Source: Cetorhinus maximus (Eukaryota). Taken from it: DNA of 64,000 nucleotides. The position numbers and the translations under genes are program-made. Numbering within the stretch: the first letter of the stretch is position 1; every line of letters begins with the position of its first letter. The DNA is taken from assembly GCF_964194155.1 (NCBI RefSeq), contig NC_135889.1, positions 34,038,001-34,102,000 of the forward strand, written 5' to 3'. The notes under the pieces were generated by a model, which saw only the letters and a list, made by a program, of their open reading frames with translations, did no database searches and was not told the origin of the DNA. This document shows, piece by piece, positions 1 through 64,000 of this stretch.

Positions 1-350
1 AAATTCCATATACACAGCATGAATCATACCGCCCTCGTTTACCCTTCCCATTACAATTTGCTGTGTAAAATAAAATCTAGAGGACAATTCCAGATACTCT
101 AGATTCTCCAAATAACTGAATTCCCTCATTCCTAGTACCATTCTGGTAGATCTCCTCCTCAACTCAAAGCCTCAACATCCTTTCTGAAATGTGGTGCCCA
201 GAATTGGACACAATGTTCTCACTGAGATCTATCAAATGATTTATAAAGGGTTATCACCACTTCTGTGCTTTTCTATTCAATATCTCTACTTATAAAGCCA
301 AGGATCCCTTGTGCTTTTTCTACACCTTTATCAACTTCAAAAATTTGTAG
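1..350 (-). mobile_element. Degraded CR1 LINE 3' ORF2 fragment
   Basis: Resembles the reverse-strand CR1 copies at 38.8k and 58.7k (aaatgtggtgcccagaattggacacaatg = CVQFWAPH motif on minus). Confidence 0.7.
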
Positions 351-361
351 GTCACTTTGTT

Positions 362-640
362 CTAAAAAAGAATTGCATGTATCTTCCGGGTATTCAAAAG
401 TAATTTACAAATTAAGTGCTTTTGACGCATAGTCACTGTTATAATGAGAAAGAAACACGGCAGACAACAAGCTCCCACAAACAGCAATGTAATCATGACT
501 AGATCGCCTGTTTTAGTGATCATAGTTGAGGGATAAATATTGACCAGGACACCGGGCAGAGGTCCACTGTTCTTCATAAATTAATGCCATCGGACCTTTC
601 ACATCACCGGAAAGGGCAGACATGTCATTCGAAAGACAAA
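362..640 (-). mobile_element. Deu-domain tRNA-SINE (SacSINE1/AmnSINE1-like) fragment
   Basis: Reverse complement of the body of the 23815-24280 copy (aagctcccacaaacagcaatgtaatcatgac...gttgagggataaatattgaccaggacacc). Confidence 0.75.
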
Positions 641-1691
641 ATTCTATTTCTAAACAGTGATGTCAAATCCATATAATGATTCGCAAAAGTTTCAACAGAG
701 GAATTTTATATATATATATAGCTTCTATAGGGATGGAGAGGTGCTTCCCCCTTTCCTTTTCTCCAATTTTCACCTTTATTTCTCCTTCTCCCTTGCAGGC
801 ATTCAGTCATGCTTGGCTACACTGAATTGGAACAAGTTGGAGATTTCAAAAATTTGTAAGCTTCATTCACACTGGTGAGTACGTGAAAGAGCTGCTCAGT
901 ACATCTCAGGTTTCAGAAATAAAGACTTCTTCTGGGACCACCGGTTTGGATGCTTGTGATTATCCTGGCTCGATGTCGTAGGGGATATGGCACTCCTGCC
1001 TGGTAGTTTATAAATCATAAAGAGTGAGACCTTGAATGACAAAGGCTTGAATAAGCAAGTAATCTTAACTACCAATCCCAATCCTTACCGCAGTATTTGG
1101 GGCATTGAGATCAGAGTAAATGTTGCTAATCCCATTTACCATTCTTCACGTGAATGTCAGCAGGATTATCTGATTTTGAGAGATATTCCATCGAAACCGA
1201 TCCTATCCTACCCAGTATACGCTTTTCTCGACAGGCTGCTGGTAGACCTAGTATTGTCACGACTGCCCCAGTGATTAGCGAATTCAGGGATGAAACCTGA
1301 ACTGTCCCTTTTTAGGGCCATTATTACAGACACAATGTGTACCAGCAACCGTTGTAGGAGCCTCCTGTTTCGCCTCTTACCTGAATCCCGTTGCTAAGCG
1401 TTAGTTAGCCATTGTATGTTCTATTCTTTACAAAAGGGAAAATTTAAACACAAGCCTGTCAGTATGTTTTCAAACATCGCTTTTAGCGTCAGCAAACTGC
1501 ATATTGTCACGGGACAAGAAAATGGCAAGCTGTCAGCTCTGTTGTAGCGCAGCTAAGGGCTGACAAAATTGGACAGTTTGTCAGATACCATTGAGACATC
1601 AAAAGACAATCTAATTAAACATTGTGCAATTTCTTGCGAAACAACATAAACAAAAATGAAATAGGCAAAAATATACTTCAGTCATACTTAC

Positions 1692-1700
1692 TTTCCCCAT
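1692..1700 (-). CDS. CRYGS: Gamma-crystallin (likely gammaS by synteny) coding exon 1, Met-Gly-Lys; exon 2 not found, presumably left of the window
   Basis: Minus strand reads ATG GGG AAA|GTAAGT, the typical 9-nt first exon of gamma-crystallins with a perfect donor. TATAAAA lies 50 nt upstream. CRYGS lies downstream of TBCCD1 on the same strand in other vertebrates. Confidence 0.75.
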
Positions 1701-1749
1701 CTTTGGAATCTTCTGCTAACTGTTGTGCGATGAGAAACATGGACAGTGC

Positions 1750-1960
1750 TTTTATACGCTGCAGGATTTACAGGATACAGCTCTTTTGTCATGGAAATTA
1801 GATCAAAATATCGAGTCAGTCGTTTCAAATCCAGCAAGTTTTCTAGAAAAACTGATGGGATAATAAAATAACTGGAGCGTGAATTCCTCTTAACTGTTTG
1901 TTATGCCTGTTGGACAATTGTTGTGGATAAATTTACCAGCTTTGCTGAATCAGTTCAATA
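1750..1960 (-). promoter_or_regulatory. Gamma-crystallin promoter: TATA box, Sox-like site, Maf-like element
   Basis: TATAAAA (minus) at 1756-1750, CTTTTGT Sox-type motif at 1783-1789, TGCTGAATCAGT MARE-like at 1943-1954. Sox and large-Maf sites are the established lens crystallin promoter inputs. Confidence 0.55.
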
Positions 1961-2796
1961 AAAGCATGTAGACAATCAGCGATGAGAATAATTGGAGTAA
2001 TTTGTTTCAATCAAGCTGCTGAACAAAAATAAAGCTCCGAACAGATGTCCTGGCAACTCATCGGTAAAAATTTCACCTCTAAAAGTCATTCGCTGATCTG
2101 TGGTGTTTCTTGACCTCAGCTGCAGCAAGAATTGGCCATGGAGACCTGGGTTAGGGAAGGGGATATTATTCTTGGCACAGCTAAGAACTGGTAAAATTAA
2201 TATATTCTTTGTTTCAGATACAATTGGGTCAGCGGAAAAACAACCTATTCAACGGTGCAATTTCCTGTTAAACAACCTCAACAGTTGTTATATACTCATC
2301 CCCCTAAACAGAGGCTGCAGATGAATGGGGACAGGATCAAGTTTAGGCACCAGATGAATAAGAACCGTGCGAAATACCAATGGCTGTGAAATTACGTGTT
2401 AGTGAGAAACATACAAAATAGGCCAGTCGGCCCTTCGAGCCTAAGTCAACGTCTTCAAGAGAAAAGTAAAACACAGGTGGGAAATAAATTATAGCTTTTG
2501 TCAGATTAGTTATTGTATTATGCTATAGTCGATAAACAAAAAATAATTTTACAAACTTCATTTACTTTTCAACCACAAGCCACTTCAGACTGAGACGCGC
2601 TCAGTTGATAGAAGTCTGAAGTATTGGAGTTACATCTATTTGTTCAAAAAATTACAACTGCATTTTATTATTCCTTAACCTATTTCTCTGAACTGACGTG
2701 TTTTAAATGGAATGTTATTCAACATTAAACCGTGCCACGAAAGTAAAATCGTGCTAAGAGACTCCAAAACACTGAAAAGCACCTGATTTGCTGGTT

Positions 2797-3541
2797 AACA
2801 CTGATACTGGAACCAAACTTGTTTGCGATCTTGGCTAACGAAGATTCGCGGCAGAGGGAATTTATGAAGAAATGATTTCTGTAAGCATTATTAGATGTAG
2901 TCGTGTAATGTGCTAACAAAGGTTGGAATGAGAAAATGGCATTGAGCCAATCGGGGTCCTTCCATTTAGAATACAACTACCCTCCTCTTCCACCCAATCC
3001 CCAGTTCACCCCTTACTTTAAAAAACACTAAGTTCCTTCCTTGAATGACATCAAGCAGTACGGGACTCCTGCTTCAAATGCTAACTCACATTTTACTTTT
3101 TCGATGTATGCCTTCCTCTTTAACGCCCGTGCTGAGCCTCAATGTTAATACCTCTATATTCATCTGTCCATTGGGAAGCGCGTAAGCATAGACCAGGATA
3201 AGGTGCCTACTATTTTTTAATTCCTCTGCCTATTGCTAAGGAAACCAACTTAGACAATCCACAATATTATAAAACTTACAGTACTGCTTGATGTTATTCA
3301 AGGAAGGGACTTGATGTTTCCTAAAGGGGTGAACTGGGGATGGGGTGGAAGAGGATGGTATTTGGATTGTAATTGGAAGGGGCCCGGTTGGCTAAATGCC
3401 ATTTTCTCATTCCAGCCTTTGTTAGCACATTACACGATTACATCTCACCCTGCTTACAGAAACCATTTTATCTTAAGTTCCCTCTGCTGTCTACCCTAGT
3501 TGGCCAAAGTCGCGCACACGTTTAGTTCCAATAACAATGTT
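2797..3541. repeat. Long inverted repeat: arms 2797-3061 and 3281-3541, ~220-bp spacer
   Basis: The arms are reverse complements. The ORF track gives near-identical peptides on opposite strands (WLNAIFSFQPLLAHYT). The core 2894-2964 vs 3374-3444 matches 65/71. Confidence 0.95.
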
Positions 3542-5958
3542 TCATGGCTATCTGCCTATGACTAGTTGAAAGGAGTAGCTTTCTGTAGCCTCTCTATGAA
3601 GAAGTATCTGGTAAAGTAGTATGGCTGGTATCAGCAACTCATCTTACAGGCAATTCAGGATGTGAACCCAAGTCTCAGGATTTTGTGTACAAAATATAAA
3701 ACAGTTCATGCACACTCAGCCTTTACTGGAATTTACAGAATAATTTAGTACATCCGGAAAAGGATATGTTAAAGCTAAATCCATGATTCCCTATACAATC
3801 TCAATCAAGGCCACAGGTGACAATTAAATACTTGCATTGAGGAAGATGAAGCTGAAGTCGAGTTAGTTAATTAATACTAATGAGCTGGCTCATTAATTGG
3901 CTAAGAATAAAACTGAAAAAGGCCAGAAATAACTTACTCTTTCAAATCTGCCTCGTGGCTAACATACTGCAGAGAGGTGCCAACTGGAGGCAGACATCTC
4001 CCTATCGTGAAAAGTTAGCCGGGAGTATTCCAAGGTCTATTGTTGGGACTCCTGTAGCTGACCAAGACCATCTTCAGAACTGAATGATGACATTACATGT
4101 TCTCAGAAAAATGGACACCAAGGGTAGTTTTTAAAACAGAAGACAATATTATAACTAATCAAGTATTGCTCCACAGATAAATTAACAAAGGTTTTTCACC
4201 TTTCCTAAAATTGAATAGAAATAAAATGAAACCATAAAACCACTAACAGAAATAATGCTAATTTTACATAATGTCATCAGTTTTATTAATTCATAGTTGC
4301 ATTTAGTATGGTGCACTAGGCAACAAACCAGAGGAACACAGCATAGTTGGGATTTAATATTTTATATTTTGTTGAAATGGTTGAAAAGGTAAATTTATTA
4401 TTTAACTAGCACCAGAGGGTATTTTATTATTTTTCATATTATTCCATACTGAGTGCTCATAGAATGCTATTCGTCATGGACAATTGCAAAGTATTCCTAA
4501 AAGTGATAAAATTACAACAAAAGCTACTGACCAAACAAGTGCAGTTCAAGAATGTTACAATAACCAGTTTTTAACTTTTGACTCAAGATAAATGTTGAAC
4601 AATTTTGATTTTCAAATGGATTGAAAGTTTTTTTGAAAGGTGCTCCCATGTTGGATCAGCAAGTTTAGGTAGTAAACAGTTGAACCACTGGAACTTGAGG
4701 GACACCAGTTTAGTCTTGGCAGTAAGAGTGATACAACGGGCCTCAGCATCCCTTTGTTAAAGAAAGGTAAAGCATCCACTTTTCCTCCTCTTGACTGCTA
4801 CCCATCAACTTTGTTGGAAATACATATCTGTAAAAATAATACAGGCCAGGATCTAGCTCAGCACCGATGCTCCCCAGAATAGACCAACTTGTCAATACTC
4901 TTCATTGTTGAGGTTCATGTGTATAATAGACACATAAGTAAGCAATGTAGAAGGATGGCTGCTGCAAATAGAGCAAACACTTACCTCAAGGGGAGTAGGG
5001 AAGAAAAATAATGATGGGGATAAAAGCAAAGTAAAATGTTTGAGTGTTGGGCAAAATGTTTTGGGCAAATACTTTGGTTGTGGTTGTCAATTAGCATAGA
5101 AGAAAAGACACTTGAGTGCTTGCGACAGGGCTAAGTTAGCAGTTCACACAACAATTTGGTTAAGAGCCAAGATATCATTCAGGTGCCTCAGCTTAGAAGG
5201 GCATCAGTAGAAAATGAGATAATACAAGAAGAACTATCCAAGCACTGGGGGAAGTCTTAAATTACTTCAGCTTATATAAAAATAAACCCAAGGCAGAATT
5301 GAATACGACTGAATAAAAATTAAAACTCTGGGGTTAAGGAAATACACACTATTAGAGCAATACACAAACTGCTCTCTAAATTTCCTATAAAAGTTCTGAA
5401 TGGTGTCAGGAACACCATGAAAGCTTTCAGGACTGCTGAGGAAGTGAGCAAATGACACATGCTTCAAATAAACTAATAAAATATTCCTATGCAATATTAA
5501 ATATTTTTCTCTCTGTCCCTGGTACTTAAAGCTAAGCCCACAGTTAGGGTTGAAGCTCCTTGTGTGGAAAGTGAATTTTAATTAGGGCTAAGTATAAAAC
5601 TATACTGCATGAATTAAAAAATTCTGTATAAACTGCCATTATATTGGTGCTAAGAACAAAAATGAAATGAACCTTTGAACAGTATCATAATTGTAAGAAT
5701 TACATTGTTGATCCAAATTACAAAGTCTAATGTAATGCTATTTGAAAGACAATAATGGCACTAATGTCTGAAATGTGCACTTACAATTTGTTGTATTACA
5801 TTTTTATGAGATGCATAATTCATTAGGGCCCAACTACAATTGAATGATGCAGACTCACACAAAGAATGTATATTTGATAGAAGTGCAATAAAGGACAAGC
5901 CCAAATTTGTTTCAGTTATAGCCATGAACGCAAATCTCATCACAGAGCTCGTGAATTA

Positions 5959-6088
5959 TCAACATGTAGTCTGTTTTGAGGAAGTAGGAGCTGGAATAAG
6001 ACTGTCCAGCTGCTGACGATGTCCAGTTTGATCTAGCCATTCACAGAACTCCTGCTCCACCAGGTTTTGAAACAGCTTGCGTTGTTCT
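5959..6088 (-). CDS. TBCCD1: TBCC domain-containing protein 1, last coding exon
   Basis: ccAG|A GAA CAA...; encodes EQRKLFQNLVEQEFCEWLDQTGHRQQLDSLIPAPTSSKQTTC*, matching the TBCCD1 C-terminus (GHRQQLDSL); phase fits the preceding exon. Confidence 0.95.
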
Positions 6089-7349
6089 CTGGAAGAGAGC
6101 AGTAATAATATTAGCAAAGTTGTGAAAATATTCAAAACTTTCCACCAGGATAAATCTGTTAAGTCAGAAATGAGGAATCTGTTTCATTTCCCCAAGTTCA
6201 ACAACTGAACAACAAGTAAAGTCCTTGTTCTATCAACTCTCATCCACCCTGCAGATTTGAACTTTCACATGCAAATCAAAATTAAGGTTGTACTACTGTG
6301 TTCCTTTGTGGAAGGAAAAAACAATTAAAATGAGAGTGGAAAAATGTATTTTCCAATCATTGAGCACAAAAATCTGGATCATTGAGATCAGAAGTTCAGT
6401 TGGAATGTAGTTTGTTTATGCTCTTGAATCCAATACAATTTTCCTTATCCTTAAAATACACAATTAACACATTCTGTACTTAACATACTATTAACAATTA
6501 ATGTACTGCAAACGCAATAGTTTGCCATCTTCATTATCATGATGGTGCAGTGCAGTAGACATGCAAAGCTCTACTGCCAGCATTCAAAGCCCAAATGTTT
6601 CAGAGCTCTCCCATTATAAATTTTAATGTGCAGTTCTATGCCTATAACAGTGCTTCTTTGGAATAAGGATACAAGGAATAAAAGCATTTAATGCTTCAGA
6701 CAACTACAAAGATAACAAAACAGAATGTTACCTGAGAATAATTAGCTGCCTGCCTAGTAATCAAAGGGCTCAGACAATGCCAACAATAGTGATAAAAACT
6801 AGAGCAACGATACTAGCTTTCTGAGTCTCTCAATGACAATTCTTTAATTATCTCAGGGCATCCATTACATATTGCAAAATGTTGTGGGGTGATTTAATTT
6901 GATTATAGGTGCTGCCAGTATTGAGAAAAACTACCTTAACAGCTTGTGTAATGGATGTTGATACTGAATGATTAACAATTACACCTTTACAACAAGTTGA
7001 GAAACTGCAATTAACAGGAATTTGTATAGCTAGTATATATTGTAGTAGAGAACTGAGCTCTGCTGATAATATTATATGGTTTAAAGTTACTAATCTTTAC
7101 AACAGGATTTTTACAAAAAATGACAACCAGTGAATGTGGGACCTTCCAGAGATGCATGTTCTCCACTCCACAAATGATTGCAGGCGGTATTTTACTGCAG
7201 GACCTTGATCGTTCACCATTCTCACAGCAGACTCACTAAATAGCAGTCAGAAATGGAAATGCCTGCCAATGTTTTCTCTTTCTGAGGTTAACAGTAGCAT
7301 CCTTCCACACCCCAACTGAAATTGGCTAATGCAGTCCAGGTCAAAGGTA

Positions 7350-7532
7350 AATCTGAAATAAGAACAAAGTGCTGCAAAAACTCAACAGGGCTTGCAGCAC
7401 CTGTGGAGAGAAAAACAGAGTTAATGTTTCAAATCCAAGAGTGAACTCGAAACATTAACTCAGCCCAGCTGAGTTTTCCCTGCAATTTTTGTTTTTATTT
7501 CAGACCTCCGGCATCCCCAGTATTTTATTTTT
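7350..7532. mobile_element. Inverted pair of Penelope terminal-repeat fragments with the centre deleted
   Basis: Minus-strand tail (ctgtggagagaaaaacagagttaatgtttc) followed by plus-strand ctcgaaacattaactc...gctgagttttcc...atttcagacc. Confidence 0.7.
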
Positions 7533-8008
7533 ATTATAAGGGTGAATCTGAGACAGGTCTCAGTGTGATGGATGACTGTACCATAAGGTGCAGTGAATAA
7601 ATAAATCACCGCCTTATACCGAGCTACACTGATCTGGAGGTTCGAGTTCAATATCAGTTTTCAATGAGATCGCTGATCTCCACTGGGGTGACAGTAAAGG
7701 CATTACAAGTAGCCTCACTGTCCCTAGGTTGCCGAGGGAGAAGCATAAAAATAAAATCAGTGAGGATCAAGCTTCTGGTTGTCAGTGTGAACATCAAGAT
7801 AGAATATGGGTTAGTGCTGATGATTCCACAGACAAACATTCCTGACGATCATCGTCTTAGATTCAAATATGAAAAACGGTTGCTTAGGCATCAAATACGA
7901 GTGCTACTGTCACAAATAAAATCATTCCCAGCAACAGTCACTACCTTCAGGAAAGGAGACGGAAGAGACACTTATCTCAATCAGTATTTTCAGTGTATAA
8001 TTACTAAC

Positions 8009-8506
8009 TTGCTAAGTCCTGCTTCCTTAATAGTCTTCTGCCAATTCTGTATTTTCTGCTCCCTCTGTCTTATAGCCTTTTCATACGGCGGCGGCAGTCC
8101 TCCAGGGATCTCCATAGTATCGCCCTCTATTTCAAATGGAATCACAAATAGATAAAATTCTTTGGGGGACAGCAGCTGATAGACAGGCATTTCATTGTTG
8201 TCCACACCAATGCACAATGGTTTATTCCAGTAATTGGGGATTGTGGCTATCCCTGTCCTAGCCATGTGATCCTCCAACATTGGATAGTAAGTATGGTATG
8301 GAGCAAATGTTAAGCTCATGTTCCCAGACATGATTAGAGGGTTGGTAGGTGTGAGACAGTGGAAAGTACATGAAGAAGATGATGAGACTGAAAGTCTGCG
8401 GCAGATAGCTATTACTTTCACATCATCACAGCTATGGACGTGGATGGTTGTTTGAACAGGACCAAGAACAAAGGTTGTATTTCTGCACTTCTCGATACTG
8501 ACAGAC
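8009..8506 (-). CDS. TBCCD1: TBCCD1 coding exon 5 (TBCC/CARP beta-helix region)
   Basis: gcAG|G TCT GTC...AGC AA|GTTAGT; SVSIEKCRNTTFVLGPV...YPMLEDHMARTG...EIPGGLP...WQKTIKEAGLSK; 498 nt. Confidence 0.97.
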
Positions 8507-8924
8507 CTGCAACAAGAAAACAATATGCACATAAAGAATACAGAAAAAAAAGACAAATCTTCATATGCATTGACTTTACAAAATTTTCTTCTTCCTAATT
8601 CTAATTCAGATTCTAAAGATCTGAATCCCCTGCTGTAATGTACCACTTTCTGGCTTGGGACCGAGCAAATAACTCACTCCAAGGCCCTTGCCAGTGCTGC
8701 TGTCTTGAGTAGTCCAGGTGAACTTTATGCCGTTCTTGTGCAAAAAATGCCAGGACTCCATTTTGTGCCTCCAGCAGACAAACCAGCTATCAACAGTGAC
8801 TCGCAATCTGGCAAATCGCAATGACAGGCACAAAGTTAAATTGTATCACATCAAGCTGCAATATGTTAGTATTTCAATTTTCTGCACAATGCAGCTCATT
8901 CACCTTAGATTCCTGGACAATTTT

Positions 8925-9940
8925 ACTAACATCCTATATGACTGTGACAAAGGTAAACCATATCTCCTCTTCCTTCTTGTCTGTTTGCAGTCTTTGGAAT
9001 GGCTGACCACACCATCTTCCTCCAACACCTCTTCACTGTCATCCAGCTATGTGGGAATTCCCTCATCTGTTTCCAATCTTATCTATCTCATGGTAGTCAG
9101 AGTATCGGTTGCAAATGCTTCTCTTCCTGCTCCTGTACCATTACCCTGGTGTCCAAGAATCTATCCTTGGCGCCCTCCTATTTCTCATCTATGTGCTGCC
9201 CCTCGGTGACATCATCTAAAAGTGCAGCATTAGTTCTGATATGTATGCTGACGATACACAGCTCTCTCAACTCCTCAAATGTTACAAAATTATCAGACTG
9301 CTTACCGACATCTATGATCAGAAATTTCCTCCAATTAAATATTGGAAGACTGTGCCCTCCCCCCACCCCACTCTAAATTCTGTTCCCTAGCTACTGGCTC
9401 CATCCTTCTCCTGGCAACTTTGTTACCTCTAGACTTGACTATTCGACCGCACTCCTGGCTGGTCTTCCATTCTACCCTCCCCTAAACTTCAGGTCATCCA
9501 AAACTCTGCTGCCCATGTCCTAACATGCAACAAGTCCCATTCACCTATCAACACTATGCTCATTGTCAAGCAATGTCTTGATTTTAAAATTCTCAGCCTT
9601 GCTTTCCAATCCCTCCATGGCCCGTTCCTCCAATCTCTAACCTCCTCCAGTCCCACAGCCCTCTGGTATATCTGTGCTCATCAAATTCTGACCTCTTGAG
9701 CATCCCCAATTTTAAATGCTCCATGCCTTCAGTTGCTTAGGCCCTAAACTCTGGAATTCCCTCCCTACCTAATTTACCTCCTTTAAGGCACTCCTTAAAA
9801 CCTACCAGTTTGACCAAGTTTTTGATTATCTGTCTCAATATGGCTAGGTGCCATAATTTGTTTTATATTGCTCCAGTGAATCACCTTGGAATATTTTAAT
9901 ACATTAAAGGTGCTATATCAATATCAATTGTTGTTGAGTG
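8925..9940 (+). mobile_element. L2 LINE fragment (RT and 3' end) with internal deletions
   Basis: NILYDCDKGK..., DHTIFLQHL, and an L2-type 3' tail ending aaaggtgctatatcaatatcaattgttgttg; same family as the minus copy at 53345-55530. Confidence 0.8.
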
Positions 9941-10205
9941 TATAGGTATTCTACTTAATACATTTTCATGACACAAAAGTAATATAAAATTCCTAACAGT
10001 GAAGTAATGGCATAATTGTCCGTAGATTAGTTCTGACAACCTAGATCATTTAAAGCTTACCCAAAAATCTAAATAAAACCAGTTTCACAGAAATAAAAAT
10101 ATATTGACATTACCAATAAGGCTGTTTAGTGAGTCAGCTATATTTTGTCAGTTTAAAACTAATGCAAATTCGTCAACCTTTTTGTTGCATAAACATGAAT
10201 CTCAC

Positions 10206-10392
10206 CTTAAAGGAGATAAGAGATATATATAGCAGTCATTGCAGCGATGAATTTTAATATGAGCTCCAACCAGTTGATCCGAGCTCTTAGCCAGGGTTTG
10301 CTTGTACACTTGTGTCATTACCACCACCTTGTGGCCTTTAGGTGCGGAATAAATATTGCATGCAATCTTTGCCCGCTTTGTCGTACCTTCAA
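10206..10392 (-). CDS. TBCCD1: TBCCD1 coding exon 4
   Basis: taAG|TT GAA GGT...TTA AG|GTGAG; EGTTKRAKIACN...QVYKQTLAKSSDQLVGAHIKIHRCNDCYIYLLSPLR; 187 nt; missed by the ORF track. Confidence 0.96.
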
Positions 10393-10789
10393 CTTAGAAA
10401 GAGGAAGTAGCTCAGTAATATTGTTTGGACTGTTTAAATGTCAAAAGTCAGTGGCTGGCTGCAGCAGACCCACTTGATGCCATATGGTCATATATTCAAC
10501 AGCACAATCTAAATTAGAGATCAATAACTCAGTCTATTTTAAATTAGTTAAAATGTAACAGAAAACTAGATACTCATTTAAAACTCGTCTCAGAAATCAC
10601 ATGGTTATAATATAGTTTCTCTAGATAATTTGATGAGCGCCAAAACTATTCACTAAAAGATTCTACTCTTCATTATAGTAATGTAAATAATATATGGGTG
10701 CCAGCTCAATTAATTACTGCCATTGAATCAGGAAAGCCGTGATTAAGAAGGTCATGCCTCTATAAATGTAGCGGTCATTTTTTTTTCCA

Positions 10790-12035
10790 AATTCATTTTC
10801 AGAATGTGGGCTTCACTCGCAAGGCCAGCATTTACTGCCCATCTCCAGCTGTCCTTGAGAAGGTGCTAGTGGACTGCTGTGGTCTCTGGTGGTGAATGTA
10901 TTCCCATAGCGCTGTTAGGTAGGCAGCTGACCCAGCAACGATGAAGGAAGGCAACATATGACCAAGTCAGAATGGTGTTACTTGGAAGGATCTTGAAATT
11001 GGTGGTGTTCTTAAGCACCTGCTGCCTTTGTCCTTTTAGGATTAGGGATGTGCTGTCAAAGACACCATGGCAAGTTGTTGCAGTGCATCTTTAGAAGGTG
11101 CACGCTGCAGCCTAGGTGTGCAAGTAGTGGAGGAAGTGAATGTTTAGGATGGTGAATGGGGTTCTGGATGGGTGTCAAACTCCTCAAGTCTTGTAAAAGC
11201 TGCAACCATCCAAGCAAATGGACAACATTCTATCGCACTCCTGACTTGTGCCTTGTAGTTGTGAGCGGAGTTATCTGCCAAATATCCAACCTATTCTTGT
11301 AGTCACAATATTTATGTTGCGGATCAATGGTGTCTCCCCAGGCTGTTAATAGTAGGAGATTTGGTGATGGTAATGCCATTGAATAATAAGGGGAGGTGAT
11401 TAGTCTCTTATCTTATTGGATATGGCATTGCCTGGCACTTTAGTGGCATGAACATTCCTAGCTACTTAACAGCCCAAGTCTGGATATTGTCCAAGTCTTG
11501 CTGCATGTGGGAACACACGGCTTCATTACTGAGGAACTGCAAATAGAACTGAAGAACTTGCAATCATGAACATCCTGACTTATGACATTAGAGACCTGAG
11601 CACAAAATCTAAGCTGGATGGAGTGTTGCACCATCGGGCTGTCATCTTTCAGATCAGAGAGGTAACACCCTGTCTGCCCTCTCAGGGAGGACATAAAAGA
11701 TCCCGCAGCACTATTTTTAAGAGCAGGGGACATTCCCCCTTTGTGCTGGCCAATATATTTTTCCCTTCAATCAATGTCACAGAAACAGGTTACCTGATCA
11801 TTATTACATTGCTGTTTGTGGAGGTTTTGCTGTACACAAATTGGCAGCTGTGGTTCCCACATTATAACAATGGCTACATTTCAAAGTACTTCACTGGGTG
11901 TGAAGTGTTTTGGTATGTTGTGAGGTTGGGAAAGGAATTACACAAATGTATGTGTTTTTATGATGGAGAGGAAGTCATTGATGAAGCAGCTGAGGACAAT
12001 TGGGCCAAGGCACTGTACGGAGTAATTCCTGAATG
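10790..12035 (-). mobile_element. LINE family B (CR1-group) 3' fragment, interrupted by a SINE
   Basis: Reverse complement of the 3' part of the 33770-36690 element (cttgagaaggtgctagtg..., CSKTWTISRLGL). Confidence 0.8.
11590..11957 (+). mobile_element. Deu-domain tRNA-SINE
   Basis: Same body as 23815-24280 (gcactatttttaagagcagggga...catttcaaagtacttcactgg). Confidence 0.8.
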
Positions 12036-12954
12036 ATATCTTAAAATACTTGTATGTCTTAAATCAAAGCGGGATCTTTTTGAGAAGATTTTTACATTTA
12101 ATTTTAAAAACTGTATATGTGACTGAATCAAAATAGAAGGCTTTACACATCTAAGCACTTCTCTCATTGTTGCCTCACTAGCTGTTGACCTGGTCGAGTT
12201 CCACACATGTCGGCAACCTTGCATACTTTATTCAAGTCATGATGTTTGAGTTAAGCCACTGAATTTTGGTAGGTATTTCTCTATGGATGCAAATAAAGAA
12301 AAAAAAAATCCTGTACGCGAACCAATATCTAAGCACAAGCTCTTTCAACTAAGGAACACACACACACACACCCACACATATCTCTAGTATGATAATAAAA
12401 TTCCATGGATTTTTAAAAGAATAAAAAATAAAGTTTATGCTATTTCAGCTTCTACCTTAATCTTGTGTGTATGTCCCTATCTTTATTTTGCTCTTGGTAA
12501 AATGATTCAAAGTGAAGGATAATCAGTGCTTTTAACTTCTGTTTTGCTGTCTGTAGGATTTCTTCAATGTGATTTAGCCTGCTTCATGACATCAGTCCCA
12601 GAGATCTCCTATAGCCAGATCTTTGTGGGGCAGCTTTCTTCGATCAGGATTTGAATCTGCACTTTTCTGGGTTTGTATGGCTCAGTATAATATCAAGTGA
12701 TGTATTTATTCAGTGGGGAAACTTTCCCTTCATCATAGTTAAAAAAAAAAATTTACAGCATGTCAACATATGTAGTACCATGCCACACATGGAAGACGAC
12801 ATAATAGTTGCCGATACAATTCCAAAAATGTTTTGAATACTTGAAATATTGTTGTTTTCAAACCTGCCTGCCAGTCAAATAAATTTTAGTGATATATGCA
12901 CTTTGGCAGATTTTAGTATTGTTAAAACTATGTTTCAAAATTCAGTGACACATA

Positions 12955-13016
12955 AGGCCCTATTTTAACTGACTCGAAACCCATTGACATAGTGACACAG
13001 AGTTAAAATGCAGCCC
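12955..13016. mobile_element. 62-bp MITE with 16-bp imperfect TIRs and 3-bp TSD (Harbinger-like)
   Basis: ATA|AGGCCCTATTTTAACT...AGTTAAAATGCAGCCC|ATA. Confidence 0.55.
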
Positions 13017-13850
13017 ATAATGTCAAATTCTACAACAATTCAAAAAGGCAATTTTAGGAATCCTTAATTTCAATTTTTTAAATTCCAAAATGTATTAATT
13101 GTGTAAATTTGGTCAACACAATTCATGTCACCATAAATTAAAGTACTTTAAGCATGTTAAGGAATGCAGCATTTAAATGCTCTTTACTTTAGACAGCCTT
13201 CGTGGTAATTCTTTTGTTTCCCGATTGTATATCTCCAATATAACATAATATATATTTTAAAAGACCAAGAATGCAGTATAGTGTTTAACATAGTGGGCTA
13301 TGGAGCGATTGACAATCAGGTGCTAATTATCACCCTAAAAGATATTTCCAATTTCAACTGAGCTGTTAAAGAGTGCTGCTGAGCAGAGGCCAAAAAGTGC
13401 ATCTTTTAAGCCAAAAGAAGTAAAAAAAGACAAGTCACTGTTGGACAGCTCCCACACACTTCCTTACAACTAGTTATCACTATCAGCAAATGCTGGAGAG
13501 TGATTTCCTTTCCAAATATGATAGTTTATAGTGGTAAGAGACGGGTGGAGAATTGAAAAGAAAATGGAAAAAAAAATTATTGGCAGCCTTGGCATAATAT
13601 GGAAGGGTTTTCAGGAATATGTAGCTAAAGAATTATGCAGTAATTATTGAACTTGGTAGCTATTTTTATGGGCCAGTGAAAAATTGTCTGAAGTGCTGCT
13701 ACCTGAACCTCAAAAATAATAACAGAACTTTCGCTTACTATCCAACTCCCAACTGCCCCCCCAAAAATGTTGCTTTACATACAGTTTTTTGTCATAAATA
13801 TTTTGTTGTCTTGAACTAAAAGACAAACTCAGATTACAACAAATTATGGC

Positions 13851-14026
13851 GTTAACGTTTCGAGTCCGTATGACTCTCCTTCAGAGCTTCAGTTCTGATG
13901 AAGAGTCATACGGACTCAAAACATTAACCCTGTTTCTTTCTCCACAGGTGCTGCCAGATCTGCTGAATTCTTCCAGCATTTTTTGTTTTTATTTCAGATT
14001 TCCAGCATCCGCAATATTTTGCTTTT
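13851..14026. mobile_element. Penelope terminal repeat with a short inverted copy; two back-to-back hammerhead-like motifs
   Basis: Arms 13851-13888 and 13891-13928 are reverse complements (33/38); CTGATGA-A-GAGTC-ATACG-GACTC; then the family tail tccacaggtgctgccagatctgctga... Confidence 0.85.
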
Positions 14027-14075
14027 ACAACAAATTATACTGCTTTAACTTTCAAGATTTGTCCAGTTAAATTAC

Positions 14076-14442
14076 CTTGCTGTGCCCATGCTAGTTTCTT
14101 CCCTTTTTGGAAGCAGACTGCTGTACCGAATGGATTTGGTCCCAACACACTTCTCAACCAAGCCTGTAGTTTATGGAAACAGAACATCTTGGAGAGTCTG
14201 GAATAGCCAGATGTGACTAGAATTGGTTGCCAGAGAGCCAGTTCGTGCACAGGGTAAATTACTTCATTCTGACCAATGCTTCCTTCTATGAGAAAGTTCA
14301 ATGCTTTAACTGCTTCTACAGATACCATACTGTCATGGGTTGTGTGGGCTGAAGAGGTGAGTTGCTCAGGGTCTAGTAGAAGCTCCAACAACTCTGACAA
14401 GTGGTTCAGAACAAATACCAGATGGCTATGGTCATCCATATT
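14076..14442 (-). CDS. TBCCD1: TBCCD1 coding exon 3
   Basis: ccAG|AAT ATG GAT...CAA G|GTAAT; HLSELLELLLDPEQLT...HELALWQP...NPFGT...GKKLAWAQQ; 367 nt. Confidence 0.96.
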
Positions 14443-14889
14443 CTGGATTATATAGAGATAAAAATAACAATTTTCAGCAATTTATTATAAAACATTTCAT
14501 TACTAGATTGTTAATATCCAATTAAATGTTTAAAAAACTAACAATAGAAAATGATCACAGCTTGGGATAGAGTCATGATTTGTTAAACAACAATCAAATA
14601 ACTTGGTGCAGACCAATTTATGTTGGCAATTTAACAAAGAAATGATGTAAGGATTGGTGGAAAAGAAAAAAAAAATTGCTGGTTTTCTTTGCAAGATGTA
14701 TTTTAAAATTACCAAATTGAGTAGAGGAAATTGATGCTGACATTGGGTAACAGAAAAAACACTGCATTTCCAAAGATTGATATTCCTCACCTCAATATCT
14801 AGAAAAAAAACACTCAAATGTACTGTTTGTGTTTACCATATGCACCACTAAGTGTTTGATAAAACATGAGATATTATATGCCAAATTTA

Positions 14890-16070
14890 GGTTACATGAT
14901 GTGGGGGTGGAATAGGAATATGCATAGCAAATTGCCCAAGAGACAGTAAACAAAGGTACTTTTAAAAGGTGTAGCTTCCCAAGTGGATTCTATCACAAGT
15001 AGGTGTCCCAAGTGTGTGTTACATCCTCTTCTGTTTATTATACACATTAGTGAACTGGATTTTGACCCAGTGACAATGAAAGAATGGTAATATATTTCCA
15101 AGTTAGGATGGTCTGGAGGAGGACATTGGTAATGCAATAATAAAATTTGTCAATGACACCAAATTGTACAGCAGACTTTAACAGGAGGATAAGGGATTTG
15201 GGATAGACTGGAGATAGATTTTTGCAAACAGCATTAAATACAGCCAAATATGAAGTTATCAACTTAAGTGGAGTTAATAGGTCATGAATATAACATGAGT
15301 GGGTGGTGTTTAAAGATAACAAATAGGGGAAAGCTGTGACAGTGACCAATGAATGTTCCTTCAAATCTTCCAAGGCAAACATTGTCTGAACAGTTTATGA
15401 AAATTAGGACCATAATAATTGGTTTATACAAAACTTTGGCTTAATTTAGAGTTGTGGGTCCAGTTTTAGTGCACACACTTCAGGAAGAATATTCTGACTC
15501 TTGAAACCATAGCTACTTACAGCACAGAGGGAGGTCATTTAGCCCATTAACTCTTTGCTATAGCAATGCAACAAGGACAATCCCCAGCCTGAGAGCACTG
15601 AGCTATAAAGAATGACTTGATGTGGCAGATATGTATCACTGGAGAAATGGAGAGATTAAGGCAATCTGATCCAGGTATTTAAGATGCTTAAAGGTAAGAG
15701 CAACATAAAAGTGGGTAGTGTATTTTGAGTTGATGGAGATAGGCAGAATAGGGCTACCCACATAAATGGAGGAACCATGGAAGAAAGTTAGGTGTCTGGA
15801 AGTTTTCCTTTTCCTAAAATGACTGACCCAATGGAACAGGATTCCAGAGGTAGCTAAGATTGATTCTTTACAGTCCTTTAAGGAAGCAATATATGAACTC
15901 AGGAAAAAGAGGTAATTGCAGCATGAGGGAGGCAACAGTAAATCATTTTGGATAATAATTAACAGGTCTGGGACCTATAATGGAACAATTGAGGATTTTT
16001 TTGTGAGGAACCTCAAATCAGCTACAGGAAGAGAATGGAGGCAAGCACAAATGGGTCTTATGGCTTTTTC
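14890..16070 (+). mobile_element. Old degraded CR1 LINE
   Basis: Remnants of GVPQ, KFVNDTKL and VQF motifs and a CR1 3' UTR. Confidence 0.6.
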
Positions 16071-16687
16071 TGGTCTTTGATACTCAAACAAAAAGAGGAG
16101 CTTAAAACACAAAGCCATTCAGGAACTGAGTTAAAGACTTAAAAGAAATACACCTTAAACTTGCACAATACATTTGACTAAAATTCATGTTTTACATGAA
16201 TAAACAGTGAACTGATATAATCAAAAGTATAACTATTAATACTGCAGGAAAATTTTAACTTTGTGAATAGTTATAATCAAAAGGCATCAATAAACTGCAA
16301 ATATTTATTTGGACTGAAAATGAGTTAGGTACTGATGGAAGATTTCAGCAGTAAACTAGCATGCTCCAATTGTGAAAGGGACATAGCGAATGAATAACAA
16401 TATTCCTATTTAGAACTATTAACTTTTTGGCATGCAGTTCCTAAAGCTTCATTGCAATTATTTACAAGTCAGTTTTCACATTGGGGAATGCAGAATTACA
16501 TCTTGACGTACTTTGGTAGAGTTTCTGCTCATTACTGTAACTAGAACATCAAATTCAATTAATTCAAGTTGATATTGAGTGTTGAACAGCTTTTCGTTGA
16601 ACTCAAAAAATAGTACAATTATGAGAAATAGTTTCCTTGTTTGTGCACCATCCCTTATCTGCATATGAAGCATTTAAAAAAGCCTAC

Positions 16688-16837
16688 CTTGTTCTGAGAA
16701 TTAGATTTTCCATCCAGATCAGGTGATCGTGACCTGGGACTTGGCCATTCCTCTCCTATCAAAGATGTTCGTAGGGAAACTTTGTTCAGCTGCTGAACAT
16801 ACAAAAACAGCAGGAACTGCAGTGTGTCCACTGATAG
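16688..16837 (-). CDS. TBCCD1: TBCCD1 coding exon 2
   Basis: cAG|CTA TCA GTG...AAC AAG|GTAGG; LSVDTLQFLLFLYVQQLNKVSLRTSLIGEEWPSPRSRSPDLDGKSNSQNK; 150 nt. Confidence 0.96.
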
Positions 16838-18769
16838 CTGTGAGGAAACAAATGGCTCAATTTAGATTAGTGCTTTTTAAAAAAAAAATCGAATATATAA
16901 ATGTCTTCCATAAAGTATCTTGCAAACATAGAATGTATTAAAAGTAAAATGATATTTCTGAAAACTTTACAGCCTTTTATAGAACCTATTAAAGTACTAC
17001 TTGTTATTCCAATGCAGTTAACACTGAGGTCTTATCAACAGCATAATGCTGATTTCTTGTTTTTTTCCTCTATTTAAAGCTAATGTCATAACAAGATCCA
17101 TTGTAAAAACTGCTTGACGATTACAGGAAATTAGATAAACTTTTGAGTGCTTACATCTTATCCTCATGTAACCTTTTCTTCAATAAGATGCGAGTCCTGA
17201 TGGCCTCAGAGGACATGCTCTTGATCTCTCCCGAATTTTCTCATACCTACTGATATGGATATCATCTGATTTCCCAGCTTTTTATATTCGCAAGATACCA
17301 TGCCTCCGTGTGGCCTCCTGCCCAAAATACCTATCCAGTGATATCAGTTCATTCCTCAAGGGAGGAGCTGTCAAGATCTGCTGGGGCTGAGATTAGAAAA
17401 TCTTCTAATTCAACACCATTTTTAACCTTCACTTTTTTTGTAATGCAAATTCTCCGAAATGTGATTTTATAAGCACTGATTTGTAATCAACAAGATGTGA
17501 GAGGTCCTACAGTATAATTTACTGTTACAATCACAGTTAGAAATTTATTACTGAGGTGCCAACAGTAATTAAAAATACCAAGCCATTGGGTAATTGGAAG
17601 TAAGTCAATGCATCACATGGTAAATAGCAATCCCACATGGACCAGGAAGCTGTCATGATACCAGCCCTAATCTGTGTTCAGCATTGAATTAGGTTAAGGT
17701 TGAAGGACGAAGGCACCACACTGTGAAGGTTAACTAGGGACACTATAAATCAGTATAATAGATTTATTGTAAATTACAGCTTTTTACCAAGCCAATGTTG
17801 GAACAATTATTACAGCAGATCGTCTATCACTAACTTATGTAGGAACTCCTGGCTTTCATTCAAGGATTCAGATAAAAGGCAATTAAAAAACTAAGGAAAA
17901 TTGTATTTTACAAACTCAGCTGTATTATATTACTCATGAAGAAAGATATTTGAAATTTACATTGCATATTAAAAACTGAACAATTTTAAAATCCAATTTT
18001 TCATTACACTTGGAGCAAATTTCACTAAGTGAGCAAAACTTATGTGAACTCGCCCTTCACCATCCTATCCTACCGTTACAGTTCTTCAGCTAAGGTGGCA
18101 GCACACTTGATTAAAAATGTGTCCAGCATTACAGTTTTTGCTCCTCCACCAATGGACAGCAAACACAGTTTTTTTTGAGTTGGGACAAACATCCCCTAGG
18201 ACTCACTGTTCCATCTACTGGCCAAGACTGAATGAGGGAAACTTAATTTAAGTAAGAGTGGTGGCTGAGATTCAAACTGAATTACCTGTGACAGGTAGGG
18301 GTCAAAACTCTGGCATTAGAGATGTTTGATCACTCCCATTCCATTAGCTTTTTGAAACAGGCAAAAAAATATTGCAATGTCAATTGTGTAGAGAATAATG
18401 GATACCTAATGTGTTCACGAGGCTGTTTCTAAACAAAGAAATCTGGATTACGTTAGAAATCACAAAAGCAGTTTAGATCTATAATTGTCATTCCAATGTA
18501 GACTTGAAATCACTCACTGCATTGCTTTTTAATAAAACAAATGCACAATTTAGGGTATGCGTAGAGATGTTATCCATGTATTGTGCCAGCACACCCTGTT
18601 CATGCAATCCATGCTCTTAATGGGTGTTCTTTATATCACTACTCAAGGTTCATCAAGCACTAGTCAACAGTAAATTACAGGGAAGTTCTATGTCTAACTT
18701 AAAATGTAAAACTATAATTTCCTTATTGCACAGAAAAATAATTAATTTGGTACAAAAAAATGCCTATAC

Positions 18770-19105
18770 CTTGTATTTCAGTTTGTCAATTTCCTCTTCT
18801 GACCTGCAATGAGATACTGCCTCAGCCCACTCCAGCCTCTCCTCTGCAGTTCTCTCAAGAAGACTGTCAAATGTTTCAAAATACAGCCATGCCAAACATT
18901 CAGCCAGTTGCAACTTCCCACAAGCGATGTGCCTCCACATGGGCCAAGAAAGTCTGGGGTAGCCACCATCTCCTCCCTTTGTTCGAACGTATGTTGCCAT
19001 CTTTCGAAGGTAGTGCATACTGAATTTTGAAGGAGGTGGGATCTGCAAGACCCCAACAATGAAGGTTTCATATTTTACCCAAAGACGGACACTTGGCTGC
19101 TCCAT
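18770..19105 (-). CDS. TBCCD1: TBCCD1 first coding exon; spliced CDS totals 1668 nt (555 aa)
   Basis: MEQPSVRLWVK...QIPPPSKFSMHYLRK...WRHIACGKLQLA...EERLEW; donor AAG|GTATAG. A polypyrimidine/CAGCAG acceptor just upstream of the ATG implies a non-coding first exon further right. Confidence 0.97.
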
Positions 19106-19272
19106 TTCTGCTGAAAAGGAAATAATTTTATTTCACAGAGTTGGTTTTATGACAGCAATAAAAACTATAAGTCGCTTATATCTTAAACAATCAAGACTGA
19201 CTTGGTCTCATTAATAAAAATGCTCATGTGAAAACGCTGGCTTCATTCAGTTCCATATGATGGAGTCAGCTA

Positions 19273-20217
19273 TAGTAACGCTCTGCTTTAAGTCATTCTG
19301 CTTTAATTCTGGTCAGTTAATGAGGCACCTATTTGCATTTAGCATCAGGAATTTCATTTTGAAGTCATTTTGCACCAGCTCCGATGAAGGGCCAAGTGAC
19401 CAGATTGGTGCCATTCTGGAATGGCCTCTGCCATTCCCTGACTCTCCCACTCGCTGCCAACGCTCCTGTTCGTGGCCTCTGCCACTCCCTGACTCTCCCA
19501 CTTGCTGCCAACCCACTGGTTCACAGCTAAAAGCAAAATACTGCAGATGCTGGAAATCTGAAACAAAAACAGAAAATGCTGGAAAACCTTAGCAGGTCTG
19601 GCAGCATCTGAGAGAAACAGAGTTAACGTTTCGAGTCCATATTACTCTTCTCTGGTTCACGGCCTCTGCTGCTCCCTGACCCTCCCTCTCACCGCCAGCC
19701 CTCCAACGCATGCTTTACCCACTGCAAGTCGAAGCTGCCTTTTCCTGCCTCTTGCTGCTCATCTCTAGAGCCCTCACTCACAGAGAAGATTCAGGAGAGG
19801 GAAGCGGTGACTGAGAGAGGCAGAGAGCTGGAGGTTCGGCGAAATGAAGGGTCAAGGAGTGGGAGAGGGCATGAGCTGGAGAGAGGGAGGGAGTCAGGGA
19901 GTGGGATGTATGGTGAGCAGTAAGTTCAGCGAGCAGAAGAGGCAGCAAGCAGGAGGTGTGTTGAAAGTTAGCATATTTCTTTTATATTTTTAAATTCATC
20001 TTATTTTGAAAGTTATTTCTTTAACAATATAGGAATCCAGCAATATAAAGAATTTTGACTTCTAGGGCATAAATGTTTTTTTCTGATGAACGAGACCCTA
20101 CAGAACCTAACTATAGCTTTTACATTGATTTTAATGGGAAAATCTGATTTGCTTGAAGTTTCACTTAAAGTTGCATTTTCCAGGAACACAACCACAACTT
20201 TAAGTGAGGACTTACTG
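19273..20217. mobile_element. Tc1/mariner Tigger-like MITE with internal ~46-bp tandem units
   Basis: Right end ...CTTTAAGTGAGGACTTACTG|TA (TIR CAGTAAGTCCTCACTTAAAG); degenerate left end TA|TAGTAACGCTCTGCTTTAAGT; repeated tggcctctgcca(t/c)tccctgactctcccact. Confidence 0.6.
19528..19651 (-). mobile_element. Penelope terminal-repeat fragment inserted in the MITE
   Basis: Flanked by CTGGTTCAC(A/G)GC at 19516-19527 and 19652-19663; contains gttaacgtttcgagtcc. Confidence 0.85.
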
Positions 20218-21219
20218 TACTGCTAGTTCTCGTTTTCACCACCTGTCTGTATCAAACCAATGTCTATTCTTTCAATTTTAAGAATGAACAATCCAGCAAA
20301 AACACCTCAAAAATAGTTTACTTCAAAATATATTTGAGAGAATTGTATGGCGTTTTTATCCGATAGTTCCACTTTAACTATTTATATGTTCTATCATCTC
20401 AATGTTATCATACCCATGAACAAAGCTTGGTGGTACCCAAAAGATTTGCTCATTCACTTCAAACATTCACATTATCTCAGTGACGAGAAATTCACTCCAT
20501 GAACTTGATGAATCTGACCTATTAAAGTGATAATGAGCTCAATATGGAGTTACCATGGAATTGGAGGCAATAATCCCCAATAACCACTTCATAAAGCAAA
20601 AATGAAAAATCATTCACTAGTTTTCTTATAATTATTGTGTCTTGCATATTAACATAGGAGTTTTCATAGATGGAATTTTACACTGTAATGGAACTGCACT
20701 CTGTTCCTATCACTAATAATGGACCTTGATTTTAATAGCTATTGACTAGCAACACTGAAATTGCAATACATCAATCAGCCCTTGTGCCTCCCTGGTCTCA
20801 TTCTGATAGCTAGGCTGTTAAAAAACTGTTATTTGTCGATATATACCAAGCTTTAGCATAAGTAGATTGTGTGCAGATATTAAGTTGGATTATACTAACT
20901 TGCTAAATTTCTAAACTGTAGCCAGTGTTGATCCAAAACTTTTGGTAAAGCTGGCCCACCTTGACTGCTGGTTGCATTGTCTGAATGCCTTCAGTAAAGA
21001 GAAGTCAATCAGCACTTTTTAGACGGAGAAACCAAAAGCCAACGTTAATATTACAGAATACCAAGAACGAAAACAGCGAAGATCACACAAACCAAGGGAT
21101 AATGATTAGGCGATGGCAAACTTCAGCCTTCCTACAGTAGGGAGAAGGAAAAGGTGAGAAAGAAAGGGGTTCAACAGTTTTGAGGGTCAAAGTGAGTCTG
21201 GCCCTCTATCCAGCTCTAC

Positions 21220-21378
21220 TTGTCCCACCCTACCCTTAAACCAGCTTATATTTCACCTCTTCTATTTTTACTTAGTTCTGTTGAAGGGTCATTCGGACTC
21301 GAAATGTTAACTGTGTCCCTCTCCGCAGATGCTGCCAGACCTGCTGAGTTTTTCCAGGTATTTTTGTTTTTGTTTTAG
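21220..21378 (+). mobile_element. Solo Penelope terminal repeat with hammerhead-like motif
   Basis: Near-identical to 31520-31667; AGTT-CTGTTGA-A-GGGTC-ATTCG-GACTC-GAAA-TGTT-AACT at 21274-21312. Confidence 0.88.
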
Positions 21379-21682
21379 ATAAGAAACGAGTTGCCTTGAT
21401 TTAGGGAGAAGAAAAGCATGAACGTTTAGAAGTTTGCAGTTTAGAAGCAACAAGGGAAGTTACTTTAAAAAAAGTAAAATAAAACAGAAATTTAAAAAAG
21501 TGGGAGACAACGTGTTTCCTTCCAGCAGCAACACAATTCGCTCCCTAGGCCAGCGCTCGCATTGCCGCCAGTAACTAAACTCTTCCCCGCCTGGCAACAG
21601 GCATCGGCTCAATGGCTGCCACTACCTCCAAGAGTCAGATCATCAACACTGTGCTCCTTACCCGCTCCACTCGCTACTTACC

Positions 21683-21880
21683 TGCCAGCCACTCAGTCAG
21701 TCCCGCAGGGTGTCCGAGGCCAGCCTCCCAGGCTGCTCTCCCTCTAGCAAGCCATTCATTCCCACAGGGTGTCCAAGGCCAGGTGGCTGCTCTCCCTCCG
21801 GCTAGCCAGTCAGTCAGTCCCGCAGGGTGTCTGAGGCTGGGCTCCGAAGCTAGGCCAGGCGGCTGCTTTCCCTCCAGTCC
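21683..21880. repeat. Three ~55-65-bp tandem units within a CpG-rich unclassified block
   Basis: Unit gccagcca(c/g)tcagtcagtcccgcagggtgtccgaggccag...ggctgctctccctc repeated three times. Confidence 0.8.
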
Positions 21881-22823
21881 GCGGTTGCCCGCCCTTCAGT
21901 TTGTGCAGCTGCACACTAACGGAGAATCTGCAATGGGCGGCAGCAGGAAGAGCCTCAGCCCACAATCAATACGCGTAAAAGCAGCATCATCCTGCACAGC
22001 GGCTTGTCTAAGACTGTTCCACCTAAACACGGCTATAAACTGACAGACCAACACAGACAGAAGTATTGCACTCACCGAAACATGCACTTTCATAAACAAA
22101 CTCAGAAATGGCTACATAGCTGTGCAACTTCGCCAACACTTGGCAAGTTCGCTATTTGGATTTTTTTAAATGTTTTTTTTTAGGGCCTAGATTTGGTTTC
22201 ACCTTAATCTATTGTCTCCTCTCTGGCAACTGTTACGTTCCCAACTCAACCGAGGGTTTCGGTAGACGTACTCTAGTTTCTATTGGTCACCTGTCAACAG
22301 GAGACTTGCCATGATCTTACTGAATGGCTCTTATTTAGTATGTAGCATAATTGATACTAACTGGTCAGAATCATCCATTTGGATGGTGTATGTTAATGGA
22401 CAGAACTTTACTCTGCATTTTGTATGTATACACAACCTGTATGTACTGGGTTGACACTAGATCCAAAAGGTAGTACAGGTAAAGTGTTCCATCCTCTAGC
22501 ACTCAAATCACTCACCTTGATGAACACAAAAACGACCCCCCCCGCCCCCCGCCCCCAAAAATGATTTATTGCTGTGGCTCAGTTCATAGCACCCTCGCCT
22601 TTGAGTCAGAAGGTAGTGGGTTCATGTCCCACTCCGGGAAAAAAAAAGTCAAGAACTGTGAATGTACTCAGAGTTACATAGTTGTTGGGAAAGATTTATT
22701 CCAGACCACACAGCTCAATACTCCAAAAATGATTTATTTCACGAGACGTTTTATCAGTTAACAGAAAATGCTAGAAATATTCACAGATGCTGCCTGACCT
22801 GCTGAGTATTTCCAGCACTTTCT

Positions 22824-23382
22824 TCTTTTTTCATAACATTTGTAAAAGTGCATTCCAAAACGTTTCAAATCGAAAATTACAGAAATGTAATGTAATTCAA
22901 CTTTTATCCAAGCAGTATATGTTCCACTCTGAGATGCCTCAATACAATTTCAATAGTCTTGATATTCACAATACACATTCCATGTCAGGCATACAGCGAG
23001 TGGGGTTCTACACAGTGTCCAAGCCCTCGGAGTACTATGGCTGGAAGACCACAGACAGTGGCTTTTCCCCATTATGCCTCTGTGGCAATTTCCCCAAGCT
23101 TTAGTGTGTCTCTCAGCACATAGTCTTGGACCTTGGAATGTGCCATTCTGCAATACTTGGTTGAGGACAACTCCATGCACTGTAAGAGCAGTGAGTTTTA
23201 GGCAGACCAATGAGTATCTTTCACCAAATTGATGGTCTTCCAGCCACAACTGATCTTTTTGTCGGTGTGCGTCCCTGGGAACAGCCGGCAGAATACAGAG
23301 TCCTGCGTCAAGGAGCCACTTGGGATGAACCATGACAAAACCATTGCATCTCTCTTCAGACCTTCTTTACAAAGCCACATCA
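22824..23382 (-). mobile_element. 5'-truncated L1/Tx1-clade retrotransposon
   Basis: Minus peptide WFIPSGSLTQDSVFCRLFPGTHTDKKISCGWKTINLVKDTHWSA resembles Tx1 ORF2 C-termini; imperfect 16-bp TSD ATTTCCAG(C/A)A(C/T)TTTCT at 22808-22823 and 23383-23398. Confidence 0.75.
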
Positions 23383-23814
23383 ATTTCCAGAATTTTCTGA
23401 TTTTTTCAGATTTCCTGCATCCACAGTATTTTGCTTTTGTTTAATGTGTTAATGTTCTATTGCAATTTCACCTTCCCATATTTCAGTAATTCTGCCTACT
23501 TATTCTAACTCTTGTTCAGGGAGTGATCTAGGAAATTTGACTAAAAAGATAAAATATAAAATTGTACCCACTCCAGCATAACAATCTTTTCCTTCCCCTG
23601 CTTGGACAGTCCAGTTCATTGGAGGGTGATATGAATATTGATAGACAAGAACTGGCCCACAGTGATGCACAAGATTTAGATAAAAACAAAAAAAAAGAAC
23701 TTGCAAATACTGGAAATCTGAAATAAATCCAAAAATTCTGGAAATAGGTCTGTAAATCAGTATTCAATTCTGATGAAGGGTACACAACTGAAATGTCTTA
23801 ACTTTTCTTTCTTT

Positions 23815-24280
23815 TATGGTGGTGCTGTAGCTCAGTTGGTTGTACTCTTACCTCTGAATCACAAGGTTCGGGGTTCAAGTTCTGCTTCAGCACAAAAGTC
23901 AAGGCTGACACTCCTTTGCAGAACTGATAGAGAATTGCGCTGTTGCAGGTGCTGTCTTTTGGATCAGCTGTTAAACTAAAGGTTCCATCTGCCTGCTTGG
24001 TTGGATGTAAAACATCCCATTGCACTATTTTGAAGACAAGCAAGGGAGTTATCCCTGGTGTCCTGGCTGATATTTATCCTTCAATCAACAGAACAAGTAA
24101 ACAAATTATTTGGTCATTAGCACATTGCTATTTGTGGTAGTGTGCTGAGTGCAAATTGACTGTTGTGTTTCCTACATTATAACAGAGACTACACTTCAAA
24201 AGTACTTCATTGGCTGTAAAGTGCCTTGCGATGTCTAGTGGTCGTGAAAAGCTCTATACAAATGCAGGCCTTTCTTTTCT
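23815..24280 (+). mobile_element. Near full-length Deu-domain tRNA-SINE
   Basis: tRNA-like A box (gtagctcagttgg) and B box (ggttcaagttc), central conserved domain, L2-like tail (gtgaaaagctctatacaaatgcaggcctttc). Confidence 0.85.
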
Positions 24281-24364
24281 TTTTACAGATGATGTCTGAT
24301 TGAACAGCTAAATATATCTAGCATTTTCTCATAATTTTGCATTAGTCAGATGATCTCCCTGATA

Positions 24365-24770
24365 GGAACATAGGACTTAGGAGAAGGGGTAGGTCAAGAG
24401 GCCCTTCAAGCCTGCACTGCCATTCAATAAGATCATGGCTGATCTGGTTGTGGTCTCAACTCCACTTTCCTGTCCGTCCTCATAACCCTTGACTCTCTTA
24501 ACTATCAAAAATCTATCTAACTTTGCCTTAAATAAATTCAATGACCCAACCTCCACTGATTTCCGGGGAACAGGATTCCATATACTAATAACCCTCTAAG
24601 AGAAAAAGTTCTCACGTCCGTCTTAAAAGGGAGACCTCTTACTCTTAAACCGTGTCCCCAGGTTCTAGTCTCCCCACAAGTGGAAACTTCTTCCTGATAT
24701 CTACGCCATCATGATATAAACAGGATCTTATACGTTTTAATAAGATCACCTCTCATTCCTCAATGAATGA
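24365..24770 (-). mobile_element. CR1 LINE 3' end
   Basis: gaacataggacttaggagaagg...cattcaataagatcatggctgatc matches the 3' ends at 43262 and 58156. Confidence 0.85.
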
Positions 24771-24857
24771 TCCCAATGTGGTGACATCATCAATATTCAC
24801 AATTTAAACACAATTATTCCTGTACCAACACTGAAGTATTAGTTGGACTACTGTAAA

Positions 24858-25020
24858 GAAAGACTTCCATTTCTATAGCACATTTCATGACCTCAGGACA
24901 TCCCAAACAAGTACCCTCTGAAGTATAGCCACTGTTGTAATGTAGGGAATGTGACAGCCAATTTGCACACAGCAAGCTCCCACAAACAGCAACGTAATAA
25001 TGACCAGATCATCTGTCTTA
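24858..25020 (-). mobile_element. Deu-domain SINE 3' fragment
   Basis: Reverse complement of 24110-24280. Confidence 0.75.
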
Positions 25021-25419
25021 TTGCTCTGAATTGATTCTGATTACAAGCCTAAGGGCAAGAAGGACTGTGGATCAATTTAGAGCTATTATTTTGTTTATAA
25101 ATCTAATGGTGTATTTGAATGTGTTTACATAAAAACAAAATTCATTTGGTAAGCTACAACAACTTACATTTATATCAGACCTTTAAAGCAGTAAATTCTC
25201 CCAAGATATTTCACAAAGTTGTAGTAAGAAAAAAATTGGGGAGAGAACCAAAGTTAGATACTTATGAAGGTGAAGGAGAGGTGCATAGGCTGAATTTAGG
25301 GAGATTGTTATCGAGTGTGATAAATATGTGGCAATAGCAAACCTCAAACAATAGATGAGATGAGATCTCTTTTTATATATACTTAGAACCATAAGCGTAC
25401 AGCACAGAAGGTGACCAGC

Positions 25420-25900
25420 ATGTCTATGTCATCTCCCAAGCCAACTTGCTCAGCATCGAGGTGCTAATCACTCAAAACCAGCTCCACTGAATAGGATATG
25501 TCGTTCGAATGCCTGACAGCAGACTCCTGAAGCAATGACTCTACTTGGAACATGGTTGCAGCAGGAGGCTCCCAGGAGGACAGTGGAAACGTTTTAGGGA
25601 TATCCTCAAAGCGCCCGTGAAGAGGTCAAACATAGCTGTCAATCCATGGGAGATCCAGGGAAGACACATTCAGGAAGGTACCAAACAGATCAAGAGACTT
25701 CTTTGGGAACATGCAGAGGCAAAGTCAAGGCGTCAGAGAGACTATACAATCCTCCAAACAACCTATCTATCCAACCCTTCAAACACTACCTGCTCCACAT
25801 GTAGCAGAACCTGCATATTGCACATTGGGTTTTGGGATGGCTAATAAATCCAAAGAACCAGAGTGGAAGCAAGCCATCTTCAGCCCTGAACCAAGTAGAA
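25420..25900 (+). mobile_element. RTE-clade LINE 3' fragment
   Basis: QNQLH..GYVVRMPDSRLLKQ..GGQWKRFRDILK and C-x2-C..HIG motifs; 3' end gtggaagcaagccatcttc shared with 53792-54088. Confidence 0.8.
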
Positions 25901-26299
25901 GGAAGGTAATCCAAAACGAACGCCTCCATCCCCAATCTCTTCCCGTAGTTACACTTTAGTTAGTATCTTATTGTCCTTCAAATATTTCTTCAATTATCCC
26001 TCAAAATTTTATATTTTCCGGGAAGAAGCTTTTAATACTTCCTGGATTAATAACGAATCAGCTAGCAATTCAAATTAAGTTAAGCATAAACTTATATTTT
26101 ACCATTTTGAACACTCTTCGTCCGCTTTAGTTCCATTGTTATTACATAATTTAGTGATTTTTTTCCCTGACTCAATGTGTAACAACATAAAATAACAATA
26201 AAAATAAAAACATTTTACAACTAAGGAAACTATAAATGAAATCTTCCACCTTGTATTTTTCGTTCCACTTTTGGCTTATTATAAATCCATGCACCAACC

Positions 26300-26572
26300 T
26301 AATTTCCTGAACACACACACACACAAAAACTCCCCCTCCTCTCCTTTTCCTTTACAAAACCCATTTTCTTGCAACTGTGTGCTGGCGCATGTAGATACGA
26401 ATCAGAAGCCAACCAGCCAGAGTGAGAGGCCTGGGCTCCTCCCCTTGTGAAAGCGTCAGGCATGAGGAAGCGGCGATGCTGTTGACGTGCCTCTGCCGGT
26501 AGTTGCCGCTCACCAGCTCGCAGCGAGTAACTTGGACAGCGGAGAAACAAAAAAGGAAGGAAAGTGGGCAGC
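26300..26572. promoter_or_regulatory. CpG-rich divergent promoter region of TBCCD1/DNAJB11 with a UPRE-like motif
   Basis: Sharp GC/CpG rise; TGACGTG at 26483-26489 (XBP1/ATF6/CREB-type core); GGAAG ETS motif; no TATA seen. DNAJB11 is an established UPR target. Confidence 0.7.
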
Positions 26573-26637
26573 ATGGCGGCGAGCGTGCGTTCTGTCTGTA
26601 TCGTGCTGCTGTGCCTGAGCGGGGAGGTGCTGACAGG
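26573..26637 (+). CDS. DNAJB11: DnaJ homolog subfamily B member 11 (ERdj3) exon 1, signal peptide
   Basis: gcagcATGG Kozak; MAASVRSVCIVLLCLSGEVLTG; donor GG|GTGAGT; phase joins exon 2 to give G-RDFYKIL. Confidence 0.92.
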
Positions 26638-26928
26638 GTGAGTGGCCCGGGGAGGGGAGAGCATAGGTACATCTCCAGCTCAGGTTCATGCTGCTTTCCC
26701 CACCGACACCCCTAATGAGAATGAATATCGAGGTTATTGACGCGTTAGGCAACCCTAGTTTAACCACCGGGTGGGAACTTGTTCAGTTATCTTTAACCAA
26801 AAATATTGCAGGGATTACCCTGGCCCGTGCAGTGCTCCACTTCAGTATATGAAGGTGTTGTGTTATAAAGTATTAGTTGAATTGTGTATATTTTATTTAT
26901 ATCTGTTGTATTTTTTGTGTGAGCACAG

Positions 26929-27085
26929 ACGGGATTTCTACAAGATCCTGGGGGTTTCTAAAAGCGCTTCGGTGAAGGATATCAAAAAGGCTTATCGTAA
27001 ACTGGCGCTGCAGCTGCACCCTGACAGAAACCCGGACGATCCGGCAGCGCAGGATAAGTTCCAGGATTTGGGGGCTGCTTATGAG
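26929..27085 (+). CDS. DNAJB11: DNAJB11 exon 2 (J domain, HPD motif)
   Basis: cAG|A CGG GAT...TAT GAG|GTACG; [52 protein letters not shown]. Confidence 0.98.
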
Positions 27086-27959
27086 GTACGGAGCAGGGCA
27101 TGTAGTGTGTGTGGGTGCTGGGAGTAAATGCAATGACTTGTGTGGTGAGGGTTAGGTACATTCGGCCTTTCCATGTGAAGTCTCATAGTCACTTTTTTAG
27201 TTCTGAGTTGTGATGATGACAAATCAGGGAGACTGTGTGGCTTCAGCTCATTGGCTACTGGTGAGGAGGTGAAAGGTCGCTCACTATAATTCAACAGACT
27301 GCTGGAGCAGCTGTTGTAAGATTCTCAACTTTCATATTGTTGTAATTCCATTTTTTGCAGGTCTCTGATACTTTTAGTTCAATGTTTAAACGGTTTAACA
27401 ATATAACTGTTAAACAGTATTTTGTTTCCTAACATATTTTCTAGAACGTGCCCAATTTATAAGTTTGAGATGTATTTCTGCATGGTAGTAAATTCACAGT
27501 ACTTTTAATAATTTAGGGTCCCCAAGTGTGTGGTGGAGTTTAACTGGCTAAAGGTACGTGGTTCACCAGTTAAGAACACTAGTAAGCTTAGGAGATGCAA
27601 ATCTGCCCTTCCACCTCTTGCTGAGAGTCTCAAAGACCCCTCTGTGAAACAATTACATGAACTTCCTCCAGTTTAAGAAAGAACTTGCATTTAGGTGCAA
27701 GGTGACCTTGTATGACCTCAGGATGTCCCAGTACTCCTTACAACTAATGAAGTTTTGTGTTCGTTGACCATGGTTGGAGCTTTTCTATATCAGGGAAACT
27801 GGGATAACTGCTTTGCTGAAGGACCTATGCTTTGTCTGCAGGTGCAGTCATGAGCTCCCAGTTTTTTGCCATTTCAATTCTCTGAGCCAGTTTGACTTCT
27901 GTCTTTAGCCTTCTGTTCTTCTTTAAATTAAGCTTGATGAACAGCATCTCATCTTTCTA

Positions 27960-28300
27960 GAATCACAGAATGTCACAACACAGAAGGGAGCCATTTGGCC
28001 TATTGTGTTTGCTGGCCCTCTGAAGGAGCTTTCACCTAGTGCCCTCTCCCCTGTAGCCCTGCAAGTTTTTCCTTTTCAGATAATCAAATTCCCATTCAAA
28101 AGCTTTCATTGACTCTACCTCTATCACACTCTCGGGCAGTGCACTCCAGATCCTAACTAAAAGTTTTTCCTTGTGTCGCTAATGCTGCTTTTGCCAAATA
28201 ACTTAGATCTGTGCCCTCTGATTTTTGATTCTTCCACCAATGGGAACAGTTTTTCCTTATCTACTCTGTCCATACTCCTCAATTTTGAATACCTCTCATC
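27960..28300 (-). mobile_element. CR1 LINE 3' end
   Basis: cacagaagggagccatttggccta...ctcgggcagtgcactccagatcctaac; similar to 44750-45045. Confidence 0.75.
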
Positions 28301-28478
28301 CCTAGTGTCAATGTCCTATTTTTTACACAGTAAGCTCCCAGCAGCCTGCCTGACCTTGCTGTTTTTCATGCTTCCTCTCAACCTCTTTTAGTTTTTCACA
28401 CACTTTGTTTCTAGTATGTCTTTTTGCTTTCTCTCATGCTTGCTTTCATCTCCTGCTAATATCACCTGCCATTAATAT

Positions 28479-31400
28479 TTTTGCCTTATTCACCTTCATT
28501 GCTTTCCATTTCTCTCCTGGTGTTTGACAAGGTGTTTACTAAAACCCGCTTTCACAGCCATATTTCCTTTCTCAGTGACTGTCTCCGTCTCTGACTCACC
28601 ACACGTGGATTTCAACTGAAATTCCATCCCTCTTGTTTCGAACCCATCCAGGATTACAGGTATCTCCGGGACATAAAACGTTTCTCGGACTGCTGTTCCC
28701 ATCGCATTCTGAGATCCACACTCAGTGCCATGCGCCGCCATATGAACACACTCGACCTCTCCCTCCAGCAGCACCGCCGCACCCTTTTTCAAAGCTGCGG
28801 GTGCCCCCAGTTTCATTTTATTCTTCGTCTCATCCGACGCCTCAACAAGAAACTTTTTCTCTTTCTCTCAAGTGCTAAGGAACGCAAGCTCCAACAACTC
28901 ATCGACACCAACACCCATCTAGGACCTTCCACCCCTGCTTGTCCCTCCGTCCCCACCCCATCTTCCAATCCCAGCCCCGGCCGTGTATTCACTATACCCC
29001 CTGACCTTCCCCTCTCCGATGCTGAACGTTCAGTGCTCAGCAAAGGACTTAGTTTCATACCCTTACGCCCTCATCTCAATGAATTTCGGGCTCGGCATGA
29101 TGCTGAACTCTTCTTCCGCCGTCTTCGTCTCCGTGCTCACTTCTTTGGGCAGGAGTCCACTCCCCGTTCAACGGATCCTTTTACCCACCTCCAATATTCT
29201 CCCTCCACCTGGACCCCTCCCTCTGGATTCTTACCTTTTCTTGATCTTTTCATTGAGAACTGTCGGCGTGACATTAGTCGTCTCAATTTCTCTGCTCCTC
29301 TCACCCATTCTAATCTGTCTCTCTCTGAACTTACTGCACTCCGTTCTCTCAGGTCCAACCCCGACATTGTCATCAAACCTGCTGACCAGGGTGGTGCTAT
29401 TGTTGTCTGGTGCACTGACCTCTACCTCGCGGAGGCTGAGCGTCAACTCGCAGACACTTCCTCCTACCTCTCCCTAGGCCATGACCCCACCACTGAACAT
29501 CAAGCCATTGTTTCCAGGACTGTCACTGACCTCATCTCCTCTGGAGATCTTCCTCCCACAGCTTCCAACCTGATAGTCGCCCAACCTCGGACGGCCCGCT
29601 TCTACCTCCTACCAAAATCCACAAACAGAACTGTCCCGGCAGACCGATCGTGTCAGCCTGTTCCTGCCCCACGGAACTCATTTCTCGTTATCTTGACTCC
29701 CTTCTCTCTCCCCTTGTCCAGTCCCTTCCCACCTACATCGGTGATTCCTCTGACACCTTACGTCACATCAACAATTTCCAGTTCCCTGGCCCCAACCGCT
29801 TCCTCTTCACCATGGACGTCCAATCCCTCTACACCTCCATCCCCCACCAGGGTGGTCTGAGGGCCCTTAGCTTCTTCCTTGAACAGAGGCCCGAACAATC
29901 CCCATCCACCACTACTCTCCTCCGTCTGGCTGAACTTGTTCTCACACTGAACAATTTCTCCTTTAACTCCTCTCACTTCCTCCAAAAAAAGGTGTGGCTA
30001 TGGGTACCCGCATGGACCCCAGCTATGCCTGTCTCTTTATGGGGTATGTGGAACATTCCTTGTTCCAGTCCTACTCCGGCCCCCTCCCACAACTCTTTCT
30101 CCGGTACATCGATGATTACTTCGGTGCTGCTTCATGCTCTCGTCGGGACCTGGAAAAATTTATTAATTTTGCTTCCAATCTCCACCCCTCCATCATTTTC
30201 ACATGGTCCATCTCTGACACTTCCCTGCCCTTCCTTGACCTCTCTGTCTCAATTTCTAGTGATAGACTGTCCACCAATATCCATTACAAGCCTACCGACT
30301 CCCACAGCTACCTCGACTACAGCTCCTCACACCCGGCTTCCTGTAAGGACTCCATCCCATTCTCTCAGATCCTTCGCCTCCGTCGCATCTGTTCTGATGA
30401 TGCTACCTTCAAAAACAGTTCCTCTGACATGTCCTCCTCCTTCCTTAACCGAGGTTTTCCACCCACGGTCGTTGACAGGGTCCTCAACCGTGTCCGGCCC
30501 ATCTCCCGTGCATCCGCCCTCACGCCTTCTCCTCCCTCCCAGAAACATGATAGGGTCCCCCTTGTCCTCACTTATCACCCCACCAGCCTCCGCATTCAAA
30601 GGATTATCCTCCGCCATTTCCGCCAACTCCAGCATGATGCCACCACCAAACACATCTTCCCTTCACCCCCCCCGGCGGCATTCCGTAGGGATCGTTCCCT
30701 CCGGGACACTCTGGTCCACTCCTCCATCACCCCCTACTCCTCAACCCCCACCTATGGCACCTCCCCATGCCCACGCAGAAGATGCAACACCTGCCCCTTC
30801 ACTTCCTCTCTCCTCACCGTCCAAGGGCCCAAACACTCCTTTCAAGTGAAGCAGCATTTCACTTGCATTTCCCCTAATTTAGTCTACTGCATTCGTTGCT
30901 CCCAATGCGGTCTCCTCTACATTGGAGAGACGAAACGTAAACTGGGCGACCGCTTTGCAGAACACCTGCGGTCTGTCCGCAAGAAAGACCCAAACCTCCC
31001 TGTCGCTTGCCATTTTAACACTCCACCCTGCTGTCTTGCCCACATGTCTGTCCTTGGCTTGCTGCATTGTTCCAGTGAAGCCCAATGCAAACTGGAGGAA
31101 CAGAACCTCATCTTCCGACTAGGCACTTTACAGCCTTCCGGACTGAATATTGAATTCAACAACTTTAGATCTTGAACTCCCTCCCCCATCCCCACCCACT
31201 TTCCGTTTCTTCCCCCTTCCTTTTGTTTTTTCCAATAATTTATATAGATTTTTCTTTTCCCACCTATTTCCATTATTTTTAAATCTATAACTGTAATGCC
31301 CTGTCAGTCTTTCCACCCCACCTCCACTAGAGCTGTACCTTGAGTGTCCTGCCATCCATTCTTAATTAGCACATTCTCTTAGATAATATCACCACCTTTT

Positions 31401-31669
31401 ACACGTCTTTGTTCCTTTGTCTGTGACATCTTTTGATTATCTGCTCCTATCACTGCTTGCTTGTCCCTATAACCACCCCCACCCCAACTACTCTCTCTCC
31501 CCCCCCCCCCCCACCTCCCCACCTTAAACCAGCTTATATTTCACCCCTCTCCTAACTTTACTCAGTTCTGCTGAAGGGTCATGAGGACTCGAAACGTCAA
31601 CTCTTTTCTTCTCTGCAGATGCTGCCAGACCTGCTGAGTTTTTCCAGGTAATTCTGTTTTTGTTTTGTG
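28479..31669 (+). mobile_element. Near full-length Penelope-like element (RT + GIY-YIG endonuclease), inactivated
   Basis: IKPADQGG, FYLLPK, TMDVQSLYTSIP, AMGT, RYIDD, and GIY-YIG LVYCIRCSQCGLLYIGETKR..RFAEH. In-frame TGA at 28592 and frameshifts near 29615 and 29985. Candidate TSD ATTAATAT at 28471-28478 and 31670-31677. Confidence 0.95.
31564..31602 (+). ncRNA. Minimal type-I hammerhead ribozyme-like motif in the Penelope 3' terminal repeat (A6C core variant)
   Basis: Stem I AGTT/AACT; core CTGCTGA; extra A; stem II GGGTC/GACTC; GAAA; palindromic ACGT stem III; GUC cleavage triplet. PLEs are known to carry minimal hammerheads. Confidence 0.7.
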
Positions 31670-31936
31670 ATTAATATAAGCTGCTATTTTGTAACCAATT
31701 ATTTCAATAGGCTGTTCTTTTCATGTTTTTTTTTTGCCCTCTTACACTTGTTCTGTTCTTTTATTGATTATCTGTAATATCTTCCAGTCCTGAGGAAGTG
31801 CTGATTGACTTTTGTTTCTCCAGAGATACAGCCTGAGCTACTGAGTATTTTCAGCTTTTTCTTTTTATACTATCTCATAAAGCTTCCTGCGGTCTGTCCA
31901 GCTAGGACAAATCAACCCTTTGGGGCATTGGCTTTT

Positions 31937-32295
31937 TAAAAAATTCTTTCCTGGGATGTGGGTGTCACTGGCAAGGCCAGCAATTGTTGCCCATTCCTAA
32001 TTGCCCTTGAACCGAATGGCTTGCGAGGCCATTTCAGAGGGCAGTTAAAGGTCAACCACATTGTTGTGGATCTGAAGTCACATATAGGCCAGACCAGGTA
32101 AGGATGGCAGACTTCCTTCCCTAAAGGACATTTGTGAACAAAATGGTCACCTTTACTGAGACTAGCTTTATGTTCCAAATCTATTAACTGAATTTAAATT
32201 CCACCAGTTGTTGTGGTGGGATTTGAACCCGTGTCCCTAGAGCATTAGCCTGGGCCTCTGGATTACTAGATAATTTCCACAACACCACCATCTCC
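31937..32295 (-). mobile_element. tRNA-derived SINE sharing its 3' tail with LINE family B
   Basis: B box GGGTTCAAATCCC (minus, ~32218-32230); tail gggcaattaggaatgggcaacaattgctggcc matches the LINE 3' end at 36620-36680. Confidence 0.85.
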
Positions 32296-33319
32296 CCCTC
32301 GGTTTGTAGGATTATCTGGAGTTGGGTGGTAAGGATCTTAGCTCCAGTGACAAACCTACCCCTCCAGGTTTCATTAGTGACTCGTATTGAAATTAACCTG
32401 ATCATATTGGATCTACCTGGTTTAGATATTGGGCTACTCAACCTGCCACTTGCACTGATTTTGTTCCAGACTTCTCTGTCCAGGTTATCTCAGAGCCACC
32501 ACATCACAGAGAAACAGTCTTTAATATTTGTATGCACATAATGTAACAAATCATCTTTCAAGGCTCCCTTAGAAAGTGTATGTGAAGGAACCTAGCTTTA
32601 GTAAAATACAAATTTCTGAGTACATTGTGCCTTTAATCAGAACAAAATGGATCACATCATGTGCTGAAACAGAGAACTCATGCCAGCACTTATTCAAAAC
32701 GATCAGTTTTACTTTTTTTAATTTGTGCTTTCACATAAATAGGAGAGTGTTTTAAAACAGTACCTTTTTGAGGTGAAAATTCAAACAACGCTGAAAGTAA
32801 GCATGCATGCACAATACAGTGGTACCAACCATCTCTGAGCCTTTCCTAATTAATGCCTGGAACAGAGGTAGTTGAGTTTGGAAGATGGCCACCTAGAATG
32901 GCCAATACCCAAATTTTGTGCGCTTATTAGAAGCATGAGCAAATTAAAACATGGAGTGTTAACTTGAAGGTACCAGCCTTAATTTAGAACTCAGAATTGA
33001 ACTGGCAAGAAAAGTCTTCACCAATCCTATTTGTAATGATGTTGCAGTCTAGAAAATTCTCAGATACTTTCTTCCTCTTGCTACACACAGTCATAAATGA
33101 CTCACTCTGGTACAGTTAAAGAGTCCTCTGATCATCCTGTTCTCCAAATAAGGTCTTTCACAGAGTTGATTTCTAAAATTCGGCTTTAATCAAATTGTGG
33201 GTTATAGCCTAAAATGGCACGTGTTTGAATTCAGAAATTCCCTTTTCCACAGAAAGCAAGTTAGCACAGTTTGAATATACATCCAGAAGAATTTGTTATC
33301 TTCTTTCAGCAGCCCTCAT

Positions 33320-33510
33320 CAACATCGCACAAAAAATCAGATTATCTGGTCATGAACACATTACTGTTTGTGGGAGCTTTGCTATGTGCAAATAGGCTGC
33401 TACATTTCCTCCATTGCAACAGTGACTGCACTTAAAAGTACTTCACTGATTGTAAAGCGCTTTGAGATGTCTGATGGTTGTGAAAGATGCTATATAAATG
33501 CAAGTCTTTT
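33320..33510 (+). mobile_element. Deu-domain SINE 3' half
   Basis: gattatctggtcat...aagtacttcactgattgtaaagcgctttgag...ctatataaatgcaagtcttt. Confidence 0.8.
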
Positions 33511-33769
33511 TAATCCTAGACTTATGCAATTACAGTACAAAATTCTGAAGATTGATTTTCTGTAATGCATCCTACCATATAAGTAGGGTGCATGCAAGCC
33601 CATCTACCTTGATTTGGAAATAAAGAGGCAGATCTTCAGTTTAGCTTCTCTAAACTTGGTCTGGGATCATGGTTAAAATATTTGCAGAGTTTGATTTTGT
33701 GGATTCAGGTATTGGCTTGGTAGCACCACTATAGACTGAGCAGGTGGAGTCCTAAAGGACATAGCTGCT

Positions 33770-36690
33770 AGACTGGGTCTGTGGCAGGTGGTGAGGGAAC
33801 CAACAAGAGGGGAAAAACATACTTGACCTCATATTCACCAACCTGCCTTCCGCAGATATACCTGTCCACGACAGTACTGGTAGGAGTGACCACTGCACTG
33901 TCCTTGTGAAGACGATGTCCCGTCTTCACATTGAGGATATCCTCCATCGTGTTGTGTGGCACAACCACCGTGCTAAATAGAATAGATTTCGAACAGATCT
34001 GGCAACTCAAGACTAGGCATCCATGAGGCGATTTGAGCCATCAGGAGCAGCAGAATTGAGCTCAACCACAATCTGTAACCTTACGGCCTGGCATATCCCC
34101 CACTCTACCACTAAGCCAGGGGATCAACCCTGGTTCAATGACGAGTGCAGGAGGGCATGCCAGGAGCAGCACCAGGCATACTTAAAAGATGAGGTGTCAA
34201 CCTGGTGAAGCTACAACACAGGACTACTTGCATGCCAAACAGCATAAGCAGCAAATGATAGTCAGAGCTAAGCTATTCCACAACCAATGGGTCAGATCCA
34301 AGCTCTGCAGTCATGTCACATCCAGTCGTGAATGATGGACAATTAAACAACTCACTGGAGGAGGAGGCTCCACAAATATCCTCAGCCTTAATAATGGGTG
34401 AGCCCAACACATCAGTGCCAAAGATAAGGCTGAAGCATTTGCAACAGTCTTCAGTCAGAAGTTCCGAGTGGATGATCCATTTTGGCCTCCTCCTGAGGGC
34501 CCTAACATCACAGATGCCAGTCTTCTGCCAATTTGATTCACTCCACATGAAATCATGAAACAACTGAAGGCACTGAATACTGCAAAGGCTTTGGGCCCTG
34601 ACAATATTCCAGCAATAGTACTGAAGGCTTGTATTCCAGAACTTGCCATGCCACTAGCCAAGCTGTTCCAGTACAGCTACAACACTGGCATCCACCCGGT
34701 AATGTGGAAAATTGCCCAGGAATGTCCTGTACACAAAAAGCAGGACAAATCTAACCCAGCCAATTACTGCCCCCATCAGCCTACACTCAATCATTGGTAA
34801 AGTGATGGAAGGGGTCATTAACAGTGCTATCAAGCAACACTTGCTTAGTAATAACCTGCTCACTTGCCCCAGTCCCAGGAGGTTTACTTGGGGATGCGGC
34901 CATGGCTGAGGAGGAGCCAGGCCTGGATCCTCCTACACGATGTTTGCCGGTTCCTTGGCAGAGGATGTGGCCTACACTAAAGTACTCTGGAGCTTCCTGT
35001 CCCTGCAGCTGTCACTCGAGTCCTGTCTGGTGTCCGGGGACATCAAACAGCGGCTGAGGTTGCCCAACCCCCGGGGCCAGAGCGCTGCTGGGTTTAATGT
35101 TGTCACTGTCAGCCGACCTAGGAAGATATCAAATCTAAACACCACCTGATTGAAGCTCATGTGCAGCTGAAAGCAGATGAAAAGGCAAGGTTATTGGAGA
35201 AGGTAAAGAAACGAGAAGAGATCTTGGAGTTGATCAATAAACAGAGGGAAGAAAGAATACAGAAAGCCTGCATGCCCAGAGATCAGCAGCGAGGCTGAGG
35301 AAACCTACCAGGCTTTGAGGCAGTTTGACTGAATGTTCAGCAAATCCCTCAGAGACAAAGGGGTGCCTAGGAGAGGATGAACTACTTACATGTATTCAAT
35401 AAATACTGCATTTTCCTTCAAAAAAAAATAACCTGCTCACTGACGTTCAGTTTGGATTCCACCAGTGCTATCTAGCTCCTGATCTCATTACAGCCTTGGT
35501 TCAAACATGGACAAAAGAGCTGAACTCCAGAGGTGAGGCAAGAGTGACTGCCCTTGACATCATTTGACCGAGTGTGGCATCAAGGAGCCCAAGTAAAACA
35601 AGAGTCAGTGGGAATCGGGGAAAAATCTCTGCTTTTTGGAGTCGTACCTAGCACAAAGGAAGATTGATGTCGGTGCTGGAGGTCAATCATCTTATTTCCA
35701 GAATATCACTGCAGGAGTTCCTCCGTGCAGTGTTCTAGGTCCAACTATCTTCAGCTGCTTCATCAATGACCTTCCTTCCATCATAAGGTCAAAAGTGGGG
35801 ATGTTCACTGATGGTGCTGAACATTGCACAATTTATGACTCCCCAGATACTGAAGCAGTCCATGTCAAATGCAGCAAGACCTGGACAATATCCAGGCTTG
35901 GGCTCGTAAGTGGCATGTAACATTCGCGCCACACAAGTGTTAGGCAATGATCATCTCCAACAAGAGAGAATCTAACCATCGCCCCATGACATTCGATGGC
36001 ATTACCACTGCTGAGTCCCCCACTATCAACATCCTAGGCATTACTATTGACCAGAAACTGAACTTTACTAGCCATATAAATACTGTGGCTACAAGAGCAG
36101 ATCCGAGGCAAAGAATCCTATGGCGAGTAATTCAGCTCCTGACTCTTCAAAGCCTGTCTACCATCTACAAGGCAAAAGTCAGGAATGTGATGAAATACTC
36201 TCCACTTGCCTGGATGAGTGCAGGCTCCAATAACACTCAAGAAGCTTGATACCATCCAGGACAAATCAGCCTGCTTGTTTGGCGCCCCATCCACAAACTT
36301 TCACTCCCTCCATCGCTGTACAGTGGCAGCAGTGTGCACCATCTACAAGATGCACTGCAGGAACTCACCAAGCCTCCTTAGACAGCACCTTCCAAACCCA
36401 CTGCTATCTAGAAGGACAAAAGCAGCAAATACATGGGAACACCAGCACCTGGAAGTTCCCCTCCAAGCCACTCACTATCCTGATTTGGAAATACATTGCT
36501 GTTCCTTCACTGCCGTTGGGTCAAAATCCTAGAACATCCTTCCCTAACAGCACTGTGGATGTACCTACACCACATGGACTGCAGCAGTTCAAGAAGGCAG
36601 CTCATCACCACCTTCTCAAGGACAATTAGGGATGGGCAATAAATGCTGGACTAACCAACAACTCCCACATCTCATGAATGAGTTTTTTTT
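33770..36690 (+). mobile_element. LINE family B (CR1-group non-LTR), 5'-truncated and degenerate, interrupted by a retrocopy
   Basis: DQPWFNDEC, KALGPDNIPAIVLKACIPELAMPLAKLFQYSY, GVPPCSVLGPTIFSCFINDL, MFTD RT motifs; 3' tail ...catgaatga. Confidence 0.9.
34865..35426 (+). pseudogene. HOATZ: Processed pseudogene of cilia/flagella protein HOATZ (C11orf88)
   Basis: Intronless; ATG at 34902 in Kozak context; peptides MFAGSLAEDVAYTKVLWSFLSLQLSLESCLVSGDIKQRL and DEKARLLEKVKKREEILELINKQREERIQK resemble HOATZ ([46 protein letters not shown]). AATAAA at 35398, A-tail at 35420-35428, 15-bp TSD AATAACCTGCTCACT, frameshifts. Confidence 0.88.
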
Positions 36691-36847
36691 TAAAGTGCTG
36701 AATGGGGTGTTTATTTTGGAAGAAAGCATTTTGTGAAATTGTAGCTAGAATTTATGTGCCTCTGAAGTTCTACTTGAGAGTCAGTCACCCAAGCTGTAGA
36801 GAAGTAAACGATCAATTTAATGATCACTGTGAACTGTATTTTGATAG

Positions 36848-36945
36848 GTTTTGTCTGATGAAGAGAAGAGAAAACAGTATGACATGTATGGTGAAGAGGG
36901 CTTAAAGGAAGGTCGTCAAGGTTCCCATGATGACATATTTTCACA
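36848..36945 (+). CDS. DNAJB11: DNAJB11 exon 3
   Basis: tAG|GTT TTG...TCA CA|GTAAG; [33 protein letters not shown]. Confidence 0.97.
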
Positions 36946-36962
36946 GTAAGTACAGCTCTTCT

Positions 36963-37045
36963 TTGCAGCTCACCACCACCTTCTTGAGGGCAATTAGGGA
37001 TGGGCAATAAATGCTGGCCTAGCCAGCAATGCTCACATTCCATGA
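36963..37045 (+). mobile_element. LINE family B 3' tail fragment
   Basis: Direct copy of 36597-36680 (gcagctcaccaccaccttcttgagggcaattagggatgggcaataaatgctgg). Confidence 0.85.
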
Positions 37046-37576
37046 ATGAATTCAAAAGAAAATTCTTAATGTCATGGTTTAAAATACTTTAGTGCTAAGT
37101 TTGTGATCAATTCTACACTCTACTCTGATAACTTTAATCTTTTCTGGATTCCAAAGAAATATTGAAGTTATTTTCACCTGCTATAGGAGCAAGTTTTAAA
37201 TTGTCATAGTTTAAAGACTGATACAAAGCACAAGACTAATCTTTATACTGGAGGTCATTGTGTAGCCATCAGAAATGAGAACTGTTAGTAATTCTGCCCC
37301 TTTACTGTCTTAACCTAACAGCACTGCAGCAGTTTGCACTGTCCCTACCATCGTAGCAGGGCTCAGTTAATTTATCAAGGTCAAAGGATTGAACTTAGAA
37401 ACTTTTTTCTTTGTGGATCAGATATGATGTCTTTACCTATAATCTATTTTGGGAAGCTGTAATGTTTGTAAATGTAAAGACAAACTTGAATAATTAAAAG
37501 TGAGATTACTGAGACTTTGTTTTAACACACTATTTCTTAAATTTTGCTTAGTCTGATGAAATCATCTTATCTTTGA

Positions 37577-37762
<186 letters not shown>

Positions 37763-38334
37763 TAGCTGTTCTCTACATGTCTGTTGAAATTTTCAATCCA
37801 TTTTTTTCTTGATTACCTCTGTTCTGATCCATTTATCAACATGTTTTGGGTCACTACTAGCTGCCCGTAAGTTCCATCAGGTGTACGAACTTTACTGTTA
37901 GTTTAGAAGAGGAACACTTATAAATAATGGTTTTTTTTTTGAAGGATTAATAGAATTACGATCAACTTTCTTTTTTCCCCCCCAAGTACCTGTTTATACA
38001 AAACAATGAGCAATATGACAGTGGAATTGAATGGCTTACTAATACTGGCAATGCAAAAGTCAACATAGTTGAAGGACAGAATCATCAAAATATTATGACC
38101 TTGAGATTACATTTTGTAAAATTAGCATATTCCACTATTTTACTTAAAATGGGTTATGAAATTTGAGGCATCTGTTTAATGGTACATGTGTGGTTATGCA
38201 GTGCTCGTGCTGTTGGTTTTAAAAGCCAAACTGTTGGTGTTTAAACAAAAATATCCCCAAAAATCTAAGTGTTTTCACTGGTGTAAAAATTGCACTTTCA
38301 GGTTCTAAAAACTTGAAGTACAGTGCAACTTATG

Positions 38335-40350
38335 AAAACATAGAAAATAGAAGCAGGAATAGGTCATTTGGCCCTTTGACCCTGCTCTGCCAATCAATTT
38401 GATCATGGTTGATCCTCCAGCTCAATGCCATACTCTCACTCTCTCCCCAAACACCTTGATGCCATTAGAATATAGAAATCTATCTATTTCCTCCTTAAAT
38501 ATATTCAGTGACTTGGCCTCCACAGCCTTCTGTAGTAGAGAATTCTACAGGTTCACCACCCTCTTGAGTGAAGAAGTTTCTCCTCATCTCAGTCCTAAAT
38601 GGCCTACCCTGTATCCTGAGACTGTGACCCCTTGTTCCAGAGGAAACATCATCTCTACATCCAGTCTGTCCAGCCCTGTCAGAATTTTATACGTCTCAAT
38701 GAGATCCACTCTCATTCTTCTAAACTCCAGTGAATATAAGCCTAGTCAACCCAATCTCTCCTCATACAATAATCCTGCCATCCCAGAAATCAGTCCGGTG
38801 AGCCTTCGCTGCACTCCCTCTATGGCAAGTATATCCTTTCTTAGGTAAGGAGATCAAAACTGCACACAATACACTAGGTGTGGTCTCACCAAGGCCCTGT
38901 ACAGATGTAGTAAGACATCCCTGCTCCTGTACTCCAGTCCCCTTGCAATGAAGGCCAACAGGCCATGTGCCACCTTAACTGCTAGCTGCACCTGCATGGT
39001 TGCTTTCAGTGATTGGTGTACAAGGACACCCAGGTCCCTTTGTACACCAATATTTCCCAATCTATCACCATTTAAATAATACTCTGCCATTCTGTTTTTC
39101 CTACCGAAATGGATAACTTCACATTTATCCACGTTATACTGCATCTACCATGTATTTGCCCACTCACTGAACTTATCTCAATCACCTTGAAGTCTCTTGA
39201 CATCCTCCTCACCACTCACATTCCCACCAAGTTTTGTGTCGTCAGCAAACTTGGAAATATTACATTTGGTTCCCTCATTGATATATGTTGTGAATAGCTG
39301 GAACCCAAGCACTAATCCCTGCGGTACCCCATTAGTCACTGCCTGCCATTCTAAAAAAGACTAATTTATTCCTACTCTCTGTTTCCTGTCTGCTAACCAA
39401 TTCTCAGTCCATGCCAATATATTACTCCCAATCCCATGTGCTTTAACTTTGCACACTAACCTCTTATGTGGGACTTTATCAAAAGCTTTCTGAGAATCCG
39501 AATACACCACATCCACTGGTTCTCCCTTATCTATTCTGCTAGTTACGTCCTCAGAAAAACTCCAGTAGGTTTATCAAACATGATTTCCCTTTCATAAATC
39601 CGTGTTGACTTTGCCTAATCCCATTGATGTTTTCTGTTATCACATCCTTTATAAAAGACTCTAGCATTTTCCCTACTACTGATGTTAGGCTAACCGGTCT
39701 GTAATTTCCCATTTTCTCCCTCCATCCTTTTTTTAAATAGTGGGGTTACATTGGCCACCCTCCAATCTGCCAGGACTGTTCCAGAATCTACAGAATTTTG
39801 AAAGATGACAACCAACACATCCACTGTTTCCATGGCCACCTCCTTTAGTACCTTGGGATGTAGCATATCAGACCCTGGGGATTTATCAGCTTTCAGTCCC
39901 ATTAATTTCTCCAGCACGTTTTTTTAGTAATACTAATTTCCTTCAATTCCTCCTTCTCACTAGACCCTTGATTCCTTCGCATTTCTGGGAAGTTATATGT
40001 GTCTTCCTTCATGAAGACAGAATTAAAATAGTTATTTAATTGCTCTGCCATTTCCTTGTACTCTATTATAAATTCTTCCCTTTCAGACTGTAAGGGACCT
40101 ACGTTTGTCTTTTGCATATTTATAGAAGCTTTTACAGTTCGTTTTTATGTTCCTTGCAAGTTTGTTCTCATGCTCTATTTTTCCCTCTTAATCAATCTCT
40201 TGGTCCTCTTTTGCTGAATTCTAAACTGTTACCAATCCTCAGGCTGCTACTTTTTCTAGCAACTTTTTATGAGCCCTCTTTGCATCTAATACTAATTTAT
40301 CTTGTTAACCATGGTTGGGCCACTTTTCCTGTTGTGTTTTTGTGCCAGAA
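38335..40350 (-). mobile_element. CR1 LINE, 5'-truncated
   Basis: KADKSPGSDMLHPKVLKE, MQYNVDKCEVIHFG..QRDLGVLVH..LVRPHLVYCVQF. Confidence 0.95.
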
Positions 40351-40439
40351 AGGCACAAAATACACTGACTTTTACAGTAATCAAAGAACTGTTACAAGGT
40401 TCAATTTTTCAACAATTCTAATAGTAATAAAGTAAAAAT

Positions 40440-43255
40440 CCAGGTTAGTGTGCATGTATGTGAATACAGTGAGTGTGGGAAATAAGACTGGTGAATTACA
40501 GGCACTGATTGCCATGTGGAACTTTGTTCTGGCTATAACAGAGACCAGACACAAAGAAAGGCAGGACTGGGTATTAAATATTCCTGGATATAAGATGTTC
40601 AAAAAAGATAGGAAAGGAAGAAAAGGGGGAGGAGTGGTGATGTTGATTAAGGAAGCATTGCAGTGCTGGAGAAAGAGGATGTCCCAAGGAGTCAAGGACA
40701 GAATCCATTTGACTAGAGCTAAGGTACAAAAAATGTGCAATTACATTACTCGGTGTAGTCTATGGGCACCAACCAGTGGTAAGGATGTAGAGGAACAAAT
40801 TTGCAGGAAAATTATAGAGAAGTGCAAAATTATAGAGTGGTTATAAGGGGGGGACTTTAATTACCTGAATATAGACTGCGACAGTAGTCTATAGGGCAGA
40901 GAAGGGGCAAGAGTTCCTACGGTGTGTTCATGAAAATTTTCTGCAGTAGGTTTCCAGTCCATCGAGAAAGAAGGCACTGCTAGACCTGGTTCTTGGGAAT
41001 GAGGTGGGCCTAGTGGATCAGGAGGAGAACGTTTAGGGGTCAGAGATCATTGCATCATAAGGTTTAGGCTGGCTATGCAAAAGGACAAAGAACAATCCAG
41101 AGTAAGAATAATTAACTGGGGGAAAGCCGACTTCAATGGGGTAAGAATGGATCTGGCTGAATAAGTTAAAAGTTGGCGGAAGAAAACAGTAGCTGAACAA
41201 TGGGCTATCTTCAAAGAAGAGAGAATTTGGGCATAGTCAAGGTGTATTCCTTGAAAGAGAAAAAGGTAGGACAAACAAATCCAGACTTCCTTGGATGACA
41301 AAAGAGATAGAAATTAGGATAAATAAGAAAAGGTGTGCTTATGGCAGATGTCAGGTAGAAAATACAATTGAGAACCAGGCTGAACATAGAAGGTTCAGGG
41401 GGAAAGTGAAAAAGTAATGAGAGAAGCAAAGATGGAGTATAGAAAGAGATTGGCAGCCAACATAAAAGTCTTCTATAGGCATATAAATAGTAAAAAAGTG
41501 TTGAAAGGAGGATTAGGACGATTAGTGACCAAAAAGGGGATTTGCGCATGGACGCAGAGGGCATGGCTGAGATATTAAACGAATACTTTGCGTCTGTCTT
41601 TATCATGGAAGAAGCTACTACCCAGACCATGGTGAAAGTGGAATTAATTCAGACACTAGAAGGGTTTAAAATTGATACGGTTGGAAGTATTGGATAGGCT
41701 GCCCATACTTAAAAGTTGATAAGGCACCAGGACAGGATGAGATGCATCCAAGGATACTGAGGGACATGAGAGTGCAAAGTGCGGAGGCACTGGCCATAAT
41801 GTTTCATTCTTCCTTTGACCCTGGGAAGGGGCCAGAGGACAGGAAAATTCCAAATGTTACACCCTGTTCAAGAAAGGGGTATAAAGATAAACCCAGCAAT
41901 TACAGGCCAATCACTCTAACTTTGGTGATAGGAAAACTTCTAGAAACAATAATTTGGGACAAAATTAATAGTCACATGGACAAATGCAGGTTAATTAAGG
42001 ATTTCTGAAAGAAAAACCATAATTAGCTAACTTGCTGGAATTTTTTGAAGAGATAACAGAGGGTTGATGAGGGTAATGCTAGTGATGTGGTGTACATGGA
42101 CTTCAAAAAGGCATTTGATATAGTGCCGCACAACAGACTTGTGAGCAAAGTTACAACTCATGGAATAAAAGGGACAGTAGCAACATGGTTACAAAATTGG
42201 CTGAGTGACAGGAAACAGAGCAGTAGTTAATGGATGTTCTTCGGCTGGAGGGAGGTTTGAAATGGAGTTCTCCAGGGGTCAATGTTGGGACCCTTGCTTT
42301 TTCTGATATATATTAAGGACCTAGACCTTTGTATACAGGGCACAATTTCAAAGTTTGAGGATGATGCAAAATGTGGGAGCATTGTGAACTATTAGGAGGA
42401 TAATGTAGAGCTTCAAAAGGACAGAGACAAGTTGTTGGAATGGGTGACAAGTGGCAGAGAAGTTCAATGCAGAGAAATGTGAAGTAATTCATTTTGGTAG
42501 GAAGAACACAGACAATGAAAAATAAAGGGTGCAACTCTAAAGGGGGTGTAGGAGCAAAGAGACCTGGGTGTATACGCACATAAGTCGTTGCAGGTGGCAA
42601 GACAGGTTGAGAGCACGGTTACTAAAGCATGCAGTAACCTGGGCTTTATTAATAGGGGCATGGAGTACAAGATCAAAGAGGTTATGGTGAACTTGTATAA
42701 GACACTAGATTGGCCTCAGCTGGAGTAAGTGCACCCAGTTCTGGGTGCCGCACTTTAGAAAGGATGAGAAGGCAATGGAGACATTGCAGAAAAGATTCAC
42801 AAGAATGATTCCAGTGATGAAGAACTTCAGTTATGAAGATCAATTGTAGAAGTTAGGACTATTTTCCTTGGAGAAAAGCATGCTGAAAGGAGATCTAATA
42901 GAGGTATTGAAAATTATGAGGGGTCTGGACAGAGCAGACAGGGAGAATCTTTTCTCACTTGTGAAAGGATCGAGAATGAGTGGGTACAGATTTAAAGTAA
43001 TTGGCAAAAGCCAGATGAGAGAGAACTTTTTCATATAGTGAGTGGTTAAGGACTGAAATGCACTGCCTGAGTGTGTGGTGGAGGCAGGTTCAATCGAAGC
43101 ATTCAAAAGGGAATTTGACTGTCATCTGAAAAGGAATAAGGTGCAGGGTTACAGGGAGAAGGAGGGAGATAAGTACTAAGTGAATTGCTTATTTAGGGAG
43201 CTGGTGCAGACATGATGGGCTGAATGGTGGCTTCCTATGCTGTAACAATTCTGTG
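40440..43255 (+). mobile_element. CR1 LINE ORF2 (APE endonuclease + RT), degenerate
   Basis: CMYVNTVSVGNKTGEL..AITET..KDRKGRKGGGV (APE), PSNYRPITLT, DVVYMDFKKAFD, CR1 3' UTR. Confidence 0.95.
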
Positions 43256-43261
43256 CATTCG

Positions 43262-44345
43262 AACATACAAAATAGGAGCAGAAGTAGGCTATTTGGCCCC
43301 TCGAGCCTGCTCCGCCATTCAATAAGATCATGGCCGATCTGTTTGTGTTTTGAATTCCACATTCCCATCTACCCCTGATAACCTTGGTGTCTTGTTAGGT
43401 AAGGAAATCAATCTACCTCTGCCTTAAAAATATTCATTGACCCTGCCTCCACCACTTTCTGAGGCAGTGTTCCAAAGTTGCACAACCCTCAGAGAAAAAA
43501 ATTCTCCTCATCTCTGTCCTATAAGGGTAACCCCTAATTTTAAAACTGTGCCCCCTGGTTCTGGACTCACCCACAAGAGGAAACATCCTTTCCACGTGCA
43601 CCTTGTCAAAACCGTTCAGGATCTTTTATACTTCAATCGAGTCACCCCTCAGTCTTCTAAACTCCAGTGGAAACAAGCCCAGCCTGTCCAACCTATCCTC
43701 CTAAGACAACCCGCTCATTTCAGGTATCAATCTAGTAAACTTCCTCTGAACTGCCTCCAACACAGTTACATCCTCCTTTAAATAAGGAAACCAAAATGGC
43801 GCACAGAATTTGAGATGCAGTCTCACCAATGCCCTGCAAACTGAAGCATAACATCTTACTTTTATATTTAATCCTCTCGTAATAAAGGATTGCATTCCAA
43901 TAGCCTCCGTGATTACACGCTGTATCTGCATACTAATTTTTTTGTGACTCGTGCATTAGAACATTTAGATCACTCTGCACCTCGGAATTCTGCAGTCGTT
44001 CTCCGTTTACGTAATACTCTTTTTTTATTCTTCTTGCCAACATGAACAACTTCACATTTTCCCACATTATACTCCATCTGCCAGATTTTTGCCCACTCAT
44101 TCAATTTATCTATATCCATCTGCAAACACTTTGTCTTCTTCACAACATAGTTTCCTACCTATCTTTGTGTTGTCTGCAAATTTAGCTACCATGCCTTCGC
44201 TCCCTTCATCTAAGTCCTTGGTGTAAATTAAAGGTATTGAAAAGCCCTTGTGGGACTCAACTTGTCACACCCTGCCAAACAGACAAAGACCCATTTATGC
44301 GTACTCCTTGTTTTCTGCCAGCCAGCCAATCTTCTACCCATGCCA
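43262..44345 (-). mobile_element. CR1 LINE 3' fragment
   Basis: ALVRLHLKFCAPFWFPYLKEDVTVLEAVQRKFTRLIP. Confidence 0.92.
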
Positions 44346-44749
44346 AAGGAAAAAACACTATTTTGGAAAGACAGCTCCCATGCTGATTTTTAATTCGCAT
44401 TACTTATTTATGTGACTTTAGATATAGTATGTAGAATTTTAAAACATAATAAAGAATTATTTTTAAGGAGTACTAAAGTAAAAAAATAGTTGGAATAAAA
44501 TGGAATTTATATCAAAAATAACAGCTAGGAAATAATAAGCAAAAAATAAACAAAAAAATTGGTGGCTGCTGAGCTTGTCCAATGTTACCAAAGTCTTTAT
44601 CCGCATCCTACTCTTAGATAAGGTGTGTACAGGCTGCTGAATTAGGAATTAGCTGGAATCCTTGTTATTAAACTGGTAATCACAGATAAAGGAGGTATGA
44701 CTATAATTGCTACATTGTGCAAAGTCTAAAATAATCTGAAATTTCACTG

Positions 44750-45135
44750 ATCATAGTGTTATCACAGCACAGAGGGGGGCCATTCAGCCCAGTATATCTG
44801 TGCCAGATCTCTGAGCTACTCAGCTAGTCCCACTCCCCTGCCTTTTTCTCCATAGCCCTGCAATTTCTTTTAGATAATTATTGAATTCCCTTTCGAAAGC
44901 CACTTTTGAATCTGCCTCTACCACACTTTCAAGCAATGCATTCCAGATCCTAACTACTTGCTGCATAAAACAAGTTTTTCCTCAAGTCGCCTCTGGTTCT
45001 TTTGTCAATTAGCTTCAATCTGGGTCCTCTGATTCTCAGCCCTTCAGTCAGTGTGTCAGCTGTGGCTCAGTTGGTTCCAGGTTCAAGTCCCACTTTAGGA
45101 CTTGAGCACAAAAATCAAGGCTGACACTCCAGTGC
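44750..45135. mobile_element. CR1 3' end (minus) abutting a SINE tRNA head (plus)
   Basis: cacagaggggggccattcagccc... then ctgtggctcagttgg...ggttcaagtcccact...gcacaaaaatcaaggctgacactcc. Confidence 0.7.
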
Positions 45136-45584
45136 TTATCCAAACTCCAGATAGTACACGAATAGTCTGTTCTTGTCCCCCCCTTTCTCAACAATAGATC
45201 ATTCAGTTTAATGTATTGCCTAATTTGGCACACGTCTAATTAGCTGAAGGAACATTTGTGCCCTTGTGGAAATTGTTTGTCACTGTTGCTTCCTCTTTAC
45301 GTTATCATGGTTAAAAGGCAGGGTTAGTATTATGCAAAATTTGTGTTAAAATGATGTAATTAAATTGTTTCAGATCTTCATTCTTGGTTTATCAGTATCC
45401 TGAAATTGAGTGCCGCAGATAATGATAGATCCCCTCTTGTGCTTCATTGACATTGAGTGTGCTAGTGGCAGTACACGTATACGTTACTTACAAAGGATGA
45501 CTAATTCTTCCACTGTTTCTGGTGAGAAAAGCATGAACATAGTTTTGCCTCTACCACTGTTGCCCAATGAACAAGGGCTTCCCT

Positions 45585-45680
45585 TTCTGATGAAAGGTCC
45601 CGACCTGAAACATTAATTCTGTTTCTCTCTCCACAGAAGATGCCAGAGCTGCTGAATGTTTCCAGCATTTTCTGTTTTTA
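45585..45680 (+). mobile_element. Penelope terminal-repeat fragment with canonical hammerhead core boxes
   Basis: CTGATGA(45587-45593)-A-AGGTC-CC-GACCT-GAAA-CATT, then the family tail. Confidence 0.8.
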
Positions 45681-46749
45681 CTTCCTATTCTTATAATGCG
45701 CTAACTATAAAAATATCACCAGGTGTATTCTAAAAATATTGCGATGGGAGACGTAGTTGAGTGGGAATTGTTCTTTGTTGTTGCACCTGTGATCTGTTGT
45801 TAGGTTGCAAAATTACATCTTCATCATTAATCTGTTGTAACTATGTACTTTAGCAGTTTTGGGAAGGAATAGTTCTTTGATCATTAAATTAACTTTGAGC
45901 ATGAATGATTTTCACTTGGAACAAAAAATTACAGTACACCATTAATCTACATTTTCTGACACTTCACCTCCTTTGTACTATAATTTGGAAGACGTGTTTC
46001 GCAACGTACTTTAGAAACATATATAAAAATGCAAATATGTAATTAAGGTATCTCTAACTGGATTGCGTTCTGGATATTATATCACTATTGATATCTTGTG
46101 CATTCCAGCTCAAATGAAACCAATTTTCTGATATATGAGGAACTGTAAATAAACAGATTTTAATATACTAAATTATGGAAGCCTTTAAAGGTTTCCTTTT
46201 TACCATTTTTTTTTTTTCTCTGCCACCACTCTTTCCCCCGCCACCCCCATTTCCCCAAAGCATGACTGCTGGGAAATAGTTCAACAGACACCCTCTGGTA
46301 CCTAATTAAAGTGAAATATTTTTTACGTGTTTGTTTAGATGATATTATTGGATGTTTTGTTCCTAGCACAGCAGATGTACTAGATGGTGATTGGTAGTGA
46401 GAACCTAGCCTTTCTGTTTTTTCACTCCCCTGCTCTCCCACTCCAAAATAAAAAACATGAGGCCTGGAGGTTAGTTGTAGTCCTACCCCACCATCACCAC
46501 CCTGGCTGAATGTGGCTAACTTGCTAGAAACTTATAACCTTCCTGGTCTATCTGGTTCGGTGCTAAGTCATGTAACCATTGGGCCAACAAGAGAAGGAGC
46601 AGTTGACTTCACTCTTTCTAAAGCATAGTAATATGTACTTTGTAGAAGGAAAAAAAATCTAGTAATTTGCAATGCCTTTTAAACTATTTGGCGATCTCAT
46701 GATAGCATTTCAAGGACAAATTATAAATGTGACTAAACAGCAGCTGTGA

Positions 46750-46902
<153 letters not shown>

Positions 46903-47297
46903 TGAGTATTAGTTTTAACATCTTCAACTTTATATTACTCAAGAGAATGGCAGCACCAATTACGAAAGCAACTGGACTAATTAAAGTATTGTGTTCAACA
47001 AAATAAGTTTTTTGTTGCAGCTGGACAAGGTGTATCTTTCAACATAACTATTAGGCCCATTGCTCATAGAATCATACTACTGCTTAACACCTACCCCACC
47101 TAGGAGTTAGTCATATGACAATCAAAATAAAGTATTAAATTGAATCCTGCAATGCTTGAAGTAGCAGTTATTTTATTGGAAAAAAGCATTTTTTAATAAA
47201 AAAAACTTTACAAGTGGGAGATATTTTCTAAATGTACCTTGTTCCAAATTGGCTATCAATAACATTTTGACATTTTGTTGTAGAAAAAGTGCCTTAA

Positions 47298-47690
<393 letters not shown>

Positions 47691-47984
47691 TAAAGGAGGA
47701 ATAGGGAGGTTGCTTGGAAGGCTGGTCGAAAGGGAAAACCACTTTTCTTTCCACTTCCACACAACCACCTCCAGAGTATCCCATGGTTGCATCTTCTTCA
47801 CCCAGCTTTTCCAGATATATACATATACAGCCCCAAGGAACATTAGCTGGATAATGAGCTTAGTTTTCACAGGCATGATGACAATGCCTGGACCTATCTC
47901 TCCTCCACTAATCTGAACCTCTTTGACATGAGATTGCTTGTCTGACATCAGGTTATACATAAGCTAGATCTCCTTCAACCTAAT

Positions 47985-48665
47985 ATTGGGGAGACTGCAG
48001 TCACTTGACTTTTGCCAAACAAATCCCATTCTCCTCTCCAGTTGCTTGCTAAGATAAAACCCAATAGCTTATAACCTGGGTGACCTGAGTTTCAAACCAC
48101 ATATCCTGTCTGTCACCAAAACTGCTTGCTTCCATCTGGACAACTTTGTCCATTTATACCTTTACTTTCACTATCCCTGAAATCTTTGCCCGTACATCAG
48201 TTATTTCTCTTTTAACTCCCAAATGATATAATTGTGTCCCTGAACTCCAGCTCATTCAAAACTCTGCCAACTTGTAACCAGACCACCTCTGCTTGCTCAA
48301 GTACTGAATTAACAAATTGACCACAGCTTGCCCTTACTGAAGTGCTCCAGCTCCCTTCTCTTCTGCTCGAGTAGCTGTTAGCCTTCTGCCTATAGCCCTG
48401 TGTTGATCTTGCCTTGATGTCGCTCCACCACCAGCCTCAGAGTCTTCCGTTGTCTGAGTCCCACTCTCTGATGTTCCCTTCCGAAACCCTTCACTGTGGT
48501 ATTTTTCTGTGCTTTCAAAATCCCCTTTTAAAAATTCTCTTTTCATCTATACTTTCGGGTCACCTCTTCTTTTACTGTTTGGCATCTGTTTCTCCTCTCT
48601 GTGTCTTAGGATATTTCATTTTGCTAAATGTGATGCATGACTATAAACTATTATAAACATAAGCT
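47985..48665 (+). mobile_element. Old L2 fragment
   Basis: ctgagtttcaaaccacatatc...ccaaaactgcttgcttccatct...cagctcattcaaaactctgc, similar to the 9.4-9.9k L2 3' region. Confidence 0.55.
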
Positions 48666-49969
48666 ATTATAGATTTAACGCTCAATGTTTCAGTCAGCCA
48701 AGCAAAAGAGGAAGATCCCATTCTATTCCCAATATCTGCTGGGGTAACAACATTTGGGAAGCTAAGAAGGGGAGAAAGTTATCGAAAATTCCTACCAACT
48801 GTTGTCAGCGACCCTGTACTTGAAAATGTTATAATAGCTTCTGTGGTTGAATAGGTTAGCCCGCTGACATTTTTGACGTGAACTCAGTGTTAAATGTGAC
48901 CACGTAGCTAAGGTACCAGAGAGGATGAAATTATATTTCTTACCTGAAAAATGACAACCAGTTAAGGGCAATCTGGCTGGGACCTTGGACACCCATTTTA
49001 CCACCTTGATTCAGTTTTCAGGCAGGTTTTTAAATGCATCCCCACCTTTTCTGCTTAAAACAAATGGGCAAGTGTTTAAATATGCAAATTAGGCTCCAAC
49101 GCTCTTGTAAAGCCACTGGTTACAATTTTCATAAGAGAAATGGGTGGAACATGTGAAGTGTATGCTAGTGCTAGTTTACACAGGCATTGAATGGCCTCAC
49201 CAGCGATTCTTAAAGGGAGATTTTTGCTTTTCTTAAAGCCCAGTTGAAGCATCTTCCTGGTCTAACAATTCTCTGGCCCACTACTGGCCCATTCTTGCTT
49301 TCCCTCTCTCCCCACCACTGTGGGATATGCTGCTCCTCACCTCCTTCTTGCCAATTAAAGTCAATGATAGTAAACCAAAATTATACATGAAATTACTGAC
49401 TCCAAATTACAGTATAAAGCCTTGTCATAAAAAGGAGCCCATCATCCAATGGGATTAACGGAAATCACTTTGTGTATCTAATATTAACCTCTTACCCAGT
49501 CTGTCAAAAAAAAATCAAATGAATACACTTCCTGTTCCTCACCTCCGTCTTTACACAGTTAACTCTATGTACACCAACTTGTCAATAGATTAAAGTATCA
49601 ATTTGATATTTACCGAATGTTTTAAAATATGTATTTAACCTCTGCTTTCCCTAGAAAGGCCACCTAACTCATTGCCTCCTCAAGCCAGAGGAGAGTACTG
49701 TGAACTACAAACTTTCCTCTTGTAGTGCTTGATTGCATTGTAGTCTTGTGTCTCAACCTAACTGAGATCTGGCAAAATTAGGGAGGAAGACTGAATATCA
49801 TTGAGACTCTGATTCATAACGTGCTATTGGTAGTGAATTCAGTGTTGCACCACTTCAGTTTCTGGGTTACAAGTAATCATCAATTGAGGTTTTTTTCTCA
49901 TTGGAGTCCTGATTCATTTTGAGGGTGAATGTAAAAGAAATTATATAGATGCTCGATGTCCCAGTAATG

Positions 49970-50405
49970 AAAAGAAAAGAGTTATTTGCATTTATATCAC
50001 CTTTCACATGCACAAAGTCCAGAAGTGCTTCACAGTCAATTAATTACTTTTGAAGTGTAGTCCCTGATTTTATGTAGGTTATGTGACAGCCAGTTTGTAC
50101 ACAGTAAGGCCCTGCAAACTGCAATGATAAATGATGAAATAATTTGCTCTGCTGATGTTAATTGAGGTATAAATATGGGCTAGGAAGTAGTAAAGCTTAC
50201 CCGCTCTTATTTGAACAGTGCCATGACTTCTTTTGCATTCACTTGAAGAGGCAGACAAGGCATTAGTTGAATATCTCATCAAAAGGTGAACCTTCTGACA
50301 ATGCAGCAGTCTCTGAAGTGTCAGCTTAGTTTACATACTCAAATGGGGCTTGAAGTCATGACCTGCCTTGGCTGAAAGTGTTACTGCTGAGTCAAGCTGG
50401 CACTT
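49970..50405 (-). mobile_element. Deu-domain tRNA-SINE
   Basis: Reverse complement of 23815-24280 (ttacttttgaagtgtagtc...gttaattgaggtataaatatggg). Confidence 0.75.
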
Positions 50406-50633
50406 CAGCTGTACCAACATTTTCACTAGGACAAAGATATATGTGCATGTGTCTGTAAAAACAAACTTAAATTAAAATAAACAATCCAAAATTGTGTTCA
50501 ACTTCTTTCCTGGTTCTGTAAAATGTTGCCAGAAACTATTTTCAAATTGGTTTCAGCAAGTGGGTTTTGTATTTACAAAACTGGTACCTTTTTAATGTGT
50601 GGAGATGAAGTTGTATATTCTGTTTTCTTACAG

Positions 50634-50691
50634 GTGAACCTCACATAGATGGAGAACCTGGAGATCTGAAATTCAGAATAAAGGTTTTAAA
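50634..50691 (+). CDS. DNAJB11: DNAJB11 exon 7; later exons not seen in the window
   Basis: cAG|GT GAA...TTA AA|GTAAG; EPHIDGEPGDLKFRIKVLK. Confidence 0.95.
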
Positions 50692-52029
50692 GTAAGAAGA
50701 TATTTGATTTATTTCTCCATATAAGACAAATGACTCGTGGTGAATTTCCTTTTTTTGTCAAAGGTATTAATTTTGCTTTTCATACAAAAAACAGTCATGA
50801 AGCTCCAGTGGTAGAAAGTTGGACTTGACACCCATAGGCCTGCAACTTTCAATAGAAGATTTAAAATGTCTTCAAACTTGCCTGCTCATGTTGGCTAAAT
50901 TGTTGCAGGTCTCATTGCATTTCTAGATGGACCATTACATGACATTTTAGAGAAGCAATTTAGTAATCTTGTAGGAACTTCCAAGGGCTTTTGTACATAA
51001 ATCCTTATCCTGAATGAATTAGCTAGTATGATAAACTGTACAAGCAATTGAAAATGTTTTGCATCTTTCTTCACTTTAAATTTATATGAATATATTGATA
51101 TATGCCCAACAATTGGCTGTTATAGCACTGTAGCTTCTGAGTGGGTAAGTTGATGGTTCAACTTTGTATCTGGTATATACTTCCTCTGAAGTAGTCACTT
51201 GCAGATTGCTAGTATAATCTCCTTACCTCAGATTGCTCCACTCCTGACAGAAAGAAGTGAGCGTATATTACTTTCTTGCTTTTAAAAAAACTAGTTAACC
51301 TCCCACGGCATTGCACATGAATAGTGTAGAGTCTGAAGCACTTTTGTGATGTTTAGCTTTTAAGATTGAGCTGTTTTTAATGTTACCTGCCTCTTTAAGC
51401 CACTGCTGAAGTGCTTTAAGTAGACCCATTGTGAGATTAATTACAGCAATGACTTTCATTTATATAGCATCATTAAATTTAAAATAGGGGAAAATAACAG
51501 CAGGTTAGGAGAGTAGAAAGGGAAATAACCAATGGCATGGTTAAAAAGGCTTTAGAATGTGGGCAGATGTTAAAGTGAAGAGTTTAGAAGGAAGTTTTGA
51601 GCATAGGGCTGAGATAGTTGAGGGCTCTGCCATCAAAGTGGAGGACAGGATATACAGAAAGTTAGAGTTTGGAAGAGCAGAGAGCACCTCCTAATACACT
51701 GGGCTGAAGCAAGTTGCAATAATAGGGAGAATAGCGGTTAATTGAGGCAGGTGGAGTTTTGCATGAGTTGGTGTTTAGGGTGAAGCTTGGGAGACTGAGA
51801 AATGTATTCACCAGATTTGGCCCAGATATGATGAAGATGTGGATGCAGGTTTCTGCAACAGGCCTACAGTAGAGAAGAGAAAGGTGATGTTGTAGAGCAG
51901 TAGGTAGGTGGTCTTTATGATGGCTATGAATCTCGCTCAAAGTCATTTAGAATACTAACTTTGTACACTGTTGGATTTAGCCTATGAGAGCAACCAGTAA
52001 AGAGGCAAAATTGGGAGCTTGAGTATTGA

Positions 52030-52880
52030 GTTTTTTTGTTGGGAGATGAACAGAAACGCTTTGGTTTTACTCATTTTGAGTTGTAGAATTCTGACTCACT
52101 GATGTATATTAATGGCCAGGACTTTGTTAAAGGAGGTATAGCGTCAAAATTTGCACATGGCAGAAAACTTGGAAATATAATGAACTGAGAAGAAGATAAT
52201 AACAAATGGTAGCAGTCATGAGGTGGTTGTGGCAGGCTTTTGAAATATGCAGCCAGATAATTATGCCCCAATTCTGGGTACTGTGCTTCAGGAAGAATAT
52301 CAAAGTCTTTGAGAGGGTGAAGAGGGGATTTGTCAAAATTGTACCAGAGATGTGGGAACTGACAGACTAAAGAAACTAAGAGATAAAAACAAAAAGCTAA
52401 AAGCTGCCGAAGGGCCGTGAAGGCTCGAAACGTTAGCTGATTTCTTCTCCACCGATGCTGCCAGACCTGCTGAGTTTTTCCAGGTAATTCTGTTTTTGTG
52501 TTGTAAAGAAACTAAGGTTGTTTTCCTTGGAGTAGAGAAGGTTATGGGAGGTGAAGATATAATTGAAATGTTCAAATTATGAGGAGTTTTGGTAAGAGTA
52601 GATGGGGAGAAGTGTTTCCACTGGCAGGGGAGTCAGTAACCAGATGTCATAGATTTAAGATAATTAGCAAAAAACAAAAGAAAATATGTTTAGTGAGTTC
52701 TGATCTGGAGTTTATTATCTGATAGGTTGATAGAAGCAGTTTCAATTGTAACTTTCAAAAGGGAATTGAATATATACTTGAAAAGGCAAAGTGTGCAGGG
52801 CTATGGGAATAGAGCAGGGAGTAAGACCAAATGAATAGCAGTTTCAAAGAGCTGGACAAATTGTGATTAGCAAAATAATC
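52030..52880 (+). mobile_element. CR1 3' fragment containing a Penelope tail insertion (52381-52503)
   Basis: CR1 motifs (caattctgggtactgtgcttcaggaagaat); insert flanked by 13-bp TSD TAAAGAAACTAAG at 52368-52380 and 52504-52516. Confidence 0.8.
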
Positions 52881-52934
52881 TCCTGTGCAGTTTGATTCTA
52901 TGAATTGACTTAGTTATTTGCAAAGTTATTTATT

Positions 52935-53345
52935 CATTAATGGGATGTAGGCATCACAAGGCCAGCATTATTGTCCATCCCTAATTGTCCTTGAAAAGGT
53001 GGTGGTGATCCATCATCTTAAACCTCTGTAATCCAGGTGGTAAAGGTATGCTTCCAGTGCTGTGAAGTAGGGAGTTCCAGGATTCTGACCTAGTGACGTT
53101 GAAGGGACAGTGATATATTTCCAAATCAGGATGATTTGTAACTTGGAAAGGAATACTCTATGCAGATGGTGGTGTTTCTAGGCGCTTGCTGCCCTTGTCT
53201 TTCTAAGCGGTAGAGGTCAGGAATTTTGGACGGACAGTTGTAGAAATCTCGGCAAGTTGCTGCAATGCATCCTGTAGATGGTAGACTCTGTAACTATGGT
53301 GGTGGAGGTGCTGGATGGGGCTCCAATTAAAGTAGCTGCTTTGTC
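52935..53345 (-). mobile_element. LINE family B 3' end
   Basis: gggatgtaggcatcacaaggccagcattattgtccatccctaattgtccttgaaaaggtggtggtga. Confidence 0.8.
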
Positions 53346-55530
53346 AACAACCACAAACATGTGCCTTTAACATACTAATTATCCCAAGGTGCTTCACAGG
53401 AGTGTTATAAAGCAAAATTTGACACTGAGCCATACAAGGTGATACTAGGGCAAATGGCTTTGGTCAAAGAAGTTATTTTAAGGAGCGTCTTAAAGGAGCA
53501 AAGAGAGCTGGAGAAGTTTAGGGAGGGAACTTCACAGTTTGGGGCTTGGCAGCTGAAGGCACAACCACCAGTGGCAAGAGGCTAAAGTTAGAAGAGTGCA
53601 GATATCTCAAAGTGTTGTGGGGATGGAGAGATTGCAGAGATGGGGAGGAGGAAGCCATGGAGCGATTTGAAAACAAGAATGAGAATTTTAAAATCTTTGG
53701 AGTTGCTTGACCAGGAGTCAGTGTAGGTTACCGAGTACAGGGGTTTTGAGTCAGTAGGACTAGTGCGAGTAAGGACATGGGCAAGAGTTTTCAATGCTTC
53801 AAGGACACTCTTGAAGGAATCCCCAGCCCAAAACTGACCGAAATGGAGTGAAAGCATCTGGGAAGGAGCTGAACACCTCGAGTCTCATTGCCAAGGGCTA
53901 GGTGAAGTCAAGCGTCAACAGCAAAAGGAGTGCATGGCAACCTGGGCACCCCACCCACCCGTTCCCCCTACCACCGTCTGCCTCACCTATGACAGAGACT
54001 GTAGGTCGCGCATTGGACTCTTCAGTCACATGAGAACTCATTTTTAGTGTGGAAGCAAGTCATCCTCGACCCTGAGGGACTGACTAAGAAGAGTTTTGGA
54101 TGACCTCGGGTTTACGGAGAATAGAAGTGGCGGCCAGCCAGAAGAGTGTTGGAACAGTCAAGTCTAGAGGTTACGAATGCATGCTTGAAGGTTTCAGCAG
54201 CGGATAAGCTGAAATGATCAGAATTGGACATGTCACAGAGGTGGAACTAGGTGGCCTTTAGTGTCAGCTCGAACATTTGGTTGGAAGTTCATCTCTGGGT
54301 CAAATATGCCAGCAAGATTGCCAATTGTTTCAACCTCAGACAGTTGCCAAGGAGAGGTTTGGAGTTGATGGTGGGGAGCAAATGGCTTCAGTCTTTCTAC
54401 TGTTTAGTTAGAGGAAATTTCTGCTCATCTTATACTGGATGTTGAATAAGTAGTCTGATAACTTAGCAACAGCGGAGGAGTCAAAAAGGTGTTGGTGAGG
54501 TAGAGGTGGATGTTGTCAGAACACGTGTGAAGGCTTACACTGCTATGCTGCATTTTCTGATGTCGCCGAGGAGCAGCATGCAGTTTAAAAAAAGATCAAG
54601 GATAGATACTTAGGGGATTCGAGAGGTAACGGTGCAGGTGAGGGAAGAAGGATTCCAAGTTATTTTCTGGCTACAGTTAGATCAGAATGATCAGAGTACA
54701 GTTCCACGCAGCTGGACGACGGTAGGGAGGCTTTGGAGGTGCATGGTGTGGTCGGCCATGTCAAAGATTGCAGACAGGTCGACAAGGATGTGAAGGGATA
54801 GTTCACCATTGACATAGTCACGTAGTATGATATCTGATACTTTGATAAGAGCAGTTTTAATACTGTGACAAGGGTGGTGACCTGAATGGAGGAATTCAAA
54901 CATGGAGCTCTGGGCAAGATGGGCAAGGATTTGGGACGTGGCAACATGTTTGAAGATTTTGGAATGAAAGGGAGGTTGGAAATAGGGTGGTAGTTTGCAA
55001 GGATCGTGAGCGCGGTAGTTTGCAATGATGGTGGGGTCAAGGGTTGGATTTTTGAGATGAGGGGTGATGGCAAATTTAAAGGAAGGAGGGACAGAACCTG
55101 AAGAAAGAAAACAGTTAACAACGTCAGCTAACATGGTGGCTGGGAAAGGAAATTGGTAGTTAGCTGTTTTGTGGGAATAGGATCAAGAGAGAGAAAGTGG
55201 ATCTCATGGACAAGATGAGCTTGGAGAGGGCATGTGGGGAGATAAGATAGAAACTAGGGAAAGATGCAAGATCAGGGCTAGGCAGGAGGGAACATTAGAG
55301 GAGGTTTGGCCCTGTTGGCCATTGGAAAGGAGGGAAACAGCAGAGGCAGCTAATTGGATGGTCTCAAGCTTAGCGATGAAGAAGTCCATGAACTCCTTGC
55401 ACATTGTTGGAGGTGAGAATGGAGGAGACAGGGAGAGGGGTTTAAGACGACAGTTTTCAGCAGAAAAAAGAAGCTTGGGTTTACCTATGCAATCCAGGGT
55501 GATCCTGGAATAATGAGTAGTCCAGGATGG
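53345..55530 (-). mobile_element. L2 LINE fragment
   Basis: MLADVVNCFLSSGSVPPSFKFAITPHLKNPTLDP..ANYHPISNLPF..TALIKVSDIIL..LVDLSAIFDMADH. Confidence 0.88.
53792..54088 (+). mobile_element. RTE LINE 3' end inserted in L2
   Basis: CRSRIGLFSHMRTH motif, taagaag tail, TSD AAGAGTTTT at 53783-53791 and 54089-54097. Confidence 0.85.
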
Positions 55531-55899
55531 TCTAGAATTACTTGATACAAAAGCAAAATACTACAGAAGCTGGAAATTTAAAATGGAAAGTGGAAATACT
55601 CAGGTCAGGCAACATCTGTAGCGAGAAAAAGCCTCTGCTGTTTCCTTCCTCTTCAATAGCCCACCAGACCAAACTTCCTCTAACATTCCCTCCTGCCCTA
55701 GCCCTGTACTTGTATTTTTCCCTAATTTTTCTCCTATCTCCCCTCATGCCATCTCCAAGCTCATCTTGTCCGAGACCCACTTTCTCTCCCTCAACCCTAT
55801 TCCCACTGATGTTTCAGGATTGAAATGTTAAATGTGTTTCTCTCCACAGACGTTGCATGACCTGCTGAGTATTTCCAGAAGTTTTTGTTTTCATATTAG

Positions 55900-57557
55900 A
55901 GCTTCTTGATGCTGTTGGAGCTACACTCATGCAGGAGAGCATAAAGCATTCCATCACATTCCTGACTTGTGCCTTAAAAATTGTGGAACTGGTTTTGGGG
56001 AATTGAGAGGTATTTTTTGTTTGTTCATGGAATATGAACGTCGCTGGCAAGGTCTGTCCCTAATTGCCTTGAAAAAGTGGTAGTGAGTCAATTATCTCTT
56101 GAACTGCTGCAGTTCATATGATGTAGGTACATCCACAATGCTGTTAGGAAGGGAGTTCCAAGATTTTGACTCAGCAACTGTTAAGGGACATAGATATATT
56201 TTCAAGTCAGGATGGCATGTGAATTGGAAGGGGAAATTGCAGGATGTTATGTTCCAATGTGTCTGGTGCTCTTGTTCTAGGTGGTAGAGGTTGCAGCTTT
56301 GGAATGTGCTGTTGAAGATGTCTTGGAAAGCTGCTGCAGTGCATCTTGTAGATGATGTACACAATGCATCAGTGGTATAGAGAGTTAATTTTTAAAATGG
56401 TGAATGGGGTGACAACTAAGTGGACTGCTTTGTCCTGAATGGTGTTGATCATCTTGTGTGTTGTTAGAACTGCACTCATCAGGGAAGTGAGAATGTTCCA
56501 TCACACACCTGACTTGCATTTTGTAGATGGTGGACAGGCTTGGCGGAGTCAGAAGGTGAGTTACTCACTACAGAATTCTTCCCCTCTGACCTGTTAATGT
56601 AGCCACTGTATTTATGTGGCAGGTCTAATTGATTTTCAGGACAATGGTGGCCCCCCCAGAGCATTGGTGGTAAGGGACTGGCAATGGAATGACAGTGAAT
56701 GTCAAGGGGAGATGTTTGGACTCTCTTGTTGGAGATGGTCATTGCCTGGCACTTGTGTGGCGTGAATGATGCTTTCCACTTGTCAGATCAAATCTGAATG
56801 TTGACCTTGTCTTGCTGTATGCACAGACTGTTTCATTATCTGTAGAGTTGTGAATGGAACTGAACAGTACAATCGTGATTTAGCATTCCCACTTCTGATC
56901 TTATGATGGAAGAAAGGTAATTGATGAAGCAGATGAAGATGGTTGGGCCTAGGACACAAGAACTCTTGAAGCGATGTCCTGCAGGTGAGATAATTGGCCT
57001 GCAATAACCACAACCATCTTCTTTTGTGCCAGGCCATTGGAGAGTTTTCCTTCTGATTTCCGTTGATACAGTTTTATTAGGGCTCCTTGGTGCTGACATC
57101 AGTCAAATACTTTTTGATAACAAGAAGTCACACTCACTTTGCCTTGCCTCTGGAAGTCAGCTCTTTACAACCTTGGTCCAAATATAGATAATGAAGCATG
57201 GAGCTGAGTGGTCCTGATGGAACCCAAAATGAGCATGGTAAGGAAGTGCTATGGAATAAGACTGTTGATGACACCTTCCATCACTTTGACGACTGAGTAG
57301 ACTTCTGGGGGTGTTGGTGGTGTAATTGGCCAATTTGGGTTGCTTTTCATGTTCAGGACATACCTGGGCAATTTTTCACTTTGCGCAAATGCCAGTATAT
57401 GTAGACGTACATGGAATCGCTTAGTTAGAAGAACGGCTACTTGTAGAGCACCAGTCTTCAACACAGCTGGGATGTCATGGCCCATAGTCTCTGCCATATC
57501 CAGTGCATTTAGCTGTTTTTTAATCATGTGGAGTTAATTTAATTGTCTGATGACTGG
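55900..57557 (-). mobile_element. LINE family B, 3' portion (continues at 63118-64000)
   Basis: KQLNALDMAETMGHDIPAVLKT, VLGPTIFICFINYL; colinear with 33770-36690. Confidence 0.85.
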
Positions 57558-58155
57558 GTGCTTGAGAAAGCTGGTATTAAGAGGAACTTGTTTGAGACAG
57601 TGATATCAAGGAAGCTGAAATATTTTGGACATGTGATGTGAACATGAGGGGAGCGTTTGAAAAAAGAGGTAATGTAAGGCTAAACACCTGGGACAGAATT
57701 TTACGTCCTGTGGGCAGGCGCACGCCTGACCCGACTGGGAGTAAAATAGTGCGTGATGACATAGGGCGAGTGTCCTGCCCTAAAGAGTCTAATTGATAGC
57801 GATTTTTCCTTGCCCATGAGATTTCCAGCTTGTCACATGGGCCAGCCGACATTTTCACAAACCTCATCCAAGGGCAAGATAAAAAGGGTCAGCAGCATTG
57901 CCAGTGTGAGTAGTGAGGTGTTTTGGAGAGAGTTTGCTGCTGGTTGCTTATTGGTACTTGGCAGACTTATCTCTGTTCAGGGCTTCATTCTTAGCATTTC
58001 CAGGCTTCATTTCAGGACTCATTGCTGTCTGCAAGGCCCTCGGAGGATTCAGACTGTGGACCCTTCCAGATATCAGACAGCTTACCCTGGTAATGGGGAT
58101 TGTGGTCTCTGCTGGAGGCACCTCCTCTGAGGAGAGGGAGAGGAGGCTCCAATAA

Positions 58156-60660
58156 AACATAAGACATAGGAGCAGAAATTAGGCCATTTGGCCCATCGAG
58201 TCTGCTCCACCATTCAATCATGGCTGATAAGTTTCTCAACCCCATTCTCCTGCCTTCTCCCCGTAACCTTTGATCCCCTTACCAATCAAGAACCCATCTA
58301 TCTCGGTTTTAAATACACTCAATGACCTGGCCTCCACAGCCTTCTGTGGCAATGAATTCCATAGATTCACCACTCTCTGGCTAAAGAAGTTTCTCCTCAT
58401 CTCTGTTCTAAAAGGTCTTCCCTTTACTCTGAGGCTGTGCCCTTGGGTCGTAGTCTCTCCTACTAATGGAAACATCTTCCCCACATCCACTCTAACCAGG
58501 CCTTTCAGTATTCTGTAAGTTTCAATCAGATCCCCCCTCATCATTTTAAACTCCATCGAGTATAGACCCAGAGTCCTCAAACGTTCCTCATATGTTAAGC
58601 CTTTCGTACCTGGGATCGTTCTCATGAACCTCCTCTGGACCCTCTCCAGGGCTAGAACATCCTTCCTGAGATACGGGGCCCAAAATTGCTCACAATATTC
58701 TAAATGTGGTCTGACCAGAGCCTTATAAAGCCTCAGCAGCACATCCCTGCTTTTATATTCTAGTCCTCTCGAAATAAATGCCAACATTGCATTTGCCTTC
58801 CTAACTACCGACTCAACCTGCAAGTTAACCTTAAGAGAATCCTGGACTAGGACTCCCTTTACACTCCAGATTTCCGAATTCTCTCCCCATTTAGAAAATA
58901 GTCTATGCCTCTATTCTTCCTACCAAAGTGCATGACATCACACTTCCCCACGTTGTATTCCATCTGCCACTTCTTTGCCCATTCTCCTAACCTGTCCAAA
59001 TCCTTCTGCAGCCTCCCCGCCGCCTCAATACTACCTGTCCCTCCACCTATCTTTGTATCATCTGCAAACTTAGCCAGCATGCCCTCAGTTCCTTCATCTA
59101 GATCATTAATGTATAAAGTGAAAAGTTGTGGTCCTAACACTGACCCCTGCGGAACGCCACTAGTCACCGGCCGCCATCCTGAGAAGGACCCCCTTATCCC
59201 CACTCTCTGCCTCCTGCCAGACAGCCAATCTTCTATCCATGCTAGTACCTTGCCTCTAACACCATGTGCTCTTATCCTACTGAGCAGCCTCCTGTGCGGC
59301 ACCTTGTCAAAGGCCTTCTGGAAGTCCAAGTAGATAACATCCATTGGCTCTCCTTTGTCTAACCTACTCTTTACCTCCTCAAAGAATTCTAACAGATTTG
59401 TCAGGCATGACCTCCCCTTGATGAAACCATGCTGACTTTGCCCTATTTTACCATGCACTTCCAAGTATTCTGAAATCTCATCCTTAATAACGGACTCTAA
59501 AATCTTACCAACGACCGAGGTCAGACTAATTGGCCTGTAATTTTCCGTCTTTTGCCTCACTCCCTTCTTAAACAGGGGGGGTTACATTATTGATTTTCCA
59601 GTCCTCTGAGACCCTCCCTGACTCGAGTGATTCCTGAAAGATCACCACTAACGCCTCCACTATCTCTTCAGCTACCTCCTTCAGAACTCTGGGGTGTAAT
59701 CCATCTGGTCCAGGTGATTTATCCACCTTCAGACCTTTCAGTTTTCCTAGCACCTTCTCTTTGGTAATGGCCACCATACTCACCTCTGCCCCCCGACTCT
59801 CTTGAACTTTGGGGATGTTACTCATATCTTCCACCGTGAAGACTGACGCAAAGTACCTATTCAGTTCCTCCGCCATTTCTTTGTTCCCCACTACTACTTC
59901 TCCAGCGTCATTTTCCAGCGGCCCAATGTCTACTTTTGCCTCTCTTTTACCCTTTATATATCTAAAAAAACTCTTGCAATCTTCTTTTATATTACTGGCT
60001 AGTTTACCCTCATATTTAATCTTCTCCCTCCTTATTTCTTTTTTAGTTGTCCTCTGTTGGTCTTTGTAGGCTTCCTAATCCCCTGCTCTTTGCCGCATTG
60101 TATGCTTTCTCTTTAGTTTTTATGCTGTCCCTGACTTCCCTTGTCAGCCATGGTTGCCTCGTCCTCCCTTTAGTATGCTTCTTCTTCCTAGGGATGAATT
60201 TTTGCTGTGTCTCCCAAATTACTCCCAGAAACTCCTGCCATTGCTGTTCCACTGTCTTTCCTGCTAGGCTCATCTCCCAGTCAATTCTGGCCAGCTCCTC
60301 CCTCATGCCTCTGTAGTTGCCTTTATTCAACTGTAATACCGTTACATCTGATTCCAGCTTTTTCCTCTCAAATTGCAGGGTAAATTCTATCATCTTATGG
60401 TCACTTCCTCCTAAGGGTTCCTTCACCTTAAGCTCCCTTATCAAATCTGCCTCATTACACATCACTAAATCTAGAATTGCCTGTTCCCTAGTGGGCTCCA
60501 CCACAAGCTGCTCCAAAAAGCCATCTCGTAGACATTCCACAAATTCCTTTTCTTGGGATCCACTACCAACCTGATTTTCCCAGTCTACCTGCATATTGAA
60601 ATCCCCCAAGGTCACTGTAACCTTGCCTTTCTTACACACCTTTTCTACCTCCTGGTGTAA
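58156..60660 (-). mobile_element. Young CR1 LINE, 5'-truncated, inside the Harbinger
   Basis: Long ORFs with LGDFN/GGSDH (APE), DKSPGPDGLHPRVLKE, YLDFQKAFDKVPH, GVPQGSVLGP, KFADDTK, LVRPHLEYC; (TCTTATG)-type tail. Confidence 0.97.
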
Positions 60661-60833
60661 GGTGAAGCGTACACAGGCCATGACGACAAAGGCAAAATTT
60701 ATCTCATTGTGACAATTCCAAACTATTTACATAAACTTCTCCCTGGTCTTCATTCCCAAACCAGTACAGATAAAGTAAACATAAATGGACATAAAATCAC
60801 CCATGACCTGCCCCTCTTGTGCTCATGGTGCCT

Positions 60834-62780
60834 TTAACTTATGCTTGTGAGTGCTATATCTAGGTGCTCCCCCCTCATTGGCACTGGCACTGGAGACACC
60901 CTGCTGTCTTGTTGGCCTTGATGACCATGGCGGTCGTCCTCTGGCCAGTGGAACCTGTGCTGGCCCCATTGGGAGGGAGCAGCCAGTGCCATGGCTGGCA
61001 CCTCTCCAGTCGCCACAGCCTCATCAGATGTCACGGTCACTGGCAGAGGGGCAGAGGAGCTGCTGCCATCATCCAGAGTGCCCTGAAAGGAGCCCACAGA
61101 GACGACAGGCAGCTTGTGCACCAACGTGAGGTCGCTCTGGACTTCGCTGCACACCACTGATGGACGGGCACCTAGCTGGGATACTGGGTGCCTCATTCAT
61201 CTCCCACACTGGTACTGACCACCTGAGGTCAGTGCCTGTGTGATGGCTTGCAGGTCTGAGTGCAACCCCAGGAACCCCTGATTCTGTCTCTGGAGCTGCC
61301 TCTCCATGAGACTTGTCACTCTCGATGGAGGAGGCAGTGCATTCGACCATGACGGTCAACGCAGTGCTCATGCACTGTGTGGACTCCTCCACAGCAGAGA
61401 CCATGGCATGCATACCCTCATGGATCTCCAGCAGATCCCCTCTCATTGGACATCCAGCATCTGCCACCTAATGGATGACTCCAGAGGCTCATCATCAGCC
61501 TTTGACTGAGCATTGTCCTGGTCCCCAGCAGTCCTCTGACTGCTGGCGCCCTGGGCACTCTCTACCTCCGCCTGCACCTCAAGCGATTGTGAAGTGCCCT
61601 CACTAATGTGCACCAAGGTACTAGCCACTGCTCTAATGCCCACCGAGGTGCTGGTATCTGCGCTGGTGCCTGCTTCAGAGAGGGGGTGTGATGCATGTGC
61701 AAATGACGCCCGGTGGTCCTCCAGTGTCAGTGGTTGCCCTTCGGGGTCCGGAGAGCAAACGCCTGCTGGTGAACTTAAAAGGGAGAACAAGGACATGTCA
61801 TTAGTTAAAGTCATCACACTGTCACTGAGCATGCCAAGTACCCTGGTGAGACAACGGAGATCTGCATCACGGTGCCACCATCTTCCAATGATCAATGGGG
61901 ACTCCAGGTTCAAGGCTCACGTCAATGAAGAGACTATACTAGAATGGCTGCACAAGCTGAAAGTCTCACCTCTGTGCACTGCACTCTTACCTTCGTCTGG
62001 CACACCCACCTCTCCATGCACGGTTGCACGTGGGGCGTGATGACCTCGAGCTCCAGGGCGTCTTGCTCGTATCTCGAGAGGATTAGGAGGCTAGCAGGGC
62101 TTCCACTGGTCCACGACCTTTCTATTTTGTTGTGGGCCGTCTTCTCCTGAAACAACACAGCAGCATTGATTAGTCCACTCTGTACCTGCAGTGCCATTGG
62201 AGCCTGGCCAACCCCAGCTGAGGAGCACCTGACAGGGCACTTCCAAGTTGTGGCCCCCGAGCCGCAAGGCACTCAATCCAAGCAGCCAGGACTCACCCCC
62301 TTGGCTAGCTCTGGCATGATCGACAGTTGGCACTCAAACTCTAGCACCCCTGAGGTCCAAGGGGGGATGGCCAGACCTTAACATGCCTGCACACTGACCC
62401 ACGCCAACACGATACTTGCCCTTCCTGAGCTCAGCAGGTCATTGAAGCGCTTACAGCACTGCACCCATGTGTGACGCACCACATCATGACTGCTCACCAT
62501 TGCTGCCACCTCCTTCCATGCCCTCTTGGTGGGGTGCGGTGGCTGCCTCCTCCCTGGGGTCAAGGGTGTCGCTCCTGGCAGCCACCTCCTCCAGGAGGAC
62601 AGTGAGGCAATCATCAGAAAAGCCAGGGGGCCAAGTGCCCACCTGACCTGCCTTGTCCAGCCGCACTCTGGTCCGTCGTGAAGATTCAGGGGATGTCCTC
62701 TGTGGCAGCCTTCCAGGGGCTGCCTGGGCCGTGCTTAAACCGGCTGCCGGGTTGCCATTGGGTCTGGTGGTTGACAGGCC
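60834..62780 (-). pseudogene. Harbinger Myb/SANT-like DNA-binding gene, about 3 exons, frameshifted
   Basis: FSDDCLTVLLEEV..TKRAWKEVAAMVSSHDVVRHTWVQCCKRFNDLL (Myb-like); tttcag|EKTAHNKIERSWTSGS; donor GAAG|GTAAGA near 61990; acceptor cttttaag near 61775. Confidence 0.8.
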
Positions 62781-63117
62781 CCCGCCCTCACTGGCCTTCC
62801 CGGCCAGTGCGGAGCCACATTTCATGCTGGGCGGGCCTTAATTGGCCCTCCAGCGTGAAATTGCGGTTGGAGCCCGATTGCAGGCAGCAGTCCATTTCAC
62901 AGCCGTTCCCGGGCCCGCCTGCCGTACCTACCTGGCGAGGGAAGAATCATGTCCTTGGGAAACATGCAAAAGGAAGACCCAAGATGGCATGAATGTATAA
63001 TATCAGAATGTCCCCTCTATTCACAAGCAGTGAGGCAGTGGAGAATAGAAATCAGTGGAAAAGATTCTACATTGTGTGGTCAACCTTTGGGATGAGAATG
63101 GATGAAAGACAGGACAA

Positions 63118-64000
63118 GATGACTGGCATCTTGATGCTGGGCAACTTGGGAGGAGGCCAAGGTTGATGATCATCTTGGCGCTTATAGATGATGATGGTTG
63201 CAAAACCTTCAGCCTTGTCTTTTGCACATGCATGCAGGTCTATGCCATCATTGAAGATTAGGATGTTCATGGAGGCTATTCCTCCCATTAGTTATTTAAT
63301 TGTCTAACAGCATTCACAATCAAACATGGCAAGACTGCAGAGCTTTGATCTGATCCCATGTTTGTGTAATCGCTTTGTCTTTAGTATGCTGCTTCCACTG
63401 TTTAGCATGCATGTCTTCTTGGACATTGGCCCCTCATTTTTAGTTATGCCAGCTGCTTTTCTTAATGCTCTATTACACTCATTGAACCAGGATTGGTCGC
63501 CTGGCTTGATGGTAATGGTGGAGTGAGGGATATGCAGGTTATGAGTTTACAGATTATGGGGGTATGTAATTCTAATGGATCACAGCACCTCACAGATTCC
63601 CAGTTTTAAGCTGCTAGATATATCTCATTTAGTATGGTGGTGGTGACACAACGTGGTCCTCGGTGTTACAATGGGACTTTTTCTTCACATGGACTGTCTG
63701 GTTGCACACCTGCCAATATTGTCATGGACTGCTGCATCTGTGGCTGGTGAGGAAGAGGTCAAGTGGGTTTTTTTTTTACCCTTCATGTTGGTTCTGTTAC
63801 CATCAGCCACAGGTCTGGTCTGGCAGTTAGGTTACTAACTGGGCCACTCATGGTGGTGGACATCGAAGTCTCCCAGTCAGAGTACATTCTGTATCCTTGC
63901 TTTCCTCAGTGCTTCTTCCAAGTCAAGTTCAACATGGAGGGGTACTGATTCATAAGCTGGGGATTCAGTTGGCACTAATTCATAGGATGTGAAGTCGATC
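63118..64000 (-). mobile_element. LINE family B, upstream continuation
   Basis: KDKAEGFAT and KPGDQSWFNEC correspond to 34100-34500 of the plus-strand copy. Confidence 0.8.

Follow-up and report, generated by a model that had tools for sequence, protein, structure and literature searches.

The stretch of the basking shark genome analysed here (Cetorhinus maximus, contig NC_135889.1, positions 34,038,001 to 34,102,000; 64,000 nt, hereafter the window) carries dispersed hammerhead ribozyme motifs associated with Penelope-like elements (PLEs), several of which have a base other than A at core position 6. The locus raises the question of whether these variants are products of decay, members of a lineage that has abandoned catalysis or ribozymes that still work in some form. 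We propose, with a probability of about one half, that the lineage lost A6 once, toggled between U and C and spread on with the other core bases and the stems intact, the outcome being a likely throttled ribozyme.

Hammerhead copies and their host element

All seven motifs of the initial annotation are present at 13884 (minus strand), 13895, 21278, 23770, 31568, 45587 and 52404 (Table 1). Six of the seven pass a scan for the core, a 4-bp stem II and GAAA-YRT, for which 100 Markov shuffles gave a mean of 0.01 hits (maximum 1); an Rfam scan of the window returned no hammerhead family match at E<=10. The motif at 23770 is decayed and keeps only two basal pairs of stem II, the pair at 13850..13929 is one inverted insertion (A9>G on the minus arm, G12>A on the plus arm) and the 39-nt haplotype of 31564..31602 is found unchanged at eight loci.

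Table 1. Hammerhead motifs and associated features in the window
Position	Strand	Feature	Details
13850..13929	.	Older A6 hammerheads, inverted pair	Minus arm 13850-13888, plus arm 13891-13929
21274..21312	+	U6 hammerhead (CTGTTGA)	Short copy of the 3' end; CpG decay C15.2>T
23766..23802	+	Decayed A6 motif	Stem II disrupted
28479..31668	+	5'-truncated Neptune-type PLE	RT, CxxxxCxxC linker, GIY-YIG; ORF split across three frames
31535..31542	+	TATA-like TATATTTC	29 nt upstream of the first base of stem I
31564..31602	+	Minimal hammerhead, C6 core (C at 31571)	Stem I 31564-67/31599-602; stem II 31576-80/31586-90; predicted cleavage after 31598; Inr-like YYAGTT overlapping the initial bases
31603..31668	+	Conserved tail	3' of the predicted cut site of the 31564..31602 ribozyme
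45583..45618	+	A6 hammerhead, older family	Shorter stem II/loop (AGGTC/GACCT); stem I decayed
52404..52438	+	C6C7 hammerhead (CTGCCGA)	C-G stem II pair; copy starts at C3, without the 5' strand of stem I

For the core and stems, 133 of 199 copies were aligned, namely those in register and reaching 5' of stem I; the core itself was not a selection criterion. Stems I and II, G10.1-C11.1 and the extra base 9a are present, as in type I hammerheads, and the description of these motifs as minimal PLE ribozymes in which a palindromic ACGU (15.1-16.1) replaces stem III is borne out, C15.2 being kept in 127 of the 133 copies and G16.2 in 122, with mostly CpG-type changes in the rest. The degenerate '(G/A)AAA' and 'YRTY' previously written into the motif are CpG-type decay of GAAA-CGU, which is symmetric (C11.1>T in 9/133 copies, G12>A in 8/133).

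The window PLE is 93.8% identical to an intact element over 3,197 columns, and its GIY-YIG match lies under the Pfam cutoff. In the intact element a single 924-codon frame gives RVT_1 (E 8e-7) and GIY-YIG (E 5e-4) matches, both just below the Pfam cutoffs. Intact ORFs carry YIDD and YIGET motifs, with the RT followed by a C-terminal GIY-YIG, and pLTR repeats, inverted 5'-truncated partners and the tail are all seen, as in EN+ PLEs. The RT-EN linker, CPRRRCNTC, fits CX2-5CxxC, a feature common to Nematis, and it is by this linker that we place the element as a Neptune-type PLE. A search of the PDB with the ORF gave no match. A non-LTR retrozyme, made of non-coding tandem units, was considered and rejected: the copies occur either as scattered 3' ends or on the flanks of a coding ORF.

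A single loss of A6

Among 52,531 exact matches across the genome, U occupies position 6 in 46%, C in 31% and A in 22%, and the genome matches include at least 16,174 C6 and at least 24,338 U6 copies; the CUGANGA core with A6 is found in only 4 of the 133 aligned copies. Searches restricted to CUGANGA thus overlook the majority of the family's copies (78% by the count of exact matches). As annotated, the three window copies with the CCAGGTA tail read CTGTTGA, CTGCTGA and CTGCCGA, and three different cores are what independent decay after insertion might leave. The genome-wide counts refute this reading, which we consider practically without a chance: every one of these cores recurs in thousands of copies, and the non-A base is the lineage consensus and hence inherited. 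The older control family, of the 45583..45618 type, has A6 in 60 of 67 exact matches, its seven non-A bases being spread over three letters.

The absence of A6 had been attributed to a single tail-defined subfamily that always lacks it, a proposal that fails twice. The core is retained in 81 of 102 exact matches to the CCAGGTA tail, with position 6 U in 42, C in 29, A in 7 and G in 3 (part of the G calls being probably junction artefacts), and the three window copies fall in three successive stages of one lineage. Because the consensus of stage S2 carries both the tail and A6, the tail is older than the loss.

An ORF-only tree, built from 51 of 101 rows (no more than ten for each stage) and an outgroup after removal of three rows that were near-duplicates or misplaced, joins the 41 non-A rows in a single clade against the ten A rows and the outgroup (support 95/82). 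A6 was lost once in this lineage, and U/C switching followed, U and C requiring 4-5 changes each on the tree. Divergence falls from 6.0% in stage A6A7 through 4.5% (A6U7), 3.1% and 3.6% (U6), 1.4% (mixed) and 0.8% (C6C7) to 0.2% in C6U7, and C6 is found in 10,662 of 10,718 copies of the youngest stem-II stage. There is no excess of reversion on the young background, where 56 non-C matches include six A6 and six G6; eight further A rows in the same listing belong to the old family (counted by eye). Contigs from two other species (organisms C and D, runs X8 and X9) span position 6 with no alternative letter listed, a weak hint of C6 in common, a missing row being no proof.

The 0.2% divergence and the intact ORFs uphold the earlier suggestion of very recent activity. 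The family is very abundant, with numerous intact, identical copies. All 18 of the 917-aa intact ORFs examined have a C6 flank, the ribozyme lying upstream in ten and on both sides in nine, and the C6 ribozymes around intact ORFs are ~3.3 kb apart. Selection on the ORF is ongoing and strong, with 6 changes at 231 second positions against 11 at 116 fourfold sites. The protein search scored the 103 of 131,374 candidates closest to the window protein, and young A6-bearing PLE lineages may exist elsewhere in the genome, outside this set.

Conservation of the remaining core and stems

The ten other core bases (C3, U4, G5, G8, A9, G12, A13, A14, A15.1 and U16.1) show no inherited change. Non-CpG alleles present in at least three of the 133 copies occur at 0/10 of these sites and at 6/7 free sites (N7, loop II and position 17; Fisher p=6e-4, counting alleles among related copies rather than independent events). 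Position 17 varies between U and C only, as expected of H17.

A dispensable ribozyme, drifting in a slowly changing master lineage with too little time for further core changes, would also leave the core intact. Fourfold sites of the ORF have changed by ~0.115 per site since the loss of A6, summed over stages (~14 changes per 120 sites); at that rate the absence of change at ten core sites has P ~0.3, which is not significant, and drift therefore keeps some probability. We nevertheless judge it improbable: free sites within the same 39 nt have changed repeatedly, position 6 itself has changed several times and all inherited stem changes seen preserve pairing. These changes comprise UA>UG>CG at 10.4/11.4, AU/GU/GC at 10.2/11.2 and UA>UG at 1.1 and 1.2. 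The initial annotation described a stem II that varies while keeping its pairing and took this as covariation. In an 18-row alignment the first part stands, 97.8% of stem II cells being paired, but the two pairs changed on both sides do no better than shuffles (184/500); in the young family covariation amounts to one double change (10.4/11.4: UA 65, CG 62, UG 3 of 133) plus wobbles.

Folding of monomers predicts dominant hammerhead stems in one of five non-A6 representatives. A switch to an alternative fold was examined by swapping position 6 in silico and set aside: the swap favoured non-ribozyme folds in certain stages, S6 not among them, and the results depend on the 80-nt window.

Copy 5' ends and a candidate promoter

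The 5' ends of copies pile up at the first bases of the ribozyme, at the start of stem I: of 152 ends, 24 are found 0-8 nt 5' of C3 and one is found in the next 10 nt. At the cut site the ends form no peak, 2/152 falling exactly there. A splice acceptor at AG|TT is disfavoured as the cause of the pile-up because the ends scatter over ~9 nt rather than falling on one base. The TATA-like TATATTTC is unchanged in all seven stage consensuses and, together with the downstream motif, has 55,590 genome matches; we infer that it is a promoter element. Judging from DNA ends only, +1 of the transcript would be the first base of stem I.

Promoter function could also hold positions +1..+39 constant, and catalysis may have gone with A6, the fold or sequence being kept for some other role, for instance in binding protein, in structuring the RNA 5' end or as a downstream promoter element. 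This explanation is unlikely in our view, though a serious contender. It would fit the large published loss of rate of A6C in Mg, the unaffected insertion of anole PLE core mutants in vitro (PMC11167929), the missing 5'-end peak at the cut site, the coincidence of the motif with +1..+39 of the predicted transcript and the internal promoter of D. virilis Penelope described in the accessible part of PMC2377424. Against it, the invariant set coincides with the catalytic core (G8, G12, A13, A14, A15.1 and U16.1), whereas N7, loop II and position 17, the last confined to U or C, vary.

The sequence evidence leans towards a retained, weakened ribozyme. Such a throttled ribozyme would cut slowly, only as a dimer or with the help of the element's protein. 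Transcription from a TATA/Inr-like promoter would begin with the first base of stem I, so that cleavage at +35 would take off the cap, and the tail would be lost by cleavage within the downstream repeat; by analogy with the anole PLE (PMC11167929), this tail is likely to be the region where reverse transcription starts. Slower cleavage would spare more usable template, and residual cleavage or the fold itself would stay under selection. A more specific version, which we hold to be doubtful, would make the hammerhead a gated switch at the RNA start, with cap removal licensed only by the element's own protein, another copy of the RNA or Mn2+. If it is true, a gated hammerhead with a pyrimidine at position 6, near silent alone, would give feedback control of transposition in an active vertebrate retrotransposon.

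Comparison with known systems

The natural A6C hammerhead of phage Bcep176 (Perreault 2011, PMC3088659; Naghdi 2020, PMC7151607) shares the C at position 6 and is slow yet active, with rates of 0.004-0.05/min in 1-3 mM Mg and 0.31/min in 1 mM Mn; in another hammerhead A6C lowered the rate about 1e5-fold at 0.3 mM Mg (PMC7151607). The Bcep176 case is that of one phage ribozyme assayed in isolation, whereas here a predicted dimer-type motif resides in an autonomous eukaryotic retroelement. Pairwise mutagenesis, in the accessible part of PMC9901934, found no rescue within the CUGA turn save for a C3:G8 swap. Neither A6U nor A6C turned up for PLE hammerheads in a literature search, nor did any natural A6U hammerhead; subscription papers and figure images lay outside the search.

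The variant core could instead be fully active in vivo, with the PLE protein, a dimer contact or Mn2+ substituting for A6. Cleavage in the anole PLE is protein-assisted (PMC11167929), Mn2+ rescues A6C (PMC7151607) and strong selection on the ORF persists; we find full activity quite improbable all the same, given that no compensating RNA change can be seen to accompany the loss (S2 and S3 share their stem and loop consensus) and that Mg in cells is normally well above Mn (PMC7151607).

Minimal hammerheads from PLEs are weak ribozymes even where A6 is kept and cut poorly in vitro, and the anole PLE hammerhead cleaves only with its own protein and is dispensable for insertion in vitro (PMC11167929). 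The basking shark genome offers a dated natural series of A6, U6 and C6 ribozymes whose sequence contexts are almost identical, and the cognate protein is intact; one set of assays can therefore ask whether catalysis or the fold alone is selected.

Poseidon, the anole PLE (Anolis carolinensis; Frangieh 2024, PMC11167929), resembles the present element in its pLTR-ORF-pLTR arrangement, in a tail 3' of the ribozyme and in that ends at the cut site are not evident. It belongs to another clade, without the Zn-finger linker, and its ORF begins within the ribozyme, whereas the first Met of the long ORF here is ~150 nt 3' of the predicted cut site. Small PLE-associated variants with a short stem III, reported by a review citing Lunse, Weinberg and Breaker (RNA Biol 14:1499) to cleave as dimers, are a further parallel to the predicted dimer-type motif. 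The closest likeness in architecture is to the minimal hammerheads of metazoan PLEs (Cervera and De la Pena 2014, PMC4209133): they share the type I order, a 4-bp stem I, an extra base between 9 and 10.1, G10.1-C11.1, a palindromic 15.2-16.2 without loop III, presence in both pLTRs and many lone copies. Their pLTR consensus is CUGANGAH, every row in the portion of Fig. S3 at hand has A6 and the core variant named in the available text is U3-A8, whereas the dominant, active lineage of the basking shark has U or C in place of A6.

Hammerhead motifs and their host element

The initial annotation had given positions for seven hammerhead motifs in the window, and all seven were found, six of them passing a motif scan with a null mean of 0.01 (far above chance); several of the details described for them proved to be decay or truncation. 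The best copy, read with standard numbering, comprises stem I AGUU, the core C3-U4-G5-N6-N7-G8-A9, an extra A, a stem II of 5 bp closing a 5-nt loop, G12-A13-A14, a palindromic ACGU, position 17 and stem I AACU. The window covers positions 34,038,001-34,102,000 of its contig in a host genome of 4.0 Gb and holds spliced genes; two plus-strand copies, 31568 and 45587, fall between exons of the DnaJ gene, in sense orientation relative to its pre-mRNA.

Features of the window
Feature	Position	Strand	Remark
Best hammerhead copy	31564-31602	+	
Penelope-like element (PLE) copy	28479-31668		5'-truncated, frameshifted; 93.8% identity to intact elements
Five further tail copies	7366-7436 (-), 19528-19660 (-), 22784-22848, 31823-31887, 55821-55911		older related families; core missing or decayed
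DnaJ-domain gene exons	26759-27127, 47298-47693	+	Pfam DnaJ; presumably DNAJB11-like
Coding exon	18764-19132	-	head-to-head with DnaJ gene; which we take to resemble TBCCD1
LINE-type endonuclease/RT fragments	57765-60726 (-), 54660-55182, 38363-44343		unrelated to the hammerhead finding; assumed CR1/L2-like
Long inverted repeats, arms 218 nt and 96 nt	2797-3541 and 55187-55792		possibly DNA-transposon remnants

A genome protein search gave 103 scored matches, many of which share one score and have open frames of 924 codons. In 20 genomic stretches we found 18 intact 917-aa ORFs (nine distinct proteins; nine copies identical), and every ribozyme found flanking them, on both sides in nine ORFs, carries C6. 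The presence of RT, GIY-YIG and a CxxxxCxxC linker indicates a predicted Neptune-type PLE, an assignment set by domain features (clade features from bioRxiv 2021.04.23.441226). The tail of the younger stages contains an upstream ORF of 10 codons (L258:4149-4181, L258 being one stretch elsewhere in the genome) that ends at the GTAA of a CCAGGTAA motif, which also resembles a splice donor; the first Met of the long ORF is at L258:4282.

Position 6 across the genome and its history

One exact pattern, which takes in an older A6A7 family and leaves out the youngest G1.1 copies, matched 52,531 times genome-wide (reversed control 0), with A at position 6 in 11,420, U in 24,338, C in 16,174 and, by subtraction, G in 599. 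A tail-only anchor matched 59,520 times; the core was kept in 81 of the 102 matches examined, with U in 42, C in 29, A in seven and G in three. C6 is present in 10,662/10,718 copies of the youngest stem-II stage, and A6 in 60/67 of a different older family, the 45587 type (counted by eye). These counts exclude independent decay as the source of the non-A6 cores, and the earlier statement that the tail subfamily always lacks A6 is incorrect.

Trees built from the 3'-terminal 700 nt of the ORF, ribozyme excluded (101 rows, and 52 rows including an outgroup), form a ladder. All 41 non-A rows of the 52-row tree fall in one clade (support 95/82), and U and C each require several changes; A6 was thus lost once, with position 6 shifting between pyrimidines afterwards. 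Mean divergence from the stage consensus, on 4-53 rows per stage, is 6.0% and 4.5% for the A6 stages, 3.1% and 3.6% for the U6 stages, 1.4% for the mixed stage, 0.8% for C6C7 and 0.2% for C6U7 with G1.1. The CCAGGTA tail was already present in the A6U7 stage. Window copies 21278 and 52404, both lacking ORF sequence, were staged by ribozyme and tail sequence. Two further stretches (L206, L214) hold a young U6 side lineage in which C11.2 turns a stem II G-U into G-C and a G at 1.1 or 1.2 makes a wobble in stem I.

Possible constraint on the rest of the ribozyme

Constraint was judged on 133 of 199 copies, chosen without regard to the core and containing an excess of young elements. Among them G8>A (3/133, all after C7) and G12>A (8/133, matched by C11.1>T in nine) are CpG-type. 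Of the ten remaining core sites, not one has a non-CpG allele in at least three copies, whereas 6/7 free sites in the motif vary (Fisher p=6e-4). On the other side, at the ORF fourfold-site rate, about 0.115 changes per site since the loss of A6, core constancy is unremarkable (P about 0.3). We regard drift as unlikely.

Stem changes preserve pairing, three of the 133 copies showing the U-G intermediate of a UA>CG change. Also weighing against constraint, a formal count on 18 rows gave high pairing but just two pairs altered on both strands. The youngest subfamily could form a 6-bp hairpin in which bases before stem I pair with C6-G10.1 (L258:4091-4107), and its predicted stem II probability is 0.19, compared with 0.92 with A6.

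Proposed RNA start and possible mechanism

Among 152 tail-anchored copies, 24 have 5' ends 0-8 nt 5' of C3 and one in the next 10 nt; two begin precisely at the cleavage site, and the 5' sequence of 62 reaches beyond 85 nt. A TATA-like motif, TATATTTC, is invariant in all stages and sits about 29-30 nt 5' of YYAGTT, an Inr-like element overlapping stem I (55,590 matches). Together, DNA ends and promoter-like motifs suggest that the RNA would begin with the first nucleotide of stem I. Since all analysed copies were collected by, or carry, the tail, their source RNA was uncut at that ribozyme. Cleavage would deprive the element of its RNA cap and tail, so that a change slowing it would be tolerated or favoured, and the kept core suggests that residual or conditional cutting is still important. 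We favour, with a probability of about 0.5, a slowed ribozyme whose predicted residual or conditional cutting is still of use to the element. That catalysis was lost while the fold persisted is the next most likely reading, though clearly less probable, and full rescue of the variant core in vivo is quite improbable.

Comparison with known systems

PLE minimal hammerheads, a U3-A8 variant and one phage A6C are already known. The literature searched, which did not include the key paper of Lunse et al. (cited in PMC6765202), yielded no report of a PLE family carrying U or C at position 6, and the accessible part of a 2026 retrozyme preprint does not discuss core variants. The A6C ribozymes in the literature cleave slowly in Mg2+, with rescue by Mn2+ (PMC7151607; PMC3088659), and the available portion of one study describes the CUGA turn as lacking second-site rescue except for a C3:G8 swap (PMC9901934). 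The ribozyme of the anole PLE requires the element's own protein for cutting and is not needed for insertion in vitro, and copying begins within the tail (PMC11167929). In architecture, the best copy in the window is a minimal hammerhead as in Cervera and De la Pena (PMC4209133).
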